Shown here: positions 1-64,000 of the stretch, piece by piece
How positions within the stretch are numbered: position 1 is the first letter of the stretch
How the letters are laid out: every line of letters starts with the position of its first letter
Assembly: GCA_035692425.1 (NCBI GenBank)
Contig: DASSHZ010000004.1
Location: 4,461 to 68,460, forward strand
Reading direction: 5' to 3'
Length of the DNA stretch: 64,000 nucleotides
DNA from: Nocardioidaceae bacterium
GTDB lineage: Bacteria; Actinomycetota; Actinomycetes; Propionibacteriales; Nocardioidaceae
Program-made: the position numbers and the translations under genes
The notes under the pieces: model-generated
Told to the model about the DNA's origin: nothing
The model's input: the letters and a program-made list of their open reading frames with translations, nothing else
Database searches by the model: none

Positions 1-59
1 CCGACGGTTCGCCGCCCGGGCCGCACACGGACTGCCGCAACGAGCGCGCGCTGCTAGCA

Positions 60-482
60 CTAGCGAGGACCACTCTCCAGAACCGACTTGAGAGTCGCGA
101 GTTCGGTCTCAACCGACCGCAGCAGTTCGTCGAAGAAAGCGTCGCTCACCTCGAGCGGTTGTGTGACGGTCATGAGGAAGTCCGCCCCGCGCCCGTTGGG
201 AACTACCCGCGCTGGCACCCTCGCGGCCTCCATGGACTCGTCGCGGAACTCATGGTCGACGATGCCCGTGCCGGCATCGGCGAGGATGCGGAATTCGGCA
301 GGTCCGTCGGGCGTCCCCAACTTCCACCACCCCGGCTCATCACCAGGTTCGACGGACAACATGTTGACGACGGCCCAACGCGGCCAATTCATGGGGTCGG
401 CCAGAAACGCATGCACTTCGGCGGCTGGTCGGTCAATGGTCACTGACTTCGTGACAGATCTAGCCGGAGGGGTCCCGTTCAC
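60..482 (-). CDS. SRPBCC (START/polyketide-cyclase-like) family protein; start uncertain (longest ORF reaches 620; in-frame GTG at 482 or 443)
   Basis: ORF track 60..620. The C-terminal ~140 aa (..SVTIDRPAAEVHAFLADPMNWPRW..) resemble an SRPBCC ligand-binding domain. The N-terminal part of the long ORF is Arg/Ser-rich filler. Confidence 0.55.
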   Translation of the reverse strand: MNGTPPARSVTKSVTIDRPAAEVHAFLADPMNWPRWAVVNMLSVEPGDEPGWWKLGTPDGPAEFRILADAGTGIVDHEFRDESMEAARVPARVVPNGRGADFLMTVTQPLEVSDAFFDELLRSVETELATLKSVLESGPR

Positions 483-652
483 CCTTCTGACCCTACAAGG
501 TGTCTCCTGAAAGAGATCGTGGTCGATCCGGGAGGAGGAGCGTGGCGTGCCGCCCACCACTTCCACGAACGGCCTCTCGCCGATCCGACACATCTGACCA
601 GATTCCCTCGACGATGCCACACTCGGACGAGTGACCCTTTGCGGACGCTGCG

Positions 653-1042
653 TTATGACGCGCCCCCGAGGTGGCGCCTTATCCAGGTTGCGAGGGCTTG
701 GGCGTCCAGGTTGCCGGCGGCGGCTGCGAGGATGAGTGCCTCGGCTTGGTCGACGGAGTAGGCGAGGTCGCGTCCGTTGAGGAGGCAGAAGACTCTGGTG
801 GCGGCCCAGGCGAGGCGCTTGTTCCCGTCGACGAGGGCGTGGTTCCTGACCAGCGAGTGCAGCAGCGCGGCCGCCTTGTCCTCAAACGTCGGGTAGGCGT
901 CAGCTCCGAGGAACGTGGCCTGGGGACGGCCGGCCGCGGCAGCAAGCAGGCCTGCGTCTCGGACGACCAGCTCGTCGAGCACCCCGCCGGCGATGCCGAG
1001 CAGGTCCTCGACGGTGAGGTAGTCGAGGTGCTCGTCGGTCAC
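653..1042 (-). CDS. doc: Doc (death-on-curing) Fic-family toxin
   Basis: 129-aa ORF with Fic/Doc motif HALVDGNKRLAW. It overlaps the upstream small RHH ORF by 4 bp. Confidence 0.85.
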   Translation of the reverse strand: MTDEHLDYLTVEDLLGIAGGVLDELVVRDAGLLAAAAGRPQATFLGADAYPTFEDKAAALLHSLVRNHALVDGNKRLAWAATRVFCLLNGRDLAYSVDQAEALILAAAAGNLDAQALATWIRRHLGGAS

Positions 1043-1236
1043 CTCGCGAGGCGGTCGAGGAGCTCGCGGTCCTCGTCGCGCACGCGCTCAATCGCGCTGC
1101 GGAGGCGCTGCGGGCGCTCGGACACGTACTGGGCGATCGCGGTTCGAGCCACCTCCTGCATGGATCGGCCCTCCTCGTCCGCCTTGGCGCGTAGGGCGTC
1201 GCTCTCGGCGTCGCTCAGACGCAGGTTCATCGCCAT
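1039..1236 (-). CDS. Ribbon-helix-helix antitoxin (Phd-equivalent partner of Doc); alternative starts at 1230 or 1287
   Basis: MAMNLRLSDAESDALRAKADEEGRSMQEVARTAIAQYV fits an RHH beta-strand plus two helices. Its stop overlaps the doc start. Operator-like repeats lie directly upstream. Confidence 0.7.
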   Translation of the reverse strand: MAMNLRLSDAESDALRAKADEEGRSMQEVARTAIAQYVSERPQRLRSAIERVRDEDRELLDRLAR

Positions 1237-1243
1237 GGCAACG

Positions 1244-1265
1244 ATGGTACCAGCATGGTACCAGC
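1244..1265 (-). promoter_or_regulatory. Tandem 11-bp direct repeat ATGGTACCAGC x2, each containing the 8-bp palindrome TGGTACCA; candidate TA autoregulatory operator overlapping a -10-like TACCAT
   Basis: Read directly: 1244-1254 and 1255-1265 are identical. On the minus strand the sequence reads GCTGGTACCAT GCTGGTACCAT CGTTGCC ATG. Confidence 0.5.
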
Positions 1266-1457
1266 GGCGCTCGGTGGGCGTCGCCATACGCCGGCGACGT
1301 AGGCGGTGAGGAAGTGGACACCGTGGCGGTCAGGGGTCGGTGGGGATCGGGGCGGCCCTTCCGGGCGGCGTCTGAGAGTGCGTAGCCGACCTCTCGATCG
1401 CCTCGCCTGTGATGTCGCTGAGCGCCTCGATCGAGCCGGCCTCAACTGACAGGCTCG

Positions 1458-2297
1458 TCAGTCGGTCGCGTTCCGGATCTCGTCCAGGAAGCGGCCACGG
1501 CCCTCGGCGTAGCGCCCGCCGGTCCGATACTCGGCGGCGACCAGGTTGAGCAGCTCCTCGACCGACGTGTCGGCGGCCCGCTTGTCGAAAGTGATCTCGC
1601 CGTGCTGCAGCAGGTTCACCCGGTCGCACACCTCGAGCACCTGCGTGTAGTTGTGGGCGATGAGGATGATCGACAGGTCCCCGCGATCGCGCAGCTTGGT
1701 AACCAGATCCAAGATGATGCCGCCCTCCTTGGCCCCCATCGCCGCGAGGGGCTCGTCGAGCAGCAGGATCTTCGCGCGCGAGTAGACGGACCGGGCCACG
1801 GCGACCGCCTGCCGCTGGCCGCCGGAGAGGTTGGCGACCTCGTCGTTCACCGAGGGGATGTTGATGCCGATGTCGTCGAGGTACTTGCGGGCGTCGCGCC
1901 GCATGTGGGACCGCCGCAGGAACGGACCCCGGCGGGGCTCCCGGTTCAGGTGGAGGTTCATGTAGACGGGCAGCGTGTTGATCAGGGCCAGGTCCTGGAA
2001 GACGGTCTCGATGCCCAGCGACCGCGCATGCTGAACGCTGGTGAGCTTGACCGGCTCCGCGTCGACGTACAACTGCCCGCTGGACGGCTGGTGGAACCCG
2101 GTGAGGATCTTGATCAGGGTGGACTTCCCGGCGCCGTTGTCGCCGAGCAGTCCTAGCACCTCTCCCCGGTCGACGTGCATGTTGATGTCCCGCAGCGCCG
2201 TGATGTGCCCGAACGTCTTCGAGACGTGCTCGGCCCGGATCGCGGCCGAGTCTGTGTTCGTCGTTGCCGCCGCGGAGGGCGCCTGCTGCTCGGTCAT
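1458..2297 (-). CDS. Sugar ABC transporter ATP-binding protein (single NBD)
   Basis: Walker A GDNGAGKST, signature LSGGQRQ and Walker B ILLLDEP are present. The start was trimmed to MTEQQ (ATG 2295-2297), just downstream of the permease stop at 2302. Confidence 0.9.
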   Translation of the reverse strand: MTEQQAPSAAATTNTDSAAIRAEHVSKTFGHITALRDINMHVDRGEVLGLLGDNGAGKSTLIKILTGFHQPSSGQLYVDAEPVKLTSVQHARSLGIETVFQDLALINTLPVYMNLHLNREPRRGPFLRRSHMRRDARKYLDDIGINIPSVNDEVANLSGGQRQAVAVARSVYSRAKILLLDEPLAAMGAKEGGIILDLVTKLRDRGDLSIILIAHNYTQVLEVCDRVNLLQHGEITFDKRAADTSVEELLNLVAAEYRTGGRYAEGRGRFLDEIRNATD

Positions 2298-2301
2298 CGG
2301 G

Positions 2302-3342
2302 TCACCCCGCCTTCGCTGCTCGTCGGAACCGTTGCAACTGCGTGTTGAAGAACATGGCCACCAGGATCGCGAAGCCCTCGATGATGATGAACGTCGTCGC
2401 GGAGATCCCCTCGATGTTGAAGCCGTCCTGCAGTAGGCCGAGCAGGAGCGCACCGAAGAAGGCGCCGATCACGGTCCCCGAGCCGCCGAGCAGCGCCGTA
2501 CCGCCGATGACACACGATGCGACCGCGGCGAACATTAGGTCGTTGCCGCCGGCGTTCGGGTCGAAGGACTGGCTGATGTGGATGCCGTCGAGGACGCCGC
2601 CGAATCCCGAGAACACCGCCGTCAGGATGAACGCCCGGACCTTGATCTCCCGGGTGCGGATGCCGGCCTCGGACGCCCCGATGGAGTTGGCCCCGGTCGC
2701 GATCGTGTAGGTGCCCATCTTGGTCTGGGTCAAGACGATCTGCATGATGATGCAGATGGCGATTGCCCAGATGATCTCCGACCAACCCCCGCCGCCGAAG
2801 ATGTAGACGACGGTCCCCGACGTCGGTGCGGGACGCGGAAAGCTGCTCGACACCTTCAGCGTGATGCCGTGCAGTAGATACAGCGTGCCCAGCGTCGTGA
2901 TGAAGGACGGCAGTTTGAGGAACTGGGTGATGAGGCCGTTGAAGAGCCCGATCAGGGCGCAGAAGGCCAGCGCGATAACCAACGAGATGAACAGCGGGAT
3001 GCCGACGTCGTTGAACGCCATCATGATGAACGGCGCCAGCGCGAAGGTCATGCCGGCCGACAGGTCGATCTCGCCGCAGACGAGCAGGAACACCTCGCCG
3101 GCCGCCATGATCGCGGTCGCCGACGTCAGGTCCGCGATGTTGCCGATGTTGTTGGTGGAGAAGAACGCGCTATTCGCGATGGCGAAGTAGATGAACAGCG
3201 CGATCACGACCACGACGACGCTGAGCTCGCGGAGCCGCAGGATGGCGGTCAGTGGGGCGAAGCCGGGCCCCGCCGGCCCGTTTCGCTGGTCGGGTGAGGG
3301 CGCAACTGGGCCGGTCGCCGACTGGGTCTGTTCCGTGGTCAT
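2302..3342 (-). CDS. Sugar ABC transporter permease (AraH/RbsC-type, CUT2)
   Basis: 346-aa polytopic membrane ORF between the binding-protein and ATPase genes on the same strand. Confidence 0.9.
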   Translation of the reverse strand: MTTEQTQSATGPVAPSPDQRNGPAGPGFAPLTAILRLRELSVVVVVIALFIYFAIANSAFFSTNNIGNIADLTSATAIMAAGEVFLLVCGEIDLSAGMTFALAPFIMMAFNDVGIPLFISLVIALAFCALIGLFNGLITQFLKLPSFITTLGTLYLLHGITLKVSSSFPRPAPTSGTVVYIFGGGGWSEIIWAIAICIIMQIVLTQTKMGTYTIATGANSIGASEAGIRTREIKVRAFILTAVFSGFGGVLDGIHISQSFDPNAGGNDLMFAAVASCVIGGTALLGGSGTVIGAFFGALLLGLLQDGFNIEGISATTFIIIEGFAILVAMFFNTQLQRFRRAAKAG

Positions 3343-3431
3343 GACACCATCCCGTCCGTCCCATGTCGTGCCGGTCCACCCGCCGCCTCCCGCCCCGCTC
3401 GGCAGCGGGAGGCGGCGGACAGATCACTGCA

Positions 3432-4517
3432 TCACTTGATGTACTTCTGCGTCGACGAGCTGCCCTCGAAGCGGTTAGTCGTCGTCAGGTAGGGGGCGAC
3501 GTTCGACTTGGTCACGAACTTCAGCCCGGTGTTGGTCATCGCGGGGTTAACCAGCGTGCCGGACAGCTTGTACATGTAAAGGTAGATGATCGGCAGGAAG
3601 CCCTGCAGGTACGCCGACTGGTCGATCGTGAAGTCGATGATCCCGGCCTTGATCGAGTTCTCGGTCGGTACCAGCAGGTCGAATCCACCGCCATGCACGC
3701 CCTGCTTCTGCAGGCCGTACTTCTTCATCACATTGGCCACGCCCTGGGTACTGCCGGCATCGACGGCGTATAGGCCCTTGTAATCCTTGTTGCCCTGCCA
3801 GAACGCGTCGATCTTCGCCTGTTCTGGGTTGACGTCCGCCCCGGTCGCGATCTGCTTCACCTGGAAGCCCTTGTTCGCGGCCTTGAGCGCAGCCATTGCC
3901 CCGTCGGCCCGCGGCTGGATGTTCAGCGCGCCGGGGGTCGCGATGAAGATCGCCACCTTCGAGCCCGCCGGGAGCGTCTGGGCGATTCGCTGCCCCATCG
4001 CCTGGCCGGCGGCGTACAGGTCCTGACCGATGTAGGCGAGCCTGGCGTTCGACGGGGAGTCGGCGTTGTAGGACACCACCGGTATGCCCGCGGCGAGCGC
4101 GTTCTTGGTCGGCACGTTGAAGGCTGTGAGGTCGATCAGCGCCACCGCGATGCCGTCCGCCTTCGCGGTGATCGCCGTGTTCATCGCGGTCACCATCTGG
4201 GAGACGATCGAGTTCTCCGAGCCGGTCCACTGGTAGGTGCACTTGAGGAGCGCACACGCGTCCTGGATGCCGTACTGGGTGGCCTGGAAGAACGGGTTGG
4301 TCGTCACGTGGTTGACGAACACGAACTTCCACTTCGGAGTGACGGGGAACTGCCCGGCACCGCCGGAGGCTCCCGCATTTGTGTTCGACCCACAGGCGGC
4401 GAGCACCGCCGCCGCGAGCGTCGAAAGACCGGCGCCCTTCAGAATCGTGCGCCGGGTGGCTCCGCCTTCTGTCACCACCACGGGTTCTTCGTCGAACTGC
4501 TCTAGATGCTCTGGCAT
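3432..4517 (-). CDS. Sugar ABC transporter substrate-binding lipoprotein (periplasmic-binding-protein type I)
   Basis: Twin-Arg/lipobox leader RRTILKGAGLSTLAAAVLAACGSN, followed by a PBP-like domain. It sits in an operon with the permease and ATPase. Confidence 0.85.
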   Translation of the reverse strand: MPEHLEQFDEEPVVVTEGGATRRTILKGAGLSTLAAAVLAACGSNTNAGASGGAGQFPVTPKWKFVFVNHVTTNPFFQATQYGIQDACALLKCTYQWTGSENSIVSQMVTAMNTAITAKADGIAVALIDLTAFNVPTKNALAAGIPVVSYNADSPSNARLAYIGQDLYAAGQAMGQRIAQTLPAGSKVAIFIATPGALNIQPRADGAMAALKAANKGFQVKQIATGADVNPEQAKIDAFWQGNKDYKGLYAVDAGSTQGVANVMKKYGLQKQGVHGGGFDLLVPTENSIKAGIIDFTIDQSAYLQGFLPIIYLYMYKLSGTLVNPAMTNTGLKFVTKSNVAPYLTTTNRFEGSSSTQKYIK

Positions 4518-4670
4518 GGTGTCAATCCCTTCGGAGGGTTAGGACAGGGGCGCATGCGGCACACCGGACACGATGCTGACACCGCAGGTCGCTGTCAAGG
4601 GTTCGCGGTTGGTCATCCGGGCAGGTTCTCGGACTCGCTCCTCTCTCCGGCGGCCGCGGCGGCGGCCGGC

Positions 4671-6068
4671 TCAAACGGCGGCATACTCGACTCCGGAAAG
4701 ACGACAGAAGACCCGCCAGTCATCGCCGTGGTGGCCGAGCGTCATGGTCATGTGGTGCGTCCCGCCGAGCGACAGCCACTCGTCCATGCAGGCGCGCAGG
4801 CCGGCCCCCGGGCGGAACTGCCCGTAGGGCATCTCCAGAGCGGGCAGCAGCTGGCTGTCCAGCACGTCGCCCTCGGCCACGACCAGCCGGAACCGCTCCC
4901 CGCCCAGCGAGACCAGCGAGGCGAGCGTCGCGGGCCCGGGTCGGATGCGGAACAAGAACGTGGGCGGGTCGTCGAGCCGACCGATTCCGAGGGACCGCTT
5001 GACGAGCTGCACCGGCTCGTCGGTGCGGGCGACCCGCCAGTTCCCCTCTCCCATGTGGCTCATCAGTATCGAGTCGGTGGGGAAGTCCATGGCGTACATC
5101 TCGGTGAAGTGCGCGGTGCCCTCCAGGCGCTGGCCGGCGAAGACCAGCACCGCGGCGAGCGCGTCCCCCTCGGCGCCGTACCCGTAGCCCTTGGCCATCA
5201 GGCTGGAGGCGGCCGCCAGCGGCAGCCGCCGGAAGCGCCCGTCCTCGCCGATCGCGTCGAAGTGGGTGGAGTAGGCACCCAGCCCGCGGTCGTCCAGGAT
5301 GGCCTGGATCGCGATCTGCATGCGGGCGTGGTCGTGTCGCTCCTCGACGGAGAGTCGGTCGTCGACGGCGAAGTTGTCGTTCTCCCAGGCGACGAGGGCG
5401 TCGACGTCGTCCGCGGCGACCGCCTGCATGCCGCGGTAGAGGTCGCCTGGAGCGACGTAGGTGATCTGCGGACCGAGGACCCGGAGCAGCGCGTGCTCGT
5501 CGACCCGGATGTCTCCCATCTCGTTCATCGCGTAGCCGAAGACGCCTACCCGCAGCGACCGCAGCGCGGTCACGGTCGCGGCGGCGCGCGCCCAGCTGTC
5601 GATGCGGGCGCGGAAAGCCTCGGAGCGCCAGTCCTCGGTCACCACGTCGAACGGCCGGCCGGCTCGCACCATCGCGTTCGCGGTGTCCTGGGCGCCGTGG
5701 ATGCCCTGGTTGTAGGTCATGTCGGCCATGTCCCAGCGGGGCGACACCGCGGGCTCGGGCTGGATGTTGGCCAGGCACACCGGCAGCCGGTTGTCGTTGA
5801 AGAGGCGGGCCACACGCATGGCCGGGCCGTACGTGAGCATGACGACAAGTACGCCGTCGAGGTCCGCGTTCTCGAAGCCGCGCATCACCCGCTCCGCGTC
5901 CTCGCGGCCCTTGACCGGCGGGCCGACGACGAAGTCGGCAACGTCGCCGAGTTGACGGGCCACCTCCTCGGCGTAGCTGCCCTGGCGCTCCGTGATGCCC
6001 GGGATCATGTGGTCGTAGAGCGCCTGCATGACCCCGAGCACGCCGATCCGCGGCCGAGCCGCCGTCAT
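4671..6068 (-). CDS. araA: L-arabinose isomerase family protein
   Basis: Motifs GYGYGAEGD, FTEMY and MSHMGEG parallel the AraA catalytic regions GYGFAGEGD / FMEDY / GSHMLE. The start was trimmed to MTAARPRIGVLG (ATG at 6068), 1 nt from the araD stop. Confidence 0.75.
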   Translation of the reverse strand: MTAARPRIGVLGVMQALYDHMIPGITERQGSYAEEVARQLGDVADFVVGPPVKGREDAERVMRGFENADLDGVLVVMLTYGPAMRVARLFNDNRLPVCLANIQPEPAVSPRWDMADMTYNQGIHGAQDTANAMVRAGRPFDVVTEDWRSEAFRARIDSWARAAATVTALRSLRVGVFGYAMNEMGDIRVDEHALLRVLGPQITYVAPGDLYRGMQAVAADDVDALVAWENDNFAVDDRLSVEERHDHARMQIAIQAILDDRGLGAYSTHFDAIGEDGRFRRLPLAAASSLMAKGYGYGAEGDALAAVLVFAGQRLEGTAHFTEMYAMDFPTDSILMSHMGEGNWRVARTDEPVQLVKRSLGIGRLDDPPTFLFRIRPGPATLASLVSLGGERFRLVVAEGDVLDSQLLPALEMPYGQFRPGAGLRACMDEWLSLGGTHHMTMTLGHHGDDWRVFCRLSGVEYAAV

Positions 6069-6069
6069 G

Positions 6070-6765
6070 TCAGTCCTCCTCGCTCCGCGGCTGCCCGTAG
6101 CCGCTCTGGTACCTGGCATAGAGCCGGTCGATGGCCGCCGGGTCGATCCGCCGGGGCTCCCCCAGCTGGCGCGCCAGGTGCACGGTCCGCGCCACGTCCT
6201 CGCACATGACGGCGGCCTTCACCGCGGCCCGCGCGTCCGGCCCGATGGTGAAGACCCCGTGGTTGGCCATCAGCACGGCCGGCGACCGGTGGTGACGCAG
6301 CGTTTCGACGATGCCCCGGCCGATGTCGTCGTTGCCGATCAGGGCGAACGGCCCCACCGGGATGTCCCCGCCGAACTCGTCGGCCATCGCGGTGAGCACA
6401 CACGGGATCGCCGCGCCGAGGGCGGCCCACGCAGTCGCGTACGGCGAGTGGGTGTGCACCACGCCACCGACCTCCGGCATCTCCCGGTAGACGTAAGCAT
6501 GCGCCGCGGTGTCGCTGGACGGTGCCAAGTCGCCGTCGACGACTGTCGCGTCGAGGTCGCAGACGACCAGATCGTCCGGCCGGAGGTCGTCGTACCCGAC
6601 ACCGCTGGGCTTGATGACCATCAGGTCGGCACCGGGCACCCGCGCCGACACGTTCCCGGCGGTCCAGGCGACCAGCCCGTATCGCGGCAGTAGCGAGTGC
6701 AGGTCGGCCACCGCACGCCGCGCGGCGGCCACCGCCGGTGAGAGCCTCGCGTCCACGACGCTCAT
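6070..6765 (-). CDS. araD: L-ribulose-5-phosphate 4-epimerase (class II aldolase fold)
   Basis: The MSVVDARL... segment carries AGNVSAR, VIKPSG and HTHS motifs. An ATGA overlap joins it to the araB stop. The upstream part of the 472-aa ORF is an Arg-rich shadow over araB. Confidence 0.9.
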   Translation of the reverse strand: MSVVDARLSPAVAAARRAVADLHSLLPRYGLVAWTAGNVSARVPGADLMVIKPSGVGYDDLRPDDLVVCDLDATVVDGDLAPSSDTAAHAYVYREMPEVGGVVHTHSPYATAWAALGAAIPCVLTAMADEFGGDIPVGPFALIGNDDIGRGIVETLRHHRSPAVLMANHGVFTIGPDARAAVKAAVMCEDVARTVHLARQLGEPRRIDPAAIDRLYARYQSGYGQPRSEED

Positions 6766-8453
6766 GCGGATCGCGCCGCCTTCCGGAGTGCGCGCAGCCG
6801 GTGGAGCACGTCGTTGCCGCCCCGGCCGAAGTAGTCGTGCAGCTGCCGGTACTCGGCGAACAGGCCGTCGTAGGCCGCGGCCCGGTGCGCGTCGGGCAGG
6901 TAGGCGCCGCGGTGGGTGGCCCCCATCGCCGCCGACGCCGAGGGGACGTCCGGATGGATGGCGGCGGCTACGGCCGCGTGGATGGCGGAGCCGAGGGCCG
7001 GGCCCTGCGCTGACCCGATCACCCCGAGCGGGCGGTTCAGCACGTCGGCGTAGATCTGCATCAGCAGCCGGTTCTTCAGCAGCCCGCCGGCGACGATCAC
7101 CTCGCGGACGGGCACCCCGGCCGCGTCGAAGGCGTCCACGATCGTGCGCGTCCCGAAGGCCGTCGCCTCGATCAGCGCCCGGTAGACATCCTCCGGCCGG
7201 GTCGCCAGCGTGGCGCCGACAAGCACGCCCGAGAGCTCGTGGTCGACGAGCACCGACCGGTTCCCGTTGTGCCAGTCGAGCGCGACCAGCCCGTGCTCGC
7301 TCACGCGTTGCCGCCCGGCCAGCTCGCTCAGGTACTGGTGAATGTCGAGGCCGCGCCGCTCCGCCTCGGCGCGGTAGCCGGGAGGCACCGACGAGTCGGC
7401 GTACCAGGCGAAGATGTCGCCCACCCCGGACTGGCCCGCCTCGTAGCCCCAGAGGCCGGCGACGATCCCGCCGTCGACCACGCCGCACATGCCCGGGACC
7501 TCCCGGAGCACGTCGCTGTTCATGACATGGCAGGTCGAGGTGCCCATGATGGCCACCAGCTGCCCCGCGCCGACCGCCCCGGCGGCCGGCGCGGTCACGT
7601 GGGCATCCACGTTGCCGACTGCAACCGCGATCCCCGCCGGCAGCCCCGTCCAGTCGGCCGCCCGCGCGCTGAGCCGGCCGGCCGTCCCCCCCAGCGCGCC
7701 GATCGGCGCGGCCAGCTTGGCGACCACATCCGAGAAGCCCTGGTTCAGCGCCCCGAAGTAGTCCGCCGACGGGTAGCTGCCGTCCTGGAACATCGCCTTG
7801 TAGCCGGCGGTGCAGGGGTTACGCACATAGGTGTCGCAGAGCTGCCAGACGATCCAGTCGGCCGCCTCGACCCAGTGGTCCATCCGCCGGTAGACCTCGG
7901 GGTCCTCCTCGAGCACCTGCAGCGCCTTGGCGAGCTCCCACTCGGCGGAGACGCGGCCGCCGTACCGCCCGAGCCACGACTCGCCCCGGTCCCGAGCGAG
8001 CTCGGTGATGCGGTCCGCCTGCGGCTGGGCGGCGTGGTGCTTCCACAGCTTGACGTAGGCGTGCGGACGGCGTTCAAAACCGGCGACCTCGCACAGCGGC
8101 GTCCCGTCGGAGGCGACCGGCAGCACTGTGCAGGCAGTGAAGTCGGTACCGATGGCGACCACGTCCTCGGCGCTGGCACCACTCGCCGCCAGCGCCTTCG
8201 GCACCGCCTGCTGCAGCACCTCCACGTAGTCGGCCGGGACCTGCAGCGCCCAGTCGGGAGGCAGCGGCTCGCCGGTGGCCGCCAGATGCGTGTCGAGCAC
8301 GCCGTGGCGGTAGTCGTGGACCGCGGAGCCGAGCTCTAGGCCGTCGGACGCTCGGACCACCACGGCCCGGCCGGACAGGGTGCCGAAGTCCACGCCCACC
8401 ACGAGCGCCGCGCTCCGTGCGCTCCGGTCGAGGTACGCCGAGGGGGGCGCCAC
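6762..8453 (-). CDS. araB: Ribulokinase (FGGY family)
   Basis: 563-aa ORF with VVGVDFGTLSGR at the N-terminus and an FGGY C-terminal domain. It leads araD-araA. Confidence 0.9.
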   Translation of the reverse strand: MAPPSAYLDRSARSAALVVGVDFGTLSGRAVVVRASDGLELGSAVHDYRHGVLDTHLAATGEPLPPDWALQVPADYVEVLQQAVPKALAASGASAEDVVAIGTDFTACTVLPVASDGTPLCEVAGFERRPHAYVKLWKHHAAQPQADRITELARDRGESWLGRYGGRVSAEWELAKALQVLEEDPEVYRRMDHWVEAADWIVWQLCDTYVRNPCTAGYKAMFQDGSYPSADYFGALNQGFSDVVAKLAAPIGALGGTAGRLSARAADWTGLPAGIAVAVGNVDAHVTAPAAGAVGAGQLVAIMGTSTCHVMNSDVLREVPGMCGVVDGGIVAGLWGYEAGQSGVGDIFAWYADSSVPPGYRAEAERRGLDIHQYLSELAGRQRVSEHGLVALDWHNGNRSVLVDHELSGVLVGATLATRPEDVYRALIEATAFGTRTIVDAFDAAGVPVREVIVAGGLLKNRLLMQIYADVLNRPLGVIGSAQGPALGSAIHAAVAAAIHPDVPSASAAMGATHRGAYLPDAHRAAAYDGLFAEYRQLHDYFGRGGNDVLHRLRALRKAARSA

Positions 8454-8486
8454 GACACCCTCCGTCCCACCGGTCGGCCCGGTACG

Positions 8487-8500
8487 TGTTAGCGCTCACA
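8487..8500. promoter_or_regulatory. LacI-family operator candidate TGTTAGCGCTCACA
   Basis: 14-bp imperfect palindrome, 12/14 symmetric. It differs by one base from the core TGTGAGCGCTCACA of the symmetric lac operator. It lies 34-47 nt upstream of the araB start and just downstream of the LacI gene. Confidence 0.55.
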
Positions 8501-8581
8501 TCTGTTGCTTGCGGACAGTTTCCTCACTTCCGCATCAGCGGTCAAGGGGTTGGCTGGACCAGCCGGCCAGCCCGCGGTGTC

Positions 8582-9622
8582 CTACCGCAGCGAGCTCCGG
8601 CGTACGACGAGCTCGGGCTGCACGACGACGGCCGGCGGCTCCGAGGGGCGGTCTCCGATGTGGTGCAGCAGCAGCTCGATGCTGCGCTGCCCGACGGTCG
8701 CGAAGTCCTGGCGGACCGTGGTCAGCGGCGGTACGTAGTAGGCCGCCTCCGGCACGTCGTCGAACCCGACGACCAAGACGTCCGCGGGGACGCGCACGCC
8801 GGCCTCGTGCAGCGCCCAGAGCACGCCGAGGGCCATCTGGTCGTTGGCCACGAAGACCGCCTCGACCGAGGGGTCGGCCGCGGCCAGCCGCCGGCCGGCC
8901 GCATAGCCGGAGGCCGGACTCCAGTCGCCGCGCAGCGGGGTGGGCGCCGCGCACCCGGCGAGGGCCAGCTCCCGGCGCCAACCGGACATCCGGGCCTCGG
9001 CCTCGGGCCAGTCCCGCGGGCCAGCCACGTGTACGACGCTCGAGACGCCCTGGTCCAGAAGGTGCCGGGTCGCGAGCCGGGCGCCGGCTACCTGATCCAC
9101 ACTCACCGACGACAGGCCGCGGACCGCCCCGCCCTCGACGACGACCATCGGGACCCGCTCGGTCACCGTTGCCAGCGCCCGCAGGGCCTCGTGCACGGGC
9201 GCAATGACCACCAGGCCCTCGACACCCTGCTCGGCGAGCCGGTCGAAGGCGTCCGAGATCGTCGCCCGGTCGAGTGCCTTGAGGCTGGCCACGCTGACGA
9301 AGTAGCCGGCTCGGCGGGCCGCGCGCTGGATTCCGTGCAACGTGCTGGCCGGACCGTAGAGCGTCGTGTCGTAGCTGATCACCCCCAGCAGCCGGGACCG
9401 CCGGGTGACGAGTGCCCGGGCCGCCAGGTTGCGGCGGTAGTCGAGCTCCTTGACCGCGGCCAGCACCCGCTCGCGAGTAGCCGCACTCACCGAGGGATGC
9501 CCGTTCAGCACGCGCGAGACCGTCTGGTGCGACACCCCGGCCAGTAGGGCGACGTCGGCCATCGTTGGGAGCGTGTTCGGGCGGAGCGGCCGACCCGAGC
9601 GAGCGCCGCCGTCCTCGGCCAT
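8582..9622 (-). CDS. LacI-family transcriptional regulator (probable pentose-operon repressor); alternative start at 9562
   Basis: [24 protein letters not shown] followed by a periplasmic-binding-fold sugar domain. The listed 946-aa ORF is a read-through artefact antisense to xylA. Confidence 0.9.
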
Positions 9623-9700
9623 CCGCGGCCTCTTTCTCTGATGGGTCGACCACGGGGCTCGCCCGATCGGGGAGCACGCTCGCGTGGCAGCATCGTACCC

Positions 9701-10882
9701 ATGCGCGCGAAACCCGAGGACAAGTTCTCGTTCGGCCTCTGGACGGTCGGCTGGCAGGCCCGCGATCCCTTCGGGGACGCCACCCGCGCGCCGCTCGACC
9801 CAGTCGAGGCGGTGCACCGGCTGGCGGAGGTCGGCGCCTACGGAATCTCCTTCCACGACGACGATCTGGTGCCCTTCGGCAGCGACGAGGCGGAGCGCGA
9901 GCGAATCGTCAAGCGGTTCGTGGCAGCGCTCGACGAGACCGGCCTCGTCGTACCGATGGCCACCACGAACCTGTTCTTCCATCCGGTCTTCAAGGACGGG
10001 GCCTTCACGAACAACGACCGGGACATCCGTCGCTACGCCATCCGCAAGGTGCTGCGCAACCTCGACCTGGCGGCCGAGCTCGGTGCCGCGACCTACGTGT
10101 TCTGGGGCGGCCGGGAGGGTGCCGAGTCCGACCTCGGCAAGGACGTGCGGGCGGCGCTGGACCGCTACCGCGAGGCCATCGACGTCCTGTGCGACTACGT
10201 GATCGGCCAGCAGTACCCGATCCGCTTCGCGATCGAGCCGAAGCCCAACGAGCCGCGCGGCGACATCCTGTTGCCGACGGTGGGCAGCGCCCTGGCGTTC
10301 ATCTCCACGCTGTCGCACCCCGAGATGGTCGGCGTCAACCCGGAGGTGGGCCACGAGCAGATGGCCGGGCTGAACTTCGCACACAGCATCGCCGAGGCGC
10401 TCTGGCACGGCAAGCTGTTCCACCTCGACCTCAACGGCCAGCACGGGCCGCGCTTCGACCAGGACCTGATCTTCGGCCATGGCGACCTGCTCAACGCGTT
10501 CGCGCTTGTCGACCTGCTCGAGCAAGGTGGGCCCGACGGCACCCCGGCGTACGACGGGCCAAGGCACTTCGACTACAAGCCGCTCCGTACCGAGGACATG
10601 GCCGGCGTCTGGGCGTCCGCGGCCGCCAACATCAGCACCTACCTGTTGCTCCGGGAGCGGGCAAAGTCGTTCCGTGCCGATCCAGAGGTCGCGGCCGCGC
10701 TCGAGGCGACCCGGACCGCCGGCCTGGCTGCCGCGACGCTTGGCCCCGGGGAGTCGGCGCGCGACCTGCTCGCCGACGGCGCCAGCTTCGAGGAGTTCGA
10801 TGTCGCCGCTGCCGGCGGGCGGGGCTACGGCTATGCCCGGCTCAACCAGCTGGCACTCGAGCACCTCCTGGGCGCGCGCTAG
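9701..10882 (+). CDS. xylA: Xylose isomerase (class I, actinobacterial type)
   Basis: [29 protein letters not shown] and [11 protein letters not shown] motifs. ATG at 9701. Confidence 0.95.
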
Positions 10883-10898
10883 CCGGCACGGCCCGGAC

Positions 10899-12338
10899 AT
10901 GACGCTCGTCGCGGGCATCGACTCATCGACCCAGGCCTGCAAGGTGATGGTCGTCGACGCGGCGACCGGAGCCGTCGTCCGCCGCGGGCGGGCTCCCCAT
11001 CCCGACGGCACCGAGGTGCAGCCCGAGGCGTGGCTGGACGCAGCCCGTGCGGCGCTGGCCGACGCCGGTGGACTGGGCGGCGTGGCGGCCCTCTCGGTCG
11101 CCGGGCAGCAGCACGGCATGGTCTGCCTGGATGAGGCCGGGGCCGTGGTCCGACCGGCACTGCTGTGGAACGATGTGCGGTCCGCGTCCGCCGCCAGCCA
11201 GCTGGTGGCGGAGCTCGCCAACACCGAAGCCGGTGGCAGCGGCGAAGCGGCGTGGGCGGCCGCGGTCGGCAGCGTTCCACTGGCGGCGTTCACGGTCGCG
11301 AAGCTCCGCTGGCTTCGCGACCACGAGCCCGGCTGCGCGGACCGGACTGCCGCTGTGTGCCTGCCGCACGACTGGCTCACCTGGCGGCTGAGCGGCGGGG
11401 CGGACCCGACTGCGGTTACCACCGACCGCAGCGACGCGAGCGGTACCGGCTACTGGTCTCCGCGGGAGGGTCGCTACCGGGGCGACCTGCTCAGCCTCGC
11501 CCTGGGATCCAAGCCGGCGGTGCCGGCAGTGCTCGGACCGTCGGAGCCGGCGGGCACGCTCACGGTGCCGGGCGCGCTGGGCGGCAAACTGCTCGGGCCC
11601 GGGGCCGGCGACAACGCGGCGGCAGCACTGGGCCTGGACGCGCAGCCGGGCGACGTCGTGGTGTCGGTCGGTACGTCGGGCGTGGTGTCCGCGGTGTGCG
11701 AGCACCCGACCGGCGACCCCAGCGGACAGGTCGCGGGCTTCGCGGACGCGACCGGGAGATACCTGCCGCTGGCGTGCACGCTGAACGCCGCCCGGGTGCT
11801 CCAGGCGGCAGCCCGCCTCCTCGGGGTCGGCCTGGCCGAGCTCTCTCGGCTCGCCCTGCGGGCGCCGACTGGCGCGGACGGCCTGGTGATGGTCCCCTAT
11901 CTGGACGGCGAGCGCACGCCGAACCGGCCCGACGCGACCGGAGCGGTGCACGGTCTGCGCCGGGAAACCGCGACGCCGGAGCACCTCGCCCGCGCAGCCT
12001 TCGAGGGTGTCCTCTGCGGGCTGGCGGACGCCCTCGACGCAGTCCGTGCCTGTGGAGCGCCGCTGCGGCGCGTCGTGCTCGTCGGTGGCGGCGCCGGCTC
12101 GGAGGCACTTCGCGCACTGGCCCCGGCTGTCCTCGGCTGCCCGGTCGACGTCCCGGCGGCCGGCGAGTACGTGGCTCGCGGCGCCGCGCGACAGGCCGCG
12201 TGGGCGCTGGCCGGCGGGCCCGAGCCGCCCGCGTGGCAGCCGTTGGTGACGGCGCGCTACGAGGCCGACCCGCAGCCCGCCGTACGGCGGCGCTATCGAG
12301 CGGCAGCCGGCCTCTTCGTCCCCCGGCCGGGTGTCTGA
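10899..12338 (+). CDS. xylB: Xylulokinase (FGGY family)
   Basis: [20 protein letters not shown] start plus an FGGY C-terminal GGGA motif. It follows xylA after 16 nt. Confidence 0.9.
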
Positions 12339-12416
12339 GGGCATACCTCGACGCCGCCGCCAGCCTCCTGGCTGCCGCCCACCCGCCCCGCCCTGCGTCC
12401 TGCAGAGTGCGTCCGA

Positions 12417-12442
12417 TTGGTCTCCCGATACTTGGTCTCCCG
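12417..12442 (+). repeat. Direct repeat TTGGTCTCCCG - ATAC - TTGGTCTCCCG upstream of the phosphoesterase gene
   Basis: Two identical 11-mers at 12417-12427 and 12432-12442, about 210-235 nt upstream of ATG 12651. Confidence 0.5.
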
Positions 12443-12650
12443 CTGCCGGACGCTGCGGTCAGCGGAGGCAAGGACACGGCAGCCGTTGACGAACTGCACG
12501 CCGGTCTTCGTCACATCTGCGGCGGTTTCGACGGGCTCTGGACCTTTACGGCCGAACCGCGCCGGGTGTTGGCTGCCCAAGTAAGGGGGTTTGCGGCGGG
12601 TTGAGTTCCTCGCCGTGGCTCCCACTCGGCCCCCATTAGGAGGAGCGCAA

Positions 12651-13799
12651 ATGAGAGTCACGAGAAAGGTAGGCGTACTGGTCGGGACCATGGCCCTGGT
12701 CGGTGCCGCCGTCGGGTCCAACGCGCTGGCCGCGCCGAGCCGGTCGGGTGCGGGCGTGCACGGCCAGACCCTGAGCCACGTGTTCATCATCATGGAGGAG
12801 AACCACGCCCTGGATCACACCATCGGGGACATCAACCCGGCGACTGGTCAGCTCTCGATGCCGTTCCTGACCCGGATGGCCCACAAGTACGGCCAGGCGA
12901 CCCAGTACTACGGCGTGACTCACACCAGCGAGCCGAACTACATCGCCGCGACCAGCGGCAGCAACTGGGGGGTGAACAACGACGACGGGTGGTACCCGAC
13001 GTCGACGAACCCGAACGTCAACCACTACGACCACACCGACATCGTCGACGAGTTGGATGCAGCGCACATCCCCTGGGCTGCCTACATGCAGGCGATGCCG
13101 TCCGCCGGCTACCTGCCCGACAGCGGCAACGGCGGGCTGTACCTGAGCAAGCACAACCCGTTCGTCCTCTACAACGACATCCACAACAACCCGTCGGTCG
13201 CCAAGAACATCAAGCCGTACTCGGACATGGCGCGGGAGCTGAACAGCGCACACAGCCCGCGCTATGTGTGGATCAGCCCCGACATCTGCACCGACATGCA
13301 CCTAGGCGTCTACAGCTCCGTGCCGGGCTTCGAGAACGAGACCCCGTGCCCGTACCCGAACGCGATTGGTGACCCGGTCGATGAGGCATCCAAGACCGTC
13401 GCGGACAACTTCATCAGAAGGGCGGTCTCGACGATCATGAACAGCAAGGCGTGGACCGGGAACAGCGTCATCTTCATCACCGCCGACGAGACGGACTACG
13501 ACGCTTCCATGCCCGCGATCGGCGACTACTTCTCCGCCGCCGGCTGCTGCGACTCGCCGGTTCTCCCGGCCGGTGACCCCGACATCAGCCCGGACTGGCC
13601 AGGCGGTGTTTACGGCGGCGGGCTGGTCCCGATGGTCGTCATCAGCCGCCAGGGGCCGATGCACGCGACCGACGGTACGGCGTACAACCACTACTCGATG
13701 TTGTTGACGATCGAGGAGGGCCTCGGCCTAGGCAAGCTCGGCTACACGAGCGACTCGGCCCAGGTCAAGCCCATGTGGAGCCTGATCAACCGGCCCTGA
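12651..13799 (+). CDS. Secreted phosphoesterase-family protein (AcpA / phospholipase C superfamily)
   Basis: RBS AGGAGG lies 8 nt upstream of ATG 12651. Signal peptide is followed by FIIMEENHALDH, SPDICTDMH and IFITADETD motifs. Confidence 0.85.
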   Translation: MRVTRKVGVLVGTMALVGAAVGSNALAAPSRSGAGVHGQTLSHVFIIMEENHALDHTIGDINPATGQLSMPFLTRMAHKYGQATQYYGVTHTSEPNYIAATSGSNWGVNNDDGWYPTSTNPNVNHYDHTDIVDELDAAHIPWAAYMQAMPSAGYLPDSGNGGLYLSKHNPFVLYNDIHNNPSVAKNIKPYSDMARELNSAHSPRYVWISPDICTDMHLGVYSSVPGFENETPCPYPNAIGDPVDEASKTVADNFIRRAVSTIMNSKAWTGNSVIFITADETDYDASMPAIGDYFSAAGCCDSPVLPAGDPDISPDWPGGVYGGGLVPMVVISRQGPMHATDGTAYNHYSMLLTIEEGLGLGKLGYTSDSAQVKPMWSLINRP

Positions 13800-13814
13800 C
13801 CGAGCAGGGCTCGG
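13800..13814 (+). terminator. Hairpin CCGAGC-AGG-GCTCGG directly after the phosphoesterase stop
   Basis: Perfect 6-bp stem with a 3-nt loop starting 1 nt after TGA 13797-13799, in a convergent gap. There is no T-tract, so function is unproven. Confidence 0.3.
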
Positions 13815-13887
13815 GACGAGGAGAGCGGGTCCACCGAGAGCCGGGGCGCCCCCGCACCGACGTACGGGGCGTGGCCGGCGAGAGGGA

Positions 13888-14166
13888 TCAGCCGGAGGCG
13901 TTTGGACGGTCGTCGCGATCTGCCGGGGGGGCGGCCGCAGCCGGGTCGGCGGTCGCGTCGTCGGTAGCGTCGGCACCGCCGCCGGCTTCGCCGTCGGGCT
14001 TCGTCCCGTCCCGATATGGGACCTTGATCTTCTTCAGCTGACGGTTCATGTTGCGCCAGAGCAAGAAGCTGGCAATGCAGAGCGCGAGCACGATTATCAG
14101 CGCCAGCCACCCCGGCTTGACCTTGCTCGGGCTCACCTCGGCGAGGATGAGCACGACAGAGCTCAT
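13888..14166 (-). CDS. Small membrane protein (one TM, acidic/Ala-rich tail)
   Basis: Hydrophobic segment WLALIIVLALCIASFLLW. An ATGA overlap couples its start to the mca stop. Confidence 0.55.
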   Translation of the reverse strand: MSSVVLILAEVSPSKVKPGWLALIIVLALCIASFLLWRNMNRQLKKIKVPYRDGTKPDGEAGGGADATDDATADPAAAAPPADRDDRPNASG

Positions 14167-15068
14167 GCCTCAATGCTCTCGCGCAGGCCGTCGTACGTGT
14201 CCACCAGGCCGCGCACCCCGGCGAAGAGGTCGTCCTCGGGCAGGGTGACCGACACCAGCGACCTGGCCAGCTCGAAGTCCTCGGTCGGCCACGCCTCCTG
14301 CGCCAGGTCGAGCGGGATGGCGAACCAGTGCCCGTCGGGGTCGATCTGCGTGGCATGGGCCAGCAGCGCCTGGTCGCGGACCGGGAAGAAGTCCGCGCAG
14401 GGCACCCGCGTGGTCACCCGACGCTCGTGCTCGGGGTCCGGGGTCCAGCGCTCCAGCCGCTCGGTGTACGGCGACTCGAGCCCACGCGCCAGCATCGCCT
14501 CGTGCAGCGCCACTATCCGGTCGCGGTGGAAGGTGTGCTGGTAGTAGAGCTTCAACGGCTGCCAGGGGGTGCCCGCCTCGGGGTAGGCGTCGGCGTCCCC
14601 GGCCGTCTCCCAGGCCCGCATGCTCACCCGATGGCACATCACGTGGTCGGGATGGGGATAGCCGCCCTTCTCGTCGTAGGTCGTCACCACGTGCGGACGG
14701 AACGAGCGCATCAGCGCCACGAGTGGTGCGGCCGCCTCGTCGAGGGGAACGGCGGCGAAGCTGCCGGCGGGCAGCGGCGGAGGAGGGTCGGCGTCCGGCC
14801 AGCCGGAGTCGACGAACCCGAGCCAGTCCTGGCTGACCCCGAGGATGTCCCGGGCCGCCGCCATCTCCTGCCGACGGATCTCCACGAGGTGGGCACGCAC
14901 CTCTGGCCGGTCCATCCTTGGGTTCAGCACCGACCCCCGCTCGCCACCGGTGCAGGTGACGACGTGGACGTCGACGCCCTCGGCGACGTACTTGGCGGTG
15001 CTTGCCGCGCCCTTGCTCGACTCGTCGTCGGGGTGCGCATGGACGTGCATCAGTCGAAGCTGCGACAC
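14163..15068 (-). CDS. mca: Mycothiol S-conjugate amidase (LmbE/MshB family)
   Basis: MSQLRLMHVHAHPDDESSKGAASTAKYVAEG matches the Mca-type N-terminus and Zn motif. Confidence 0.9.
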   Translation of the reverse strand: MSQLRLMHVHAHPDDESSKGAASTAKYVAEGVDVHVVTCTGGERGSVLNPRMDRPEVRAHLVEIRRQEMAAARDILGVSQDWLGFVDSGWPDADPPPPLPAGSFAAVPLDEAAAPLVALMRSFRPHVVTTYDEKGGYPHPDHVMCHRVSMRAWETAGDADAYPEAGTPWQPLKLYYQHTFHRDRIVALHEAMLARGLESPYTERLERWTPDPEHERRVTTRVPCADFFPVRDQALLAHATQIDPDGHWFAIPLDLAQEAWPTEDFELARSLVSVTLPEDDLFAGVRGLVDTYDGLRESIEA

Positions 15069-15309
15069 CGGCCCACCTCGTCATCCGCCTGCGGGGGATC
15101 CTGGACGGACGTACTCGATGCGGCCACCCGCCGGAGGTCGCCCGCGACCGGGCGCCCGCATCGAGCACGAACTCCCGATCATAGTCTGCGTACGCCCGAG
15201 CCCGGGGCCACCCATGGCGGGCCGACGGCCGGGCGCCTGCCGCCTGAGTGACAATGGATGCCGGCGGGTCACCGGAGCGGGACCGTGGGCATACGCAGGA
15301 AGGAGGACG

Positions 15310-15714
15310 GTGGACGCAGCCTCTGATGCGACCGCGGCCAGGCAGCAGCTGGCCAGCCGCTACGGCACGGGCCCCCGCGGTGGGCACCGGCTCGGGTATG
15401 TGGTCGTGGCGATCCTGGCTGTCCTGCTCGCCGCCTGGGCAGTCTGGGCTGCCGTCGGCGAGGGCAACCAGGCGAGCGGCCAGCTGCGGTCCTACGACGT
15501 CGTGTCGGCCCACCGGGTGAAGGTGAGCGTCGACGTACAGCGGCCCACCGGATCCACCCTGCGATGCACGGTACGGGCACTCGCGACCGACCACTCCGTG
15601 GTAGGTCAGATCGTGCTGGTGTGGGGGAGCGGCCAGCCGGGCGCCGCCAACCTCTCGGGGGTGGTGCGCACCGACCGAGAGGCCACCGCGGCCGAGCTGG
15701 TCGGCTGTCGCTGA
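15310..15714 (+). CDS. DUF4307-like membrane-anchored protein
   Basis: RBS AGGAGGA then GTG 15310. One TM (YVVVAILAVLLAAWAVWAAV) followed by a beta-rich domain. It sits between mca and greA, as Rv1081c does in M. tuberculosis. Confidence 0.6.
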   Translation: MDAASDATAARQQLASRYGTGPRGGHRLGYVVVAILAVLLAAWAVWAAVGEGNQASGQLRSYDVVSAHRVKVSVDVQRPTGSTLRCTVRALATDHSVVGQIVLVWGSGQPGAANLSGVVRTDREATAAELVGCR

Positions 15715-15891
15715 CCGCAGGCGGGCAGTAGCCCCCAGGTCGCCGGGGGCGCCACCCGAAGTGGCCGTCGGACCGCCCGCCTGCCCGTCGCCGCCTATAT
15801 TGGAGTGCAGCGGGCGACCGAGTTGGTAGCCTCATGGTTTCGCCGACCGCACCCGCTCAGTCAATGTGCCCGCACACGAGGAGTTCTCGCT

Positions 15892-16389
15892 TTGACGACA
15901 CAACCGACGACCGAGGTCATCTGGCTCACCCAGGAGGCCCACGATCGGCTCGTTGCCGAGCTGGACAACCTCCGCGGACCGGTGCGCGCCGAGATCTCGC
16001 AACGGATCGCGGATGCTCGCGAGGAGGGCGACCTGCGGGAGAACGGCGGCTACCACGCGGCCCGGGAGGAGCAGAGCAAGACCGAGTCGCGCATCCTGCA
16101 GCTCGAGGACATGCTCAGCCGGGCCCGGGTCGGGGAGACACCTCCCGACGACGGGATCGTGGAGGCTGGGATGGTGGTGACAGTCCGCTTTGCCGGCGAC
16201 TCGGAGACCGAGACGTTCCTGCTGGCGGCGCGGGAGGCCCGCGACCCGGGGGTCACGGTCTACTCACCGCAGTCCCCGCTCGGGGGCGCGATCGTGGGCA
16301 AGCGGGTCGGTGACACGGCGACGTACAACGCGCCGAGCGGCCGGCCGATCACCGTCGAGGTCGTCGCCGCCAAGCCCTTCGCCGGCTGA
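15892..16389 (+). CDS. greA: Transcription elongation factor GreA
   Basis: WLTQEAHDRLVAELDNL...DLRENGGYHAAREEQ. TTG 15892 is preceded by GAGGAG. Confidence 0.9.
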   Translation: MTTQPTTEVIWLTQEAHDRLVAELDNLRGPVRAEISQRIADAREEGDLRENGGYHAAREEQSKTESRILQLEDMLSRARVGETPPDDGIVEAGMVVTVRFAGDSETETFLLAAREARDPGVTVYSPQSPLGGAIVGKRVGDTATYNAPSGRPITVEVVAAKPFAG

Positions 16390-16406
16390 ACAGAGCTGGC
16401 GCGGAG

Positions 16407-16420
16407 AACTCGGCCGAGTT
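16407..16420. repeat. 14-bp perfect palindrome AACTCGGCCGAGTT in the greA/ilvA convergent gap (possible bidirectional terminator hairpin)
   Basis: Read directly. The gap is only 45 nt. Confidence 0.3.
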
Positions 16421-16434
16421 GCCCAACGAGGCTC

Positions 16435-17661
16435 TCAGGCCGCCAGCACCTCGTAGCCGCACTCCGCTAGCAGGCGCAGGACCTGGGCCCGGTGCTCGGC
16501 GCTGCGCGTCTCCATCTGCAAGATCACGTCGACCTGGTCGAGCGGCAGCGAGTCGCCGGTGCGCGCGTGCACGACGTCGAGGACGTTGGCCTCGGCCTCA
16601 CTGAGCAGCGTGAGCAGGCGGGCGAGGCCGCCCGGGCGGTCCGCGATCCGGCACCTGACGGCGAGGTAGCGGCCCTGGGCAGCCATCCCGTGGCGGATCA
16701 CGCGCATCAGCAGCACCGGGTCGATGTTGCCGCCGGACAGGACGGCGACGACCGGGCCGGCGAAGTCGTGCGGGTTGTCCATCATCGCCGCGACCGCGGC
16801 CGCGCCGGCCGGCTCGACGACCAGCTTGGCCCGCTCCAGCAGCGCGAGCACCGCCCGGCTGAGGGACTCCTCCGACACGGTGCGGACCTCGTCGACATGC
16901 GCTTGCACGGCGGTGAAGGGGATCTCGCCGGGGCAGCCGACCGCTATCCCGTCGGCCATCGTGGCCATGCTCTCGAGCGGCACCGGATGCCCCGCCGCCA
17001 GGGACGCCGGGTACGCCGCCGCGCCCTCCGCCTGTACGCCGACGACGCGCAGGTCCGGCTTGCGGCCCTTCAGCGCCGTCGCGACACCGGCAAGGAAGCC
17101 CCCGCCGCCGGTTGGTACCACGACCGTGCGGGCGTCGGGGCGCTGGTCGAGGATCTCCAGGCCGCAGGTCCCCTGTCCGGTGACGATGTCCTCATGGTCG
17201 AACGGGTGGATCAGGACCGCCCCAGTGCGGGCCGAGAACTGCTGTGCCGCCTCCAGGGCATCCTCGATCGTGTGTCCGGCGAAGGCGACGTCGGCGCCGT
17301 ACGCGCGAGTCGCCCGCTCCTTGGGGATCGGTGCCCCGTTGGGCATGAAGACCGTCGCCCGGATGCCGAGCAGCGAGGCGGCGAGGGCGACCCCTTGGGC
17401 GTGGTTGCCCGCGCTGGCCGCGACCACCCCGCGGCGCCGTTCCTCCGCAGTCAGCCGGCTGATCCGCAGATAGGCGCCTCGGATCTTGAAGGAGCCGGTG
17501 CGCTGCAGGTTCTCGCACTTGAGCGAAACGTCCTGGTCGCAGAGGGCGCTGAGCCACCGGGAGCCCTCCATCGGGGTGACCAGCGCAGTTCCGGCCAGGG
17601 CCTCGCGGGCAGCCTCGATCCGCTCGACCGTGACGCCTGGCCCGGCGTCACCGGCCAGCAT
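16435..17661 (-). CDS. ilvA: Threonine ammonia-lyase (PLP-dependent, with C-terminal ACT-like domain)
   Basis: CENLQRTGSFKIRGA lysine motif and GGGGF loop. Start trimmed to MLAGD (ATG 17661). Confidence 0.9.
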   Translation of the reverse strand: MLAGDAGPGVTVERIEAAREALAGTALVTPMEGSRWLSALCDQDVSLKCENLQRTGSFKIRGAYLRISRLTAEERRRGVVAASAGNHAQGVALAASLLGIRATVFMPNGAPIPKERATRAYGADVAFAGHTIEDALEAAQQFSARTGAVLIHPFDHEDIVTGQGTCGLEILDQRPDARTVVVPTGGGGFLAGVATALKGRKPDLRVVGVQAEGAAAYPASLAAGHPVPLESMATMADGIAVGCPGEIPFTAVQAHVDEVRTVSEESLSRAVLALLERAKLVVEPAGAAAVAAMMDNPHDFAGPVVAVLSGGNIDPVLLMRVIRHGMAAQGRYLAVRCRIADRPGGLARLLTLLSEAEANVLDVVHARTGDSLPLDQVDVILQMETRSAEHRAQVLRLLAECGYEVLAA

Positions 17662-17768
17662 CGTCACCGGCCTGCATGGCAGCAGCGTACTGGCCGGCTC
17701 GGGGCGTTGTCCTTGGCGTCCGATCAGGGCATTTGCTTGCGGCACACATCTACATGTATGGTTGCGCC

Positions 17769-18248
17769 ATGCAACTGCATGAGGAGGCGTATGTCGACGA
17801 GGCGCCGGCTACCCCCGAGGCTGCCCTGGTCGCACTGCTGATGCAGGCGGGTCGCCGACTCCGCACTCGCCATCCCGAGGACCAGGTCGAGCCATCTTGC
17901 TTCCCCCTCGCCAAGCACCTCCTCCATTCGCCGGTCCGGATCTCCGACCTGGCCGCTCGCGTCCAGCTCGACACCTCAACCGTCAGCCGGCAGGTGAAGA
18001 TGCTCGAGGACCGGGGGATCGTCCAGCGGACGCCAGACCCCGAGGACGGGCGCGCCAGCCTGGTCCAGTTCACCGCGGAGGGCCGCACGGTGATGCTCGC
18101 GGCGTTCCATCGCCGGTTGGCGCGCATCAAGGCCGTCCTGGAGCCGTGGAGCGAGCGCGACCGGACCCGGCTGCAGGAGCTGCTGACGAGACTGGCGGCC
18201 GACCTGCGAGCCGCCAACGACTTCGACGAGACACGGAGTGCCAAGTGA
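17769..18248 (+). CDS. MarR-family transcriptional regulator
   Basis: Winged HTH RISDLAARVQLDTSTVSRQVKMLEDRGIV. Its stop overlaps the GTG of the MFS gene. Confidence 0.85.
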   Translation: MQLHEEAYVDEAPATPEAALVALLMQAGRRLRTRHPEDQVEPSCFPLAKHLLHSPVRISDLAARVQLDTSTVSRQVKMLEDRGIVQRTPDPEDGRASLVQFTAEGRTVMLAAFHRRLARIKAVLEPWSERDRTRLQELLTRLAADLRAANDFDETRSAK

Positions 18249-19870
18249 GCCAGACGTTGCCGCAGACCAGCGCCGCCGATGACGAGAGCTACCTGTCTCA
18301 CCGCCAGATCCTGGTGGTGATGGGCGGCCTGATGGCCGGGATGTTCCTTGGCGCCCTCGACCAATCCATCGTCGCGACCGCGCTGCCTACGATCACCAGC
18401 CAGCTCGGCGGGCTGGACAAGCTCTCGTGGGTCGTCACGGCGTACCTGTTGACGGCGACCGCCGTCACTCCGCTATGGGGCAAGATCTCCGACCTGTACG
18501 GCCGCAAGCGGATCTTCCAGCTGGCCATCGTGGTGTTCCTGGTCGGCTCCCTGTTGTCGGGAATGAGCCAGAACATCGAGGAGCTCATCGCGTTCCGCGC
18601 CTTCCAGGGGATCGGCGGTGGCGGGCTGTTCGCGCTCGCGATGGCGACGATGGGCGACATCGTGCCGCCCCGGGAGCGCGGCAAGTACGGCGGCTACTTC
18701 GGCGCGGTGTTCGGCACCTCCAGCGTGCTCGGCCCGGTCCTGGGCGGCTTCTTCGCCGACCTGCACAGCACGCCGCTGATCGGCTCGGGTTGGCGGTGGA
18801 TCTTCTACGTCAACCTGCCCATCGGGATCGCCGCCCTGGTGGTGACCTCGGTCGCCCTGAGGATCCACCACGTGCGGCGTAACCACAAGGTCGACTACCT
18901 CGGGGCCACGACCATCGTGGCCGCGGTCAGCTCGCTGCTGCTCTACACCAGCTGGGCCGGGCCCGACCAGGGCTGGTTCTCCGGTCTGGGGCTCGTACTG
19001 GTCGTGGTCGGCGTACTGCTCGGCGCGCTGTTCGTGTGGGTTGAGCACCGGGCGCCCGAGCCGATCATCCCCATGGAGCTCTTCCGCAACCAGATCTTCA
19101 CGACTAGCAATATCTTCGGCTGCATCATCGGCTTCGCGATGTTCGGCACGCTCGTGTTCATGCCGGTCTACCTGCAGGTCGTGGACGACATGAGCCCCAC
19201 GAGGTCCGGTCTGGCGCTGCTGCCGATGGTGATCGGGATCTTCAGCACCTCGATCTCCTCCGGCCTCGCCATGACGCGGACCGGCCGCTACAAGATCTTC
19301 CCGGTCATGGGCGCGACCGGCGTCATCGTGGCGCTGTTCCTGCTCTCCCGGCTGACCCCGGCGAGCCCGTACTGGCAGGTGGCGGTGTTCATCTACATCT
19401 TCGGCGCCGGGCTCGGCCTGACGATGCAGACCATCGTGACCGCCGTACAGAACTCCATCGACCGCAAGCACATGGGCTCGGCCACCAGCTCGGTGATGTT
19501 CTTCCGGCAGCTGGGTGGGACGTTCGGGGCAGCCGTGTTCGGCGCGATCCTCACCACCCGGCTGGCCGCGCACATGGCCCAGGAGTTCGGCCCAGCCGCG
19601 GCGGCGAAGCTCGGAGGGGGCTCGGTCACCGGCAACGTCGACAAGGTCAAGGCCCTCAAGGAGGTCGCGCCGGTGATCTACCACAAGGTGCTGGACGCCT
19701 TCTCGATGTCGCTGGACAACGTCTTCCTGTGGGCGATCCCGGCGGTGCTGCTCGCCCTCGTGGTCTCGCTGTTCATCCGCGAGATCCCGCTCAAGTCGCG
19801 TAGCAACGGTGACGGCGGGCCGGCCGGGGGTGCCGGCCACGACCAGGAGTTGCCAGTCCCCGTCGGCTGA
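18245..19870 (+). CDS. MFS drug-efflux transporter (DHA2/EmrB-like, 14 TM)
   Basis: ALDQSIVATALPTI and LWGKISDLYGRKR motifs. GTGA coupling to marR. Confidence 0.9.
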   Translation: MSQTLPQTSAADDESYLSHRQILVVMGGLMAGMFLGALDQSIVATALPTITSQLGGLDKLSWVVTAYLLTATAVTPLWGKISDLYGRKRIFQLAIVVFLVGSLLSGMSQNIEELIAFRAFQGIGGGGLFALAMATMGDIVPPRERGKYGGYFGAVFGTSSVLGPVLGGFFADLHSTPLIGSGWRWIFYVNLPIGIAALVVTSVALRIHHVRRNHKVDYLGATTIVAAVSSLLLYTSWAGPDQGWFSGLGLVLVVVGVLLGALFVWVEHRAPEPIIPMELFRNQIFTTSNIFGCIIGFAMFGTLVFMPVYLQVVDDMSPTRSGLALLPMVIGIFSTSISSGLAMTRTGRYKIFPVMGATGVIVALFLLSRLTPASPYWQVAVFIYIFGAGLGLTMQTIVTAVQNSIDRKHMGSATSSVMFFRQLGGTFGAAVFGAILTTRLAAHMAQEFGPAAAAKLGGGSVTGNVDKVKALKEVAPVIYHKVLDAFSMSLDNVFLWAIPAVLLALVVSLFIREIPLKSRSNGDGGPAGGAGHDQELPVPVG

Positions 19871-19888
19871 TCGGGGCCAGTCGGCTCC

Positions 19889-21049
19889 TCAGCGGTCAGG
19901 TTCCAGTGCCTGCCGCAGATCCTCGACCAGATCGTCGACGCTCTCGATACCGACGGACAGGCGGACCAGGTCGGCCGGCACCTCGAGTACCGAGCCGGCT
20001 GCCGATAGATGGGTCATGGCCGCCGGCAGCTCGATCAGCGACTCGACGCCGCCGAGCGACTCCGCCAGCGTGAACAGCCTGGCCCGGCCACACACCTCCC
20101 GGGCAGCCGCCTCGCCTCCGGCGACCCGGAACGAGACCATGCCACCGAAGCGGCGCATCTGCTTGCTCGCGACCGCATGTCCGGCGTGGTCGGGCAGTCC
20201 GGGGTACCACACCTCGCGGACACCGGGGTGCCCGCGCAGGAAGTCGGCCACTCGCTCCGCGTTGTCGCAGTGACGCTCCATCCGGACCGCGAGCGTCTTG
20301 AGCCCTCGCAGCGTCAGGTAGGCGTCGAACGGGCCGGGGACCGCCCCGGTCGAGTTCTGGAACGTCGCCATCGCCGCTCCCAGCTCCGCGGAGGCGGTCA
20401 CCACCGCGCCGCCAACGACGTCGCTGTGCCCTGCGCAGTACTTCGTCGTCGAGTGCACGACCACGTCGGCGCCGAGGCTCAACGGCTGCTGCAGGTACGG
20501 CGTGGCGAAGGTGTTGTCGACCACAAGCAGTGCGCCGGCGTCGTGCGCCACGGTGGCGATCGCGGCAATGTCAGCCAGGCCGAGCAGGGGGTTGCTGGGC
20601 GTCTCCACCCAGATGGCCCGGGTGCTGCCCGACTGGACAGCAGACGCGACGGCTGCGGTGTCGTGGATCGGCGCCGCGGTGTGGCGCACCCCCCAGGGCT
20701 CCAGCACGGTCTTGAAGAGTCGGTAGGTGCCGCCGTACGCGTCGTCGGGAATCACGACGTGGTCGCCCGGGCGGCAGAGGACCCGGAGCAAGGCGTCCTC
20801 GGCGGCCATGCCCGAGGCGAAGGCGATCCCGCGCGCGCCGCCCTCAAGTGCCGCGAGGCACTCCTCCAGCGCCCGCCTGGTCGGGTTCGCCGTCCGCGAG
20901 TACTCGTAACCGCCGCGCAAGCCGCCAACCCCGTCTTGCAGATACGTGCTGGACGCGTAGATCGGGGTCATGACCGCGCCCGTCGTCGCGTCGGCGGCCT
21001 GGCCGGCGTGGATCGCCCTGGTCTCGAATCCCTGCTCGCCGTCGGTCAC
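19889..21049 (-). CDS. metB: Cystathionine gamma-synthase / PLP-dependent Cys-Met metabolism enzyme
   Basis: 386-aa ORF with a STTKY-type lysine motif ([12 protein letters not shown]). Confidence 0.85.
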
Positions 21050-21275
21050 CCGGCGAGCCTATCCAGTGCGATCGCCGACGCCCCGCGCCCGGGTCCGAAC
21101 CCAAACGGCCCTGCGAGGATGGACTGGTGGAGATGCGCGACGGTCTGCGCCGGATGCCAGCGCCGGGCGTCGGCGACAAAGCGCTCACGTCCGACATCCT
21201 GAGCCCTATAGCGCTCCGGGTGCAGGACGCCGGGGGAGGGCGGGGTGCGGTCGCGTAGCGAGGGACAATGGAGCC

Positions 21276-21914
21276 ATGATCTTCTCCCGAGCCAAGACCG
21301 AACTCCCCTCGGCGGAGCGGGCGCTGCCAGGTCGCGCCGCTCCCCCATCGACGTTGCCGGCCGCGCATGCCGTGCTCGGTACGCCGCTCGACGGCCCGGT
21401 GCCGAGCGGGCACCAGGTCGCCGTCTTCGGGCTGGGCTGCTTCTGGGGCGAGGAGAAGATGTTCTGGGAGCTGCCCGGCGTCTGGTCGACCGCGGTCGGC
21501 TACGCCGGCGGGTACACGCCCCACCCGACGTACGAGGAGGTGTGCACCGGCCGGACCGGGCACGCCGAGGTGGTGCGGGTGGTCTTCGATCCGGCCGTGC
21601 TCAGCTACCCCGACCTGCTGAAGACGTTCTGGCAGGCGCACGACCCGACCCAAGGCATGCGCCAGGGCAACGACATCGGCAGCAACTACCGCTCGGTGGT
21701 GCTGACGACGTCCCCCGAGCAGCAGCAGGCCGCCGAGGCGTCGCGGGCGGCGTACCAGCACCAGCTCACTGCGGCAGGGTACGGCGAGATCACGACCACC
21801 ATCGAGCCGCTGCGGGACTTCTACTACGCAGAGGACTACCACCAGCAGTACCTGCACGAGAACCCCAACGGCTACTGCCCCGTCCACGCGACCGGGGTGG
21901 GGTACGGCGGGTAG
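21276..21914 (+). CDS. msrA: Peptide methionine (S)-sulfoxide reductase
   Basis: GLGCFWGEE active-site motif. ATG 21276. Confidence 0.95.
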
Positions 21915-21926
21915 CCGGGCCACGCC

Positions 21927-21940
21927 CAGCGGCGCCGCTG
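21927..21940. repeat. 14-bp perfect palindrome CAGCGGCGCCGCTG in the msrA/LCP convergent gap
   Basis: Read directly. The gap is 33 nt. Confidence 0.3.
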
Positions 21941-21947
21941 CTCAGGC

Positions 21948-23450
21948 TCAGCAGACGGCCCGCAGCGACTGCCCCGTTCCGCCGCTGTGGCCCGAACCAG
22001 CTGGCCCGCCGGACCGCGGGTGCGGGCGCTCGCTCGCGGCGATCGCCAGGTGCGCGAGCCGCCGGATCTCCGCGAAGTCGGGGTGACCGGGGTCGATCAC
22101 CTCGTCGGTGAACGCCAGGCTGCTCATCCGGGCCCCGCGCATGCGCCGGGCCAGGTCCACGAACGCCGGCAGATCACCTTGCGGTATGTCGGTGGTGACT
22201 GTGGACCCGACCGCGTGGTCGATGGCCGGCAGTCTCAGCAGCAGGTTCATCGGGCTGGCCTGGTTGACCAGGGCGCCGAGCAGGCAGCGCTGGCGGAGCA
22301 TGCGGTCGTAGTCGCTGTATCCCTGCCGGACCCGGACGTACCACAGGGCCTGCCACGCGTCGAGATGCTGCCGGCCCGGGTGCAGCACGAGGTCGGGGTG
22401 CGCCGGGTCGCCGACGACCAGGGTGTGCGGTACGTCGACGGTGACGCCCCCGAGCGCGTCGATCACGTCGAGGAAGGCGCGCATGTTGACCACCACGGAG
22501 TAGTCGACCCGCAGGCCTAAGGTCGCCTCGACCGCCTGCCTGGTGGCGACCAGACCAGGGTCGCCCACGCCGGGGAGAAGGTTGCTATGGGTCACCCCGA
22601 CCAGCTCCCAGACCGCGTTGAGCAGGCAGGTGTCGCCGCAGTCGAAGCCGTGCGGGTAGAGCCGATGGAAGGGGGAGCCGGTCGGGAACGGCACGTTCTC
22701 CAGGTTGCGGGGCAGGCTCAGCAGCACCGTGTTGCCGGTGGTGGTGTCGATGCTGGCCACGATGACCGTGTCAGTGCGGGTTCCCCACCGGTCCGGCCCC
22801 GCGTCGCTGCCGAGCAACAGGACGTTGACCCGCGGCGCGAGCGCGTCCACCGGGTTGTCCAGCGGGGGCCCAGACACCCGTACGTGCTGGTTCGCGGCCG
22901 GACCGCCGGCCGTCGTCCCCGGCCGGCTTGATCCTCCCGGCGACGCGGTCGGTCCCCCGAGCGCGGACGACTGCCCGCCGGTAGCGGGGAATACCGCTTC
23001 GAGGAGCCCGTGCTGAGCGGAGGCGTAGCGCGCGCCCTGCACCCCCAGCCACGCGACTGGTACGCAAAGCGCCAGCACGACGGAAGTGGCCAGCGCTTGC
23101 TGGAACCGGTTCAGCGGCCAGCCACGAAGGGCCACGTGACTGGCCGCGATCACCAGGCACCAAAGCCCGGCGAACAAGGGAGCGGCCAGCTCCAGCGCGG
23201 TGAGGGCGCGCGGCCGGACGGCCGCCTCGACCAGCAGCTTGGTCAAGCTCCCGGTCGCGACCACCGCGGCAACACCGCCCACGACCGCCAAGAACGCGGC
23301 CAGGATCGTCCCACCCGCAGCCCGCCGGCCGGCCGCAACCAAGCCCGCCCCGGGCAGGACTGCACCGAGCAGGGTCAGTCCGAGCAGCCGACGCATCTCC
23401 CTCGGCCGATGAGGCTCTCCGGTGCCGACCGTGCCGTCCCACTGCCCCAT
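21948..23450 (-). CDS. LCP (LytR-CpsA-Psr) family glycopolymer-to-peptidoglycan ligase
   Basis: N-terminal TM segments, a Pro/Gly linker, then VNVLLLGSDAGPDRWGTRTDTVIVASID, the core LCP motif. Confidence 0.85.
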   Translation of the reverse strand: MGQWDGTVGTGEPHRPREMRRLLGLTLLGAVLPGAGLVAAGRRAAGGTILAAFLAVVGGVAAVVATGSLTKLLVEAAVRPRALTALELAAPLFAGLWCLVIAASHVALRGWPLNRFQQALATSVVLALCVPVAWLGVQGARYASAQHGLLEAVFPATGGQSSALGGPTASPGGSSRPGTTAGGPAANQHVRVSGPPLDNPVDALAPRVNVLLLGSDAGPDRWGTRTDTVIVASIDTTTGNTVLLSLPRNLENVPFPTGSPFHRLYPHGFDCGDTCLLNAVWELVGVTHSNLLPGVGDPGLVATRQAVEATLGLRVDYSVVVNMRAFLDVIDALGGVTVDVPHTLVVGDPAHPDLVLHPGRQHLDAWQALWYVRVRQGYSDYDRMLRQRCLLGALVNQASPMNLLLRLPAIDHAVGSTVTTDIPQGDLPAFVDLARRMRGARMSSLAFTDEVIDPGHPDFAEIRRLAHLAIAASERPHPRSGGPAGSGHSGGTGQSLRAVC

Positions 23451-23854
23451 GTCGAAGCCTTCCTGTGCGCCTCACACCCCGTTGTGACGGGCGCCGACGA
23501 CAAGGGGACGCAGCAGGCGGGTCGCGCGTTGCCCGGCCGCCGACACTCGCTTCGACCTGCTGGTCTCCGGGCCCACCTGGCGCAAAGCGCGTCAAAGGCG
23601 CACCGGGCGCGACGGTGCCGCCACTGATGCACGGCTCGACCTCGCCCTGGAAGAACGGCTCTCCGCCATGGCCGGGTCAGCGTCCAACAGCCACCTGGTG
23701 ACGTCGGTCATCGCACTTCTCCGCTGGGTTCCTAGCCTCGACCGGCGGACCCACCGCCTCTTCCGCGGAAATACTTCACGCCGCCTGGTGGGTGCCCTAC
23801 TGTTCTCTCAACGGGCTCGTGGGGAGCCTTGCGTACTGTTTGTACCAAACCACC

Positions 23855-23892
23855 GTTACGAAGCGGTCGGCCGCTTCGCCGTATTTGGGGGG
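23855..23892 (+). promoter_or_regulatory. GTTACGAAG...GGGGGG element with internal hairpin GAAGCGG-TCGG-CCGCTTC upstream of the beta-propeller gene
   Basis: Looser third copy of the GTTAnA...GGGGGG motif seen at 27143 and 36375. Here the G-run also serves as the SD for GTG 23898. Confidence 0.3.
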
Positions 23893-23897
23893 ATGCT

Positions 23898-25019
23898 GTG
23901 TTGGGTGCCATCTCGCGTTCGCTGGTCTCGCGGCTGCTGCTGCTGTTCGGGGCCCCACTGTGCCTGGTGCTCGCCGCGCTCGCGCCGGCGCAGGCTGCCC
24001 TGACGCCCGTCGCCACGTCGCCGATGACCTTCTGGCAGACCAACGGCCGGGTCCAGGCGATCCTGGCCACCCCGGGTGCGCTCTACATCGGGGGCACCTT
24101 CACCCAGCTGATCGGCCCCAGCGGGCAAACGGTTTCGGTGCAGAACATCGCGGCTCTCAGCCCGACCACCGGCGCACCGCTGTCGGGGTTCAGCGCGGCG
24201 GTCAACAAGCAAGTCTGGGACTTCGCGCTGTGCGGGACGACGCTCTACGCGGTGGGCGACTTCGGCTACGCCGGCTCGGTACGGCGGCAGAAGGCGGCCG
24301 CCTTCAACGCCTCGACGGGCGCCCTGCTCAGCTGGAACCCGAAGGCCAACGGTCGGATCTACTCCGCCGTGTGCACCTCATCCTCGGTCTACCTCGGCGG
24401 CAACTTCACCGCCCTGCACGGGACCAGCCGGCCGTACCTGGCGGCAGTCGACCCGACGAGCGGCGCCATCCAGTCGGGCTGGAACCCCACCCCCAACAAC
24501 ACGATCAAGGCGATCGCACCCAGCCCAGACGGCACCCAGCTGGTCGTCGGCGGGCTCTTCACGAACATCTCCGGCACCTCGAAGCAGCACATCGCGTCCG
24601 TGAGCCCATCGACCGGAGGGCTCCAGTCCTGGCCCGCAACGACCACCGACCCGCTCGACGACGTGATCGTCGTGGGCAGCCAGGTCTTCGCCGCCGGCGA
24701 GCACAACATGACCGAGGCGTTCTCGCTCAGCACCGGAGCGCGCCAGTGGGTGAGCACAGGCAACGGCAACGTGCAGACCCTGACCGAGCTCAACGGCGTG
24801 CTGTACGTCGGCGGGCACTTCTCCATCTGGAACAACCTGACGGCGAAGCACATCGTGGCGCTCGACCCGGCGACTGGTAGGACCGTCACCTGGTCGATCA
24901 ACGAGAACTCGGCGCTGGGCACCTGGGCACTGGCCAACCAGAACGGGATGCTGTACGTCGGCGGCGACTTCACCAAGATCAACCGCGAGCTGGTGCAGCA
25001 CCTCGCGGTCTTCGAGTAG
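23898..25019 (+). CDS. Secreted beta-propeller repeat protein
   Basis: Signal peptide LLLLFGAPLCLVLAALAPAQA. Seven recurrences of a (L/V)Y(I/V/L)GG-x-F-type blade motif: LYIGGTF, LYAVGDF, VYLGGNF, LVVGGLF, VFAAGEH, LYVGGHF, LYVGGDF. Confidence 0.7.
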   Translation: MLGAISRSLVSRLLLLFGAPLCLVLAALAPAQAALTPVATSPMTFWQTNGRVQAILATPGALYIGGTFTQLIGPSGQTVSVQNIAALSPTTGAPLSGFSAAVNKQVWDFALCGTTLYAVGDFGYAGSVRRQKAAAFNASTGALLSWNPKANGRIYSAVCTSSSVYLGGNFTALHGTSRPYLAAVDPTSGAIQSGWNPTPNNTIKAIAPSPDGTQLVVGGLFTNISGTSKQHIASVSPSTGGLQSWPATTTDPLDDVIVVGSQVFAAGEHNMTEAFSLSTGARQWVSTGNGNVQTLTELNGVLYVGGHFSIWNNLTAKHIVALDPATGRTVTWSINENSALGTWALANQNGMLYVGGDFTKINRELVQHLAVFE

Positions 25020-25122
25020 CGGACCTGGTCCGGCGGTCCGGAACGGCACCGGGCCGCCGGTTGAGCCGCAGCCCGCCGGCTGAGCTTTGTCGAAACGAAG
25101 GGGCCTGAGCGCCGACGGGCGC

Positions 25123-25857
25123 TCAGCAGGCCTTGGCAGCGATCTGCAGTGAGTTGGCCGACATCTTGGTCGCAGACTGCGACAGCTTCGCGGCCTTGGC
25201 CACGGTGGCTGAGATCACCGATCGCAGGTCGGACTCCTGAGTGGCTAGGGACTTCAGTGCGCTGCGCACCTGCCCGCTGGCCACCGACTGGGGGGCCCCG
25301 GCGACCCCCCGGCGCGCCGTCTCCAGTGCCTTGGCGTCGCTACGGACGTGAGACGCCCGTTGGCCCACGATCCGGAGGTCGTGGTCCAGTACCGAGACCC
25401 GCGTCTTGAGGTGCTTGTGGGCAACCGTCGCCGCCCCCACCGCCTTGACGACCTTGTCGTGGTCGGCCCAGACATCACTGCACACCCGGACCGGAGCCTT
25501 GTAGGCGGCATGCCGCTCGGCGGCCAGCGCGGAGCGGGCGTTGCGCACGGCCACGCTCATCGCCCGCCGGGCACCCGGCAGGTCATCGTCGGTCTGGAGC
25601 TTCTTCGCGGCAGCGACGAGCCGGAAGAGCGAGCCGGTGAGCGCCTTGTTGGCGGCAACTATCTCCTTGTCGGCAGTGGGGTCGGTGGTGGTTGGGTCAC
25701 TCGACTGGCTGGTGGTGGACGGTGCGGTCGAGGCTGGGGTGGTCGCGGACGTCGGTGCCGCGTGCGGGCCGGCCCCATGCATGCACCCCGTCGACGAAAG
25801 CGCTACGGCGGCGACCGCCGCGACCATGGCCGCCCGGCGGCGAAGGCTGGGCCTCAT
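25123..25857 (-). CDS. Lipoprotein of unknown function (Thr/Ser/Pro linker plus helical domain)
   Basis: Lipobox VALSSTGC. Its ATG overlaps the stop of the upstream GT4 gene (ATGA). Confidence 0.6.
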   Translation of the reverse strand: MRPSLRRRAAMVAAVAAVALSSTGCMHGAGPHAAPTSATTPASTAPSTTSQSSDPTTTDPTADKEIVAANKALTGSLFRLVAAAKKLQTDDDLPGARRAMSVAVRNARSALAAERHAAYKAPVRVCSDVWADHDKVVKAVGAATVAHKHLKTRVSVLDHDLRIVGQRASHVRSDAKALETARRGVAGAPQSVASGQVRSALKSLATQESDLRSVISATVAKAAKLSQSATKMSANSLQIAAKAC

Positions 25858-27056
25858 GCCCGGCTCCTGGCAGTGGCCCACCGCCGGGCGCCGGAGCGGC
25901 GCCGGGCCAACTCGACGTACACCTGCTCGACCTCGTCGGTCACCCGATCCCAGTCGTACCGAGCAACCATGGCTTCGCCCAGGTCAGCAGCCGCGGCCCG
26001 ATCCTGGTCCGAGCCCCGCAGAGCGCTGGCCAGCGCCCGCTGCAGCGAAGACACGTCCCCCGACCCGAACAACCATCGACCCGGAGCGGGCGCCGAGCCG
26101 AGCACCTCGACGTGCGGCCCGATGTCGCTGGCCACGATCGGCAGGCCAAAGCTCAGCGCCTCGAGCAGAGTCAGCGGCAGCCCCTCCAGCAGCGAGGGCT
26201 GGACGAACGCCTTGGCATGCGCGTACAGCGACGCGAGATCCGGCCCCAGCACGGCGCCGGTGAAGAGCACTCGGGGGTCCGCCACCGCCAACTCCTGCAG
26301 CACGCGCACGTGGGCGTCGGTGAACGAGGAGTCGCCGACGATGACGAGCCGGCGCCCGCCGGGCACGCCGCGGTAGGCCCGCAACAGCAGGTCTACACCC
26401 TTCTCCGGGACCAGCCGGCCGACGAACAACAGGTACTCCCCCGGAGCGAGGCCGCGGTCGCGAACCGGCCCATCGGCTGCCGGCCCCGGGCGCGAGATGC
26501 CGTTGGGAATGTAGTCGCACTCGCGGCCGAAAACCTCCCGGTAGTGCTGTTGCAGCGACTGCGAGACCACAATCGTGCGATCGGGCACGTGTCCGCTCAT
26601 CCAGTGGGCGACCCCCAGCACCGCTCGAGCCCCGCCGCCCCACTTCGCGCGCTGGTGATCCAGCCCGTGCACGGTCAGCACGACGCCCGCGGACGACAGC
26701 AGTCGCGGCACTGGGGCGACCAGTCCCGGGCCAAGTGCGTGGTAATGGAAGATGTCGTAGCCAGAGGAGAGTGCCAGAGCTGTCGAGCTGGCGCTGTGCA
26801 CGATGGCGTCCAGGCGCTTGGAGCCGACCGTCGGAGCCGGCCTAAGGTGGATCCCGGCGTACGTCGACCCGCTCGACCGTCCGTAAGACGCCCGCGTGAA
26901 CGCAGTGACCTCGTGTCCGCGGGCGGCCAGCCGGCGGCCGATCTCCTCCACGTGGTGCTCGATGCCGCCGACGGCAGCGGGCAGCCCCTTCTGGCCGATC
27001 ATCGCGATGCGAAGACCGCCGCGACGGCCCGGCGCGACGCCGGAAACCTTGAGCAT
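25854..27056 (-). CDS. GT4-family glycosyltransferase
   Basis: GT-B N-terminus IAMIGQKGLPAAVGGIEHHV and EX7E region EGLPLTLLEALSFGLPIV. Confidence 0.9.
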   Translation of the reverse strand: MLKVSGVAPGRRGGLRIAMIGQKGLPAAVGGIEHHVEEIGRRLAARGHEVTAFTRASYGRSSGSTYAGIHLRPAPTVGSKRLDAIVHSASSTALALSSGYDIFHYHALGPGLVAPVPRLLSSAGVVLTVHGLDHQRAKWGGGARAVLGVAHWMSGHVPDRTIVVSQSLQQHYREVFGRECDYIPNGISRPGPAADGPVRDRGLAPGEYLLFVGRLVPEKGVDLLLRAYRGVPGGRRLVIVGDSSFTDAHVRVLQELAVADPRVLFTGAVLGPDLASLYAHAKAFVQPSLLEGLPLTLLEALSFGLPIVASDIGPHVEVLGSAPAPGRWLFGSGDVSSLQRALASALRGSDQDRAAAADLGEAMVARYDWDRVTDEVEQVYVELARRRSGARRWATARSRA

Positions 27057-27142
27057 GCTGGACCCCCCCAGACGAACTCAGTTACCCCCGACCCCACCGG
27101 CCTCTACGATGCCGGTTCGCATCCCATCGTGCCATGAGAATC

Positions 27143-27165
27143 GTTAAAGTTATCCCAGAGGGGGG
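27143..27165 (+). promoter_or_regulatory. AT-rich/G-run motif GTTAAAGTTATCCCAGAGGGGGG upstream of the ST1-wzy-wzz-wzx unit
   Basis: 16/23 ungapped identity to 36375-36397. Both copies lie in divergent intergenic regions of the same cluster and in the same orientation. Confidence 0.3.
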
Positions 27166-27291
27166 AAACTGAGGCACCATTGGACATGTTGCCTGGCGTC
27201 CCGGGGGGGCTTCCGCGTTTCCCGCAACCGCCAGGGTGGAGGTCGCCGGTGGGGACTGCGTGGGGACACCAATCGAGGAGGGGAACGACTG

Positions 27292-28152
27292 GTGGAGCTG
27301 AGGAGGTTGGGGGGCAGTCTCGCCGCGCCGTTGCGAGCTGCACTGCTCGGCGGACAACGCATGACACCCGGGTTCCTGATCGTGGGCACCAAGCGCGGCG
27401 GCTCCACGGCTGTCTACCACTGGATCACCATGCACCCGCAGGTGGCGCCCGCCCGGACCCGCAAGGGCACCCACTACTTCGACGTGAACTACCACCGGGG
27501 CGACGCCTGGTTCCGTAGCGGCTTCCAGCACCCGCACCCGAGGTGGTTGGTCACCGGCGAGGCGAGCCCCTACTACATGTTCCACCCGCTTGCCCCGGCG
27601 CGGATCCGGCAGACGCTGCCCGATGTCCGGCTGATCGTCCTGCTCCGAGACCCGGTACGTCGAGCGTGGTCGCACCACCAATACGAGACCGCCCAGGGCT
27701 ACGAGGAGCTGGCGTTCGAGCAGGCCCTCGACGCCGAGGGTGAACGGTTGGCCGGCGAGGAGGAGCGGCTCGTCTCCGACCCCACCTACGAGAGCTTCGC
27801 CCACCGCCATCACGCCTACCGCGCCCGGGGCCGGTACGCCGACCAGCTCGAACGGCTGTACCAGCTGTTCCCACTCGAGCAGGTGCTGGTGCTGCAGAGC
27901 GAGCGCCTCTTCGCGGACCCGGCACCTGAGCTGAGCCGGGTGTGGGCCTTCCTCGGGCTGGAGCCGGTCGAGCTCGGCGGCCTGCGGCCGATGAAGGAGG
28001 GCCCCAAGGGCGGCGGCCCCATGCCCGAGGCGGCCCGCCAGGAGCTGGCCGGCTACTACGAGCCGCTAAACCAACGGCTATACGCCCTGCCGGGCGTTGA
28101 CTTCCGGTGGGACGGGGCCATCACGCCGGAGGCCGGGGTGGTCGCCGGATGA
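27292..28152 (+). CDS. Sulfotransferase-domain protein (ST1); alternative start ATG 27361
   Basis: 5'-PSB-like loop VGTKRGGST and 3'-PB-like LLRDPVRRAWSHH. RBS GAGGAGG precedes GTG 27292. Its stop overlaps the wzy-like start (ATGA). Confidence 0.8.
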   Translation: MELRRLGGSLAAPLRAALLGGQRMTPGFLIVGTKRGGSTAVYHWITMHPQVAPARTRKGTHYFDVNYHRGDAWFRSGFQHPHPRWLVTGEASPYYMFHPLAPARIRQTLPDVRLIVLLRDPVRRAWSHHQYETAQGYEELAFEQALDAEGERLAGEEERLVSDPTYESFAHRHHAYRARGRYADQLERLYQLFPLEQVLVLQSERLFADPAPELSRVWAFLGLEPVELGGLRPMKEGPKGGGPMPEAARQELAGYYEPLNQRLYALPGVDFRWDGAITPEAGVVAG

Positions 28153-29615
28153 GCATGTCGATCCGGGTGCTCCGTCGACGCCGGTTCGCCGGCGAGGCGC
28201 TGACCGTGCTCGGTGCCGTCCTCGCCACCGCGGCTGCCGCGGCGACCGGGTTGTCGGCTACCTCGGGCAGCAAGACGCTGCTGTTCCTGCCGATCGTGGT
28301 CGTCATCGCCCTCGGCCTTGGGGTGCTCGCGCTCACCCGGTTCAGCGCCTTCGTCTACCTGGTGCTCGGGGTCCGCTCCGCGGTCGACCTGTTCCGGCTC
28401 AGCGGTTCCGCCGCGGGCAACACGGCAACAAACTCGGTGGCAGCCAAGGGCGCCGACCCATCGACGATCCTCGCCGTCCTGTTCCTGCTGGCCGCTTTCG
28501 TGTGGCTGAGCGCGCAGTACTTCAAGAACGGCCGGGTCAACGGGTCCTGGCTGCGTACGACGCTGGTGCTCTTCGTCACGGCGAGCATGCTCAGCGCGGC
28601 CGGCTCGGCCGAGCCGAAGGTCAGCCTCATCGAGGGCCTACGGATCCTCGCCATCGTGATGATGTACCTGGTCCTCGAGCAGCTGATCGTCGACCGGGCC
28701 ACCCTCCGGCGTACGCTCGTCGCCTGCTACGTCTCGCTGCTCTTCCCGCTCGGCTACACGGTCTACGGCTTCCTGTCCGGCCACCCGGCCGCCGACTACA
28801 AGGGCGGCTTCACGCGCATCGCCGGTCCGTTCGCGCAGTCGACCATCTACGCGCGCTACCTCGGCTTCATGATCATCTTCGGCGTCGCGCTGATCCCGGT
28901 GCTCAACAAGCGCGCCCGGCTCGCGATGATCTCGCTGGTCGGACTCTCCTCGGTCTTCCTGCTGCTGACGCTCACCCGGGGCGCCATCATCACGACGGCC
29001 CTCGGAGTGCTGATCGTCGCCGTGGCCCAGCGCCGCCAGAAGCTGGTGGTCGGTTTCGTCGTCGCGGCCATCGTCGCGTTGCTCGTGATGCCCGGGCTGA
29101 GCGCCCGCCTGTCGGAGGTCGATGCCCAGCGGGCCGCCGGCGGTGGCCCGACCGGGAACACGCTGGCTTGGCGTATCAGCTACTGGACCGAGGTGCTCCC
29201 GCTGGCCAACAAGAACCCGGTGACCGGTATCGGGCTCGACATGACGCAATACAACACCAACGCGGCGAAGCAGCCGCACAACGACTTCATCCGGGCGTAC
29301 GTCGAGACCGGCCTCATCGGGCTCGCCACTTATGTGCTCTTCCTGTGCGCTCTGGTGAACACGGCGATCCGCGCCGTACGCCGGGCCCCGCCGCGAAGTT
29401 CCGACGCTGCGATCGCGATCGGGTTCCTGGCCTGCTCGGTCGCGTTCGTGGTCGAGAGTGCCGCGGCGAACGTCATCTCCAGCGTCGTCTGCCTCTGGTA
29501 CCTGATGGCGTTCGCGGCCGCCGGCAACGCGGTGACCCGGCTCAACCCGACTCCCGACCCGGTGGCGCCGTCCGGCGCGACGACGGCGCCGCTTGCCCTC
29601 CCAACGAAAGGTTAG
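28149..29615 (+). CDS. O-antigen ligase/polymerase-like membrane protein (Wzy_C family)
   Basis: Polytopic protein. Loop motif WRISYWTEVL...NPVTGIGLD...PHNDFIRAYVETGLIG is typical of the Wzy/WaaL family. Confidence 0.8.
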   Translation: MSMSIRVLRRRRFAGEALTVLGAVLATAAAAATGLSATSGSKTLLFLPIVVVIALGLGVLALTRFSAFVYLVLGVRSAVDLFRLSGSAAGNTATNSVAAKGADPSTILAVLFLLAAFVWLSAQYFKNGRVNGSWLRTTLVLFVTASMLSAAGSAEPKVSLIEGLRILAIVMMYLVLEQLIVDRATLRRTLVACYVSLLFPLGYTVYGFLSGHPAADYKGGFTRIAGPFAQSTIYARYLGFMIIFGVALIPVLNKRARLAMISLVGLSSVFLLLTLTRGAIITTALGVLIVAVAQRRQKLVVGFVVAAIVALLVMPGLSARLSEVDAQRAAGGGPTGNTLAWRISYWTEVLPLANKNPVTGIGLDMTQYNTNAAKQPHNDFIRAYVETGLIGLATYVLFLCALVNTAIRAVRRAPPRSSDAAIAIGFLACSVAFVVESAAANVISSVVCLWYLMAFAAAGNAVTRLNPTPDPVAPSGATTAPLALPTKG

Positions 29616-29622
29616 GCACCAA

Positions 29623-30705
29623 GTGGAACTCATCGACTACCTGAGAATCGCGAAGCGCCGGCTCTGGGTGCTGATCCTGGTGCCCGTCCTGGCCGGCGTT
29701 GGGGTGGCGGCCGCGGTCATACTCGCGCCAACGCACTACCGGGCCACCGTGACGGTTACGCCGTCCGCGCTGGTCGGCGGCAACCCGGGCAACCAGTACT
29801 CCGGCTCCCAGGCGGTCAGCCAGTACGTGTCCATGTTCCAGTCGACCGCGATGGGCCCCAAGGTCGCCGCCGCGGTGAGCAACAAGACGGGGATCAAGCG
29901 CGGCCAGCTCAGCGCGGGGCTCACGGTGGCGCAGGTGGGCGCGAGCAGCGTCATGACGGTCAGCTACACCGGTCGGGACAAACGCCTCGTCGAGCCCGCG
30001 GCCGCCGCGGTCAGCGAGGCCACGCTGAACACGATGTTCGCGTCCCAGGTCAAGCTTGCCGAGGCGGGGGTGGCCAGCGCCAAGAGCCACCTCGTCGCGA
30101 CCAACGACGCCATCGCGGCCTGGGGCCGGAAGAACCACGTCGTCGACCCCGACGCCGCCTACCAGGCGCAGCTCAACCGCATAAACGGCCTGTTGCAGCA
30201 GCAGGCGACGCTGCAGGCGAACGGTGACGCGGCGGCGGCGGCCGCACTGAGCGGAGCCATCGCCACTGCGCGCGCCGGGCTCACCCGGTACGGACCACTG
30301 CTCGCCTCGTACCACACTCTGACCGCCGAGCAGACCTCCGCGGAGACGGCCCTGACCGCCGCCCAGCAGTCGCTGCAGCAGGTGCGGAGCCAGCTCGGCG
30401 CGGCGGACCCCAGCCAGGTGATCTTCACCGGCGGCACGCACGCCGTCTCCAGGCGTAGCTCGCTGCTCACCGAGGTGATTCCGGCCATCGGTGCGGGCGT
30501 CTTCCTGGCCGTCTTCCTCGTCGCGATCATCGAGCTGGCGGCGCAGGCCCGGCGGCAGCACCGCGAGGCCGATCTGGAGGCGGCCGAGGCGCAGGCCCGC
30601 AGTGTGCGACTGGCTGGCAACACCAGCACGGCGTACCCAAGCGAGCGCCCGCGCGGAGGTCGCGGGCCGCTGGTGACCAAGCCCGTTGCCAAGACTCGGC
30701 GGTAA
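29623..30705 (+). CDS. Wzz-like polysaccharide co-polymerase (chain-length determinant) without a kinase domain
   Basis: N- and C-terminal TM helices flank a long Ala/Gln-rich predicted coiled-coil region. Confidence 0.7.
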   Translation: MELIDYLRIAKRRLWVLILVPVLAGVGVAAAVILAPTHYRATVTVTPSALVGGNPGNQYSGSQAVSQYVSMFQSTAMGPKVAAAVSNKTGIKRGQLSAGLTVAQVGASSVMTVSYTGRDKRLVEPAAAAVSEATLNTMFASQVKLAEAGVASAKSHLVATNDAIAAWGRKNHVVDPDAAYQAQLNRINGLLQQQATLQANGDAAAAAALSGAIATARAGLTRYGPLLASYHTLTAEQTSAETALTAAQQSLQQVRSQLGAADPSQVIFTGGTHAVSRRSSLLTEVIPAIGAGVFLAVFLVAIIELAAQARRQHREADLEAAEAQARSVRLAGNTSTAYPSERPRGGRGPLVTKPVAKTRR

Positions 30706-30715
30706 GCGTCTCGCG

Positions 30716-32272
30716 GTGAGCGGCTCTGTGGTGCCGAGAAGCCAGGCCGGCCCGGCCGGCGATCCGAGCCATCTGGCCGGCTTCGCCAGGGGCGGGAGCC
30801 TGAACCTCGTCGGGGCGATCTGCAACCAGCTGGCGCTGTTCGCCATCGTGGCGCTGATCGCGCATCAGCTCAACAGCAGGGACGTCGGCCGGTACGCGCT
30901 CTGCTTCGCGATCCTGTCGATCCTCGGCCTGCTGTCGCTGTGCGGGTTCCGCAGCGCACTGACCAGGTTCGTCGCGATGTACCTGGCCGACGGCGACCCC
31001 GCGAAGGTGCGCGGCACCGTGCGGCTGGGCATGGGGCTCAGCATCGCGGGCTCGGCGGTCTTTGGCGCGGCCCTGATCGCGACGGCTGGCCCCCTCGCCT
31101 CGGGGGTCTTCCACGATCCCCATCTCGTCCTGGGGCTACGGCTCACCGGGCTCACACTGCCCGCCGCGACCTTCAGCGATGCCGCCCTCGCGGCAACCCA
31201 GGGCTGGCGCACCCAGCGGCCGTTCACCATGATCGGGCGCATCTACGAGCCGCTGACCCGGCTCACCCTGACCGCCGTCGCGCTGGCCCTCGGGTTCGGC
31301 CTGCCCGGGGCCTTCTGGGCGCTGGTGATCGGCTCTTGGACAGCCGCCGGTTTGTCCTCCGTCGCCCTGGCCAGGTGCCTGCGGAAGGTGCCCAGGAGCA
31401 GCCCCGAGAACGTGCTGCGGACGATCTTCAGCTACTCGATGGTGAGCTGGGCGTCCACGCTCGCGTCGACCGGCCTCATCTGGGCCGACACCCTGCTGCT
31501 GGGGCACCTGTCCACCACCGAGCAGGTCGGCATCTACAACGTGGCCACCCGGCTGGTGATGCTCGCGGTGTTTGTGATGGCGCCGATCAACGCGGCGTTC
31601 GCGCCGCATATCGCACACCACCATCACGTCGGCGACGTCGTCCGCCTGCGACAGACCTATGCCACCGCGACAGGGTGGGTGCTCAAGCTGTCGATCCCCG
31701 CCTTTGTCGTGCTGGTCGTCTTCCCCCACCAACTGCTCCATCTCTTCGGGAAGGGCTTCACCGGGGCGGCGGCGGTCACTGTGATCCTGGCCTGCGGCCA
31801 GCTGGTCAACGCCACCACCGGACCGTGCGGCACGGTGCTCAACATGTCTGGCCGGGTGCGGCTGAACATGGTGGACAACGCGTGCGTACTGGTGCTCAAC
31901 GTCGTGCTGAACCTGTGGCTGATCCCATGGATCGGCATCGTCGGCGCGGCCATCGCCTGGAGCGTGTCGATCGTCTCGGTCAACGTGGCGCGGGTGATCC
32001 AGGTCCGCGGCATCGCCGGGGCGTCGCCCTTCGGGGTCTCCTCGGCCAAGACCTTCGTGGCCGGCGGTGCCGGCGCAGTGGTCGGCGTCGTCGTGCACCT
32101 GGCCATCCATCCGCTGATCCCGCAGCTGGTCGTCGGGGTGCTCGGAGTCGCCGTCGCCTTCGTCGTGGCTACGCTCGCCCTCGGCCTCAGCCCGAGTGAC
32201 AAGGTCGTGGTCGACAGCGTGCGCCGCCAGCTCGCGCGGCACCGCCAGCCGGTGGAAGCCGCCTCGCGCTAG
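30716..32272 (+). CDS. Wzx-like flippase (MOP superfamily polysaccharide biosynthesis protein); alternative TTG start 30686
   Basis: ~518-aa polytopic ORF with a typical Wzx N-terminus (GGSLNLVGAICNQLALFAIVALIAHQL). Confidence 0.8.
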   Translation: MSGSVVPRSQAGPAGDPSHLAGFARGGSLNLVGAICNQLALFAIVALIAHQLNSRDVGRYALCFAILSILGLLSLCGFRSALTRFVAMYLADGDPAKVRGTVRLGMGLSIAGSAVFGAALIATAGPLASGVFHDPHLVLGLRLTGLTLPAATFSDAALAATQGWRTQRPFTMIGRIYEPLTRLTLTAVALALGFGLPGAFWALVIGSWTAAGLSSVALARCLRKVPRSSPENVLRTIFSYSMVSWASTLASTGLIWADTLLLGHLSTTEQVGIYNVATRLVMLAVFVMAPINAAFAPHIAHHHHVGDVVRLRQTYATATGWVLKLSIPAFVVLVVFPHQLLHLFGKGFTGAAAVTVILACGQLVNATTGPCGTVLNMSGRVRLNMVDNACVLVLNVVLNLWLIPWIGIVGAAIAWSVSIVSVNVARVIQVRGIAGASPFGVSSAKTFVAGGAGAVVGVVVHLAIHPLIPQLVVGVLGVAVAFVVATLALGLSPSDKVVVDSVRRQLARHRQPVEAASR

Positions 32273-32292
32273 CGCAGAGATCCGGGTCCGGC

Positions 32293-33135
32293 TCAGCCTG
32301 GGTGGCGCTCGTCCAGTTGCGTAGGTGGCGTGGCGGGCCAGCTGCCGGGCGCGGACAGGTCGGACACGTCGTAGCCGAAGCCAGCGATGGCAGCCGCCAA
32401 CCGCCGCTCGATTCGCTGCCGCTGCCACCAGCCCGGACGCCAGGGCAGGCGGAGGGACTCCCACCGCTCCACGTAGCGCTGGCTCCGGGAGTCGCTCAGG
32501 CCGGCTGCCGGAATCGGCGACGTCAGCCCCAGGAATCCCTGCACGCGCGCCAGCTCCGCGTCCGGCTGGGAGACGAGGTCCTCGTACCGCACGACTAGCA
32601 GGCGTCCGAGGTGCGGGGCGTCCGCGAGCAGGAGTCGATGAGCCGCCAGCCAGTGCTCGACGAGCGCGCTCAGCGCCATGTACTTGCCGGGGTGCCGCGA
32701 CGCCGCCCGCCGCCACTTCTTGGTGGACAGTGCGACGACCACCGGGTGGCGCACCACGACGACCAGGGCCGAACCGGGGAACAGCGCCTGGAGGAACCTG
32801 CCCATCAGGAGGTTTGGCGGGGACTTCTCGAGCAGGTAGGGGGTTGACATGTCCCAGTACGGCTCCCAGGCCGCGAGCATCGCGGCCGCGCTGTCCTGGC
32901 TGACCAGGGAAGAGCTCTCGGTCAGGTGCGCCCGGGGGTCGAACGCGAACCGCCCGGAGCCGCCGTACAGCTTTGCCCGGGGGTACACCTGCTGCAGATG
33001 CTGGCCCTCATCCTCACGGACCCCGGTCCCGGTGAGCCCGCTGACCTCGGGATGCGCGGCCAGCACCCGGGCGAGCGGGGTGGTGCCGCTGCGGTGCAGC
33101 CCGCCGATGAAGACGAGTCGCCGGGCGTCCGTCAT
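32293..33135 (-). CDS. Sulfotransferase-family protein (ST2)
   Basis: VFIGGLHRSGTTPLARVL (PSB loop) and VVVRHPVVVALS (3'-PB-like). ATGA overlap with the upstream gene. Confidence 0.8.
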   Translation of the reverse strand: MTDARRLVFIGGLHRSGTTPLARVLAAHPEVSGLTGTGVREDEGQHLQQVYPRAKLYGGSGRFAFDPRAHLTESSSLVSQDSAAAMLAAWEPYWDMSTPYLLEKSPPNLLMGRFLQALFPGSALVVVVRHPVVVALSTKKWRRAASRHPGKYMALSALVEHWLAAHRLLLADAPHLGRLLVVRYEDLVSQPDAELARVQGFLGLTSPIPAAGLSDSRSQRYVERWESLRLPWRPGWWQRQRIERRLAAAIAGFGYDVSDLSAPGSWPATPPTQLDERHPG

Positions 33136-34649
33136 TGCCCAGCCAAGAAGGCCGTGAGCCCGCCGGACACGGTCAGCTGCTGCGGCTCACTACCGACCGC
33201 GAGGGTCGAGCTGCCGGTCGGCCGGCCGGCGGTCGGCCGCCCCACCAAGGCAGCCTGGTCACCGTGGGCCAGCCGAAGGTGCACGGGCTGCGAGGACGCC
33301 GACCACACGAACAGGTCGGTCCGGCCGGTGCGCTCGAAGGCCACCCCGGTCAGCCCGTTCGCGGCCACCGGGGTCACCTTGGCACCGCGCGCGGCCGCGA
33401 CGATGGCCGCCAGGGCCAGGCCCGACGGTCGGACCGCGCCGTCCGGGTCGAGCAGGCCGTATCTCGGCTCATCCGCGTGGCGGCCGCTGGGGTTGACCGC
33501 CAGGGGCAGCCACACGACCATGTGCACGCCACCGGCGAGCAGCAGGCTCACGGTCTTGACCAGCTCCGCGGCGCGCTCGTCGGCGGACGCGTCCGAGCCC
33601 TCCCAGAACGACCCGACCTCCCAGGCTTGGATGGGTGTCGTCGCCGGGGTGGTGGCTCGCAGGTAGGTGAGCAGGTCGGGCACGCTGGACCAGGCCTCGT
33701 AGAAATGGATCTGGCGTACGGCGAACACCCGCTCGCGGGCGAGCTGCTGCACCAGGTCGAGGTACTGCAGGTCTCGACGCCCTTGCTCGGAGTCGAGCAC
33801 GGCCTGGAGCCCGGCCAGGTCGCTCACCTGTGGGAGCTGGCCGGAGCGGGTGCCGAACCGGCGCTGGAAGTAGGCGTTGTAGGCCTGCACAGCCTGGTCG
33901 TCCTGGCCCAGTGCCACCAGGCGGGCCGCGATCCCGTAGCCGTAGGTGGTGCTGCTCAGCCCCGGCCCTACCACCACCGCCTCCGGGCTCGCGGCGTGAA
34001 TGGCCTGTGCGGCCACCCCGATGAGCTGGCGGTACTGCGCCGCCGTGCCCGCCCAGTTGCTGGGGGAGTTGATCTCGTTCTCCACCGCGTACTCGACGAC
34101 GCCCCGCGGCGCGTAGCGCCGTACGGCGGCCTCGACGAAGGCGCGGTAGGCGCGGAGGTCGAGAGGCATCGCGGACTCGGTCTTGTTGCCCTGCCCGCGC
34201 TCGTACTGTGCCTGGCCGCCGGTTGCCCAGCAGCGCCCGACCCGCAGTTTGAGCATCATGCGCTCCCCGAGCCGGGCCGACTCGTTGACGAACTTGTCCG
34301 CCTGGTGCCAGTCGAAGATGCCCTTGACCGGCTCGACCTTGCACCACACCAGCTCGTAGAACGTGACGCTGCCGGAGATCGAGCTCAGGTACGACGTGTA
34401 CGAGGACAGTCGATGGATGTCCCACTTGGTGCCCAGTACGGCCGGGCCCGCCAGGCGAGCCGACGGCATTGGCCGGATCGACTCCATCGGCCCCTCGGCA
34501 TGTCGATGACCGCCGCCGCGGAAGCCGGGGGTGCAGGCGGAGCCGGCCAGCGCCACCCCAACCAGGAGAGCGGTGAGCCGGAGCGCCCGCCCACGACCCA
34601 GCGGCCACCGCTCCGGCGAGGCGGCCGGCCGCGGCGGATGCGCCCTCAC
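33132..34649 (-). CDS. Lipoprotein with glycoside-hydrolase-like TIM-barrel features
   Basis: Lipobox LVGVALAGSAC, then VWCKVEPVKGIFDW and YAVENEINSP (clan GH-A-like N-E acid/base context). GTG 34649 overlaps the ST3 stop (GTGA). Confidence 0.55.
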   Translation of the reverse strand: MRAHPPRPAASPERWPLGRGRALRLTALLVGVALAGSACTPGFRGGGHRHAEGPMESIRPMPSARLAGPAVLGTKWDIHRLSSYTSYLSSISGSVTFYELVWCKVEPVKGIFDWHQADKFVNESARLGERMMLKLRVGRCWATGGQAQYERGQGNKTESAMPLDLRAYRAFVEAAVRRYAPRGVVEYAVENEINSPSNWAGTAAQYRQLIGVAAQAIHAASPEAVVVGPGLSSTTYGYGIAARLVALGQDDQAVQAYNAYFQRRFGTRSGQLPQVSDLAGLQAVLDSEQGRRDLQYLDLVQQLARERVFAVRQIHFYEAWSSVPDLLTYLRATTPATTPIQAWEVGSFWEGSDASADERAAELVKTVSLLLAGGVHMVVWLPLAVNPSGRHADEPRYGLLDPDGAVRPSGLALAAIVAAARGAKVTPVAANGLTGVAFERTGRTDLFVWSASSQPVHLRLAHGDQAALVGRPTAGRPTGSSTLAVGSEPQQLTVSGGLTAFLAGQ

Positions 34650-35572
34650 GCCACCGCCCCGAGCTGGGCCGTGAGCTCCGCCGCCAGCCGCCGGACCGCA
34701 GGGTCGATCTCCAACGGCCGGTCGCCGTGGGCGGCCCGCCGCTCGATGTGCGCGCACAGGCCCGGGTCGTACGGGAAGTCGAGGAACTCGCACAGCCGGC
34801 GCATGCCCTTCTCCGGCTCGGCCACCGAGTCGTCGTACGACGACAGCAGCACGTCGTCTCGACGGTCCAGGCCCAGGTCGAAGAACAACCGGTTGCGAAG
34901 GACCCAGAAGAGGGCGGCCGCGGTAGGTGGGGTCATGGTGTCCAGGTCGAAGCTGCGGACCAGCCGGACCGAGCTCTCCGACAGCCGTCCGCCCTGCCAG
35001 ATGGTCGCTGCCCCGCCGGCAGCGATCACCCGGAGGGCGCGCAGGTCCGCGTCACCGAACTTGGCCACCGCCGACCGCGCCCGCGCGTCCACGTCCCGGA
35101 CCACCCAGACCGCCCGGCCGGGCGGTACGCCGGGCAGGGCGAGCAGATGGTCCACCCGGTGGCTGTCGCAGAGCGGCTTGATCAGCACGATCGGGTGCCG
35201 GCTGGCGGCGATCACCTGCCGCAGGGTCGCGTCGTCGCGCAGCCGATAGCGGTGGAAGAGCGTCCGGTCGCTCTCGTTGCGCACCTCGATCGCCGGAGCG
35301 GCGTCCAGTCCGCGCAGCAGCATGTTGGTGCCGGACCGTTGCAGCCCGACCACGTAGACCGGCCGCGCGGTGCCCGGTGGCACGCCCTGTCGGCGCCGAA
35401 ACGACCGCTTCGCCGCCGACGTTCTCAGCCTCCCGACCGGGTCGAGCCGCTTCTCCTCCGCCAGCCGGGCCAGCCCCTCGGTCCGGAGCCAGCGCAGGTG
35501 GCGGGCGACCCGGCGAGCGCCATACCTGAGCGCCGACGGCTCGGTGGCGCCCGGCCGGTCGACTCGACTCAC
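34646..35572 (-). CDS. Sulfotransferase-family protein (ST3); start uncertain
   Basis: VYVVGLQRSGTNMLLRGL and WVVRDVDARARSAV. GTG 35572 overlaps the stop of the upstream ORF. The listed 535-aa ORF is a frame-fusion artefact. Confidence 0.75.
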   Translation of the reverse strand: MSRVDRPGATEPSALRYGARRVARHLRWLRTEGLARLAEEKRLDPVGRLRTSAAKRSFRRRQGVPPGTARPVYVVGLQRSGTNMLLRGLDAAPAIEVRNESDRTLFHRYRLRDDATLRQVIAASRHPIVLIKPLCDSHRVDHLLALPGVPPGRAVWVVRDVDARARSAVAKFGDADLRALRVIAAGGAATIWQGGRLSESSVRLVRSFDLDTMTPPTAAALFWVLRNRLFFDLGLDRRDDVLLSSYDDSVAEPEKGMRRLCEFLDFPYDPGLCAHIERRAAHGDRPLEIDPAVRRLAAELTAQLGAVA

Positions 35573-36306
35573 GAGGCCGCCTCCGGCGGAGTCCGGTGGT
35601 GCGCCCGGAGCACCGAGTCCAGCTCGGCCAGCCGGCCGGGGCGTCGTGCCGCGACGCGCTCCCGGAGCACCGCAATGTCGTCGGCCTCCTCGCCGTACCC
35701 GGGCGCGAGGAACGCGGCGTAGACGGCCGGGTCGACGGCTAGCGCGTCGGTGAGGACCGCGGTGTTGTCGATCAGGGGCATGGGGCGCGGGTCGACCCGG
35801 TACATCCAGGGGGCGAGCGACGCGCCGTCCGCGAGAAGCATGGCCAGCCGGTGACCGCCGTCGCCCACGTGCACCGCGCGGTCGAGGGTGGCTCCGCTGT
35901 CGCTCACCCGGGGTCCCGAGGTGCCGCGCAGCGTCACCGGGTAGCGCTGGTCGAACCCGGTAGCCCGGTAGGACCGCCACAGTGCGGCCGCGGTCGCGAC
36001 CCGCTCGGCGAACTGCCGCTCGAGCAGCGCCGGGTCCCGCAGAACCCAGGGCCGGAACCGCGCCATAGCGACCTTCTCGAACCAGACCCGGTATGGATGC
36101 TCCCGCAGGGCAGGCAGCCAGGCGGCGGGATCCTGGTCCGGACGGGCGGCGGCGAACTCGAAGAACTGCGCCCGGATGGCGACGTCGTAGCGCAGCGGGG
36201 AGATCAGCCACGCGATATCGATGGGCTCCGCACCGGCTCTCTTGGGACGCCACGTGGCGGCTCGGCGCACGGTACGGCGCGCGGTCGGGATAGGTGATCG
36301 TCTCAT
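35569..36306 (-). CDS. Hypothetical protein, first gene of the minus-strand sulfotransferase operon; weak ParB/Srx-like motif
   Basis: 245-aa ORF with coding-like composition, coupled to ST3. It contains PIDIAWLISPLRYD ... HVGDGGHRLAMLL, resembling the DGxHR core of the ParB/sulfiredoxin fold. Confidence 0.5.
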   Translation of the reverse strand: MRRSPIPTARRTVRRAATWRPKRAGAEPIDIAWLISPLRYDVAIRAQFFEFAAARPDQDPAAWLPALREHPYRVWFEKVAMARFRPWVLRDPALLERQFAERVATAAALWRSYRATGFDQRYPVTLRGTSGPRVSDSGATLDRAVHVGDGGHRLAMLLADGASLAPWMYRVDPRPMPLIDNTAVLTDALAVDPAVYAAFLAPGYGEEADDIAVLRERVAARRPGRLAELDSVLRAHHRTPPEAAS

Positions 36307-36374
36307 GGTGACGCGAGCAGCCGCTGGGCGCGGCACGACTCCCCCTCGAGGTCGACTGGTCGGTGGCGGACCCG

Positions 36375-36397
36375 GTTACAAGTGTTTCACAGGGGGG
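36375..36397 (+). promoter_or_regulatory. AT-rich/G-run motif GTTACAAGTGTTTCACAGGGGGG upstream of the GT4-ST4-ST5 unit
   Basis: Partner of 27143-27165. Lies 100-122 nt upstream of GTG 36497. Confidence 0.3.
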
Positions 36398-36496
36398 TCA
36401 CCAGGTCCGAAGATCGGCCGGATTCCCCCGTTCTGCCCCGACTACGGAGCGTGATGTGATGGACTCGTAAGACACAGTTCCGGGGGGAGGTTCCGC

Positions 36497-37759
36497 GTGC
36501 GCATCCTGGCGGTGAACAAGTATCTGTACCGTCGTGGGGGCGCGGAGAGCTACCTGCTGGACCTGACCGACCTGCAGCGCCGGCGCGGCCACGTCGTCGA
36601 GCTGTTCGGCATGCGCCACCCGGAGGACTCCGCGTCGCATCCGCTGTCGGACACGTTCCCGTCGTACGTCGGGCTCGACCCGGCGCCCGACGGTCTGCGC
36701 GGGCTCGCGGCCGCCGGCCGGATGGTCTGGTCGGTCGCCAGCGCCCGGGGCATGGCGCGGGCGCTGGCGCGCGTCCAGCCAGACGTCGTGCATCTGCACA
36801 ACATCTACCACCAGCTCTCACCGTCCATTCTCGGTCCGGTACGGCGGGCGGGCGTCCCCTGCGTCATGACGTTGCACGACTACAAGCTGGCGTGTCCGAG
36901 CTACCAGATGCTCGACCACGGCGAGCTGTGCGACGCCTGTGTCACCGGCGGTACCTGGCACGCCGCTCAGCGCCGCTGCAAAGGCGGGTCGCTGGCGGCG
37001 AGCTCCCTGCTGGCGCTGGAGTCCGGCGTCCATCGGCTGACCGGCGCCTACCGCGGAGTCGACCTCTTCCTCAGCCCCAGCGCCTTCCTGGCCGGCGTGA
37101 TGCGCCGGGCCGGGGTGTTCCCCGACCGGCTGCGGGTCGTCCCGCACTTCGCCGAGGTCACGCCGGTCCGGCCCGACCCGGAGCAGCGGAGTGGCTTCCT
37201 GTTCGCCGGCCGGCTGTCGCGGGAGAAGGGGGTGGACGTGCTCATCGACGCGATGGGCGCGCTGCCCGAGACGAGCCGGCTCTCGGTGGCGGGCGACGGT
37301 CCCGAGCGGGCGGCGCTGCAGCGTCAGGCGGCAGTCGTCGCGCCAGGGCGGGTGGCCTTCCTCGGACGGCTGTCCAAGCCCGCTCTGCAGGATCTGCTGC
37401 AGGCCTCGCTGGCCTCGATCCTGCCGGCCCGCTGGAACGAGAACCAGCCGATGACGGTGCTCGAGGCCCTCGGCGCCGGCGTGCCGATGGTCTGCACCGA
37501 TCTCGGCGGCCTGCCCGAGCTGGTTTCGCACGGCGTCGACGGGCTCGTCGTACCCCCCGACGACCCGGTGGCGCTGGCGGCGGCCCTTGTCGCGCTGTCG
37601 ACCGACCCTGCGCGGGCGGCCCGGATGGGCGCCGCAGGGAGGGCGAAGGTCGAGCGGGAGCTCAGCCCGCAGGCCCACCTGGACCGGCTCGACGCGGCGT
37701 ACGCCGAGGCTGCCGAGCGCCGTGGCCGGCGGCTGAGCCTGGGCTCGGTGCCGGCATGA
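36497..37759 (+). CDS. GT4-family glycosyltransferase
   Basis: MRILAVNKYLYRRGGAESY N-terminus and NENQPMTVLEALGAGVPMVCTDLGGLPELV. RBS GGGGGGAGG. Confidence 0.9.
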   Translation: MRILAVNKYLYRRGGAESYLLDLTDLQRRRGHVVELFGMRHPEDSASHPLSDTFPSYVGLDPAPDGLRGLAAAGRMVWSVASARGMARALARVQPDVVHLHNIYHQLSPSILGPVRRAGVPCVMTLHDYKLACPSYQMLDHGELCDACVTGGTWHAAQRRCKGGSLAASSLLALESGVHRLTGAYRGVDLFLSPSAFLAGVMRRAGVFPDRLRVVPHFAEVTPVRPDPEQRSGFLFAGRLSREKGVDVLIDAMGALPETSRLSVAGDGPERAALQRQAAVVAPGRVAFLGRLSKPALQDLLQASLASILPARWNENQPMTVLEALGAGVPMVCTDLGGLPELVSHGVDGLVVPPDDPVALAAALVALSTDPARAARMGAAGRAKVERELSPQAHLDRLDAAYAEAAERRGRRLSLGSVPA

Positions 37760-38742
37760 CGGTCCGGCCCGAGGCGCCGATCCGGGTGCTCTACCTAGCC
37801 GGGAGCGGCCGCAGCGGGAGCACCCTGCTCACCAACATCCTCGGCCAGGTGGACGGCGTGTTCGCGGCCGGGGAGCTCCGCTTCCTCTGGCAGCGCGGGG
37901 TGGTGGAGAACCACCTGTGCGGCTGCGGCCGGCCGTTCGACAGCTGCCCGGTGTGGGCCTCGGTCATGGCGGACGTGACCGACGGCGGCCCGCCGCTCGA
38001 CGCTGCCGGCATCGCGGCCCGGCTGCGCCGCCGGCTGCGGCTGGGCCGGGTGCCCACCATGCTGGTGCGCCGCGCGCTGGGCCGGCCCCCCGTGCCACCG
38101 CACCGCGACGACGAGCTCATCGCCCGCTTGTACCGGTCGCTGGCGAGCCATCACGGCACCGCCCTGGTCGTCGACTCCTCGAAGCTGCCGCCGTACGGCA
38201 TGCTGGTCTCCCAGCTGCCCGGCGTCGAAGTGTCCGTGTTGCACGTCGTCCGGGACCCCCGCGCCGCCGCGTTCTCCTGGCGCCGCTCGCGGGTGACCGG
38301 TAACCGCACCGACGCCGACGAGCAGATGCAGCGCCACCCACTGTGGAAGAGCGCCAGCCTGTGGCTCGCCTGGAACGCTCTGACCGCGCTGGTCTGGCGG
38401 CGCGGCCGGTACCTTCGGCTCCGGTACGAGGACTTCGTCGGTGACCCCGAGCGCGCGACCGCCGCGATTCTCGACCTGGTCGGGTTGTCCGGCGCCGAGC
38501 TGCCCTTCGAGTCGACCACGTCGGTGCGGCTCGCGCCCACCCACTCGGTCGCGGGCAACCCGAACCGGCACCGGTCCGGCTCGACCCGGATCCGCCTGGA
38601 CGACGAGTGGGTGGAGGGCATGGCCAGGGGGCAGCAGTCCCTGGTGAGCGCCATCGCCGCCCCCGGGATGCTCTGGTTCGGCTACCGTCGGGCTGCGCGC
38701 CGTACGCCGGAGAGCGGGTCCGACCTCAAGGAGGCCGGATGA
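37756..38742 (+). CDS. Sulfotransferase-family protein (ST4)
   Basis: LYLAGSGRSGSTLLTNIL and HVVRDPRAAAFSW. ATGA overlap with GT4. Confidence 0.8.
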   Translation: MTVRPEAPIRVLYLAGSGRSGSTLLTNILGQVDGVFAAGELRFLWQRGVVENHLCGCGRPFDSCPVWASVMADVTDGGPPLDAAGIAARLRRRLRLGRVPTMLVRRALGRPPVPPHRDDELIARLYRSLASHHGTALVVDSSKLPPYGMLVSQLPGVEVSVLHVVRDPRAAAFSWRRSRVTGNRTDADEQMQRHPLWKSASLWLAWNALTALVWRRGRYLRLRYEDFVGDPERATAAILDLVGLSGAELPFESTTSVRLAPTHSVAGNPNRHRSGSTRIRLDDEWVEGMARGQQSLVSAIAAPGMLWFGYRRAARRTPESGSDLKEAG

Positions 38743-39653
38743 CCCTCGCGCTGGTGTCCGGCACGGGCCGCAGCGGTACGACGCTCGTCCAGGAGATCCT
38801 GTCGCGCCATCCCGCGGTCGGGTTCATCTCGGGGCTGGACGACAAGCTCCCCCGGCTGAACCTCGCCGGCCGGCTCAACGGCACCCTCTACCGCCGGACG
38901 GCCCCCCGCGACCCAAGGATGCGCGCGCTGACCGAGAGCGTCCGGGTGCTGGAGCGCGGCCGGACCCGGGTGGCGCCCTCGGAGGCCTACCGGCTCATCG
39001 ACCGCCAGGTGATGGCCGGCTTCTCCAAGCCGTGCCGCGACCTGTTGGCCGAGGACATGACCCCCTACCTGCAAGGTCGGTTCCGCGACTTCTTCGGCGC
39101 CCGGATGGCCGCGCAGGGCTGCCAGGTGCTCCTACAGCACCTAACGGGCTGGCCGCGAACCGGGTTCCTGCGGGCTGCCTTCCCAGACCTCAAGGTGGTC
39201 AACGTGGTGCGGGATGGCCGGGCGGTGGCCAGCTCGTGGCTCCAGATGGGCTGGTGGGACGGCTGGCAAGGTCCCGACAAGTGGATCTACGGCCCACTGC
39301 CGGCCGACCTCCGAGCCGACTGGGAGGCCGCCGACCGGTCCTTCGTCGTCCTCGCGGCGCTGGGCTGGAAGATGCTCATGCGCGCCTTCGCCGACGCCCG
39401 CGAGCTGTGCCCGCCCGGGCAGTGGATCGACATCCGCTACGAGGACCTGATCGACGACCCCAGGCACCACGTCCGGCTCATGCTGGACTTCCTCGAGCTC
39501 GACTGGAGCCCGCGGTTCGAGGCGGGGCTCGCCCGGCACATTATCCACCGCGGTCGCAGCCAGTCGTTCCGCCGCGAGCTCACCGCAGCCCAGGTGGCGG
39601 CCATGGACCGAGTGCTCGCCGAGCCGCTGCAGGAGTGGGGCTATCTAGACTGA
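38739..39653 (+). CDS. Sulfotransferase-family protein (ST5)
   Basis: LVSGTGRSGTTLVQEIL and NVVRDGRAVASSW. ATGA overlap with ST4. Confidence 0.8.
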   Translation: MTLALVSGTGRSGTTLVQEILSRHPAVGFISGLDDKLPRLNLAGRLNGTLYRRTAPRDPRMRALTESVRVLERGRTRVAPSEAYRLIDRQVMAGFSKPCRDLLAEDMTPYLQGRFRDFFGARMAAQGCQVLLQHLTGWPRTGFLRAAFPDLKVVNVVRDGRAVASSWLQMGWWDGWQGPDKWIYGPLPADLRADWEAADRSFVVLAALGWKMLMRAFADARELCPPGQWIDIRYEDLIDDPRHHVRLMLDFLELDWSPRFEAGLARHIIHRGRSQSFRRELTAAQVAAMDRVLAEPLQEWGYLD

Positions 39654-39780
39654 CCGCCCGGCCGAAGGCTCGCCACCAGGCCGTCCCGCAGCTCCGACCC
39701 GTGACGTGCCGCAGCCCCCGCCGATCGGAACAACGAGTCACGCGCCCAACTTCCAATTGCGGTCCAAGTAGCGTCGAAGC

Positions 39781-40371
39781 TCAGTCGCAGTCTTCGAAGA
39801 ATGTCGTCCATGCATTGGCAGCCAAGCTGTAAACGCCGACGAATGAGCACTGCATCGCCGCACCATCGGGCAGCGGGGCCGGTCCATACGATACAGGCGC
39901 CACGCCCGAATATGTCACGACCCAGGCGGGGTACTCGGCCCCGGGCTGCAGCCCCGGGTAGGTCGGTTCGCTTTCAGTAACCGAATAAAGAGCGACCGAA
40001 GGGGATTCACTCGTCAGCGCCGCCCCTAAGAAATTGGCCGGTACTTCCTGCCGCCGGAATGAGGCTAGCGCATCGGCCGCCGTTATGGAAGGGCTTAGAC
40101 TAGGTGGCGGTGGTGCAAGCGTGACTCCCTCCCCAGGGAAAGTTACGGTCACCGCCTGATCTGTCCGATGTGGTCGCACTGAACGATCCGGAACTGCTGC
40201 AGCGCTATATCCAGACAGGGTCTGCTGCATGTGTGAATTGGGGTTGGACCCGACCGAAGGCCGCTGCCCCTTTGGCATGGCGAAGGCCCAAGCTGCCAAA
40301 AGGATGATTGCAGTGCCCGCCACGGCCCCGCCGAGGAGGACGCCACGCACTGTGGAGACTCTCTTCTCCAT
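39781..40371 (-). CDS. Hypothetical membrane-anchored protein (low-GC islet)
   Basis: Strong RBS AGGAGAG 7 nt upstream of ATG 40371. One TM (GVLLGGAVAGTAIILLAAWAF). Sampled lines give 55-67% G+C. Confidence 0.5.
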   Translation of the reverse strand: MEKRVSTVRGVLLGGAVAGTAIILLAAWAFAMPKGQRPSVGSNPNSHMQQTLSGYSAAAVPDRSVRPHRTDQAVTVTFPGEGVTLAPPPPSLSPSITAADALASFRRQEVPANFLGAALTSESPSVALYSVTESEPTYPGLQPGAEYPAWVVTYSGVAPVSYGPAPLPDGAAMQCSFVGVYSLAANAWTTFFEDCD

Positions 40372-40514
40372 AGTTACTCTCCTAGGAAACCACCATTCAT
40401 CCAACTTTGACGTCATGCCGAATCGGTGAAGATCTTGAAGCCAGGGCAGGATCCGCTGAATTGATTATACCAACGTTCCCCATCTGCGCGAGTGTTGCTC
40501 CCTTGATTCTGCTT

Positions 40515-41204
40515 CTACAGTGTGTTACAGGGATACGCTATCCAGGTATCATCGCTCGCGCGCTCTCCGTGGAGGTTAGAGAACACCGTGGGCGAAGTCG
40601 AATTTCCGGGTATGTCACTAGCCAGATATACTGCTTCACCTTCGAATTGTGGAGAGAACGGATATTGCCAGTCGGTATATGGGTCCCACTTAGACTGAAG
40701 GTATAGCATCCCATCAACCTTGCTTGTAACGCGGTCACAAGTCGGATCCCAGCGTCCGTAGTAGGTGTAAGCTGACCCATACGTTACGCATGAAGACCCA
40801 AATCGCGTCTGCAAATTCGTGGATCCATTAAATTGCTGAGCGAAAAAGTAGGTACAGCTATCATACCAACGGGTATATCCTGACTGTGCCCAGCCCAAGT
40901 CGTTACCACTGGCGATCATCGCGTACGGATTTTGAAAATTGTTTTCGGTTTGGTCCGTATCACAGACAGCACCGTACCGCGTCTCGATCTTGGCGTAGGC
41001 CCCTTCCCAGGAGCCCGTGCCATAAGGCTGAGTGTAGCCATCGTGATAGTTGAACTTGCTGGTCGACCCACATGTGTATACTTCAGCCTGAGCCGGGCTG
41101 GTAGCCACGGAGATTGTTGGCGCAATGAATGCGACCAGGCTGAGAACTACAAGCAGGACGCGGAACTGTGTTGACAGACTGCCCACGCCCAACTCGTGCC
41201 TCAA
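40515..41204 (-). CDS. Hypothetical secreted Cys/Tyr/Trp-rich protein (low-GC islet); start TTG 41204 or GTG 41186
   Basis: Signal peptide ...LVAFIAPTISVATSPAQA. Sampled lines give 42-55% G+C against ~73% for neighbours. Confidence 0.6.
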   Translation of the reverse strand: MRHELGVGSLSTQFRVLLVVLSLVAFIAPTISVATSPAQAEVYTCGSTSKFNYHDGYTQPYGTGSWEGAYAKIETRYGAVCDTDQTENNFQNPYAMIASGNDLGWAQSGYTRWYDSCTYFFAQQFNGSTNLQTRFGSSCVTYGSAYTYYGRWDPTCDRVTSKVDGMLYLQSKWDPYTDWQYPFSPQFEGEAVYLASDIPGNSTSPTVFSNLHGERASDDTWIAYPCNTL

Positions 41205-41488
41205 GCAGCCCGCCCTCCTCGTTTCAACAGGGCCAATCTGCAGGACGGGGTAGCCGCGCCCCTAGGAACTGTCAAGCGCCCGCGTTGACTCACGAGAGCT
41301 GTACGCGAAACCGGCTCATCGGAGTTGAGGGTGGGTGAGTTTCCGGGCGGCGAGGATACGCCGACTGGCTCGACGATGCTCGCGCAAGCTCGTCGCGAAG
41401 AGGAAGAGGTCGAGAGCGTCGCTTGGGGAGTTGTGCGTGGGAGGTCCCCCACCAGCGGGCGGACTCGGGCATTTGCGGCTTGAGCTGC

Positions 41489-42766
41489 TCAGTGCCCGGG
41501 GCAGGCGGCGAGCTGGGCGGAGAAGGCGGCGATCTGCTGGGTAGACAGATCGGACCCGTTCGAGGTCAGCTCGAACTGGCAGACGTTGAGCGCGATGGCG
41601 TACGGGATGACGAAAGCGTCGTTGCAGCTGGCCGAGCCGAGCTTGCGCTGGCAGCCGCGCTGCACGTTCGACGGTCCGCCGGCGACTTTCATCCAGGAGA
41701 ACAGGTCCGGCGCCGCCGACGGGCTGCCGCTGTAGGTGCTCGTCTGGCTCGCCATGCCGTGGTAGTTGGGCACGAACTGACCGCCGTAGGTGGCGCGGAA
41801 CGCATCCATGAGGTCGCGCTCTTTGGGCCACGAGCTCTCGATGCCGCCGGGCTTCGGGATCTGCCAGCCGACGTTGTCGCCGAGGTCGATCCGGGTGTGT
41901 GGCATGGCGGCCGCCTGGTCGGCCATCGACCGCTCCATGCAGTGGTACTCCCCGGCCTCGCTGTCGCCGGCCGCGGCAAGCGCCGCACCGACTGTCGGGC
42001 CGCCCTTGATGAACGGCTCGGACCAGGCCGTCGTACAGGCGGCGTTGGAGACCATCAGCACCCGCGGGTTGCCGTCGTAGCGGTCCCCGATCGCCTGGAC
42101 GAGCTGCTGGTAGAGGTCAAGGAACGAGTCGGTCCAGTATCGGGGGACGCAGAGGGCCTGGCGGTTGTAGCTGCTCACCGCGCGGACGCACGGCCCGACG
42201 ATCGAGTTCACCCAGCTCGGGGTGCTGGTGCCGGCGAAGAGCCGCACAGTCACGGTCGTGCTCGGCGGGTAGGTGCTCAGCCACTTGTCGATCAGGCCCC
42301 AGGAGAAGGTCCCCCTGACCGGCTCAAGCTCTGCCCAGGTGACCTTAACCCGCACCGACGACGGCACCCGCCCTCCGGTCCGGCCGGCCACCCAGTTAAG
42401 GCCGACCGGTGCCGCCTTCAGGCTGCCCGGCCCGGGGCCGCGGGAGGACGGCTGGGAGTGCGTCTGTGGTTCACCGGAGGTGCTCGGTGGCGAGGTGGTC
42501 CCGGGCGACGTCGACCTCGGTGCGGTTGTGGGCGTGGCCGGGCGGGCAGATCGGCCGGTCGGTCGCGGCGGGCGATGGGCGTGAGTGTGGTGGCTGCTGG
42601 GTGGGCGGAACGTGGTCCTGGCGCTCGGGCTCGGCGGCGCGCGTCGTACGTCGGACACCAGGCTCTGCCCGCGACGCGACGGATGGGCGGTCGGCCCGGC
42701 GCCGACGCTGGCACTCACGGCGATGACCGCTGCCGCGACGGCCAGCGCGCCGATGATGCTCTTCAC
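41489..42766 (-). CDS. Secreted protein with Pro/Ser/Thr-rich linker and glycoside-hydrolase-like domain
   Basis: Signal peptide, ~110-aa P/S/T/R-rich spacer, then VKVTWAELEPVRGTFSW. This is the same W..(V/L)EPV+G.F.W motif as in the 33132-34649 protein. Confidence 0.55.
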   Translation of the reverse strand: MKSIIGALAVAAAVIAVSASVGAGPTAHPSRRGQSLVSDVRRAPPSPSARTTFRPPSSHHTHAHRPPRPTGRSARPATPTTAPRSTSPGTTSPPSTSGEPQTHSQPSSRGPGPGSLKAAPVGLNWVAGRTGGRVPSSVRVKVTWAELEPVRGTFSWGLIDKWLSTYPPSTTVTVRLFAGTSTPSWVNSIVGPCVRAVSSYNRQALCVPRYWTDSFLDLYQQLVQAIGDRYDGNPRVLMVSNAACTTAWSEPFIKGGPTVGAALAAAGDSEAGEYHCMERSMADQAAAMPHTRIDLGDNVGWQIPKPGGIESSWPKERDLMDAFRATYGGQFVPNYHGMASQTSTYSGSPSAAPDLFSWMKVAGGPSNVQRGCQRKLGSASCNDAFVIPYAIALNVCQFELTSNGSDLSTQQIAAFSAQLAACPGH

Positions 42767-42977
42767 ATACCCTCCCGCGGCTCCTCCGGCAGACCAACAA
42801 CGTAAGGAGCGCTTCGCCCCGATCCGGTCTGGACACGCCGCAGTTGTGGATTGGCCCGGGACGCACAGGGCGGCGAGCCGATCGCGACGTCACTGCAGCA
42901 GGCAGGCCCTTCTCGACCCGGACGGCCGGCAAACGCGTACGGTGCAGGGGAGGCGCAGAAGGGAAACCAGCGCAGAT

Positions 42978-45500
42978 ATGGCGGCACGCAACGGCTACGA
43001 CGCCGACGGGCCGGACCCGCCCGCCGGCGGACCCGCGAAGGTCGGCCGCGCCGGGGCGCCGGCCGGCCGGCGCCCGGCCCGTGCCCGGGGGCTGGGGCGA
43101 CGACGGTCGGCCGCCGACCTCGGCCGGCTCGGGCGCCGCAGCCGTTATGCGCGGCTGCGCCAATCGATCGGCCGCCACCCCGCCGACCTGGCCCGGATGG
43201 CGGTGGCAGCAGGAGTCGTGCTCGGCTGCGTGGTGGTAGCCCTCCGGCCCGGGGTCAACCCGGTCGAGTCGGCGATCTTCGACCAGGTCGAGGCGCTCCC
43301 GAACTGGTCGTCGGGGGTATGGTCCGTGGTCGCGTGGTACGGCTCCTGGCCTGGGATCGTGCTGACCGCCGGACTCGCCCTGTATCTGGGTCGGCTGCGG
43401 CTAGGGGCCGCGCTTTGCGGCTCGGCTGTCCTCAGCTGGGTGCTCGCGTTGGTCATCCAATGGTTGGCGGGTCCACGGCCGGTCCCACCAGCGCTGTTCG
43501 AGGTCACCAGCCGACTGCCGGGCCCCCCGGGGTTCGAGTTCCCGGCCGTCGAGCTGGCGGTCGCGGCGGCCCTTGCCACGTCCGCCGGCCCCTACGTGAC
43601 CCGCTGGGTGCGCAACACCGCGTGGGTCGCGGTCGTGCTGGTTGCGGTGGCGGACGTGTTCCTCGGCCGCAACCTACCGCTGGGGGTGTTCGCCGGGGCG
43701 GTCCTCGGCTGGGGCGCGGGCACGTTCTTCCACCTGACGCTGGGGGCGCCCGGTCGGCGTACCTCGGACGCGGCGGTGCTCCTGGCCCTGCGGCAGTGCG
43801 GGATCGAGGATGCCCACGTCACGCCGGTGCCGCGCCCGTTCCTGCGGCCGCAGCTGTACGACGTGGCGACGCGTTCGGGCGAGCAGCTGCAGATGAAGGT
43901 GGTCCGCCGGCTGCACCGGCTGGCGGGACCGGCGTACCGGGTCCGGCGACTGCTCGCCTCGCTGGACGTCCAGCATGAGCCGGACCTGACGACGCCGCGC
44001 CACGAGGTCGAGCACGAGGCCTACGTCACCCTCCTGGCCGAGCGAGCCGGCGTACGCACGTTGCCGATCCTGCTCGCCGGGGAGATCGAGCACGGTCCGC
44101 CGTTCCTGATCCGCCGGCACGTGGCCGGCCACCCGCTCTCGCAGCTGACCCCGAGCGCGATCAGCGACTCCCTCCTCGACGAGCTGTGGCACGACGTCCT
44201 CGCCCTGCGGGCTGCCCGGATCACCCACCACGACCTCCGGGCCAAGAACATCGTGGTCGACGAGCGCGGCCATCCCCGCATCGCCGACTTCACGTTCAGC
44301 CGGGTCGGCGGCCCGGGGGCCCAGAGCTCACAGGACGCCGCCGAGATGCTCGTGTCCGTCGCCTCGGTGGTCGGCGTACCGCGAGCGGTCGAGAGTGCGG
44401 TGCGGGCACTGCCGGCGGACCTGCTGCGGGAGGCACTTCCTGACCTGCAGTGGCTGGCGCTGCACACCCACCTCCGTCGGCAGCTGCGGGACGGTCGAGG
44501 GTCCCTGGCTGACCTACGCGAGGCGCTGGCCGAGCGCATCGGGGAGCCGCTGCCAGGCTTCCGGTCTCCGGTCCGCCCGGCCACGCTCGCGGTGCTGCTT
44601 GCGGGTGGCCTCGCCGTCTACCTGCTGCTCCCCCAGATCTCCAGCCTCAGCCGCGTGGTCGGCTCCTTCGCGACCGCCGACTGGCGGTGGCTCCTGCTTG
44701 CCGCGGTACTGGGGCAGCTGACGACGCTGGCCGCCGCGCTGACCATGATCGCCTCGAGCCGGAAGCCGGTCCCGTGGCTGAAGACGACCGCCGTCCAGGT
44801 GGCCGCCACGTTCACCGGTCGCACGACCGCGGCCGGCGTCGGCTTCTACGGGATCAACCTCGTCTACCTCGAACGGCTCGGGCTGCGCCGGGCCAACGCG
44901 GTAGGGGTGCTGCTCATCAACCGCGCGGTGATGGGCCTGGTCAGCGCCGTGCTGACGGTGCTCGGCATACTCGTGATCGGCGACGCCGTACCGGTCGGCC
45001 AGGTCAGGGTGCCGAACGGCTGGCCGCTGTGGCTCGGCGTCGGGCTGGCCGGTCTGGCCGCGGTCGCGATAATGGCCTCACCGTTCGGCCGGGCCCGGCT
45101 GCTGCGACCCGGGTTGCGGGCGGCGCGGGACGTCGGGGCCGACCTGCTGCCTACGCTGCGGCACCCCGCCCGGGCCACCGCGCTGGTGGGGGGATCGGTT
45201 GCCTTTCTGGTGCTGTCGGCGCTGGGGCTCGTTGCCACGCTGCTGGCTTTCCAGTCGAGCTTCCCGCTGCTGGCCGTCATGGCCGTCTTCATTGTCGGGT
45301 CGACGCTCGGCCAGCTGGCGCCCACGCCTGGCGGGCTCGGGGCGGTGGAAGGGGCACTGGTCGCCGGGCTGACCGCGATCGGCATCGGCCCGACGGAGGC
45401 GGTCGCCGCCGTGTTGGCCTCGCGGCTGCTGACGTTCTGGCTCCCGGTGCTACCCGGCATCGTCGCCTTCCGGTTGCTGCAGCACCAGGGGGTGGTCTGA
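42978..45500 (+). CDS. Three-module membrane protein: degenerate PAP2-like TM domain + protein-kinase-like (Kdo/RIO-like) domain + LPG-synthase-TM (MprF flippase-like) domain
   Basis: PAP2-like remnants (GPRPVP ... FPAVE ... GRNLPLGVFAGAVLGWG). Kinase core (LQMKVV, HEVEHEAYV, ITHHDLRAKNIVVDERGHPRIADF). C-terminal polytopic region ending in APTPGGLGAVEGALV. Confidence 0.7.
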   Translation: MAARNGYDADGPDPPAGGPAKVGRAGAPAGRRPARARGLGRRRSAADLGRLGRRSRYARLRQSIGRHPADLARMAVAAGVVLGCVVVALRPGVNPVESAIFDQVEALPNWSSGVWSVVAWYGSWPGIVLTAGLALYLGRLRLGAALCGSAVLSWVLALVIQWLAGPRPVPPALFEVTSRLPGPPGFEFPAVELAVAAALATSAGPYVTRWVRNTAWVAVVLVAVADVFLGRNLPLGVFAGAVLGWGAGTFFHLTLGAPGRRTSDAAVLLALRQCGIEDAHVTPVPRPFLRPQLYDVATRSGEQLQMKVVRRLHRLAGPAYRVRRLLASLDVQHEPDLTTPRHEVEHEAYVTLLAERAGVRTLPILLAGEIEHGPPFLIRRHVAGHPLSQLTPSAISDSLLDELWHDVLALRAARITHHDLRAKNIVVDERGHPRIADFTFSRVGGPGAQSSQDAAEMLVSVASVVGVPRAVESAVRALPADLLREALPDLQWLALHTHLRRQLRDGRGSLADLREALAERIGEPLPGFRSPVRPATLAVLLAGGLAVYLLLPQISSLSRVVGSFATADWRWLLLAAVLGQLTTLAAALTMIASSRKPVPWLKTTAVQVAATFTGRTTAAGVGFYGINLVYLERLGLRRANAVGVLLINRAVMGLVSAVLTVLGILVIGDAVPVGQVRVPNGWPLWLGVGLAGLAAVAIMASPFGRARLLRPGLRAARDVGADLLPTLRHPARATALVGGSVAFLVLSALGLVATLLAFQSSFPLLAVMAVFIVGSTLGQLAPTPGGLGAVEGALVAGLTAIGIGPTEAVAAVLASRLLTFWLPVLPGIVAFRLLQHQGVV

Positions 45501-45557
45501 GCCTGACCCGCGCGTGCCGGCCGCACGGCGCCGGCGAACCAGGTCCGGCGAGGGCCC

Positions 45558-46838
45558 TCAGGTGGTCCGCACCAACGCGATGCCGGTGCGGCCCCGGGGA
45601 CCCGGACGGACGGCCAGGGTCTGGTTGACCCGGATCATCCCGCGGTCGAAGCCGACCGCGGACAGCGCCATGTAGAGCCGCCAGACCCGGGCCCGGCCCT
45701 CCGACGTCTCCCTGACGCAGGCAGCCCAGTTGCGCTCGATGTTGGCGACCCATGCCCGCAGGGTGAGTGAATAGTGCTCACGCAGGTTCTGTACGTCGCG
45801 CACCTCCAAGCCGGCCCGTTCGAGACGCGACACGACCGTGGCGAGCGGCAGCAGGTCGCCGTCGGGGAAGACGTAGGCGTCCACGAACGTCCGTCGCTTG
45901 GCCGTCGGCCCGGGCCGCCCGGCGATCTGGTGGTTCAGCACCCGCCCGCCCGGGCGGAGCAGGTCGTGCAGCGCGCCGGCGTACTCGGAGAACCGATCCT
46001 CGCCCACGTGCTCGGCCATCCCGATGCTCGAGATCGCGTCGAACGGCGGGTCGGTCAGGTCCCGCCAGTCCTGCACCCGGATGTCGACCTGGTCCTGCAG
46101 CGCTGCCTCCGCCACCCGCTTCTGGGCGAACTCCGCCTGCTGCTCCGACAAGGTGATGCCCACCACCTCGACGCCGTACTCGCGCGCCGCGTGCACGGCG
46201 AACGAGCCCCAGCCGCAGCCCACGTCGAGCAGCCGCATGCCCTCGTGCAGGGCCAGCTTGCGACAGACCAGGTCCAGCTTGTCCTGCTGTGCGTCATCAA
46301 GGGTGTACGACGGGTCGTCCGCCCGCGTCCAGTACGCGCAGGAGTAGACCATCGAGTCACCGAGCACCAGACGGTAGAACTCGTTGCCGACGTCGTAGTG
46401 GCTGCGGACCGCGAGCTTGTCGCGCGCCTTCGAGTGCTTCTCGCCGTGTAGCCGGATCTCCTCGGGTGGCGGCTTGGGCGCCGGCCCGACCGCTCCGAGC
46501 AGGAATGCTCTACCCAGTAGGCGGCCCCGGTCGCGGAGCGAGAGCCGCGGCCGCCGTCCGATGTGCTCCCCCAGCTCGGCCGCACTGCCGAGCGCCTCAA
46601 GCAGGTCCCCACCGCTGTCGACTTCGCCCGCCACATAAGCCCGGCCGAGGCCCAGCTCGCCCGGGTCCCACATGAGGCGGCGCAGCGCTCGCCGCGAACG
46701 CAACACGAGGACCGGCGCATCCAGCGGCCCTGCCTCGGTGCCGTCCCAGGCTCGCAGCCGAACCGGGACGTCAGCTCCCGTCACCAGCCGGAGCAGCTCG
46801 TACAGCCTGGCTGCCGCCGTGCCTCGCCGCCGTCTCAC
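45558..46838 (-). CDS. Cyclopropane-fatty-acyl-phospholipid synthase-family SAM methyltransferase
   Basis: SHYDVGNEFY, LLDVGCGWGS and YSLTLRAW motifs. GTG 46838 is preceded by GGGAGG. Confidence 0.85.
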   Translation of the reverse strand: MRRRRGTAAARLYELLRLVTGADVPVRLRAWDGTEAGPLDAPVLVLRSRRALRRLMWDPGELGLGRAYVAGEVDSGGDLLEALGSAAELGEHIGRRPRLSLRDRGRLLGRAFLLGAVGPAPKPPPEEIRLHGEKHSKARDKLAVRSHYDVGNEFYRLVLGDSMVYSCAYWTRADDPSYTLDDAQQDKLDLVCRKLALHEGMRLLDVGCGWGSFAVHAAREYGVEVVGITLSEQQAEFAQKRVAEAALQDQVDIRVQDWRDLTDPPFDAISSIGMAEHVGEDRFSEYAGALHDLLRPGGRVLNHQIAGRPGPTAKRRTFVDAYVFPDGDLLPLATVVSRLERAGLEVRDVQNLREHYSLTLRAWVANIERNWAACVRETSEGRARVWRLYMALSAVGFDRGMIRVNQTLAVRPGPRGRTGIALVRTT

Positions 46839-47080
46839 AATCCACCTCCCGGCAATCTCGCACCGAACTGCCCACGGTGTCGGGTGAAGGAGATGCTCTT
46901 CGCGTCCACCAACCTCCGACGCAGGACACTGGGTCGATTCTGCTCTGGCCCCCGCGGACGCGCAGGTCGGCGCCATCCTCCTGTCCGGGTGGCCAGGACG
47001 GTACCGAGACTCGCGGCGTGCGGACAGCCCGCACTCCGGCCGCTCGCGGTCGGTCGGCCGGACGGCATAGGCTCGCGGCC

Positions 47081-48445
47081 GTGAGCGAGCTCTCCCCAGC
47101 AACCGAGACGGCCCTGCACCGGGTGGTCGCGGCCAGGCAGTCCGAGGGGCGCGTGCCCGGAATCGCCGCTGGTGTCGTGCGCGACGGCCGGCTGGCCTGG
47201 ACCGGCGGGGTCGGTGCCGCGGACCTGGCCGAGCCGGGCCGCCGGCCCGACGAGGACACGCAGTTCCTGATCGCGTCGAACACCAAGACGTTCACCGCCG
47301 TCCTCGTCATGCAGCTGCGCGACGAGGGGAGGCTTGATCTCGACGACCCATTGGAGCGGCACATCCCGGAGAGCACACATGGCGGTGTGACGATCCGACA
47401 GCTCCTCGCGCACGTCAGCGGGATGCAGCGCGAGCCGGTCGGCGACGTCTGGGAGACCCTGACGTATCCCGACCGGGTCGCCCTGGTCGCCGGCTGGAAC
47501 GAGGCCGAGCGCATCCTCCGCCCGCACTACCGCTGGCACTACTCCAACCTCTGCTACAGCATGTTGGGCGAAGTCGTGGCCCGCCTCGATGGCCGCGAAT
47601 GGGTGGACAGCCTGCGAGCCCGCATCCTGGAGCCCCTTGGCATGAACCGGACCACGCTCGGGCTCGTCCCGCCCTGTGCCCGGGGCTACTACGTCCCGCC
47701 CTTCTCCGACGTGCCGGTCGTGGAGCCCGTCCTCGACATCGACGCGATGGCCGCGGCCGGCGGGCTCGCCAGCACCGTCGCGGACCTCGCGACCTGGACT
47801 TCGTTCGTCGCCGACCCGGTAGCGGAGGTGCTTAGTCCCGACACCGTCGACGAGATGTGCCAGCCGCAGATCATGGCCGATCTCGAGACCTGGCAGGCGG
47901 CGTGGGGACTGGGGTTCATGCTCCAGCGCAGCGGAGATCGGGTCTGGGTCGGCCACACGGGCGGCATGCCTGGCCACATCACCGGCGTCTTCACCCAGCG
48001 GAAGGCGAAGGCGGCCGCGATCGTGCTGATGAACTCCTCCGGCACCGTCGACCCGGCCGCCTTCGCGATCGAGCTCGGTGGGTTGTCCCTGGACCGTGAC
48101 CCGTCCGAGCCCGAGGCCTGGACGGCGGGCACCGGCGTACCCCCCGAGCTCGCCGGGGTGCTCGGCATCTGGTACTCCGAAGGTCAGCCGTACGTCTTCA
48201 GCGTCCGGGCCGGCCGGCTGGAGGCGCGCGCCGCCAACGCACCCGCCCAGCTCCCCCCATCGGTGTTCGTGCCCGAGGGCGAGGACCGGTACCGCACCCA
48301 GTCCGGCCGAGAGACCGGCGAGCTGCTGCGCATCACCAGGGCAGCCGATGGCACCGTCGCCAAGATGAACTGGGCTACCTACCTGGTGACCCGTGAGCCG
48401 CTTGCGTTCGGCGAGTGGCTGCGGGCCGACGGAGCAGGGACGTAA
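47081..48445 (+). CDS. Serine hydrolase (beta-lactamase / PBP4-like family)
   Basis: S-x-x-K motif in FLIASNTKTFTAV and a later YSN motif (WHYSNLCY). GTG 47081. Confidence 0.85.
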   Translation: MSELSPATETALHRVVAARQSEGRVPGIAAGVVRDGRLAWTGGVGAADLAEPGRRPDEDTQFLIASNTKTFTAVLVMQLRDEGRLDLDDPLERHIPESTHGGVTIRQLLAHVSGMQREPVGDVWETLTYPDRVALVAGWNEAERILRPHYRWHYSNLCYSMLGEVVARLDGREWVDSLRARILEPLGMNRTTLGLVPPCARGYYVPPFSDVPVVEPVLDIDAMAAAGGLASTVADLATWTSFVADPVAEVLSPDTVDEMCQPQIMADLETWQAAWGLGFMLQRSGDRVWVGHTGGMPGHITGVFTQRKAKAAAIVLMNSSGTVDPAAFAIELGGLSLDRDPSEPEAWTAGTGVPPELAGVLGIWYSEGQPYVFSVRAGRLEARAANAPAQLPPSVFVPEGEDRYRTQSGRETGELLRITRAADGTVAKMNWATYLVTREPLAFGEWLRADGAGT

Positions 48446-48804
48446 TCGGGACGAATTCGGCGAATCACCAGCGTGTTCGGCGAGCGGTGGTGCATGCTTG
48501 TGATCGGAGTTGCCCGCCGGGCCGAGGGGGTCCTCGGGCGGCTCGAGGGGTGAACTGCTGACGGTGGGGGGAGCAATGGTCATGTCCGCGCCGGCGCGCG
48601 CACCTCGGTGCGCCATGCCCGAGCGGCCGCGACCAACCGCAATATCAGCCGGTATCACCTCGGGCGGCGGAGCGTCACGTGAGGGAGGGCTGCCGACGGC
48701 GGTGCATCGCCGCCGGTGACCTGCTGGCGCTCCGTCGCCCCCACCCGCCCTTGCGCCGTGCGGAGTGTGGGCTCTAGGACGCACCCGGCAGGACGGTGCA
48801 GGCT

Positions 48805-50394
48805 CTAGCAGCCGGTCGCGGCGCTCACCGGGTGTGCGCCGGGGGCTGCGTGCCCGCCGTTCCAGACGTTGCCCTGCCCGTCCCAGTAGGACGGGACGAA
48901 CTTGCCCAGATGCACTGTCTCGAAGCGGTTGTCCGCGAAGACCCCATCCTTGACCGCGCCGATCTGCAAGGCAGTGCCCGGACCGGCCACCACGTTGCAG
49001 GTCACCCTGGTCCGGTAGCTGCTCGAGTTCATCGACGGCGCGGTGAGCTTGTCGTCCATCATGCGGAGGCTGAACCCCGCAGTGCGGAAGTCGGCCACGA
49101 AGTTGTGCGACCAGACGTTGCCCCAGCCGGACATCTCCTCGTTGTAGCCGATTGCGACTCCCCGGGCGGTGTTGTAGGTGAACACGTTGTAGGAGCCGTC
49201 CTGATCCGTCGCGAAGGCCCTCGCATCACCCGGCAGGTCTTCCACGTAGTTGTGGGTCACCTCGTTGTACGACGACCCGCCGCCGACGCGGATCCCCTCG
49301 TACATGAAGTGCTCGGTCCCGGCCGCGATGGCATAGATGTGGTTGTAGGCGACCGTCCAGCCATCACTGATGCTGCCCAGCCAGACGCCCGGCCCAACCC
49401 CGCAGGCGATGTTGTGGATGGTGTTGCCCGCAATCGTCCCGTAGCGGTTCATCGCCGAGTGGATCCCCTTGAGGGAGATGTCGTTGTCGATGATCTTGAC
49501 TCCGTCGGAGGGCACCAGGGTGTGGTTGATCTGCCCAGCCGAGTAGGCGATCGCGTGCGCGTCGGCGGCGAAGTCGTCGGTCCCGTGCCCGGGGATGGCC
49601 CGCCGGGCCTGCCAGTTCCCCGACTTGACTAGGTCGCCGAACCACTTCTGGAAGGGCCCGGCACCCTCGCCGGCGAGGAAGACGCCGCCGACGATGTCCA
49701 GGTGGCTGATCGTCCAGTAGCTTGCTCCCTGCTCGAACCGGACGGTGCGGTTCGGATCGGGCGAGGACGCCGAGCACGGCGGCATGGACAGGTGAGCCGT
49801 GAGCGTCACCGGCCCGTTGCCGGCCGGGCTGATCGTGATCGGCGCCGTTCGGGTGCCGGAACGGCGGATGGTCAGCGCACCGCTGTAGGTGCCGGCTCGC
49901 AGCCGGATCGCCGTACCGGGTGTGGCGTTGCCGATGGCCGCAGCCAGCTGCGACTCCGTGCCGACAGTGACGACCCGGGTCGGTGCCGGATCGCCGGTTG
50001 GCAGGTCCGGCGGCCCGGTGGTCGGGTCCTGGCCCGGCCAGGCGGGGCCCCCGGAGCCGGGCGGAGGCAGACCCGATCCGGGCGACCCGTGCGACCTCGA
50101 GGTCGGCGACCCGCTCCGCGTGGCAGCCGTTGGACCCGATCCGTGGGCGCCCGCGCGCGAGCGCCCGGCCGTCGGCGCCGTCGGCGAGGCGGTGTCGGCG
50201 GCCGGGGTGTGCCCGGCCACGACCAAGCGTCCGACACCGCCACCGCGGAGGGCGGGACCGCTGGGCGTGGAGGTCGCCGGCCTGTCGGCAGCGGCGACGG
50301 AATGCGGCGGGGCCGAGCCGCAGCCGGCGATCGTCGCCACTGCCGCGAGGACCGCGGCGACCAGGGCCGAGCGGTTGCGGCGGCCTGGGGGCAT
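48805..50394 (-). CDS. Lipoprotein with right-handed parallel beta-helix (pectate-lyase-fold) domain
   Basis: Lipobox VATIAGCGS, ~130-aa Pro/Gly/Ser/Thr linker, then repeated N-x-(I/V)-type coils (IIDNDISL, IAGNTIHN, VAYNHIY, VTHNYVED, FTYNTARG). Confidence 0.65.
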   Translation of the reverse strand: MPPGRRNRSALVAAVLAAVATIAGCGSAPPHSVAAADRPATSTPSGPALRGGGVGRLVVAGHTPAADTASPTAPTAGRSRAGAHGSGPTAATRSGSPTSRSHGSPGSGLPPPGSGGPAWPGQDPTTGPPDLPTGDPAPTRVVTVGTESQLAAAIGNATPGTAIRLRAGTYSGALTIRRSGTRTAPITISPAGNGPVTLTAHLSMPPCSASSPDPNRTVRFEQGASYWTISHLDIVGGVFLAGEGAGPFQKWFGDLVKSGNWQARRAIPGHGTDDFAADAHAIAYSAGQINHTLVPSDGVKIIDNDISLKGIHSAMNRYGTIAGNTIHNIACGVGPGVWLGSISDGWTVAYNHIYAIAAGTEHFMYEGIRVGGGSSYNEVTHNYVEDLPGDARAFATDQDGSYNVFTYNTARGVAIGYNEEMSGWGNVWSHNFVADFRTAGFSLRMMDDKLTAPSMNSSSYRTRVTCNVVAGPGTALQIGAVKDGVFADNRFETVHLGKFVPSYWDGQGNVWNGGHAAPGAHPVSAATGC

Positions 50395-50780
50395 GGAACG
50401 GCCAGCAGGGGACGGGGGCATGCGGGGACACCCTTCCATGGCGCCTGCGAAGTTAGCTGTCGGGTTCGGGCCGGAGGGCTGGCCCGGCCACCCGGCCGCG
50501 CTTCCAACCCGGTGGCTTCACCCCAAGGTGCCGTCGAGATCCCCCGCCCCGGACAAGCGCTCCGGCGGCCGTCGGCACCCGTGCCGCGCAAGGCACGGCG
50601 TTGGGTTCTCCGCTCCTGTCCCGTACCAGCAAGGTCGGGGGTGCGCCGGGTCGGGGACAGGGCTCGGCGTCGGCCGCGGCGCGTACTTCTGCCCGGGAGC
50701 ATAGCCCAGGGGGCAGATCGTGGCGAGCGCCGCCCCGGCCGGGGCTCAACGGGCCGGACCTTAAGTCCGACTGCCCCGAC

Positions 50781-52145
50781 TCAGGTGATGAAGCCGAGCA
50801 GGTCGTGCCGAGTCAGTACGCCGACCGGCCGACCGGACTCCTGAACCACGACCGCGTCGGCGTCCTGCAGACGCTCGACCGCCGTGCGGACCGCCTCCCC
50901 AGCGCCCACGGTCGGGAGCGGCGGCGCCATCACGGACTCCACGGAGTCGGTCAGGCGGGCCCGGCCGGCGTACAGCGCGTCCAAGAGGTCCCGCTCGCTC
51001 ACCGAGCCGACGACCTCGGCGGCCATCACCGGGGGCTCCGCGCTGACCACCGGCATCTGGGAGACCGCGTACTCGCCGAGGATGGCCACCGCCTCCGCGA
51101 TCGTCTCGCCCGGATGGGTGTGCACGAGGTCGGGGAGCCGACCGCTCTTGCCCCGCAGAACGTCCCCCGCGGTCTGCTCCGGCGCCGGTCCGAGAAAGCC
51201 GTACTGGGCCAGCCATCGGTCGTCGAAGACCTTGGTGAGGTAGCCGCGCCCGCCGTCGGGGAGTAGCACGACGATGACGGCGCCCGGGTCGTCGAGCTCG
51301 CGCCCGAGCCGGCAGGCGGCGGCGACCGCCATGCCCGAGGACCCGCCCACCAGCAGCCCGTCCGCGCGCGCCAGCCGCCGGGTGGTCTCGAAGGACTCGC
51401 GGTCGGACACCGCGATGATCCGGTCGGCGACGCTGCGGTCGTACGTCGACGGCCAGAAGTCCTCGCCGACGCCCTCGACCAGGTACGGCCGGCCGGTGCC
51501 CCCCGAGTAGACGGACCCCTCGGGATCGGCGCCCACCACCTGCACTCGGCCCTGCGACACCTCCTTGAGGTAGCGGCCAGTGCCGCTGATGGTCCCCCCG
51601 GTGCCGACCCCGGCCACGAAGTGGGTCACCTGGCCATCGGTCTGCCGCCAGATCTCCGGGCCGGTGGTGTCGTAGTGGGCCTGCGGGTTGCGCGGGTTGG
51701 CGTATTGGTCGGGCTTCCACGCCTTGGGGATCTCCCGGAGCAGCCGGTCGGACACGCTGTAGTAGCTGTCGGGGTGGTCGGGCGGGACAGCGGTCGGGCA
51801 GACCACCACCCGCGCGCCGTACGCCTTGAGCACGTTCTGCTTGTCGACACTCACCTTGTCTGGGCAGACGAACACGCACTGGTAGCCGCGGGACTGGGCG
51901 GCCATGGCCAGCCCGACCCCGGTGTTGCCCGAGGTCGGCTCGACGATCGTGCCGCCCGGCTGCAGTTCGCCGCCGGCCTCCGCGGCGGCGATCATCGGTA
52001 TGGCGATGCGGTCCGTCACCGACCCGCCCGGGTTGAGGTACTCCACCTTCACGAGCAGCCGGCCCGGGATCCCCTCGGCCGTGGGGCCGAGCTTGAGCAG
52101 CGGGGTGTTGCCCACCAGGTCCAGCAGCGACTCGGCGTACTCCAC
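50781..52145 (-). CDS. cbs: Cystathionine beta-synthase (PLP domain + CBS pair)
   Basis: GNTPLLKL, PGGSVTDR and SGNTG motifs, plus a C-terminal tandem CBS domain. Confidence 0.9.
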   Translation of the reverse strand: MEYAESLLDLVGNTPLLKLGPTAEGIPGRLLVKVEYLNPGGSVTDRIAIPMIAAAEAGGELQPGGTIVEPTSGNTGVGLAMAAQSRGYQCVFVCPDKVSVDKQNVLKAYGARVVVCPTAVPPDHPDSYYSVSDRLLREIPKAWKPDQYANPRNPQAHYDTTGPEIWRQTDGQVTHFVAGVGTGGTISGTGRYLKEVSQGRVQVVGADPEGSVYSGGTGRPYLVEGVGEDFWPSTYDRSVADRIIAVSDRESFETTRRLARADGLLVGGSSGMAVAAACRLGRELDDPGAVIVVLLPDGGRGYLTKVFDDRWLAQYGFLGPAPEQTAGDVLRGKSGRLPDLVHTHPGETIAEAVAILGEYAVSQMPVVSAEPPVMAAEVVGSVSERDLLDALYAGRARLTDSVESVMAPPLPTVGAGEAVRTAVERLQDADAVVVQESGRPVGVLTRHDLLGFIT

Positions 52146-52345
52146 CGGCTCACCCTAGTGGTGTGTCTCCCAATTCATTTGCCGGCTGCGGCGATCCAGG
52201 CGGATGGGACGCAGTCGGCGCCCGGGGTCGGCGTGCGGCGACCATTGGCCCTGACGGACCTCGCCGGGCGGCGTCCGCTCGGACCGAGGACGATCGAGGG
52301 CGCCGGCGTCTAAAGTTGAACTACAAGCTCGGCAGGGGGTGATCC

Positions 52346-53407
52346 GTGGCGAAGGCGGTCGCCGTACGGCGAATCGCGGCGGCCACCGCGTTCGGCGGCG
52401 GCGGGCTGGGGTTGCTCGGCGGGTCCGTGTACGGCCTGCTCAAGACCGAGGCGGTGGTGGCCAGGCGGCGGATCGGCGACACCCTCGGCATGCCGCTGGA
52501 CGCCGACGGACTTTATGGCGCGGGTCTCCGCGGTACGCCGATCCGGCTGGCAGTCCTCGGCGACTCCGCGGCGGCCGGCTACGGCGCCACCGTGCCTCAG
52601 GACACGTTCGGTGCGTTCCTGGCGACCGGGCTGTCGACCCTGTCCGGCCGCCCCGTCGTACTGCGGTGCGTAGCCGCGGTGGGAGCCAAGTCCTCGGACC
52701 TGGCGGGCCAGGTCGGTCCGGCCCTGCAGATCAACCCCGACGTATGCATAGTCATCGTCGGCGCCAACGACGTCACGCACGCGGTCTGGCCGCCGCGGGC
52801 GGTAAGGGCCCTGCGCGACACCCTCGAGGGCCTCCGCCGCCCGGTCCCCGGGCTGCTGCGAGCCACCGCCCCGGAAGTCGTCGTGGGGACCGTGCCCGAC
52901 CTGGGGACCGTGCTGCCGATCCCGACGCCACTACGCCAGGTAGCCCGGCGCTGGAGTCGCCGGCTAGCGGCTGCCCAGACGGTCGTCGCGGTCGAGTCCG
53001 GGGCTCACTCGGTGTCGCTGGGCACCATCCTCGGGCCGGAGTTCGCGGCCCGCCCGGCGGACATGTTCGGCCCGGACCGCTACCACCCCTCGCCGCGCGG
53101 CTACCGCGACTGCGCGACAGTCATGCTGCCGACGGTCGCCGCTGCGCTCGGCGTACTCCCCGACGACACCGCCGAGCACGAGGGGTACCGGGGCGAGGGG
53201 GTGTTCACCCTCCCCCGGGCTGCCTCGGCCGCAGCGGAGAGCACCGGCACGGAGGTCACTGGCGCGGACGTCCGCGGCAGCGACCGGGGACCGCTCGGTA
53301 GGTGGGCCTCCCTGCGGCACCGCCGGCGGCACCCGATCCCACCGCCAGACGCAGGTCAGGTCCGCCCGGGGGCCGGGCCCGAGCCCCAGCCGGTCGAGCT
53401 GCCTTAG
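52346..53407 (+). CDS. SGNH/GDSL-family hydrolase with N-terminal membrane anchor and low-complexity tail
   Basis: LAVLGDSAAAGYG (block I) and IVGANDV (block III). Sits next to cbs, like Rv1075c in M. tuberculosis. Confidence 0.8.
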   Translation: MAKAVAVRRIAAATAFGGGGLGLLGGSVYGLLKTEAVVARRRIGDTLGMPLDADGLYGAGLRGTPIRLAVLGDSAAAGYGATVPQDTFGAFLATGLSTLSGRPVVLRCVAAVGAKSSDLAGQVGPALQINPDVCIVIVGANDVTHAVWPPRAVRALRDTLEGLRRPVPGLLRATAPEVVVGTVPDLGTVLPIPTPLRQVARRWSRRLAAAQTVVAVESGAHSVSLGTILGPEFAARPADMFGPDRYHPSPRGYRDCATVMLPTVAAALGVLPDDTAEHEGYRGEGVFTLPRAASAAAESTGTEVTGADVRGSDRGPLGRWASLRHRRRHPIPPPDAGQVRPGAGPEPQPVELP

Positions 53408-53468
53408 AAACCCGCCCAATCCCTTGTGCGGCCAACGACCATAGGGCAGGCTCAACCTATCGAGGTCG

Positions 53469-53720
53469 ATGCGAGCCTGGGAGGCAGTCGTGGCCCTTCA
53501 CCACTCCGAGGAGACCCATCAGATGCTGGTCGCGCGGATCCCCGCGGCGACCGGGCGTCCCCTACATGAGTGGTTCGGCCATCTCGACAACGGTCCGGCC
53601 TGTCTGCGGTTCGAGGACCGGGTCCAGTGGCTCCGCGACGAGTTCGGCATCGCCCATGGCCACGCGACCGCGATCGTGCACGAGCACGACCTCCGCCGCG
53701 CCCGCCGCCAACTCGCCTAG
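53469..53720 (+). CDS. DUF4287-like small protein
   Basis: ATGRPLHEWFGHLD...WLRDEFGIAHGHATAIV resembles the DUF4287 pattern. Confidence 0.5.
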   Translation: MRAWEAVVALHHSEETHQMLVARIPAATGRPLHEWFGHLDNGPACLRFEDRVQWLRDEFGIAHGHATAIVHEHDLRRARRQLA

Positions 53721-53795
53721 ACCCGCACCTCCGCTCCGACTTGTCGGAGGTGGAACACGCTATAGCGTGCTGAGCTTCTGACAGGTCGGGGAGGG

Positions 53796-53869
53796 TGCCC
53801 CCGGTGGGGGTCGAACCCACACTGGGCGCCTTTTAAGGGCGCTTCCTCTACCGGTTGGGATACGGGGGC
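53796..53869 (-). tRNA. 74-nt class I tRNA; anticodon reads UAA by manual folding (isotype uncertain)
   Basis: Manual cloverleaf. Acceptor GCCCCCG/CGGGGGC. D arm TCC(C)-AACCGGTAG-(A)GGA. Anticodon stem GCGCC/GGCGC with loop CUUAAAA. Variable region CCAGU. T arm GUGGG-UUCGACC-CCCAC. Discriminator A. No CCA is encoded. Confidence 0.8.
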
Positions 53870-53935
53870 GACTGGCAGGCGTGCACGGGCGTGGCGGCTC
53901 GCCCTCATGCTAGTTGCGAGCGACGGTCCCCCGGG

Positions 53936-55258
53936 TCAGCCGGCAGGAGGGTCGCTGCTGGCCCGGGAGAACTCCTCACGCGGGTGGTGCAGGGTACCCA
54001 GCGAGACGATGTCGCGGCGGAAGAACAGGTCGGTCGTCCAGTCGAGCACCACCCGCACCTTGCGGTTGAAGGTCGGCAGCCGGCTCATGTGGTAGGTGCG
54101 GTGCATGAACCACGCCGGAAAGCCGCGCAACCGTACGCCGTACACCTGCGCGACGCCCTTGTAGAGCCCAAGGCTGGCCAGCGAGCCGGCCGACCGGTGC
54201 CGGTAGTCATGCAGGGGCTCGCCCCGCAGCGAGCGCACGATGTTGGCGGCGAGCACCCGCGCCTGGCGCACTGCGTGCTGCGCGGTCGGCGAGCAGAAGG
54301 CGCCCGGGTTGGTCAGGTCCGGCACGGCGGCGTTGTCGCCGGCTGTCCAGACGTGCTCGACTCCGTCCACCCGCAGGTCCGGGTGGGCCCGGACGCGCCC
54401 GCGGTCGTCCAGTGGCAGGTCGGTCGCGCGCAGCGCCGGGGATGCCTTCACCCCGGCGGTCCAGACGATGGTGTCCGCGTCGAGCTCGGTGCCGTCCGAC
54501 AGGACCACGTGCCGGTCGACGCAGCTGTCCAGCCGGGTGTTCAGGCGGACGTCGATCCCCCGGCGGCGGAGCCGCTCGACGGTGTAGCGCCCGAGGGCCC
54601 GCCCGACCTCGGGCAGGATGTGGTCGGTCGCCTCGACGAGGATGAACCGCAGGTCGGACTCGTCCACGGTCGGGTAGTAGCGGGTCGCGAACCTGGCCAT
54701 GTCCTCGATCTCGCCCAGCGCCTCGATGCCGGCGTACCCGCCGCCGACGAACACGAAGCTCAGCGCCCGCGCCCGGATGGCCGGGTCCCGGACCGAGGCC
54801 GCGCTGTCCAGTCGGTCGAGGACCTGGTTGCGCAGCGCGATCGCCTCCTCGACCTGGTGGAAGGCCATCGCGTTGTCCCGCAGTCCGGGCACCGGCAGTG
54901 TCCGGGACACCGAACCGAACGCGACCACCAGCTCGTCGTAGTGGAGCTCGTACGGATCGCTCTCGGGGGTGCTCACGGTGACGGTCGAGGCAGCGGTGCT
55001 GACGCCTGTCACCCGACCGGTGATCACCTCGCAGCCATGCAGGGTCTTGCGCAGGGGCACCACCACGTGCCGTGGCTCGAGGTTGCCGGCGGCGGCCTCC
55101 GGCAGGAAGGGCTGATAGGTCATCGCCGACCGTGGGTCGATCACCGTGACCAGCCCCTCGCCGCTGCGCAGCCGGCGCTGCAGTCCCAGCGCGGTGTACA
55201 TGCCGACGTAGCCCCCGCCGGCCACGACGAGGTGCGGTCCGGCCGGCGATGCTGACAT
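53936..55258 (-). CDS. ndh: Type II NADH dehydrogenase (NDH-2)
   Basis: HLVVAGGGYVGMY and FVFVGGGYAGIE dinucleotide-binding motifs. ATG 55258. Confidence 0.9.
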   Translation of the reverse strand: MSASPAGPHLVVAGGGYVGMYTALGLQRRLRSGEGLVTVIDPRSAMTYQPFLPEAAAGNLEPRHVVVPLRKTLHGCEVITGRVTGVSTAASTVTVSTPESDPYELHYDELVVAFGSVSRTLPVPGLRDNAMAFHQVEEAIALRNQVLDRLDSAASVRDPAIRARALSFVFVGGGYAGIEALGEIEDMARFATRYYPTVDESDLRFILVEATDHILPEVGRALGRYTVERLRRRGIDVRLNTRLDSCVDRHVVLSDGTELDADTIVWTAGVKASPALRATDLPLDDRGRVRAHPDLRVDGVEHVWTAGDNAAVPDLTNPGAFCSPTAQHAVRQARVLAANIVRSLRGEPLHDYRHRSAGSLASLGLYKGVAQVYGVRLRGFPAWFMHRTYHMSRLPTFNRKVRVVLDWTTDLFFRRDIVSLGTLHHPREEFSRASSDPPAG

Positions 55259-55310
55259 GGGAGCCCCCTTACCCAAGACGCTCTCCTGCCACCCTATTCG
55301 GCCCGGCCGC

Positions 55311-56213
55311 TCAGCGGCCGGCCGGCAGCTGGGCGAGGGTCGCCGCCTGCGCCAGCACCGCGTCCAGCATCGACTCGGTGAGCCGCCCGGTGAACGTGTT
55401 CTGCTGGCTAGGGTGGAAGCAGCCGAGCAGCTGCAGCCGACGAGGCGCCGCGCTCCCCGCCGGGCCGGAAATGTCGACGGTCACCCTTACGCCGTGGCCG
55501 AACCGCGGCCGCGGCCTGGGTACGGCGGCTCCTCGGCGCACCAGCGCACCCAACAGCGCCGCCCAGGCATAGGCGCCGAGGCAGACCGCCACCCGGACCG
55601 AGGGCAGGATCAGGCCGAGCTCTGCGTCCAACCAGCGGGCGCAGGTGTCTCGCTCCAGGGTGCTCGGGCGGTTGTCAGGCGGGGCACAGCGCACCGGGGC
55701 GATCATCCTGGTGTGCGGCAGCCGCTGGCCGTCACCGGCGTACCGGCTGGTGGGCAGCGATGCCAGGCCGACGCGGTGCAGCGACGCGAACAGCCAGTCC
55801 CCAGAGCGGTCGCCGGTGAACATGCGGCCGGTGCGGTTGCCTCCGTTCGCCGCCGGGGCCAAGCCGACGAGGAGCACCCGGGGCTGGCTGCTGCCCCAGC
55901 CGGCGATCGGCCGCCCCCAGTACGGCTCCCCGGCGAAGGCGGCTCGCTTCTCGCGCGCGACACGCTCCCGCCACCCGACCAGCCGCGGACACGCGCGGCA
56001 GACCGACACGGCGGCGTCGAGGTCCGCCAGGCTCCGGGTGCCGGCCGCGAGGGCGGCCACCGCTGCGGCGTCCCCGGCCACCGGCGTCTCGGGCGCGGCC
56101 GGGTCGCCCGGCCAGCCCGAGCCGGGCGGCACCGGGCTGGCGAACAGCTCGCCGGTGATCGGATGCGGCAGCGCCGTCCCGACGTACGCCGCCCGCTCGT
56201 CGCGGTTGTCCAC
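55311..56213 (-). CDS. Uracil-DNA glycosylase, family 4/5 (UdgB-like); start uncertain
   Basis: CRACPRL Fe-S motif, [22 protein letters not shown] and CFHPSQQN. Confidence 0.8.
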
Positions 56214-56323
56214 CCACCGATCCTCGCACGTTGTCCCCCCCGGGAGGCATTGCCCACCGAGTGGGGGTCTGGCGACCGAAATGCCCCCCACCTGGCGCAC
56301 AACGCCACCCGGGCGAGACAAGG

Positions 56324-57253
56324 TCAGGGGAGGGCGGACCAGGCGATCCCGTCGAGGATGTCGCGCACGGAGCAAAGCAGGGTGGGCAGCCCCACGCGGG
56401 CGGTCACCCGGTCGAGGATCAGGGCGCCGGCGGCGATCACGTCCGCCCGGTCCGGGTGCATGAACGGCAACGAGCGCCGCTCGGCGACGGTCATCTTCAC
56501 CACCCGCTGGATCGCCCCTTGCAGCTCGGCCAACGGCAGGGGCGCCAGGTCGACCCGCGCCCGGTCGTACCTGGTCAGGCCGAGGACCATGGCCGCCATG
56601 GTGGTCACCGTCCCCGCCACCCCGACGGCCGTACCCATCCGGTCCAGCGGCAGCTTGACCGTGTCGAGCGCCGCGTCCACGTCGGAGACCAGCGACTCCA
56701 CCTGGGCGGGGGTGGGCGGGTCGCTGTGCAGGTAGCGCTCGGTCAGGCGCACCGAACCGACGTCGAGAGAGGTCCCGACTATGTCGCGCCGGCTCGCCGG
56801 GCGGGTGACGAGCTCAGTAGAGCCGCCGCCGATGTCGACCACCAGCAGCGGCCGGGCGATATCGCGGCGGCCGTCGAGCTGGCGGGTGGCGCCCGCGAAC
56901 GTCAGCCGCGCCTCCGCTGCCCCGCTGATCACCTCCGGGGCGGTCCCGAACCGCGCGAGCACTCCGTCGGCGAACTCCGCCCGGTTCTCCACGTCGCGGG
57001 CGGCAGAGGTGGCGACGAAGCGGCGCCGCTCCACGTCCAGCGAGTCGACCACACTCGCGAACCCGTCGAGCGCGGCGAAGGTCCGCTCCAGCGCGGCAGC
57101 GGAGAAGACCCCAGTGCGGTCGACGTCCTGGCCGAGCCGCACGATCGTCGTACGGCGGTCGAGCTCGGCCTCCGAGCCGGTGTCCGGGTCGAGGTCGGCG
57201 ACCAGCAGGCGCAGCGTGTTGGTGCCGCAGTCGACGGCGGCGACTCGCGTCAC
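56324..57253 (-). CDS. ppx: Ppx/GppA-family exopolyphosphatase
   Basis: [14 protein letters not shown] and [10 protein letters not shown] motifs. GTGA overlap with the DUF501 gene. Confidence 0.85.
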
Positions 57254-57768
57254 CTCGCCGCCTCGGAGCCGGGTACGGCGACGCAGGCGCCCGGCTGCCA
57301 CCAGCGCGCCAGCATGGTGAGCGCCTCGTCGCCCACCGGGTTCACCCCCGGTCCCGCGACCAGCGAGTGCGCGACCAGGGCGTGCAGGCACTTGACCCGG
57401 TCCGGCATCCCCCCCGCGGACACGTCCGCGATCTCGGGTACGTCGCCCAGCTCGACCCGGTCGGCGAGATACGCCCGGTGGGCGGCGCGGTAGCCGGCGC
57501 GCAGGCCCTCGTCCGCCGCCAGCCGGCGGGTCAGCTCAGCCATCAAACCCGCGGCCTCGAGCGCGCTCACCTGCGACACCGCCCGCGGGCAGGTCAGGTA
57601 GTACAGCGTCGGGAACGGTGCACCGTCGCTGAGCCGCGGCCGGGTTTCGACCACGTCGGGGAGACCGCAGGGACACCGGTGCCCCACCCCGGCCAGGTCG
57701 CGCGGCGGCCGGCCCAGCTGGGCTCTGACGGCCCGCGCGTCAGGCTCGGTGAGCGGGCCGACGCTCAT
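57250..57768 (-). CDS. DUF501 domain protein
   Basis: CPCGLPDVVET...FPTLYYLTCP pattern. ATGA overlap with the ftsB-like gene. Same position as Rv1025. Confidence 0.8.
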   Translation of the reverse strand: MSVGPLTEPDARAVRAQLGRPPRDLAGVGHRCPCGLPDVVETRPRLSDGAPFPTLYYLTCPRAVSQVSALEAAGLMAELTRRLAADEGLRAGYRAAHRAYLADRVELGDVPEIADVSAGGMPDRVKCLHALVAHSLVAGPGVNPVGDEALTMLARWWQPGACVAVPGSEAAR

Positions 57769-58370
57769 CCGCCGGTGCGCAGCCCGCGGTCGGTGAGCTT
57801 CGCCGGCGGGTGGTGGCGCGGCCGATGGGCGTGCTTGCGGGCGTGGACCGGCGGCGTGCCGGCCGCGGTGACGCTGTCGAGCACCGGCTGCCACCACTGG
57901 ACCTTCTCCGCCGGGTGCCGTACCGGCGTCGACAGCTCGTTCGTGCGACCGGCCAACACGCGCCCCTCGGGTCCGATGACCCGATACCCGGTCTGGCCCG
58001 GCAGCAGCCAGCCGAACCTCAGCCGGGCCTGCTCCTCGACGTACGCCGGATCGTGCCAGCGACGCTGCTGCTGTTGCAGCCCGGCGATGGCGACCTTGCG
58101 CTGCGCGATCTGCGCGTTGAGGTCGTTGATCTCGCCCCGCTGGCGCAGCCAAGCGCGGGTGCTGGTCGCGTAGGACACCGCCAGCACCGCGAGCACCAGC
58201 AGCAATACCGCGGCCCGGCCGGTCAGCCTCGACCGCGTGCTCGAACGACGTGGAGCCGGCTCGTCGGGGACCCGCGAAGTCCTCCGGGTGCTGGTCGGCA
58301 GCCCCCCCGAGCGCAGCCGCGCCGGGGTACGGCGAGGGCTGGGCCGGGAGGGCCGCTGGCGAGCCGCCAT
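57765..58370 (-). CDS. Septum-formation initiator (FtsB/DivIC-like)
   Basis: Arg-rich N-terminus, one TM, and coiled coil EINDLNAQIAQRKVAIAGLQQQ. Lies directly downstream of eno. Confidence 0.75.
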   Translation of the reverse strand: MAARQRPSRPSPRRTPARLRSGGLPTSTRRTSRVPDEPAPRRSSTRSRLTGRAAVLLLVLAVLAVSYATSTRAWLRQRGEINDLNAQIAQRKVAIAGLQQQQRRWHDPAYVEEQARLRFGWLLPGQTGYRVIGPEGRVLAGRTNELSTPVRHPAEKVQWWQPVLDSVTAAGTPPVHARKHAHRPRHHPPAKLTDRGLRTGG

Positions 58371-58375
58371 GCCGC

Positions 58376-59707
<1,332 letters not shown>

Positions 59708-59774
59708 CTAACCGGGCATCCGCCACCGGTTGAGGAGGCCGCGCGGACGCCGCCGGTCCGGTCGGCCCGGGCGG

Positions 59775-60482
59775 TCAGCCGCAGAGCTCGGAGGCGGGGG
59801 TCCCCGGTGGCGGCGTGTCTGCTGCCGCCGCCTGCTTCCAGGCGAGCGCGGCCGACGAGACGGGGTCCGACAGCGAACCCGAGGCGCGGACGATCTGCGT
59901 CCCGTTCCACTTGCCGTACGAGGGGTTGACGGCGACGTTCTGCCGCCGGGCGTAGTTGTCGAGGTAGCCGCGCGAGGCCTGCTCCTCGGCCGGCGTCGCC
60001 TGGTCGGCCGAGGTCACCTTCGGGTTCTTCAGGTGCGCACCGATCGCCGCCTCCTGGAGCTGGGCCCGAGCGGAGGCGGTGAAGTACTGCCGCAGCAGCT
60101 GGGCAGCCGACGAGTCGAGGCCGCCGGGCAGGTTGATCGACGACGCCAGCTGCGACATCGCCGCCTGGTGGACGGTGAGCCCGAGCGCCGACGCCGCCCG
60201 GCCGTCGAGCTCGAACTGGATCAGCGAGTTCGCGATCGCGGACCGCAGCGCAGCCACGCTGGTGGAGGGGCTGTTGCCCCCCTGGGCGATCCGGTCGAGG
60301 CGCGTGAACTCGCACGCGGCGAGCACGAGGTTGTCGACGTGCCCCTCGGTGATCGTGGTGCCGTCGACGACCGCGGCAGCCCCGGGGTGGAAGCCGACCC
60401 CACAGCCGGCGACGGCCGAGACCACGGCTCCAGCGACGAGGACGCCACAGACTCGGCGCCGGCTCGCGATGCGGAACTTCAC
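59775..60482 (-). CDS. Lipoprotein (SurA-N-like/LpqU-position protein)
   Basis: Lipobox AVAGCGV. GTG 60482 overlaps the mfd stop (GTGA). Confidence 0.6.
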   Translation of the reverse strand: MKFRIASRRRVCGVLVAGAVVSAVAGCGVGFHPGAAAVVDGTTITEGHVDNLVLAACEFTRLDRIAQGGNSPSTSVAALRSAIANSLIQFELDGRAASALGLTVHQAAMSQLASSINLPGGLDSSAAQLLRQYFTASARAQLQEAAIGAHLKNPKVTSADQATPAEEQASRGYLDNYARRQNVAVNPSYGKWNGTQIVRASGSLSDPVSSAALAWKQAAAADTPPPGTPASELCG

Positions 60483-63400
60483 TGCTGGGCACTCCTCATG
60501 GCGATGTCCTCGATCACGCGGTCGGCCCAATCTAGTACGGCGGTACCGCGCAGCGGCTGGCCCCCGACCCGGGCCGTCTCCGGCGACGGCACCAGCATGG
60601 TATGGGACTGGGCCTTGACGACGCTGCCTGGGTACAGCCGCGACAGCCGCACCTGCACCGAGTCGGGCAGCTGCACCGGACTGAAGCGGACGAACTTCCC
60701 CTGGGTGGCGACGTCGGTCAGCCCGGCCGCCCGGGCCCGAAGCCTGAGCCTGGCCACGGCAAGGAGGTTCGACACGGGCGCCGGCGGCTCGCCGTAGCGG
60801 TCGGTCAGCTCGGCGGTGACCTCTTCGACCGACTCGGCGGTGCGCAGCTCCGCCAGCCGCTTGTACATCTCCAGCCGCAGCCGCTCGCTCGGCACGTACT
60901 CGCTCGGTAGATGCGCATCCACCGGGAGGTCGACGCGCATCTCCGGCTCCTCGACCGGACCGGTGCCACGGAACTCGGCCACGGCCTCCCCGACGAGTCG
61001 CACATAGAGGTCGAAACCGACCTCAGCGATGTGACCCGCCTGCTCGGCGCCGAGCAGGTTGCCGGCGCCGCGGATCTCCAGGTCCTTCATGGCCACCGCC
61101 ATGCCTGCGCCCAGGTCGGTGTGCTGCGCAATCGTCGCAAGGCGGTCGTAGGCGGCCTCCGTGAGCGGCCGCTCGGGCGGGTAGAGGAAGTAGGCGTAGG
61201 CTCGCTCACTGCCCCGCCCGATCCGCCCCCGCAGCTGGTGCAGCTGGGAGAGCCCCAGCAGGTCGGCACGCTCGGCGATGAGGGTGTTCGCGTTGGCGAT
61301 GTCCAGCCCGGACTCGATGATCGTCGTACACACCAGAACGTCGTAGGCGCGCTCCCAGAAGTCGACCATCACCCGCTCGAGCTGGTGCTCGTGCATCTGC
61401 CCGTGCGCGACCGCCACCCTTGCCTCCGGCACGAGCTCGCGGAGCCGTCGCACCACCCGGTCTATGCTCTGCACCCGGTTGTGCACGTAGAAGACCTGGC
61501 CGTCGCGCAGCAGCTCGCGCCGGATCGCCGCGACCGCCTGCCGGTCGTCGTACTGGCCCACGAACGTGAGCACCGGGTGGCGGTCCTCCGGCGGCGTCGT
61601 GATCGTCGACATCTCCCGGATCCCGGTGATCGCCATCTCAAGCGTGCGCGGGATCGGGGTGGCGGACATGCTGAGTACGTCGACCGCCGTGCGGAGCCGC
61701 TTGAGAGCCTCCTTGTGCTCGACGCCGAAGCGCTGCTCCTCGTCGACCACGACCAGGCCGAGGTCCTTGAAGCCGGTGCCGTCGCCGAGCAGCCGGTGGG
61801 TCCCGATCACCAGGTCGACGCTGCCGTCGCGCAGCCCAGCCGTCACCGCTCGAGCCTCGGCGTCGGTCTGGAAGCGGCTCAGCGCTCGGACCACGACCGG
61901 GAAGCCGGCGAACCGCTCGGTGAACGTCTGCAGGTGCTGCTGCACGAGCAGCGTCGTCGGCACGAGGACCGCCACCTGCTTTCCGTCGAGCACCGCCTTG
62001 AACGCCGCCCGAACGGCGATCTCGGTCTTGCCGTAGCCAACGTCGCCGCAGATCAGCCGGTCCATGGGGACCGGCTGCTCCATGTCGCGCTTGACCTCCT
62101 CGACGCTGGCCAGCTGGTCGGGGGTCTCCACGTACGCAAAGGCGTCCTCCAGCTCACGCTGCCATGGAGTGTCCGGCCCGAACGCGTGGCCCCGGGTCGC
62201 CTGCCGCGCCGCGTACAGCTTGATGAGCTCGGCGGCGATCTGCCGGACGGCGCGGCGCGCGCGGCCCTTGCGCCGGGCCCAGTCGCCCCCGCCGAGGCGG
62301 TCCAGGGTGGGCTGCTCCCCACCGATGTAACGGGTCACCTGGTCCAGCTGGTCGGTGGGGACGAAGAGCCGGTCGGGCGGATGGCCCCGTCGGCTCGCGG
62401 CGTACTCGATGACCAGGTACTCGCGAGTGGTGCCACCGATCGTCCGGCGCACCATCTCGACATAGCGCCCGACCCCGTTCTGCTCGTGCACCACGTAGTC
62501 GCCGGAGGTCAGCTCGAGGGGGTCGACCTGTCGCCTGCGCCGCGACGGCATCCGCGCGACCTCCCGAGCCTCCGGCCGCTGACTGGCGAGATCGGCGCCG
62601 GTGAGCACGACGAGGTCGAGGGAGTCCATCACGAAGCCGTGCGCCAGCCCCCCCAGCGCGATCTCGACCGTGCGCTCGGGGGCCACGTCGGGCAGATCGG
62701 GGTCGAAGATCGCCGGGACGCCCTCGTCCCGGAGCAGCTCGACTAGCCGCTGCCCCGGACCGGGCGCCTCGACCACCAGCACGACCCGGCTGCCGGCGCG
62801 GACCGCGGCCGCGACGTCGTGCAGGGCCCGCTCGGTGTCGCCCCGGTAGGTCTCCGCGGGACGGGCCGCCAGCACCAGCGTCTCGACCGACGAGGTGGTG
62901 TCCACGTCGGTCGAGACGACCTCCCCGGTCTCGGTCCGGACCGGGTCGGGCGCCGGGTCGGGCCCGGCCAGTCCGAACGGCGACACCGACCACCAGGAGG
63001 TGCCGGCCGCCAGCGCAGCGGTGCGCACGTCGCCGAGGTCGCGATAGGTGGCCGCGTCCAGGTCGATCGGGGCGGGCCCACCGCTGGCTGCCACCGCCCA
63101 GGACGCCCGCAGGAACTCCCGGCTCGTCGCGACCAGGTCGTGGGCCCGGCCGCGCACCCGCTCCGGGTCGCAGACCAGGACGAGACTGCCCGTCGGAAGC
63201 AGGTCGACGAGCATCTCCATGTCGTCGACCAGGGCCGGCGCCAGCGACTCCATCCCCTCCACCGCGTGCCCGTCGGCGATCTTGTCCAGCATCTCCCGCA
63301 GCTCCGGGTGGCTGTCCGCGAGCTGCTGGGCGCGTTTGCGGACGTCGTCGGTCAGCAGCAGCTCCCGGCACGGCGGGGCCCAGAGCCCACTCGGCTCGGG

Positions 63401-64000
63401 CCCCAGGGACCGCTGGTCGGCGACCGCGAAGCGGCGGATCTCCTCCACCGTGTCGCCCCACAGCTCGACCCGCAGCGGGTGCTCCTCCGTCGGCGGGAAC
63501 ACGTCGACGATCCCGCCGCGGACCGCGAACTGCCCGCGTCGCTCCACCATGTCGACCCGCTGGTACGCAGCACCGGCCAGCCGGCGTACCAGCTCGTCGA
63601 GGTCCACCTCGTCGCCCTCGCGCAGGGCCACTGGTTCGAGGTCGGCGAGGCCCTTGACCTGCGGCTGAAGCACCGACCGCACCGGGGTGACGATCACCCG
63701 GACCGGCGGTCCGCCGTCTCCGTGCACCAGCCGCCGGAGTACGGCGAGTCGGCAGCCGACCGTCTCGGCGCGCGGCGAGAGCCGCTCGTGCGGCAGCGTC
63801 TCCCAGGCGGGGTAGCCGACAACCGAGCCTGGCTCGAGCAGGCTACGGACGGCAGCCTCCACCTCGTCTGCCTCCCGAGTGGTCGCGGTGACCACCAGGA
63901 CGACAGGCGGCGCGTGCTCCGCGGCGGCCAGCACCGAGGTCACGACCGAACGCATCGCCCGTGGGCCGACTACGTCGATCGCGGTGGCGAGGGCGCCGTC
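60479..64000 (-). CDS. mfd: Transcription-repair coupling factor Mfd (5'-partial; reading frame stays open to the window edge)
   Basis: PAWETLPHERLSP, DVGYGKTE (Walker A), VVDEEQRFG (DEEQ) and TRG-region motifs. The 15 in-frame codons upstream of ATG 63955 contain no stop. Confidence 0.95.
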   Translation of the reverse strand, partial: DGALATAIDVVGPRAMRSVVTSVLAAAEHAPPVVLVVTATTREADEVEAAVRSLLEPGSVVGYPAWETLPHERLSPRAETVGCRLAVLRRLVHGDGGPPVRVIVTPVRSVLQPQVKGLADLEPVALREGDEVDLDELVRRLAGAAYQRVDMVERRGQFAVRGGIVDVFPPTEEHPLRVELWGDTVEEIRRFAVADQRSLGPEPSGLWAPPCRELLLTDDVRKRAQQLADSHPELREMLDKIADGHAVEGMESLAPALVDDMEMLVDLLPTGSLVLVCDPERVRGRAHDLVATSREFLRASWAVAASGGPAPIDLDAATYRDLGDVRTAALAAGTSWWSVSPFGLAGPDPAPDPVRTETGEVVSTDVDTTSSVETLVLAARPAETYRGDTERALHDVAAAVRAGSRVVLVVEAPGPGQRLVELLRDEGVPAIFDPDLPDVAPERTVEIALGGLAHGFVMDSLDLVVLTGADLASQRPEAREVARMPSRRRRQVDPLELTSGDYVVHEQNGVGRYVEMVRRTIGGTTREYLVIEYAASRRGHPPDRLFVPTDQLDQVTRYIGGEQPTLDRLGGGDWARRKGRARRAVRQIAAELIKLYAARQATRGHAFGPDTPWQRELEDAFAYVETPDQLASVEEVKRDMEQPVPMDRLICGDVGYGKTEIAVRAAFKAVLDGKQVAVLVPTTLLVQQHLQTFTERFAGFPVVVRALSRFQTDAEARAVTAGLRDGSVDLVIGTHRLLGDGTGFKDLGLVVVDEEQRFGVEHKEALKRLRTAVDVLSMSATPIPRTLEMAITGIREMSTITTPPEDRHPVLTFVGQYDDRQAVAAIRRELLRDGQVFYVHNRVQSIDRVVRRLRELVPEARVAVAHGQMHEHQLERVMVDFWERAYDVLVCTTIIESGLDIANANTLIAERADLLGLSQLHQLRGRIGRGSERAYAYFLYPPERPLTEAAYDRLATIAQHTDLGAGMAVAMKDLEIRGAGNLLGAEQAGHIAEVGFDLYVRLVGEAVAEFRGTGPVEEPEMRVDLPVDAHLPSEYVPSERLRLEMYKRLAELRTAESVEEVTAELTDRYGEPPAPVSNLLAVARLRLRARAAGLTDVATQGKFVRFSPVQLPDSVQVRLSRLYPGSVVKAQSHTMLVPSPETARVGGQPLRGTAVLDWADRVIEDIAMRSAQQ

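Follow-up and report, generated by a model that had tools for sequence, protein, structure and literature searches.

A five-sulfotransferase Wzx/Wzy-type locus in a Nocardioidaceae genome, a likely cassette for a multiply sulfated polysaccharide

Introduction

What is made by a gene block that combines the Wzx/Wzy/Wzz machinery and two glycosyltransferases with five separate sulfotransferases (STs)? We addressed this question in a chromosome stretch of a soil actinobacterium, a Nocardioidaceae MAG. The window is the whole 64-kb stretch of DNA that was analysed. A first-pass annotation, made from the sequence alone, had proposed a heavily sulfated polymer that may be attached to the cell wall. 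Our reading is that the block from 23.9 to 39.7 kb is a Wzx/Wzy-dependent polysaccharide cassette, and that its repeat unit is likely sulfated several times before export (probability about 0.7). No chemistry is available, and expression in the MAG is unknown.

Results

Gene content and organization of the block

The genes and intergenic regions are as follows (hydropathy was used for the membrane segments of LCP and Wzy).

21948..23450, minus strand: LCP (LytR-CpsA-Psr) family protein, 500 aa, about 4 N-terminal hydrophobic segments; Pfam LytR_cpsA_psr 1.4e-25
23898..25019, plus strand: secreted beta-propeller, 373 aa, N-terminal signal-like segment; Pfam PQQ_2 3.4e-8 / Rax2 6.8e-7
25123..25857, minus strand: hyp244, predicted lipoprotein/secreted helical protein; signal end ...ALSSTGC; ATGA-coupled to GT4a
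25854..27056, minus strand: GT4a glycosyltransferase, 400 aa; Pfam Glyco_transf_4 and Glycos_transf_1
27057..27291, no strand: divergent intergenic (promoter) region between GT4a-hyp244 and ST1-wzy-wzz-wzx, from gene coordinates
27292..28152, plus strand: ST1, heparan-sulfate-3-O-sulfotransferase-like carbohydrate sulfotransferase, 286 aa; Pfam Sulfotransfer_1 1.3e-14; ATGA-coupled to wzy
28149..29615, plus strand: Wzy-type polymerase, 488 aa, about 10-12 TM; Pfam Wzy_C 3.2e-22
29623..30705, plus strand: Wzz/PCP-like co-polymerase, 360 aa, 2 TM, without kinase domain; Pfam Wzz 4.4e-7, 30.5 bits, above the GA of 25.5
30728..32272, plus strand: Wzx-type flippase, 514 aa, about 12 TM; Pfam Polysacc_synt 1.4e-21, MatE 1.8e-18
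32293..33135, minus strand: ST2 sulfotransferase, 280 aa; Pfam Sulfotransfer_3 1.3e-26; ATGA-coupled to the upstream X gene
33132..34649, minus strand: X, PslG-like GH39-type glycoside hydrolase lipoprotein, 505 aa; revised start GTG 34649 overlaps the ST3 stop
34646..35572, minus strand: ST3, divergent sulfotransferase, 308 aa; Pfam Sulfotransfer_3 4.4e-11
35569..36336, minus strand: hyp255, new-family protein, 255 aa; invariant HxxDGGHR motif; 315 relatives
36337..36496, no strand: second divergent intergenic (promoter) region, from gene coordinates
36497..37759, plus strand: GT4b glycosyltransferase, 420 aa; Pfam Glycos_transf_1 1.4e-31, Glyco_transf_4 5.1e-16
37756..38742, plus strand: ST4 sulfotransferase, 328 aa; Pfam Sulfotransfer_3 2.8e-13; ATGA-coupled to GT4b
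38739..39653, plus strand: ST5 sulfotransferase, 304 aa, right end of the cassette; Pfam Sulfotransfer_3 9.7e-24; ATGA-coupled to ST4

The LCP, GT4, Wzy, Wzz and Wzx assignments of the first-pass annotation held when checked with Pfam. Its gene inventory was incomplete, since four conserved genes (X, hyp255, hyp244 and the beta-propeller gene) were missed. These were revealed by third-position GC analysis and by gene calls made independently on Logan contigs of identical sequence. The Wzx start is, on balance, better placed at 30728 than at 30716. The right end of the cassette was set by GC3, which is about 0.6 in the ORFs beyond ST5 vs about 0.9. The Wzy_C domain is common to ligases and O-oligosaccharyltransferases too, which is a caveat on the polymerase reading.

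The ATGA overlaps of ST1/Wzy, GT4b/ST4 and ST4/ST5 are seen in the sequence, and the coupling that had been claimed for ST1 with the polymerase gene and for ST4 and ST5 with a GT4 therefore held. Four further 4-nt overlaps (hyp255/ST3, ST3/X, X/ST2 and GT4a/hyp244) bring the total to seven, and these link the STs to wzy, GT4b and the hydrolase X. The gene hyp255 is the first of a hyp255-ST3-X-ST2 operon. No motif common to the two divergent regions was found. Among the window genes scanned there was no initiating phosphoglycosyltransferase, nucleotide-sugar gene or cysC/cysDN. The absence of initiator, nucleotide-sugar and PAPS genes had been claimed and held; PAPS-supply genes adjoin sister loci.

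The five sulfotransferases

The first-pass annotation had called five ORFs sulfotransferases on the basis of ten quoted motifs and had named failure against family profiles as what would refute the call. All ten motifs were found at the positions and on the strands it gave, and all five ORFs scored above the curated Pfam gathering cut-offs for sulfotransferase families. When all six frames of the 64-kb window were scanned with a generic 5'-PSB pattern, only six matches turned up, five inside the block. The sixth, at 9655, was rejected as a sulfotransferase; it is a chance match in a xylose-isomerase-like TIM barrel.

ST1 aligned over its full length with the heparan-sulfate 3-OST 1t8t (E=6.5e-28). 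The invariant residues of its family are K34 R35, H61..D64 and R119..R124..S127. As in animal 3-OST-1/3/5 (PDB 1t8t, 3bd9, 1zrh), the 5'-PSB Lys, the active-site His-x-x-Asp and the 3'-PB Arg/Ser are conserved. Unlike these Golgi enzymes, ST1 is a soluble cytoplasmic bacterial protein, and its family has an invariant Gly at the position of the catalytic Glu, so that its chemistry may differ. ST2 matches TPST2 and the CurM ST, with conserved R15-S-G-T-T and R129..S137. ST3 has a conserved Arg-rich N-terminal extension of 70 aa and invariant Q78-R-S-G-T-N83 and R159..S167, and its family profile matches TPST1 (2.8e-5) and other STs. ST4 carries a conserved C-G-C-G...C cluster, and its family has invariant residues; besides the OLS ST 4gox (2.6e-12), its family profile matches 43 further chains, which by name are essentially all sulfotransferases or have the sulfotransferase fold. 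For the two weakest cases, ST3 and ST4, nearly all PDB matches of the family profiles are sulfotransferases.

In ST2-ST5, Arg replaces the canonical 5'-PSB Lys. In every ST class, the 5'-PSB Arg/Ser/Thr and the 3'-PB Arg...Ser are kept at 90% or more across genomes. The five are ancient paralogues, with pairwise identity of at most 27%, and each is an orthologous class conserved across genomes. None of the five has a TM segment, in agreement with the earlier proposal of cytoplasmic sulfation. Family membership and the PAPS-binding residues are shown by these data; the acceptors and the regiochemistry are inferred. Protein-tyrosine sulfotransferases are the closest solved structures for ST2, ST3 and ST5, and a non-glycan acceptor therefore cannot be excluded for some STs.

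Accessory proteins

No Pfam model recognises X. Its AF2 model (pLDDT 87) has PslG (5bx9) as the top Foldseek structural match (E=5.9e-21), and the family invariants are the lipobox Cys39, E190-N191-E192 and W343-E344. The fold and the catalytic Glu pair are thus shown, and the role is assigned by analogy with PslG. For hyp255, no Pfam or NCBIfam match was obtained; the AF2 model (pLDDT 94.9) gave weak Srx/ParB structural matches that were not significant (E about 0.4). Relatives of hyp255 are fused to Wzx flippases inside other sulfotransferase loci, and hyp255 co-occurs with a high ST number (4.63 vs 1.62 STs). No known family was found for hyp244 in Pfam or NCBIfam; it recurs in 20 of the 39 multi-ST loci, and the beta-propeller gene is a recurrent neighbour of the cassette (27/39).

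Distribution of the cassette

The first-pass annotation had suggested a search of other genomes for three or more STs together with wzx/wzy. At least three STs lie beside the same Wzx/Wzy/Wzz core in 39 of 80 GTDB species representatives, and at least five in 16 of 80. This locus is not singular: it is one instance of a widespread cassette. In Micromonospora and Phytohabitans, every one of the five ST classes is represented by one orthologue and both GT4s are present; the block is syntenic in Oryzihumus. Isolates that bear the cassette include Oryzihumus leptocrescens, Knoellia pratensis, Terrabacter and Micromonospora. The ratio of five STs to two GTs, an earlier observation that held, is conserved in three actinobacterial orders, across which all five ST classes travel with the glycan machinery. 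Thirteen sister loci encode an APS kinase (APS_kinase domain, 7.5e-55); CysN-like and CysQ-like genes occur in others. A dedicated initiating transferase was found neither in the window nor in any sister locus.

The LCP gene adjoins the cassette only in this organism. No LCP homologue was detected in any other fetched locus, even at E<=1e-2 and including full 20-kb views of syntenic cassettes. The claim that the LCP attaches the product to the wall is therefore not supported by conservation.

Discussion

Proposed pathway

We propose the following pathway. A lipid-linked sugar would be supplied by an initiator encoded elsewhere, probably a housekeeping WecA/TagO-type enzyme; it is placed elsewhere because none is present in the window or any sister locus. 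The two cytoplasmic GT4s, whose domains are shown, would extend it to an oligosaccharide, inferred to be short. The five soluble, mutually very divergent PAPS-dependent STs would then sulfate different positions at the cytoplasmic face. Given the Wzx fusions, hyp255 may act at the flippase, but its role, for which we suggest a checkpoint or a nucleotide-binding adaptor, is speculative. The unit would be flipped by Wzx and polymerised by Wzy under Wzz control. Outside the cell, the membrane-anchored hydrolase X may trim or release chains, and the lipoprotein and beta-propeller would be further extracytoplasmic accessories. The product is most likely a phosphate-free polyanion, either an exopolysaccharide or a capsule-like polymer. 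It is inferred, as it was in the first-pass annotation: sulfate esters have not been demonstrated for any cassette-bearing organism, and no paper on the cassette was found in the literature searched.

Comparison with known systems

The closest precedents are cyanobacterial synechan and the Actinoplanes wps-1 cluster. In the xss cluster of Synechocystis sp. PCC 6803 (Maeda et al. 2021, PMC8205485), sulfate was chemically shown in the product. Both xss and the cassette combine a Wzx/Wzy/PCP-dependent cluster with STs of different subfamilies, and cytoplasmic-face sulfation of the lipid-linked unit was modelled there. However, xss has two STs to eight GTs (two sulfates per eight sugars) vs five to two here, and it is a plasmid-borne diderm system with an OPX outer-membrane exporter and the XssQ/R/S regulators. 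The cassette lies on a monoderm chromosome, has no regulator and includes a PslG-like lipoprotein and hyp255. For wps-1 of Actinoplanes missouriensis (AEM 2026, PMC13390465), a sulfated polysaccharide was proposed but is chemically unverified; the phenotype needs both STs. It is likewise an actinomycete Wzx/Wzy/Wzz cluster with STs, one of the heparan-sulfate type like ST1, and a glycoside hydrolase. Its gene set is different: only two STs, with GT2, GT26, GH26, a methyltransferase, a kinase-like protein, DUF4262 and a Wzz with a C-terminal export domain, and without the GT4 pair, PslG-like protein and hyp255 of the cassette.

X resembles Pseudomonas aeruginosa PslG (psl operon, GH39) in its TIM barrel plus beta-sandwich, extracytoplasmic location, acid/base and nucleophile Glu pair, and place in an EPS locus. 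It differs in its low identity (16-17%), in being a predicted monoderm lipoprotein and in its presumed substrate, a sulfated glycan. In Vibrio sp. KMM 8419 and Cobetia marina KMM 1449, sulfate esters have been proven in surface polysaccharides, and the gene cluster contains a sulfotransferase or has one nearby. Rhizobial LpsS/KpsS are a further case among sulfated capsule/LPS loci. Such Gram-negative loci are all from Proteobacteria, none has the hyp255 module, and the abstracts indicate no ST number near five. The mycobacterial Stf0-Stf3 share with the cassette STs their actinobacterial origin, cytoplasmic location, PAPS dependence and an Arg-containing PSB loop, but their substrates are trehalose glycolipids or menaquinone and their genes lie outside Wzx/Wzy loci.

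Alternative explanations

The best surviving alternative, which we consider unlikely, is a phosphate-free anionic wall glycopolymer, covalently joined to peptidoglycan by the adjacent LCP and functionally analogous to teichoic/teichuronic acid. The LCP gene is about 450 bp from the propeller gene and less than 4 kb from ST1. Housekeeping WecA/TagO enzymes also prime LCP substrates, and the lack of a dedicated initiating transferase in all cassettes is expected if such an enzyme does the priming. Against this, the other fetched loci lack an LCP homologue, actinobacteria carry housekeeping LCP genes in several copies, and a PslG-like hydrolase typically goes with exopolysaccharides that are released or only loosely bound. 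In this organism the neighbouring LCP enzyme could still attach the product to peptidoglycan, but this is not a conserved feature.

Two further alternatives are very unlikely. In the first, the Wzy_C protein is a ligase or O-oligosaccharyltransferase, and the product is a sulfated oligosaccharide on protein or lipid without any polymer. The Pfam description of Wzy_C (PF04932) also takes in WaaL ligases and PglL-type O-OTases, the GTs are few, and potential acceptors (the secreted propeller and lipoproteins) are encoded alongside. However, a Wzz/PCP chain-length regulator gene lies directly downstream of wzy and is kept in 36 of the 39 multi-ST loci, and a PslG-type endo-hydrolase is sensible only with a polymer. 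In the second, the glycan is the substrate of only one or two STs, and the TPST-like ST2, ST3 and ST5 sulfate targets outside the repeat unit, for instance a small molecule or tyrosine residues in secreted proteins. The tyrosine-sulfotransferase matches favour this, as do the polyketide ST domains that match ST4 best. However, at 1e-5 to 1e-6 these structure matches are weak and stem from the general Sulfotransfer_3 fold, the ST genes are translationally coupled to GT4b, the hydrolase and one another, the five classes travel with glycan machinery in three orders, and the locus has no peptide precursor or PKS/NRPS gene.

A last alternative, that the ORFs resemble P-loop NTPases but are inactive as sulfotransferases and that the locus makes an ordinary unsulfated polysaccharide, is suggested by the P-loop NTPase clan membership of sulfotransferases and the Arg-for-Lys exchange in ST2-ST5, but is all but excluded by the gathering-threshold scores, the conserved PAPS-specific 3'-PB Arg/Ser and the APS kinase, CysN-like and CysQ-like genes of sister loci.

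The multiply sulfated exopolysaccharide or capsule-like polymer thus remains the preferred reading. A sulfated surface polysaccharide would be a polymer type barely documented in Gram-positive bacteria. Since culturable genera also carry the cassette, the prediction of sulfation is testable there.

Gene content and layout of the locus

Since stop-to-stop ORFs overlap heavily in the DNA of the window (~70% G+C), the genes were defined by third-position GC. The same locus with identical gene calls was recovered from two independent Logan assemblies. In NCBI, it corresponds to the TPA proteins HET7172694-HET7172710, among which the ST ORFs are already named "sulfotransferase".

Genes of the locus (window coordinates, strand, product; all are intact ORFs)
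21948-23450 (-), LCP protein
23898-25019 (+), beta-propeller protein
25123-25857 (-), hyp244, a predicted lipoprotein
25854-27056 (-), GT4a, a glycosyltransferase
27292-28152 (+), ST1, a predicted sulfotransferase
28149-29615 (+), Wzy
29623-30705 (+), Wzz
30728-32272 (+), Wzx
32293-33135 (-), ST2, a predicted sulfotransferase
33132-34649 (-), protein X, a PslG-like predicted lipoprotein
34646-35572 (-), ST3, a predicted sulfotransferase
35569-36336 (-), hyp255, a 255-aa protein without known family
36497-37759 (+), GT4b, a glycosyltransferase
37756-38742 (+), ST4, a predicted sulfotransferase
38739-39653 (+), ST5, a predicted sulfotransferase

The gene inventory of the first-pass annotation held in part. 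Pfam confirmed its LCP, Wzy, Wzz and Wzx proteins and its two GT4 glycosyltransferases, and four genes inside the span it described had been missed. Overlaps of 4 nt (ATGA or GTGA) occur at seven gene junctions of the block, indicating four tightly coupled units: GT4a-hyp244, ST1-wzy-wzz-wzx, hyp255-ST3-X-ST2 and GT4b-ST4-ST5. These units are arranged around two divergent intergenic regions, in which no common operator was found (no shared 9-mer or longer).

Outside the locus, the Pfam-scanned window showed a conserved core-chromosome neighborhood, with mfd, eno, ftsB, ppx, ndh and cbs to one side and metB, msrA, greA and a PIG-L deacetylase gene to the other. Sulfur-amino-acid genes bracket the cassette (window 16435-21914 and 50781-52154), comprising a PALP+ACT enzyme, cystathionine gamma-synthase (metB), MsrA and a CBS-domain cystathionine beta-synthase-like gene. 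In other actinobacteria, cbs and metB adjoin each other. Therefore, ~30 kb including the cassette was apparently inserted between them. The tie of the cassette to sulfur metabolism through the bracketing genes is positional only, and a functional link is not established.

Two ORFs of 211 and 229 aa at the cassette's right edge (window 39781-41204, -) both have N-terminal hydrophobic signal-like segments, and the second is rich in Tyr/Trp/Cys. Their GC is 0.52-0.60 and their GC3 ~0.6, versus a genome GC3 of ~0.9, and neither matched Pfam or NCBIfam; they resemble a compositionally foreign insert. A 971-aa membrane protein (window 42585-45500, +) combines a PAP2 phosphatase-like part, a protein-kinase/Bud32-like part and a C-terminal LPG_synthase_TM/MprF-flippase-like part, an unusual fusion that possibly acts on membrane lipids. 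A c-di-AMP (ydaO-type) riboswitch (RF00379, window 50427-50577, -; 58.2 bits, E=6.8e-11) lies upstream of a 570-aa ORF (48805-50517, -) whose right-handed beta-helix signal is only weak. In 9 other genomes, secreted beta-helix proteins recur beside the multi-ST cassette. No NCBIfam match was found for hyp244. A tRNA-Cys(aca) of 84 nt called by ARAGORN at 33836-33919 (-) lies inside the strongly coding X gene without Rfam support, and we rejected it as almost certainly a false positive.

ST1-ST5 belong to sulfotransferase families

The first-pass annotation had named the five ORFs as sulfotransferases by two PAPS-binding motifs each, the 5'-phosphosulfate-binding (5'-PSB) loop and the 3'-phosphate-binding (3'-PB) element. 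All ten motif strings that it quoted were found in place, and its prediction that the ORFs would match sulfotransferase profiles also held. In Pfam, all five fell into Sulfotransfer_1 (PF00685) or Sulfotransfer_3 (PF13469) above the curated thresholds (54.6, 94.7, 43.9, 51.1 and 85.3 bits for ST1 to ST5 against gathering cut-offs of 22-27). The ST3 match was restricted to residues 71-114. The 5'-PSB loop (G-x-x-K/R-S/G-G-T/S-T) is present in 5/5 ORFs, with Lys-Arg as its basic residues in ST1 and Arg in ST2-ST5, and is kept at >=90% within each orthologous class. The 3'-PB residues are R119/R124/S127 (ST1), R129/S137 (ST2), R159/S167 (ST3), R166/S174 (ST4) and R158/S166 (ST5), and those of all five classes are >=90% conserved across genomes.

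A short motif alone is not diagnostic, as evidenced by a chance PSB look-alike (G-L-A-R-S-G-S-T at 9655, +) inside ORF 9548-10882. This ORF was considered as a sixth sulfotransferase and rejected, because it encodes a xylose-isomerase-like TIM barrel (AP_endonuc_2, 3.9e-25).

Comparison with proteins of known structure gave different degrees of support. First, ST1 could be aligned end to end with heparan-sulfate glucosamine 3-O-sulfotransferases (3-OST; 1t8t, E=6.5e-28), and it also aligned with NDST sulfotransferase domains. An alignment of 24 members showed that the 5'-PSB GTKRGGST, His61-x-x-Asp64 and the 3'-PB Arg119/Arg124/Ser127 are invariant in the ST1 family, and His61/Asp64 correspond to the H186/D189 active-site pair of 3-OST. 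However, the ST1 family has an invariant Gly where 3-OST has its catalytic Glu, which is a real difference. In addition, ST2 and ST5 weakly matched TPST, CurM-ST and StaL. Finally, ST3 and ST4 as single sequences matched only OLS/CurM sulfotransferase domains. The ST4 family profile gave 44 PDB matches, almost exclusively sulfotransferases (best 2.6e-12), and the ST3 family profile gave 16, of which 14 are named sulfotransferases (best TPST1, 2.8e-5). With the ST3 profile, the stretch that matched best was the PSB region in some TPST entries and a C-terminal segment in others.

Most pairs among ST1-ST5 had no significant BLAST match, and the highest identity was 27%. The five are very old paralogues. 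Their family membership is shown, and PAPS-dependent sulfate transfer is inferred in the absence of enzyme assays.

Two class-specific elements were also observed. The ST4 class carries an invariant C-G-C-G-x5-C (C55, C57 and C64; residues 55-64, window 37918-37947), inserted after the 5'-PSB loop and present in all ST4-class orthologues. It may be a metal-binding or disulfide element; to our knowledge, no characterized sulfotransferase has such a cysteine cluster. ST3 has an Arg-rich N-terminal extension of 70 residues ahead of the PSB loop (window 35362-35572), whose invariants across 17 orthologues include R24, W28, R30, G33, R36, E39, E40, L43 and R48. Given this conservation, the extension is likely functional, conceivably as a docking or membrane-association helix.

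Assembly machinery and missing genes

The assembly proteins were well supported in Pfam: Wzx matched Polysacc_synt/MatE (1.4e-21), Wzy matched Wzy_C (3.2e-22) and Wzz scored 4.4e-7, above GA. Hydropathy predicted ~10-12 TM segments in Wzy, ~12 in Wzx and 2 in Wzz, the latter as expected for a PCP. The repeat-unit glycosyltransferases are the two GT4 proteins; both lack TM segments, as do all STs and hyp255.

The first-pass annotation had reported no initiator, nucleotide-sugar or PAPS-synthesis genes, and this held for the window. Among the Pfam-scanned window genes, there was no initiating phosphoglycosyltransferase (WbaP/Bac_transf or WecA/Glycos_transf_4), no nucleotide-sugar gene and no cysC/cysDN. 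No recurrent candidate for the initiating transferase emerged from 41 multi-ST loci either, and we presume that it is encoded elsewhere. The main interpretation of that annotation, a heavily sulfated repeat-unit polymer, is supported as far as sequence analysis reaches. The polymer product, its degree of sulfation and its cellular location remain inferences, without chemistry in any carrier.

Protein X resembles PslG

Protein X had no Pfam or NCBIfam match, and "GH42 N-terminal domain" is a UniRef label on some of its relatives. The 216 relatives are ~500 aa each and share an invariant lipobox Cys closing the signal peptide, an E-N-E and a W-E. The annotated 451-aa model of X was rejected in favor of 505 aa, given the length of the relatives, the invariant upstream lipobox Cys and the GTGA overlap with ST3. 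These features place the start codon (GTG) at 34649, where it overlaps the stop codon of ST3.

AlphaFold predicted a (beta/alpha)8 barrel with a C-terminal beta-sandwich (pLDDT 87, >95 in the core). In Foldseek, this model was matched best by PslG, encoded in the psl operon of P. aeruginosa (5.9e-21), and next by the GH39 structure 5jvk (4.9e-17); GH30 enzymes were also matched. The putative acid/base is the invariant N191-E192 after strand 186-189, and the putative nucleophile is E344, likewise invariant, at the end of strand 340-345. By sequence and model, this assignment fits the GH39 pattern of an acid/base Glu following Asn on strand 4 and a nucleophile Glu on strand 7. By analogy with PslG, X would be the cassette's own extracytoplasmic endo-hydrolase, trimming or releasing chains.

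A second secreted GH-like protein of 425 aa (window 41489-42766, -) has a Pro/Ser/Thr-rich linker and a weak GH42 match (E=0.004). Its homologues adjoin the cassette in three sister loci from other genomes or metagenomes (L007, L049 and L052). It was rejected as a paralogue of X, with only a short W-x-x-x-EP-x-x-G-x-F-x-W motif in common.

hyp255 is a new protein family linked to Wzx flippases

No match to hyp255 was found in Pfam, NCBIfam or, by profile search, PDB sequences, and an exhaustive profile search collected 315 representative relatives. All of the long relatives tested (6/6) carry a Wzx flippase fused at the N-terminus, and one further relative is fused to a SAM methyltransferase. 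Two of the Wzx-hyp255 genes lie in loci with ST4-, ST5- and ST1-class STs, a GHL15 hydrolase-like gene, Wzy and Wzz. In the census described below, loci with hyp255 had a mean of 4.6 STs, versus 1.6 in those without. From these associations, we infer that hyp255 is a cytoplasmic flippase partner specific to ST-bearing systems.

Its biochemical role is less clear. The AlphaFold model is confident (pLDDT 94.9), and the top Foldseek matches were mostly Srx, KorB or ParB N-domains, all weak (E=0.36-1.1, ~70 residues, target-normalized TM ~0.4). An invariant H146-x-x-D149-G-G-H152-R153 is located where strand 145-149 meets helix 151-159. This motif recalls the "GCHR" and "GxxR" phosphate-binding motifs of Srx and ParB, respectively; it is a lead only, and membership is not demonstrated. 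Whether hyp255 acts as an adaptor, a checkpoint or an extra modifying enzyme is speculative.

The cassette is conserved in three orders and is often accompanied by PAPS genes

ST1 has >2,100 relatives; when one genome per GTDB species was scanned, 256 species had such a relative. For a census, the genes in the best 80 of these loci were classified by the window proteins and one HMM iteration. Within 10 kb of ST1, at least 3 STs were present in 39 of the 80 loci, at least 5 in 16, and 9 in one. These counts are lower bounds, with 28 of the 80 locus views truncated. Among the 39 loci with at least 3 STs, Wzy, Wzx and Wzz were present in 32-36, GT4 in 34, hyp255 in 30 and X in 25.

The same 5-ST block is syntenic in Oryzihumus leptocrescens, and 3-5 STs occur in cultured Pedococcus, Phycicoccus, Knoellia and Terrabacter and in a Ruaniaceae strain. 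A search started from X revealed a compact cassette in Micromonospora sp. WMMD708 and Phytohabitans suffuscus, with exactly one each of the ST1-ST5 classes, GT4a, GT4b, Wzx, Wzz, Wzy and X. Therefore, the complement of 5 STs to 2 GTs is conserved in Propionibacteriales, Micrococcales and Micromonosporales. Several cassettes came from activated-sludge Dermatophilaceae (Nostocoides, Ca. Lutibacillus). In ten Dermatophilaceae loci, mfd adjoins the cassette, as in the window; this shared neighbor and the native base composition argue for long residence over recent transfer. Streptosporangiales (Actinomadura and relatives) carry a simpler ST1-Wzz-Wzx-propeller version with one ST.

When the ORFs left unclassified in the 41 multi-ST loci were clustered, three recurrent neighbors emerged, and Pfam confirmed them. 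An APS-kinase protein of ~470 aa (C-terminal domain, 7.5e-55) lies beside the cassette in 13 loci, a CysN-type GTPase was found in Terrabacter and also where the Oryzihumus locus ends, and an inositol-monophosphatase/CysQ-family protein was the third recurrent neighbor. Genes for making PAPS and removing PAP thus accompany the cassette; inactive STs would hardly account for this, although ST activity itself is inferred.

In the APS-kinase protein (e.g., 17221-18627, -, of sister locus L042, and 12 further loci), the N-terminal ~280 residues had no Pfam match; this region could give a dedicated PAPS synthase a novel domain for regulation or substrate channelling. In the metagenomic locus L006 (Logan SRR12688413; 3433-4437, +, and the locus as a whole), at least 9 ST genes surround a single Wzy/Wzx/Wzz set. 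A TauE/SafE-family anion transporter is also encoded there, as is a Pel9A-like beta-helix protein, and no other bacterial glycan locus in this analysis is as dense in STs.

Comparison with known systems

Recent papers describe bacterial sulfated polysaccharides as essentially cyanobacterial (PMC8205485; PMC13390465), a few marine Gram-negative capsules being the exceptions; sulfated capsules with their gene clusters have been described in marine Vibrio and Cobetia. The synechan (xss) locus of Synechocystis is, like the window cassette, a Wzx/Wzy/PCP cluster with embedded STs. It has 2 STs and 8 GTs, and its sulfate has been shown chemically, which establishes this kind of system. Unlike xss, which has an XssS/XssR/XssQ module and an OPX exporter, the window locus has no two-component, STAND or OPX protein in Pfam. 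The absence of OPX is unsurprising in a monoderm.

In Actinoplanes missouriensis, a sulfated polysaccharide has been proposed for wps-1, both STs of which are required for sporangium formation; chemical verification is pending (2026, PMC13390465). The wps-1 set comprises GT2, GT26, GH26, a SAM-MT, a kinase-like protein, DUF4262, Wzx/Wzy/Wzz and 2 STs, whereas the window has two GT4s and a GH39-like protein and lacks the MT, the kinase-like protein and DUF4262. By gene content, without sequence comparison, only a heparan-sulfate-type ST and the Wzx/Wzy/Wzz core are common to both, and we rejected orthology of the cassette to wps-1 on this ground.

No paper on the cassette was found in the open-access literature searched, and nothing relevant on sulfated polymers in Intrasporangiaceae, Micromonospora, Nocardioides or Actinomadura; older cell-wall chemistry was possibly missed. 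The features that distinguish the cassette are a very high and conserved ST:GT ratio, five orthologous ST classes in three orders, linked PAPS genes and the new Wzx-associated protein family.

Possible wall attachment by the LCP protein

An alternative reading is that the sulfated polymer is attached to the wall by the adjacent LCP protein. The LCP gene of the first-pass annotation is present, but as a conserved part of the cassette it failed: none of the other fetched loci has an LCP homologue, even with the cut-off relaxed to E<=1e-2. We therefore rejected LCP as a cassette member and regard the gene as a neighbor in this organism. Pfam scans also found no linkage-unit genes (TagO/WecA, TagA) in the window. 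A dedicated initiating transferase is missing from every cassette, which is compatible with priming by WecA/TagO. Housekeeping WecA/TagO primes wall polymers, but also O-antigens, so this point is not decisive. Taken together, wall attachment by this LCP protein is unlikely, and we retain the reading of a Wzx/Wzy cassette whose repeat unit would be sulfated several times before export.

Significance

In textbooks, sulfated polysaccharides are typical of animals and algae. A granular-sludge EPS study reported abundant sulfated glycoconjugates, for which the responsible sulfotransferases were not found and the producers and pathways were described as unknown (PMC10483923). The cassette is a candidate genetic basis for these glycoconjugates. 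Its STs are also candidate enzymes for regiospecific microbial glycan sulfation, which is relevant to heparin-like biomanufacturing.

A bolder joint reading is possible, no more. In it, the product would be a conserved polysaccharide, hypersulfated to heparin grade (up to five sulfates per ~three-sugar repeat), that provides the Gram-positive envelope or matrix with a polyanion free of phosphate. Its makers would be many Intrasporangiaceae/Dermatophilaceae, including activated-sludge lineages, as well as Nocardioidaceae and Micromonosporaceae. A ParB/Srx-like, nucleotide-binding hyp255, docked on or fused to Wzx, would couple the completion of sulfation to flipping. If true, the sulfated glycosaminoglycan-like material of wastewater granular-sludge EPS, so far unexplained, would have a genetic source.

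A compact cassette that combines five orthologous ST classes and a GT4 pair with Wzx/Wzy/Wzz and a PslG-like hydrolase has been conserved in three or more Actinomycetota orders, often with dedicated PAPS-supply genes adjoining it. Its carriers include culturable and genetically accessible Micromonospora, Terrabacter, Knoellia, Oryzihumus and Phycicoccus. Therefore, whether Gram-positives make heavily sulfated polymers, and why, is directly testable.

Follow-up and report, generated by a model that had tools for sequence, protein, structure and literature searches.

What might a single membrane protein do that joins a phosphatase-like fold, a kinase-like fold and a flippase-like domain? The question is raised by a gene in the window, by which we mean the whole 64,000-nucleotide stretch of DNA analysed here, from a contig of a Nocardioidaceae bacterium that is part of a 68%-complete MAG. 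The original prediction was of one polypeptide with three parts, and both halves of that claim hold: the gene is a single plus-strand open reading frame whose full-length homologues, of ~760-850 aa, occur in many Actinomycetota, the three-part architecture emerges from Pfam and TIGRFAM matches together with fold searches, and every motif that had been quoted is found in its place (Table 1). The open frame spans 42585-45500, and the ATG at 42978, which our alignment places in register with the 'MA..N' starts of homologues, gives 840 aa; a divergent intergenic region of 212 bp separates this ATG from a minus-strand gene ending at 42766. That an assembly or frameshift artefact has fused two or three genes is scarcely conceivable, given that the same unbroken three-module frame is present in the isolates Saccharopolyspora spinosa, Arthrobacter terrae and Halopolyspora algeriensis and in >100 other assemblies, and we consider it refuted by >115 full-length homologues with the same module order.

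Table 1. Features of the 840-aa protein and its gene, in window coordinates.
Feature	Residues	Position	Strand	Basis or remark
Whole gene, PAP2-like + kinase-like + PplT fusion	1-840	42978..45500	+	840 aa plus stop
N-terminal tail, Arg/Pro/Gly-rich	1-61	42978..43160	+	Disordered, length varies, predicted cytoplasmic
PAP2-fold 6-TM module, predicted catalytically dead	62-256	43161..43745	+	AF2, Foldseek, sub-GA Pfam, phmmer LpxE alignment
PAP2 motif C1 relic PRP	166-168	43473..43481	+	Motif check, clade alignment
PAP2 motif C2 relic FPAVE (PSGH position)	188-192	43539..43553	+	Homologue alignment
PAP2 motif C3 relic ADVFLGRNLPLG (SRxxxxxHxxxD position)	225-236	43650..43685	+	Alignments, phmmer LpxE
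Minimal protein-kinase-like fold, predicted cytoplasmic	262-448	43761..44321	+	Foldseek, profiles, topology
Putative beta3 Lys307	307	43896..43898	+	Model, clade alignment
Catalytic-loop equivalent HHDLRAKN	417-424	44226..44249	+	Alignments
DFG equivalent DFT	437-439	44286..44294	+	Alignment, spacing count
Helical C-lobe remainder + linker	449-530	44322..44567	+	Whole-protein model
PplT / LPG_synthase_TM membrane domain	531-840	44568..45497	+	PF03706, TIGR00374
FTGRTT motif	612-617	44811..44828	+	Alignment
APTPGGLGAVEG motif, family hallmark	781-792	45318..45353	+	Alignments

The C-terminal 310 residues resemble MprF in forming a PF03706/TIGR00374 domain with the PGGLGxxE hallmark. The MprF-flippase-like domain that had been proposed here scores above both the Pfam and the TIGRFAM cut-offs: LPG_synthase_TM (PF03706) matches residues 541-827 with 78.6 bits (GA 33.4) over profile positions 7-302 of 302, and the flippase-like model TIGR00374 gives 46.2 bits against a cut-off of 43.2. 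A single-sequence search of the PDB with this region returned no match. In what we call the close clade, 116 sequences of at least 49% identity, F612, R615 and T617 of the FTGRTT motif and P782, G785 and E791 of the hallmark are kept in 116 of 116, a figure that holds for all eight flippase motif residues checked. We predict that the PplT domain of the 840-aa protein is a lipid translocator. Other relatives in the PplT/UPF0104 family include YbhN and the predicted flippases GpgF and HexF, and among PplT domains lipid flipping has been shown for MprF only, being predicted for GpgF and YbhN (literature including bioRxiv 10.1101/2022.03.11.483950). Stand-alone PplT proteins also exist, and one is encoded elsewhere in the source genome. 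MprF and the 840-aa protein both have a lipid-modifying module fused to a translocator. However, the latter lacks the aaPG synthase domain (NF033480 gives 53.5 bits against a cut-off of 600, the match being confined to model positions 9-294 of 841, the flippase half), and its own fused modules are N-terminal, of PAP2 and kinase folds, and both degenerate.

The first of these modules retains the PAP2 fold. An AF2 model of the region (pLDDT 90.2, pTM 0.88) has as its best Foldseek matches LpxE 6ebu (TM 0.79, rmsd 3.0 Å) and B. subtilis PgpB 5jki (TM 0.63), and nearly all of the top matches are PAP2-superfamily structures; the fold search was needed because a single-sequence PDB search gave LpxE only, with an E value of 0.045. 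Pfam PAP2 (PF01569) matches residues 145-253 below its cut-off (23.4 bits against a GA of 27.2, E 5.5e-5), and homology to PF01569 is transitive, since canonical relatives within the family score 64-125 bits. The relic motifs align in register with LpxE in phmmer. The module thus has its 6-TM fold in common with the PAP2 lipid phosphatases (A. aeolicus LpxE, B. subtilis and E. coli PgpB, and undecaprenyl-diphosphatases of the BcrC/YbjG type) but differs from them in being fused to two further modules and in lacking five catalytic residues. As had been predicted, the C2 His and the C3 His and Asp are replaced; the C1 Lys and the C3 Arg are replaced too, so that the motifs KxxxxxxRP, PSGH and SRxxxxxHxxxD are each broken and Arg167 is the sole survivor. 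This Arg is present in 116/116 members of the close clade and the Lys 7 residues upstream in 0/116; the C2 His, which is Glu (E192) in the 840-aa protein, is kept in 74/116; and at C3, where the protein has D226 for Arg, N232 for His and G236 for Asp, the Arg is present in 0/116. Replacement of these residues excludes phosphatase or phosphotransferase chemistry, and the phosphatase is, on this reading of the alignment, dead in every member of the close clade (n=116).

The tail before this module has pLDDT <50 across residues 1-51 of a whole-protein model and is gapped in the homologue alignment; it is predicted to be cytoplasmic because aa 1-67 contain 17 K/R. By the positive-inside rule the kinase-like module would also lie inside, as the original prediction had envisaged, and the relic PAP2 motifs outside. 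How the modules pack is uncertain, the whole-protein model having a pTM of 0.55.

We find that the middle module has a bilobal kinase fold and lacks a Gly-rich loop, which bears out what had been proposed for it. Foldseek matches the whole-protein model to PknB, PRPK/Bud32 and RIOK2 (probability 1.0, TMt 0.43-0.53), the order of secondary structure in the model is that of a kinase (beta strands, alphaC, catalytic loop, alphaF), and a Gly-rich loop was not found in the alignment of the close clade, at a position where canonical relatives show 'ARGSxP'. Sequence profiles are more reserved: Pfam Pkinase (PF00069) matches residues 409-447 below GA (20.4 bits against 31.7), and the Bud32 and Kdo kinase HMMs score 20.3 and 14 against cut-offs of 125 and 142. 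The module carries LQMKVV at 304, HEVEHEAY at 342, ITHHDLRAKN at 415 and RIADF at 434. From the DFG equivalent to the alphaF Asp453 there are merely 16 residues, which leaves no room for an activation segment, and a check of spacing and alignment found no activation loop, APE motif or P+1 segment; the 16-residue spacing recurs in 117 of 118 full-length family representatives. The beta3-to-alphaC distance is 40 residues, with a basic insert, and is likewise 40 in 99/118. A kinase fold without an activation segment recalls Bud32/PRPK, RIO, Kdo kinase/WaaP and WbdD; unlike these atypical minimal kinases, however, the 840-aa protein scores far under the family cut-offs and has no Gly-rich loop in its clade, and the module sits between two membrane domains and varies in its catalytic residues among close relatives.

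Whether this module is an active enzyme bears directly on function. The original prediction coupled a kinase to a flippase, and the part of it that stands is that the K-E-D-N-D pentad (K307, E347, D419, N424 and D437) is complete in the 840-aa protein, which may therefore still bind ATP and possibly transfer phosphate. The protein could accordingly be an active lipid or lipid-linked-glycan kinase whose product is flipped by PplT, with the pseudo-PAP2 module as a substrate-binding site, and the intact pentad fits an active kinase equally well. The closest solved sequence relative, which also gave the longest match when the PDB was searched by sequence (E 4e-7 over ~100 residues), is the kinase domain of WbdD, which phosphorylates undecaprenyl-PP-linked mannan, and a missing activation segment resembles kinases that are atypical or have non-protein substrates. 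Nevertheless, the pentad is intact in 63/116 close relatives and broken in 46%, with K at the Lys307 position in 94/116 (otherwise R, T, E, Q or D) and the DFG Asp in 90/116; the Gly-rich loop is lost in the clade; and the 840-aa protein has HHD and DFT in place of HRD and DFG. We detected no extra decay of the kinase-like domain in the pentad-broken members among these 116, its conservation relative to PplT being 1.04 vs 1.03, pentad intact or not (p=0.51). Catalysis is therefore not the conserved role of the module in the close clade, so that this part of the proposed coupling is poorly supported, and we think that an active lipid kinase is possible, if on balance unlikely.

A different reading takes the protein as a signalling device, in which the PAP2-like module would sense a lipid phosphate of the outer leaflet, C55-PP for instance, and the kinase-like module, a Ser/Thr kinase or pseudokinase scaffold, would relay this to partners in the cytoplasm, with PplT as a membrane anchor or co-sensor. 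Similarity to Hanks kinases, PknB among them, in Foldseek and HMM searches and the HRDLRxxN/DFG signature of canonical relatives are in keeping with this, and membrane-linked signal transduction has been raised as a possibility for PplT (bioRxiv 10.1101/2022.03.11.483950). We nonetheless hold it to be improbable: the elements missing after the DFG equivalent tell against it, the surrounding genes include no conserved partner or regulator, and PplT looks like a working translocator more than an anchor, its checked motif residues being invariant in the close clade.

The neighbouring genes offer little guidance. Those beside the 840-aa gene do encode, as had been stated, a CMAS methyltransferase (E 4e-90) and a beta-lactamase-family hydrolase (E 1e-62), but the link that had been drawn to them is not supported. 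There was no conserved neighbour in three homologue loci, nor, beyond genus-level synteny, when flanking ORFs were clustered for 62 named loci plus the window; the window's two neighbours never recur beside homologues; and a Pfam scan of the neighbours of three canonical members gave no conserved partner. The CFA-synthase and serine-hydrolase genes are thus incidental, and we rejected gene context as a guide to function.

The family as a whole is large. A homologue search returned 201 close matches to the 840-aa protein, and at E<1e-30 there are 635 50%-identity representatives, mostly of 760-820 aa and aligned along most of the query, with shorter matches that may be fragments. Named hosts run from Nocardioidaceae to Pseudonocardiaceae, Acidimicrobiia and Nitriliruptorales, with Saccharopolyspora, Pseudonocardia, Amycolatopsis and Mycobacterium among them, and the family is present in 67 of 401 sampled genomes of the phylum, the source genome included. 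Canonical relatives show the signature residues of both enzymes: Pkinase is above its cut-off in 9 of the 12 scanned relatives whose PAP2 passes its own; Kdo, RIO1 or APH exceed their cut-offs in several (Pfam Kdo by a small margin over its 21.3-bit threshold); and the best NCBIfam names are undecaprenyl-diphosphatase, Bud32 (40-60 bits, under cut-off) and Kdo kinase. Among the 118 full-length representatives on which our wider-family motif counts rest, 24 have all three PAP2 motifs intact, and 23 of these keep the kinase pentad; 73 have none of the three, and the pentad survives in 19 of them, a retention that favours an active kinase. PAP2-intact members lie on the backbone of the tree, and three well-supported derived clades are without PAP2 motifs. 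The alignments and tree thus show deep-branching members that keep all PAP2 catalytic motifs and what looks like a canonical K/E/HRD/N/DFG kinase. We do not claim that phosphatase and kinase were lost together, because the association follows phylogeny and is not significant in independent contrasts (p=1, with 2-6 usable pairs only). Nor does an active paralogue partner the degenerate copy: in five close-clade genomes, complete or draft, the gene is single-copy and a canonical paralogue is lacking, and there is one family copy in the source genome (68% completeness).

Decay of catalytic residues, and the occurrence of PplT on its own, might suggest that PplT alone works and that the two N-terminal modules are evolutionary baggage being lost. 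Pairwise identity, however, is 0.54 for the PAP2-like module, 0.62 and 0.54 for the kinase lobes and 0.57 for PplT, so that both relic modules stay as well conserved as the flippase domain and appear to be still under purifying selection. Of all 20-residue stretches in the protein, the best conserved, residues 341-360 with the alphaC HEVEHEAY inside, belongs to the kinase-like module. Module lengths are fixed across the family, as are the kinase spacings given above, and homologues mostly remain near full length; we therefore give this alternative little credence.

We favour, with a probability of about 0.5, a lipid translocator that is self-contained, carries pseudo-enzyme or regulatory modules and had a phosphatase-kinase-flippase machine as its ancestor. 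It would be one inner-membrane protein in which a 6-TM PAP2 fold with outward-facing relic active-site loops and a cytoplasmic kinase fold, minimal like those of Bud32/RIO/Kdo/WbdD, accompany PplT. Most probably the ancestor carried out a complete cycle by itself on a single phosphorylated lipid, candidates being a polyprenyl phosphate or diphosphate or a phospholipid, whose head-group phosphate would be altered on one face, the lipid flipped and the alteration undone on the other. In the close clade the phosphatase appears dead throughout and kinase catalysis dispensable in about half; with both modules still selected, we infer that the conserved activity is lipid translocation by PplT. The dead PAP2 pocket might then be an outer-leaflet binding or hand-off site for a lipid phosphate, and the kinase-like module a cytoplasmic nucleotide-binding or structural gate. 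A more specific version is tentative and rather doubtful: that the fully catalytic ancestral form was a one-polypeptide lipid-phosphate cycle machine, an outward PAP2 phosphatase, PplT translocator and inward kinase together giving directional, ATP-dependent flipping, and that the 840-aa protein is a pseudo-enzyme derivative keeping the lipid-binding sites and gating and not the chemistry. Undecaprenyl or decaprenyl diphosphate, for example, could be dephosphorylated outside, the carrier returned and re-phosphorylated inside.

The original prediction knew of no characterised protein with this architecture, and the literature we searched likewise contains none with a PAP2-kinase-PplT arrangement, but kinase-PplT fusions in Actinobacteria have already been catalogued: Hauser et al. 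(bioRxiv 10.1101/2022.03.11.483950) include them in the ten most frequent PplT architectures. Hundreds of members already carry generic annotations from NCBI and JGI, and the names 'LPG synthase domain-containing' and 'undecaprenyl-diphosphatase' on close homologues are misleading, because an MprF synthase domain is missing from the 840-aa protein, which cannot act as a phosphatase. Our homologue search found a family member in Mycobacterium lacus, of which Rv0585c, which we take to be a 795-aa membrane protein of M. tuberculosis, is a possible orthologue; the literature searched holds passing mentions of Rv0585c only. The Gap/Sap family, named beside Rv0585c in papers, belongs to the LysE superfamily and not to PF03706.

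What is new here is the large size of the family, its canonical deep branches, and the dead phosphatase and variable pentad of the close clade. For the window alone, the gain is one of annotation. To our knowledge, prokaryotic flippases of phospholipids and carrier lipids are poorly known, MprF excepted, and this family joins a translocator to two enzyme folds predicted to lie on opposite faces of the membrane. Its members, from catalytic through to double-pseudo-enzyme forms, would make a natural series in which to test the coupling of head-group chemistry to flipping, and to ask what pseudo-phosphatase and pseudo-kinase modules contribute to a membrane transporter.

The 840-aa product of 42978-45500 carries the three modules of the original prediction, PAP2-like, kinase-like and PplT (the LPG_synthase_TM/PF03706, MprF-flippase-type membrane domain). 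That observation proved correct, since the Pfam matches (see table) and NCBIfam matches (the MprF flippase half, TIGR00374 'flippase-like domain' above its cut-off, and weakly Bud32 and Kdo kinase) agree with it and every motif string quoted lies at its given position. The open frame spans 42585-45500, and we favour the ATG at 42978 because it is in line with the 'MA..N' N-termini of homologues, has a purine-rich stretch upstream and leaves a 212-bp divergent spacer up to the minus-strand gene starting at 42766; the portion of the frame upstream of this ATG overlaps that gene and is non-coding. The fusion gene has a GC content of 0.72-0.76 throughout.

Coordinates of the features, with positions in the window unless a residue range or another locus is given
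Feature	Position	Strand	Observation
Fusion gene	42978-45500	+	840 aa
PAP2 match	residues 145-253		Pfam 23.4 bits, slightly below cut-off 27.2
Pkinase, short match spanning catalytic loop			Pfam 20.4 bits, below cut-off
LPG_synthase_TM match	residues 541-827		Pfam 78.6 bits, cut-off 33.4
GC dip	40000-41200		GC 0.50-0.58 vs ~0.70-0.75 in flanks
ORF in GC dip	39781-40416	-	211 aa; no Pfam match
ORF in GC dip	40515-41204	-	229 aa; signal-like N-terminus; no Pfam match
ORF divergent from fusion gene	41489-42766	-	425 aa; signal-peptide-like start; long Pro/Ser/Thr/Arg-rich region; no Pfam family at E<=0.001
Serine hydrolase	46877-48445	+	PF00144 E 1e-62; C-terminal DUF7586 E 5e-26
ORF	48805-50439	-	544 aa; lipoprotein-like N-terminus; low-complexity Pro/Gly/Ser/Thr-rich linker; no Pfam match at E<=0.001
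Stand-alone PF03706/PplT protein, same genome	G000:C46:15037-15945	-	open frame 350 aa; 71 bits
Lipid-enzyme fusion, homologue locus	L003:5230-7842	-	870 aa; MGDG-synthase/GT28 + wax-ester synthase/DGAT
ORF upstream of canonical member	L098:3873-5708	+	MFS transporter (residues 1-323) + thymidylate kinase (394-581)

A frameshift artefact as the origin of the fusion is excluded by the many full-length relatives with conserved architecture. A word-seeded search returned 201 relatives; those listed are 49-68% identical and nearly all full-length (724-856 aa, 87-100% query coverage), from Nocardioidaceae, Segeticoccus, Intrasporangium, Sinomonas, Sciscionella and Halopolyspora. When 1.84 billion 50%-identity representatives were scanned exhaustively with phmmer, 635 scored E<1e-30; most are 760-820 aa long, with alignments running from about residue 65 to 838. 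A scan of species-representative genomes added Arthrobacter terrae, many Pseudonocardia, Saccharopolyspora (including S. spinosa), Amycolatopsis, Gandjariella, Actinomadura, Nitriliruptorales and Acidimicrobiia/Ilumatobacteraceae. Of 401 genomes sampled evenly across the phylum, at least 67 (a floor, with the window's own genome counted) had a match at E<=1e-20, with a distribution that is patchy by family; among them Mycobacterium lacus encodes a 791-aa member, of which M. tuberculosis Rv0585c may be an orthologue. Matches of 1000-1978 aa consist of the three-module set repeated in tandem. Four of these proteins (P0125, P0129, P0130 and P0133; 1557-1978 aa) hold at least two sets of PplT, PAP2 and kinase modules per polypeptide; they may be genuine tandem fusions, or gene calling may have joined neighbouring paralogues.

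In PAP2 enzymes the His of the third motif (SRxxxxxHxxxD) is the nucleophile and that of the second (PSGH) the acid; phosphate binding falls to Lys and Arg. We counted these positions in a 30-sequence alignment and in an alignment of the close clade (116 relatives, at least 49% identity). Within the clade the Arg of the first motif (KxxxxxxRP; Arg167 in the fusion protein) is kept in all 116 members, the first-motif Lys (here Ile160) and third-motif Arg (Asp226) in none, the second-motif His (Glu192) in 74, the third-motif His (Asn232) in 27 and the third-motif Asp (Gly236) in 24. Given the established mechanism, these losses rule out phosphatase function for every member of the clade, and the phosphatase is dead. 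The fold of the module is nevertheless intact: predicted alone from 41 sequences, it reached pLDDT 90.2 and pTM 0.88, and its top structural matches, all of the PAP2 superfamily, were Aquifex aeolicus LpxE (the closest; TM 0.79, rmsd 3.0 Å), Bacillus subtilis PgpB, Escherichia coli PgpB, G6PC1 and class-A acid phosphatases. In a phmmer alignment the relic motifs are in register with LpxE. The N-terminal 67 residues contain 17 Lys/Arg, the short loops following TM2 and TM4 are basic, and the loops bearing the relic motifs are not. With six helices, this charge pattern would put the tail and the kinase-like module on the cytoplasmic side and turn the relic PAP2 site to the outer face, where PgpB-type enzymes have theirs; the N-terminus of PplT is predicted to lie inside, as in MprF.

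The whole-protein model (pLDDT 77.8, pTM 0.55) gives the kinase-like module three beta strands, a long alphaC, catalytic-loop strands and an alphaF-like helix, with Foldseek matches to PknB, PRPK/Bud32 and RIOK2, and we regard the three folds of the protein as established. When the family profile was compared with PDB sequences, the longest match was the WbdD kinase domain (~100 residues, E 4e-7). The DFG Asp and the alphaF Asp are 16 residues apart in 117 of 118 full-length representatives of the wider family, as against ~36 in PKA, and the module therefore has no activation segment or P+1 loop. From beta3 Lys to alphaC Glu the spacing is 40 residues in 99 of the 118, 39 in 18 and 41 in one; in PKA it is 19, and the extra length is a family-specific basic insert. 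The Gly-rich loop is missing in the close clade. The fusion protein has HHD at the HRD position and DFT at the DFG position, and keeps all five catalytic residues (the pentad K307, E347, D419, N424 and D437); because it does, residual kinase activity, as originally proposed, stays a serious rival explanation. Across the clade these residues are relaxed, with just 63 of the 116 members keeping the pentad whole. The ratio of kinase to PplT conservation is the same with the pentad intact (1.04) or broken (1.03; Mann-Whitney p=0.51), and so the module is retained for a role other than, or besides, phosphotransfer.

Mean pairwise identity in the close clade is 0.54 for the PAP2-like module, 0.62 for the kinase N-lobe, 0.54 for the C-lobe and 0.57 for PplT; as judged from these sequences, selection still acts on the relic modules, and purifying selection is equal on all modules. 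Over the whole protein, variation is lowest in the 20 residues 341-360, a stretch that takes in the alphaC HEVEHEAY, and next lowest in the PplT segments PGGLGAVE and FTGRTT; the translocator motifs are strictly conserved (eight checked residues, 116/116). In five close-clade genomes the gene is single-copy and no catalytic paralogue was found, so the fusion protein does not act as the inactive half of a pair with a working copy.

Deep relatives have PAP2 scores of 64-125 bits and the motifs K(x6)RP, PSGH and R(x5)H(x3)D, together with the kinase motifs 'FVK', 'EHEA', 'HRDLRxxN' and 'DFG'. Their top NCBIfam names are undecaprenyl-diphosphatase (SepP, PRK11837), PgpB, LpxE, Bud32 and Kdo kinase; Pkinase scores above cut-off in 9 of 12 scanned relatives with PAP2 above cut-off, as do Kdo, RIO1 or APH in several. 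Among the 118 representatives, the pentad is intact in 23 and broken in 1 of the 24 with all three PAP2 motifs, intact in 11 and broken in 10 of the 21 with one or two, and intact in 19 and broken in 54 of the 73 with none, the fusion protein belonging with the 19. In a tree built from PplT columns only, fully catalytic members are scattered over an unresolved backbone, and three derived clades (SH-aLRT 96-97), one including the fusion protein, are without PAP2 motifs. This pattern is consistent with an active ancestor followed by repeated degeneration; a formal test of correlated PAP2 and kinase loss had too few independent pairs, and so we report the pattern and do not claim co-evolution.

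The predicted neighbours were confirmed as a CMAS-family methyltransferase (E 4e-90), convergent with the fusion gene, and a beta-lactamase-family hydrolase with DUF7586, whose start lies directly beside the start region of the CMAS gene, from which it diverges. Comparison of three homologue loci, of flanking-ORF clusters at 62 named loci plus the window, and of three neighbourhoods of canonical members (PAP2 and kinase motifs kept; tmk/holB, chromate transporter, UvrD, LigD) found only genus-level synteny and no neighbour in common with the window. We regard partner genes as absent and the fusion gene as a self-contained unit. The window's genome is a 1.86-Mb MAG, 68% complete, with a stand-alone PplT protein on a different contig. 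The GC dip in the window may be horizontally acquired. In another MAG, the gene for P0033, a homologue close to a Sinomonas humi protein, lies divergent to the lipid-enzyme fusion, which adjoins squalene-hopene cyclase and radical-SAM genes in a lipid-rich neighbourhood not conserved elsewhere. The transporter-thymidylate kinase ORF, with holB next, may be an unusual fusion or reflect a missed stop or start.

We propose that in the ancestor translocation of a lipid was coupled to phosphate chemistry on its head group at the two membrane faces; because of the PAP2 similarity, this lipid may have been a polyprenyl diphosphate/phosphate or a phospholipid. In the close clade the conserved job would be translocation by PplT, with the dead PAP2 pocket as a putative outer-leaflet lipid-phosphate binding site and the kinase-like module as a possible cytoplasmic nucleotide-binding or structural gate. 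Bud32 and RIO proteins serve as ATPase switches; for P. aeruginosa, MprF is reportedly a promiscuous scramblase. Both fit a gate added onto an otherwise passive translocator. The fusion protein scores above the cut-offs as a PplT/PF03706 member, but is not MprF because it lacks the synthase domain; it shares the PAP2 fold without its defining catalytic motifs, and the kinase fold without Gly-rich loop, activation segment or family-level HMM score. Public sources give members only generic names, and our literature search found no paper characterising a member or noting the PAP2 module or pseudo-enzyme state. Among Actinobacteria, Hauser et al. (bioRxiv 10.1101/2022.03.11.483950) have recorded the kinase-PplT fusion. 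As a single gene the fusion is ordinary, and its interest, which we consider moderate, lies in the family-level pattern.
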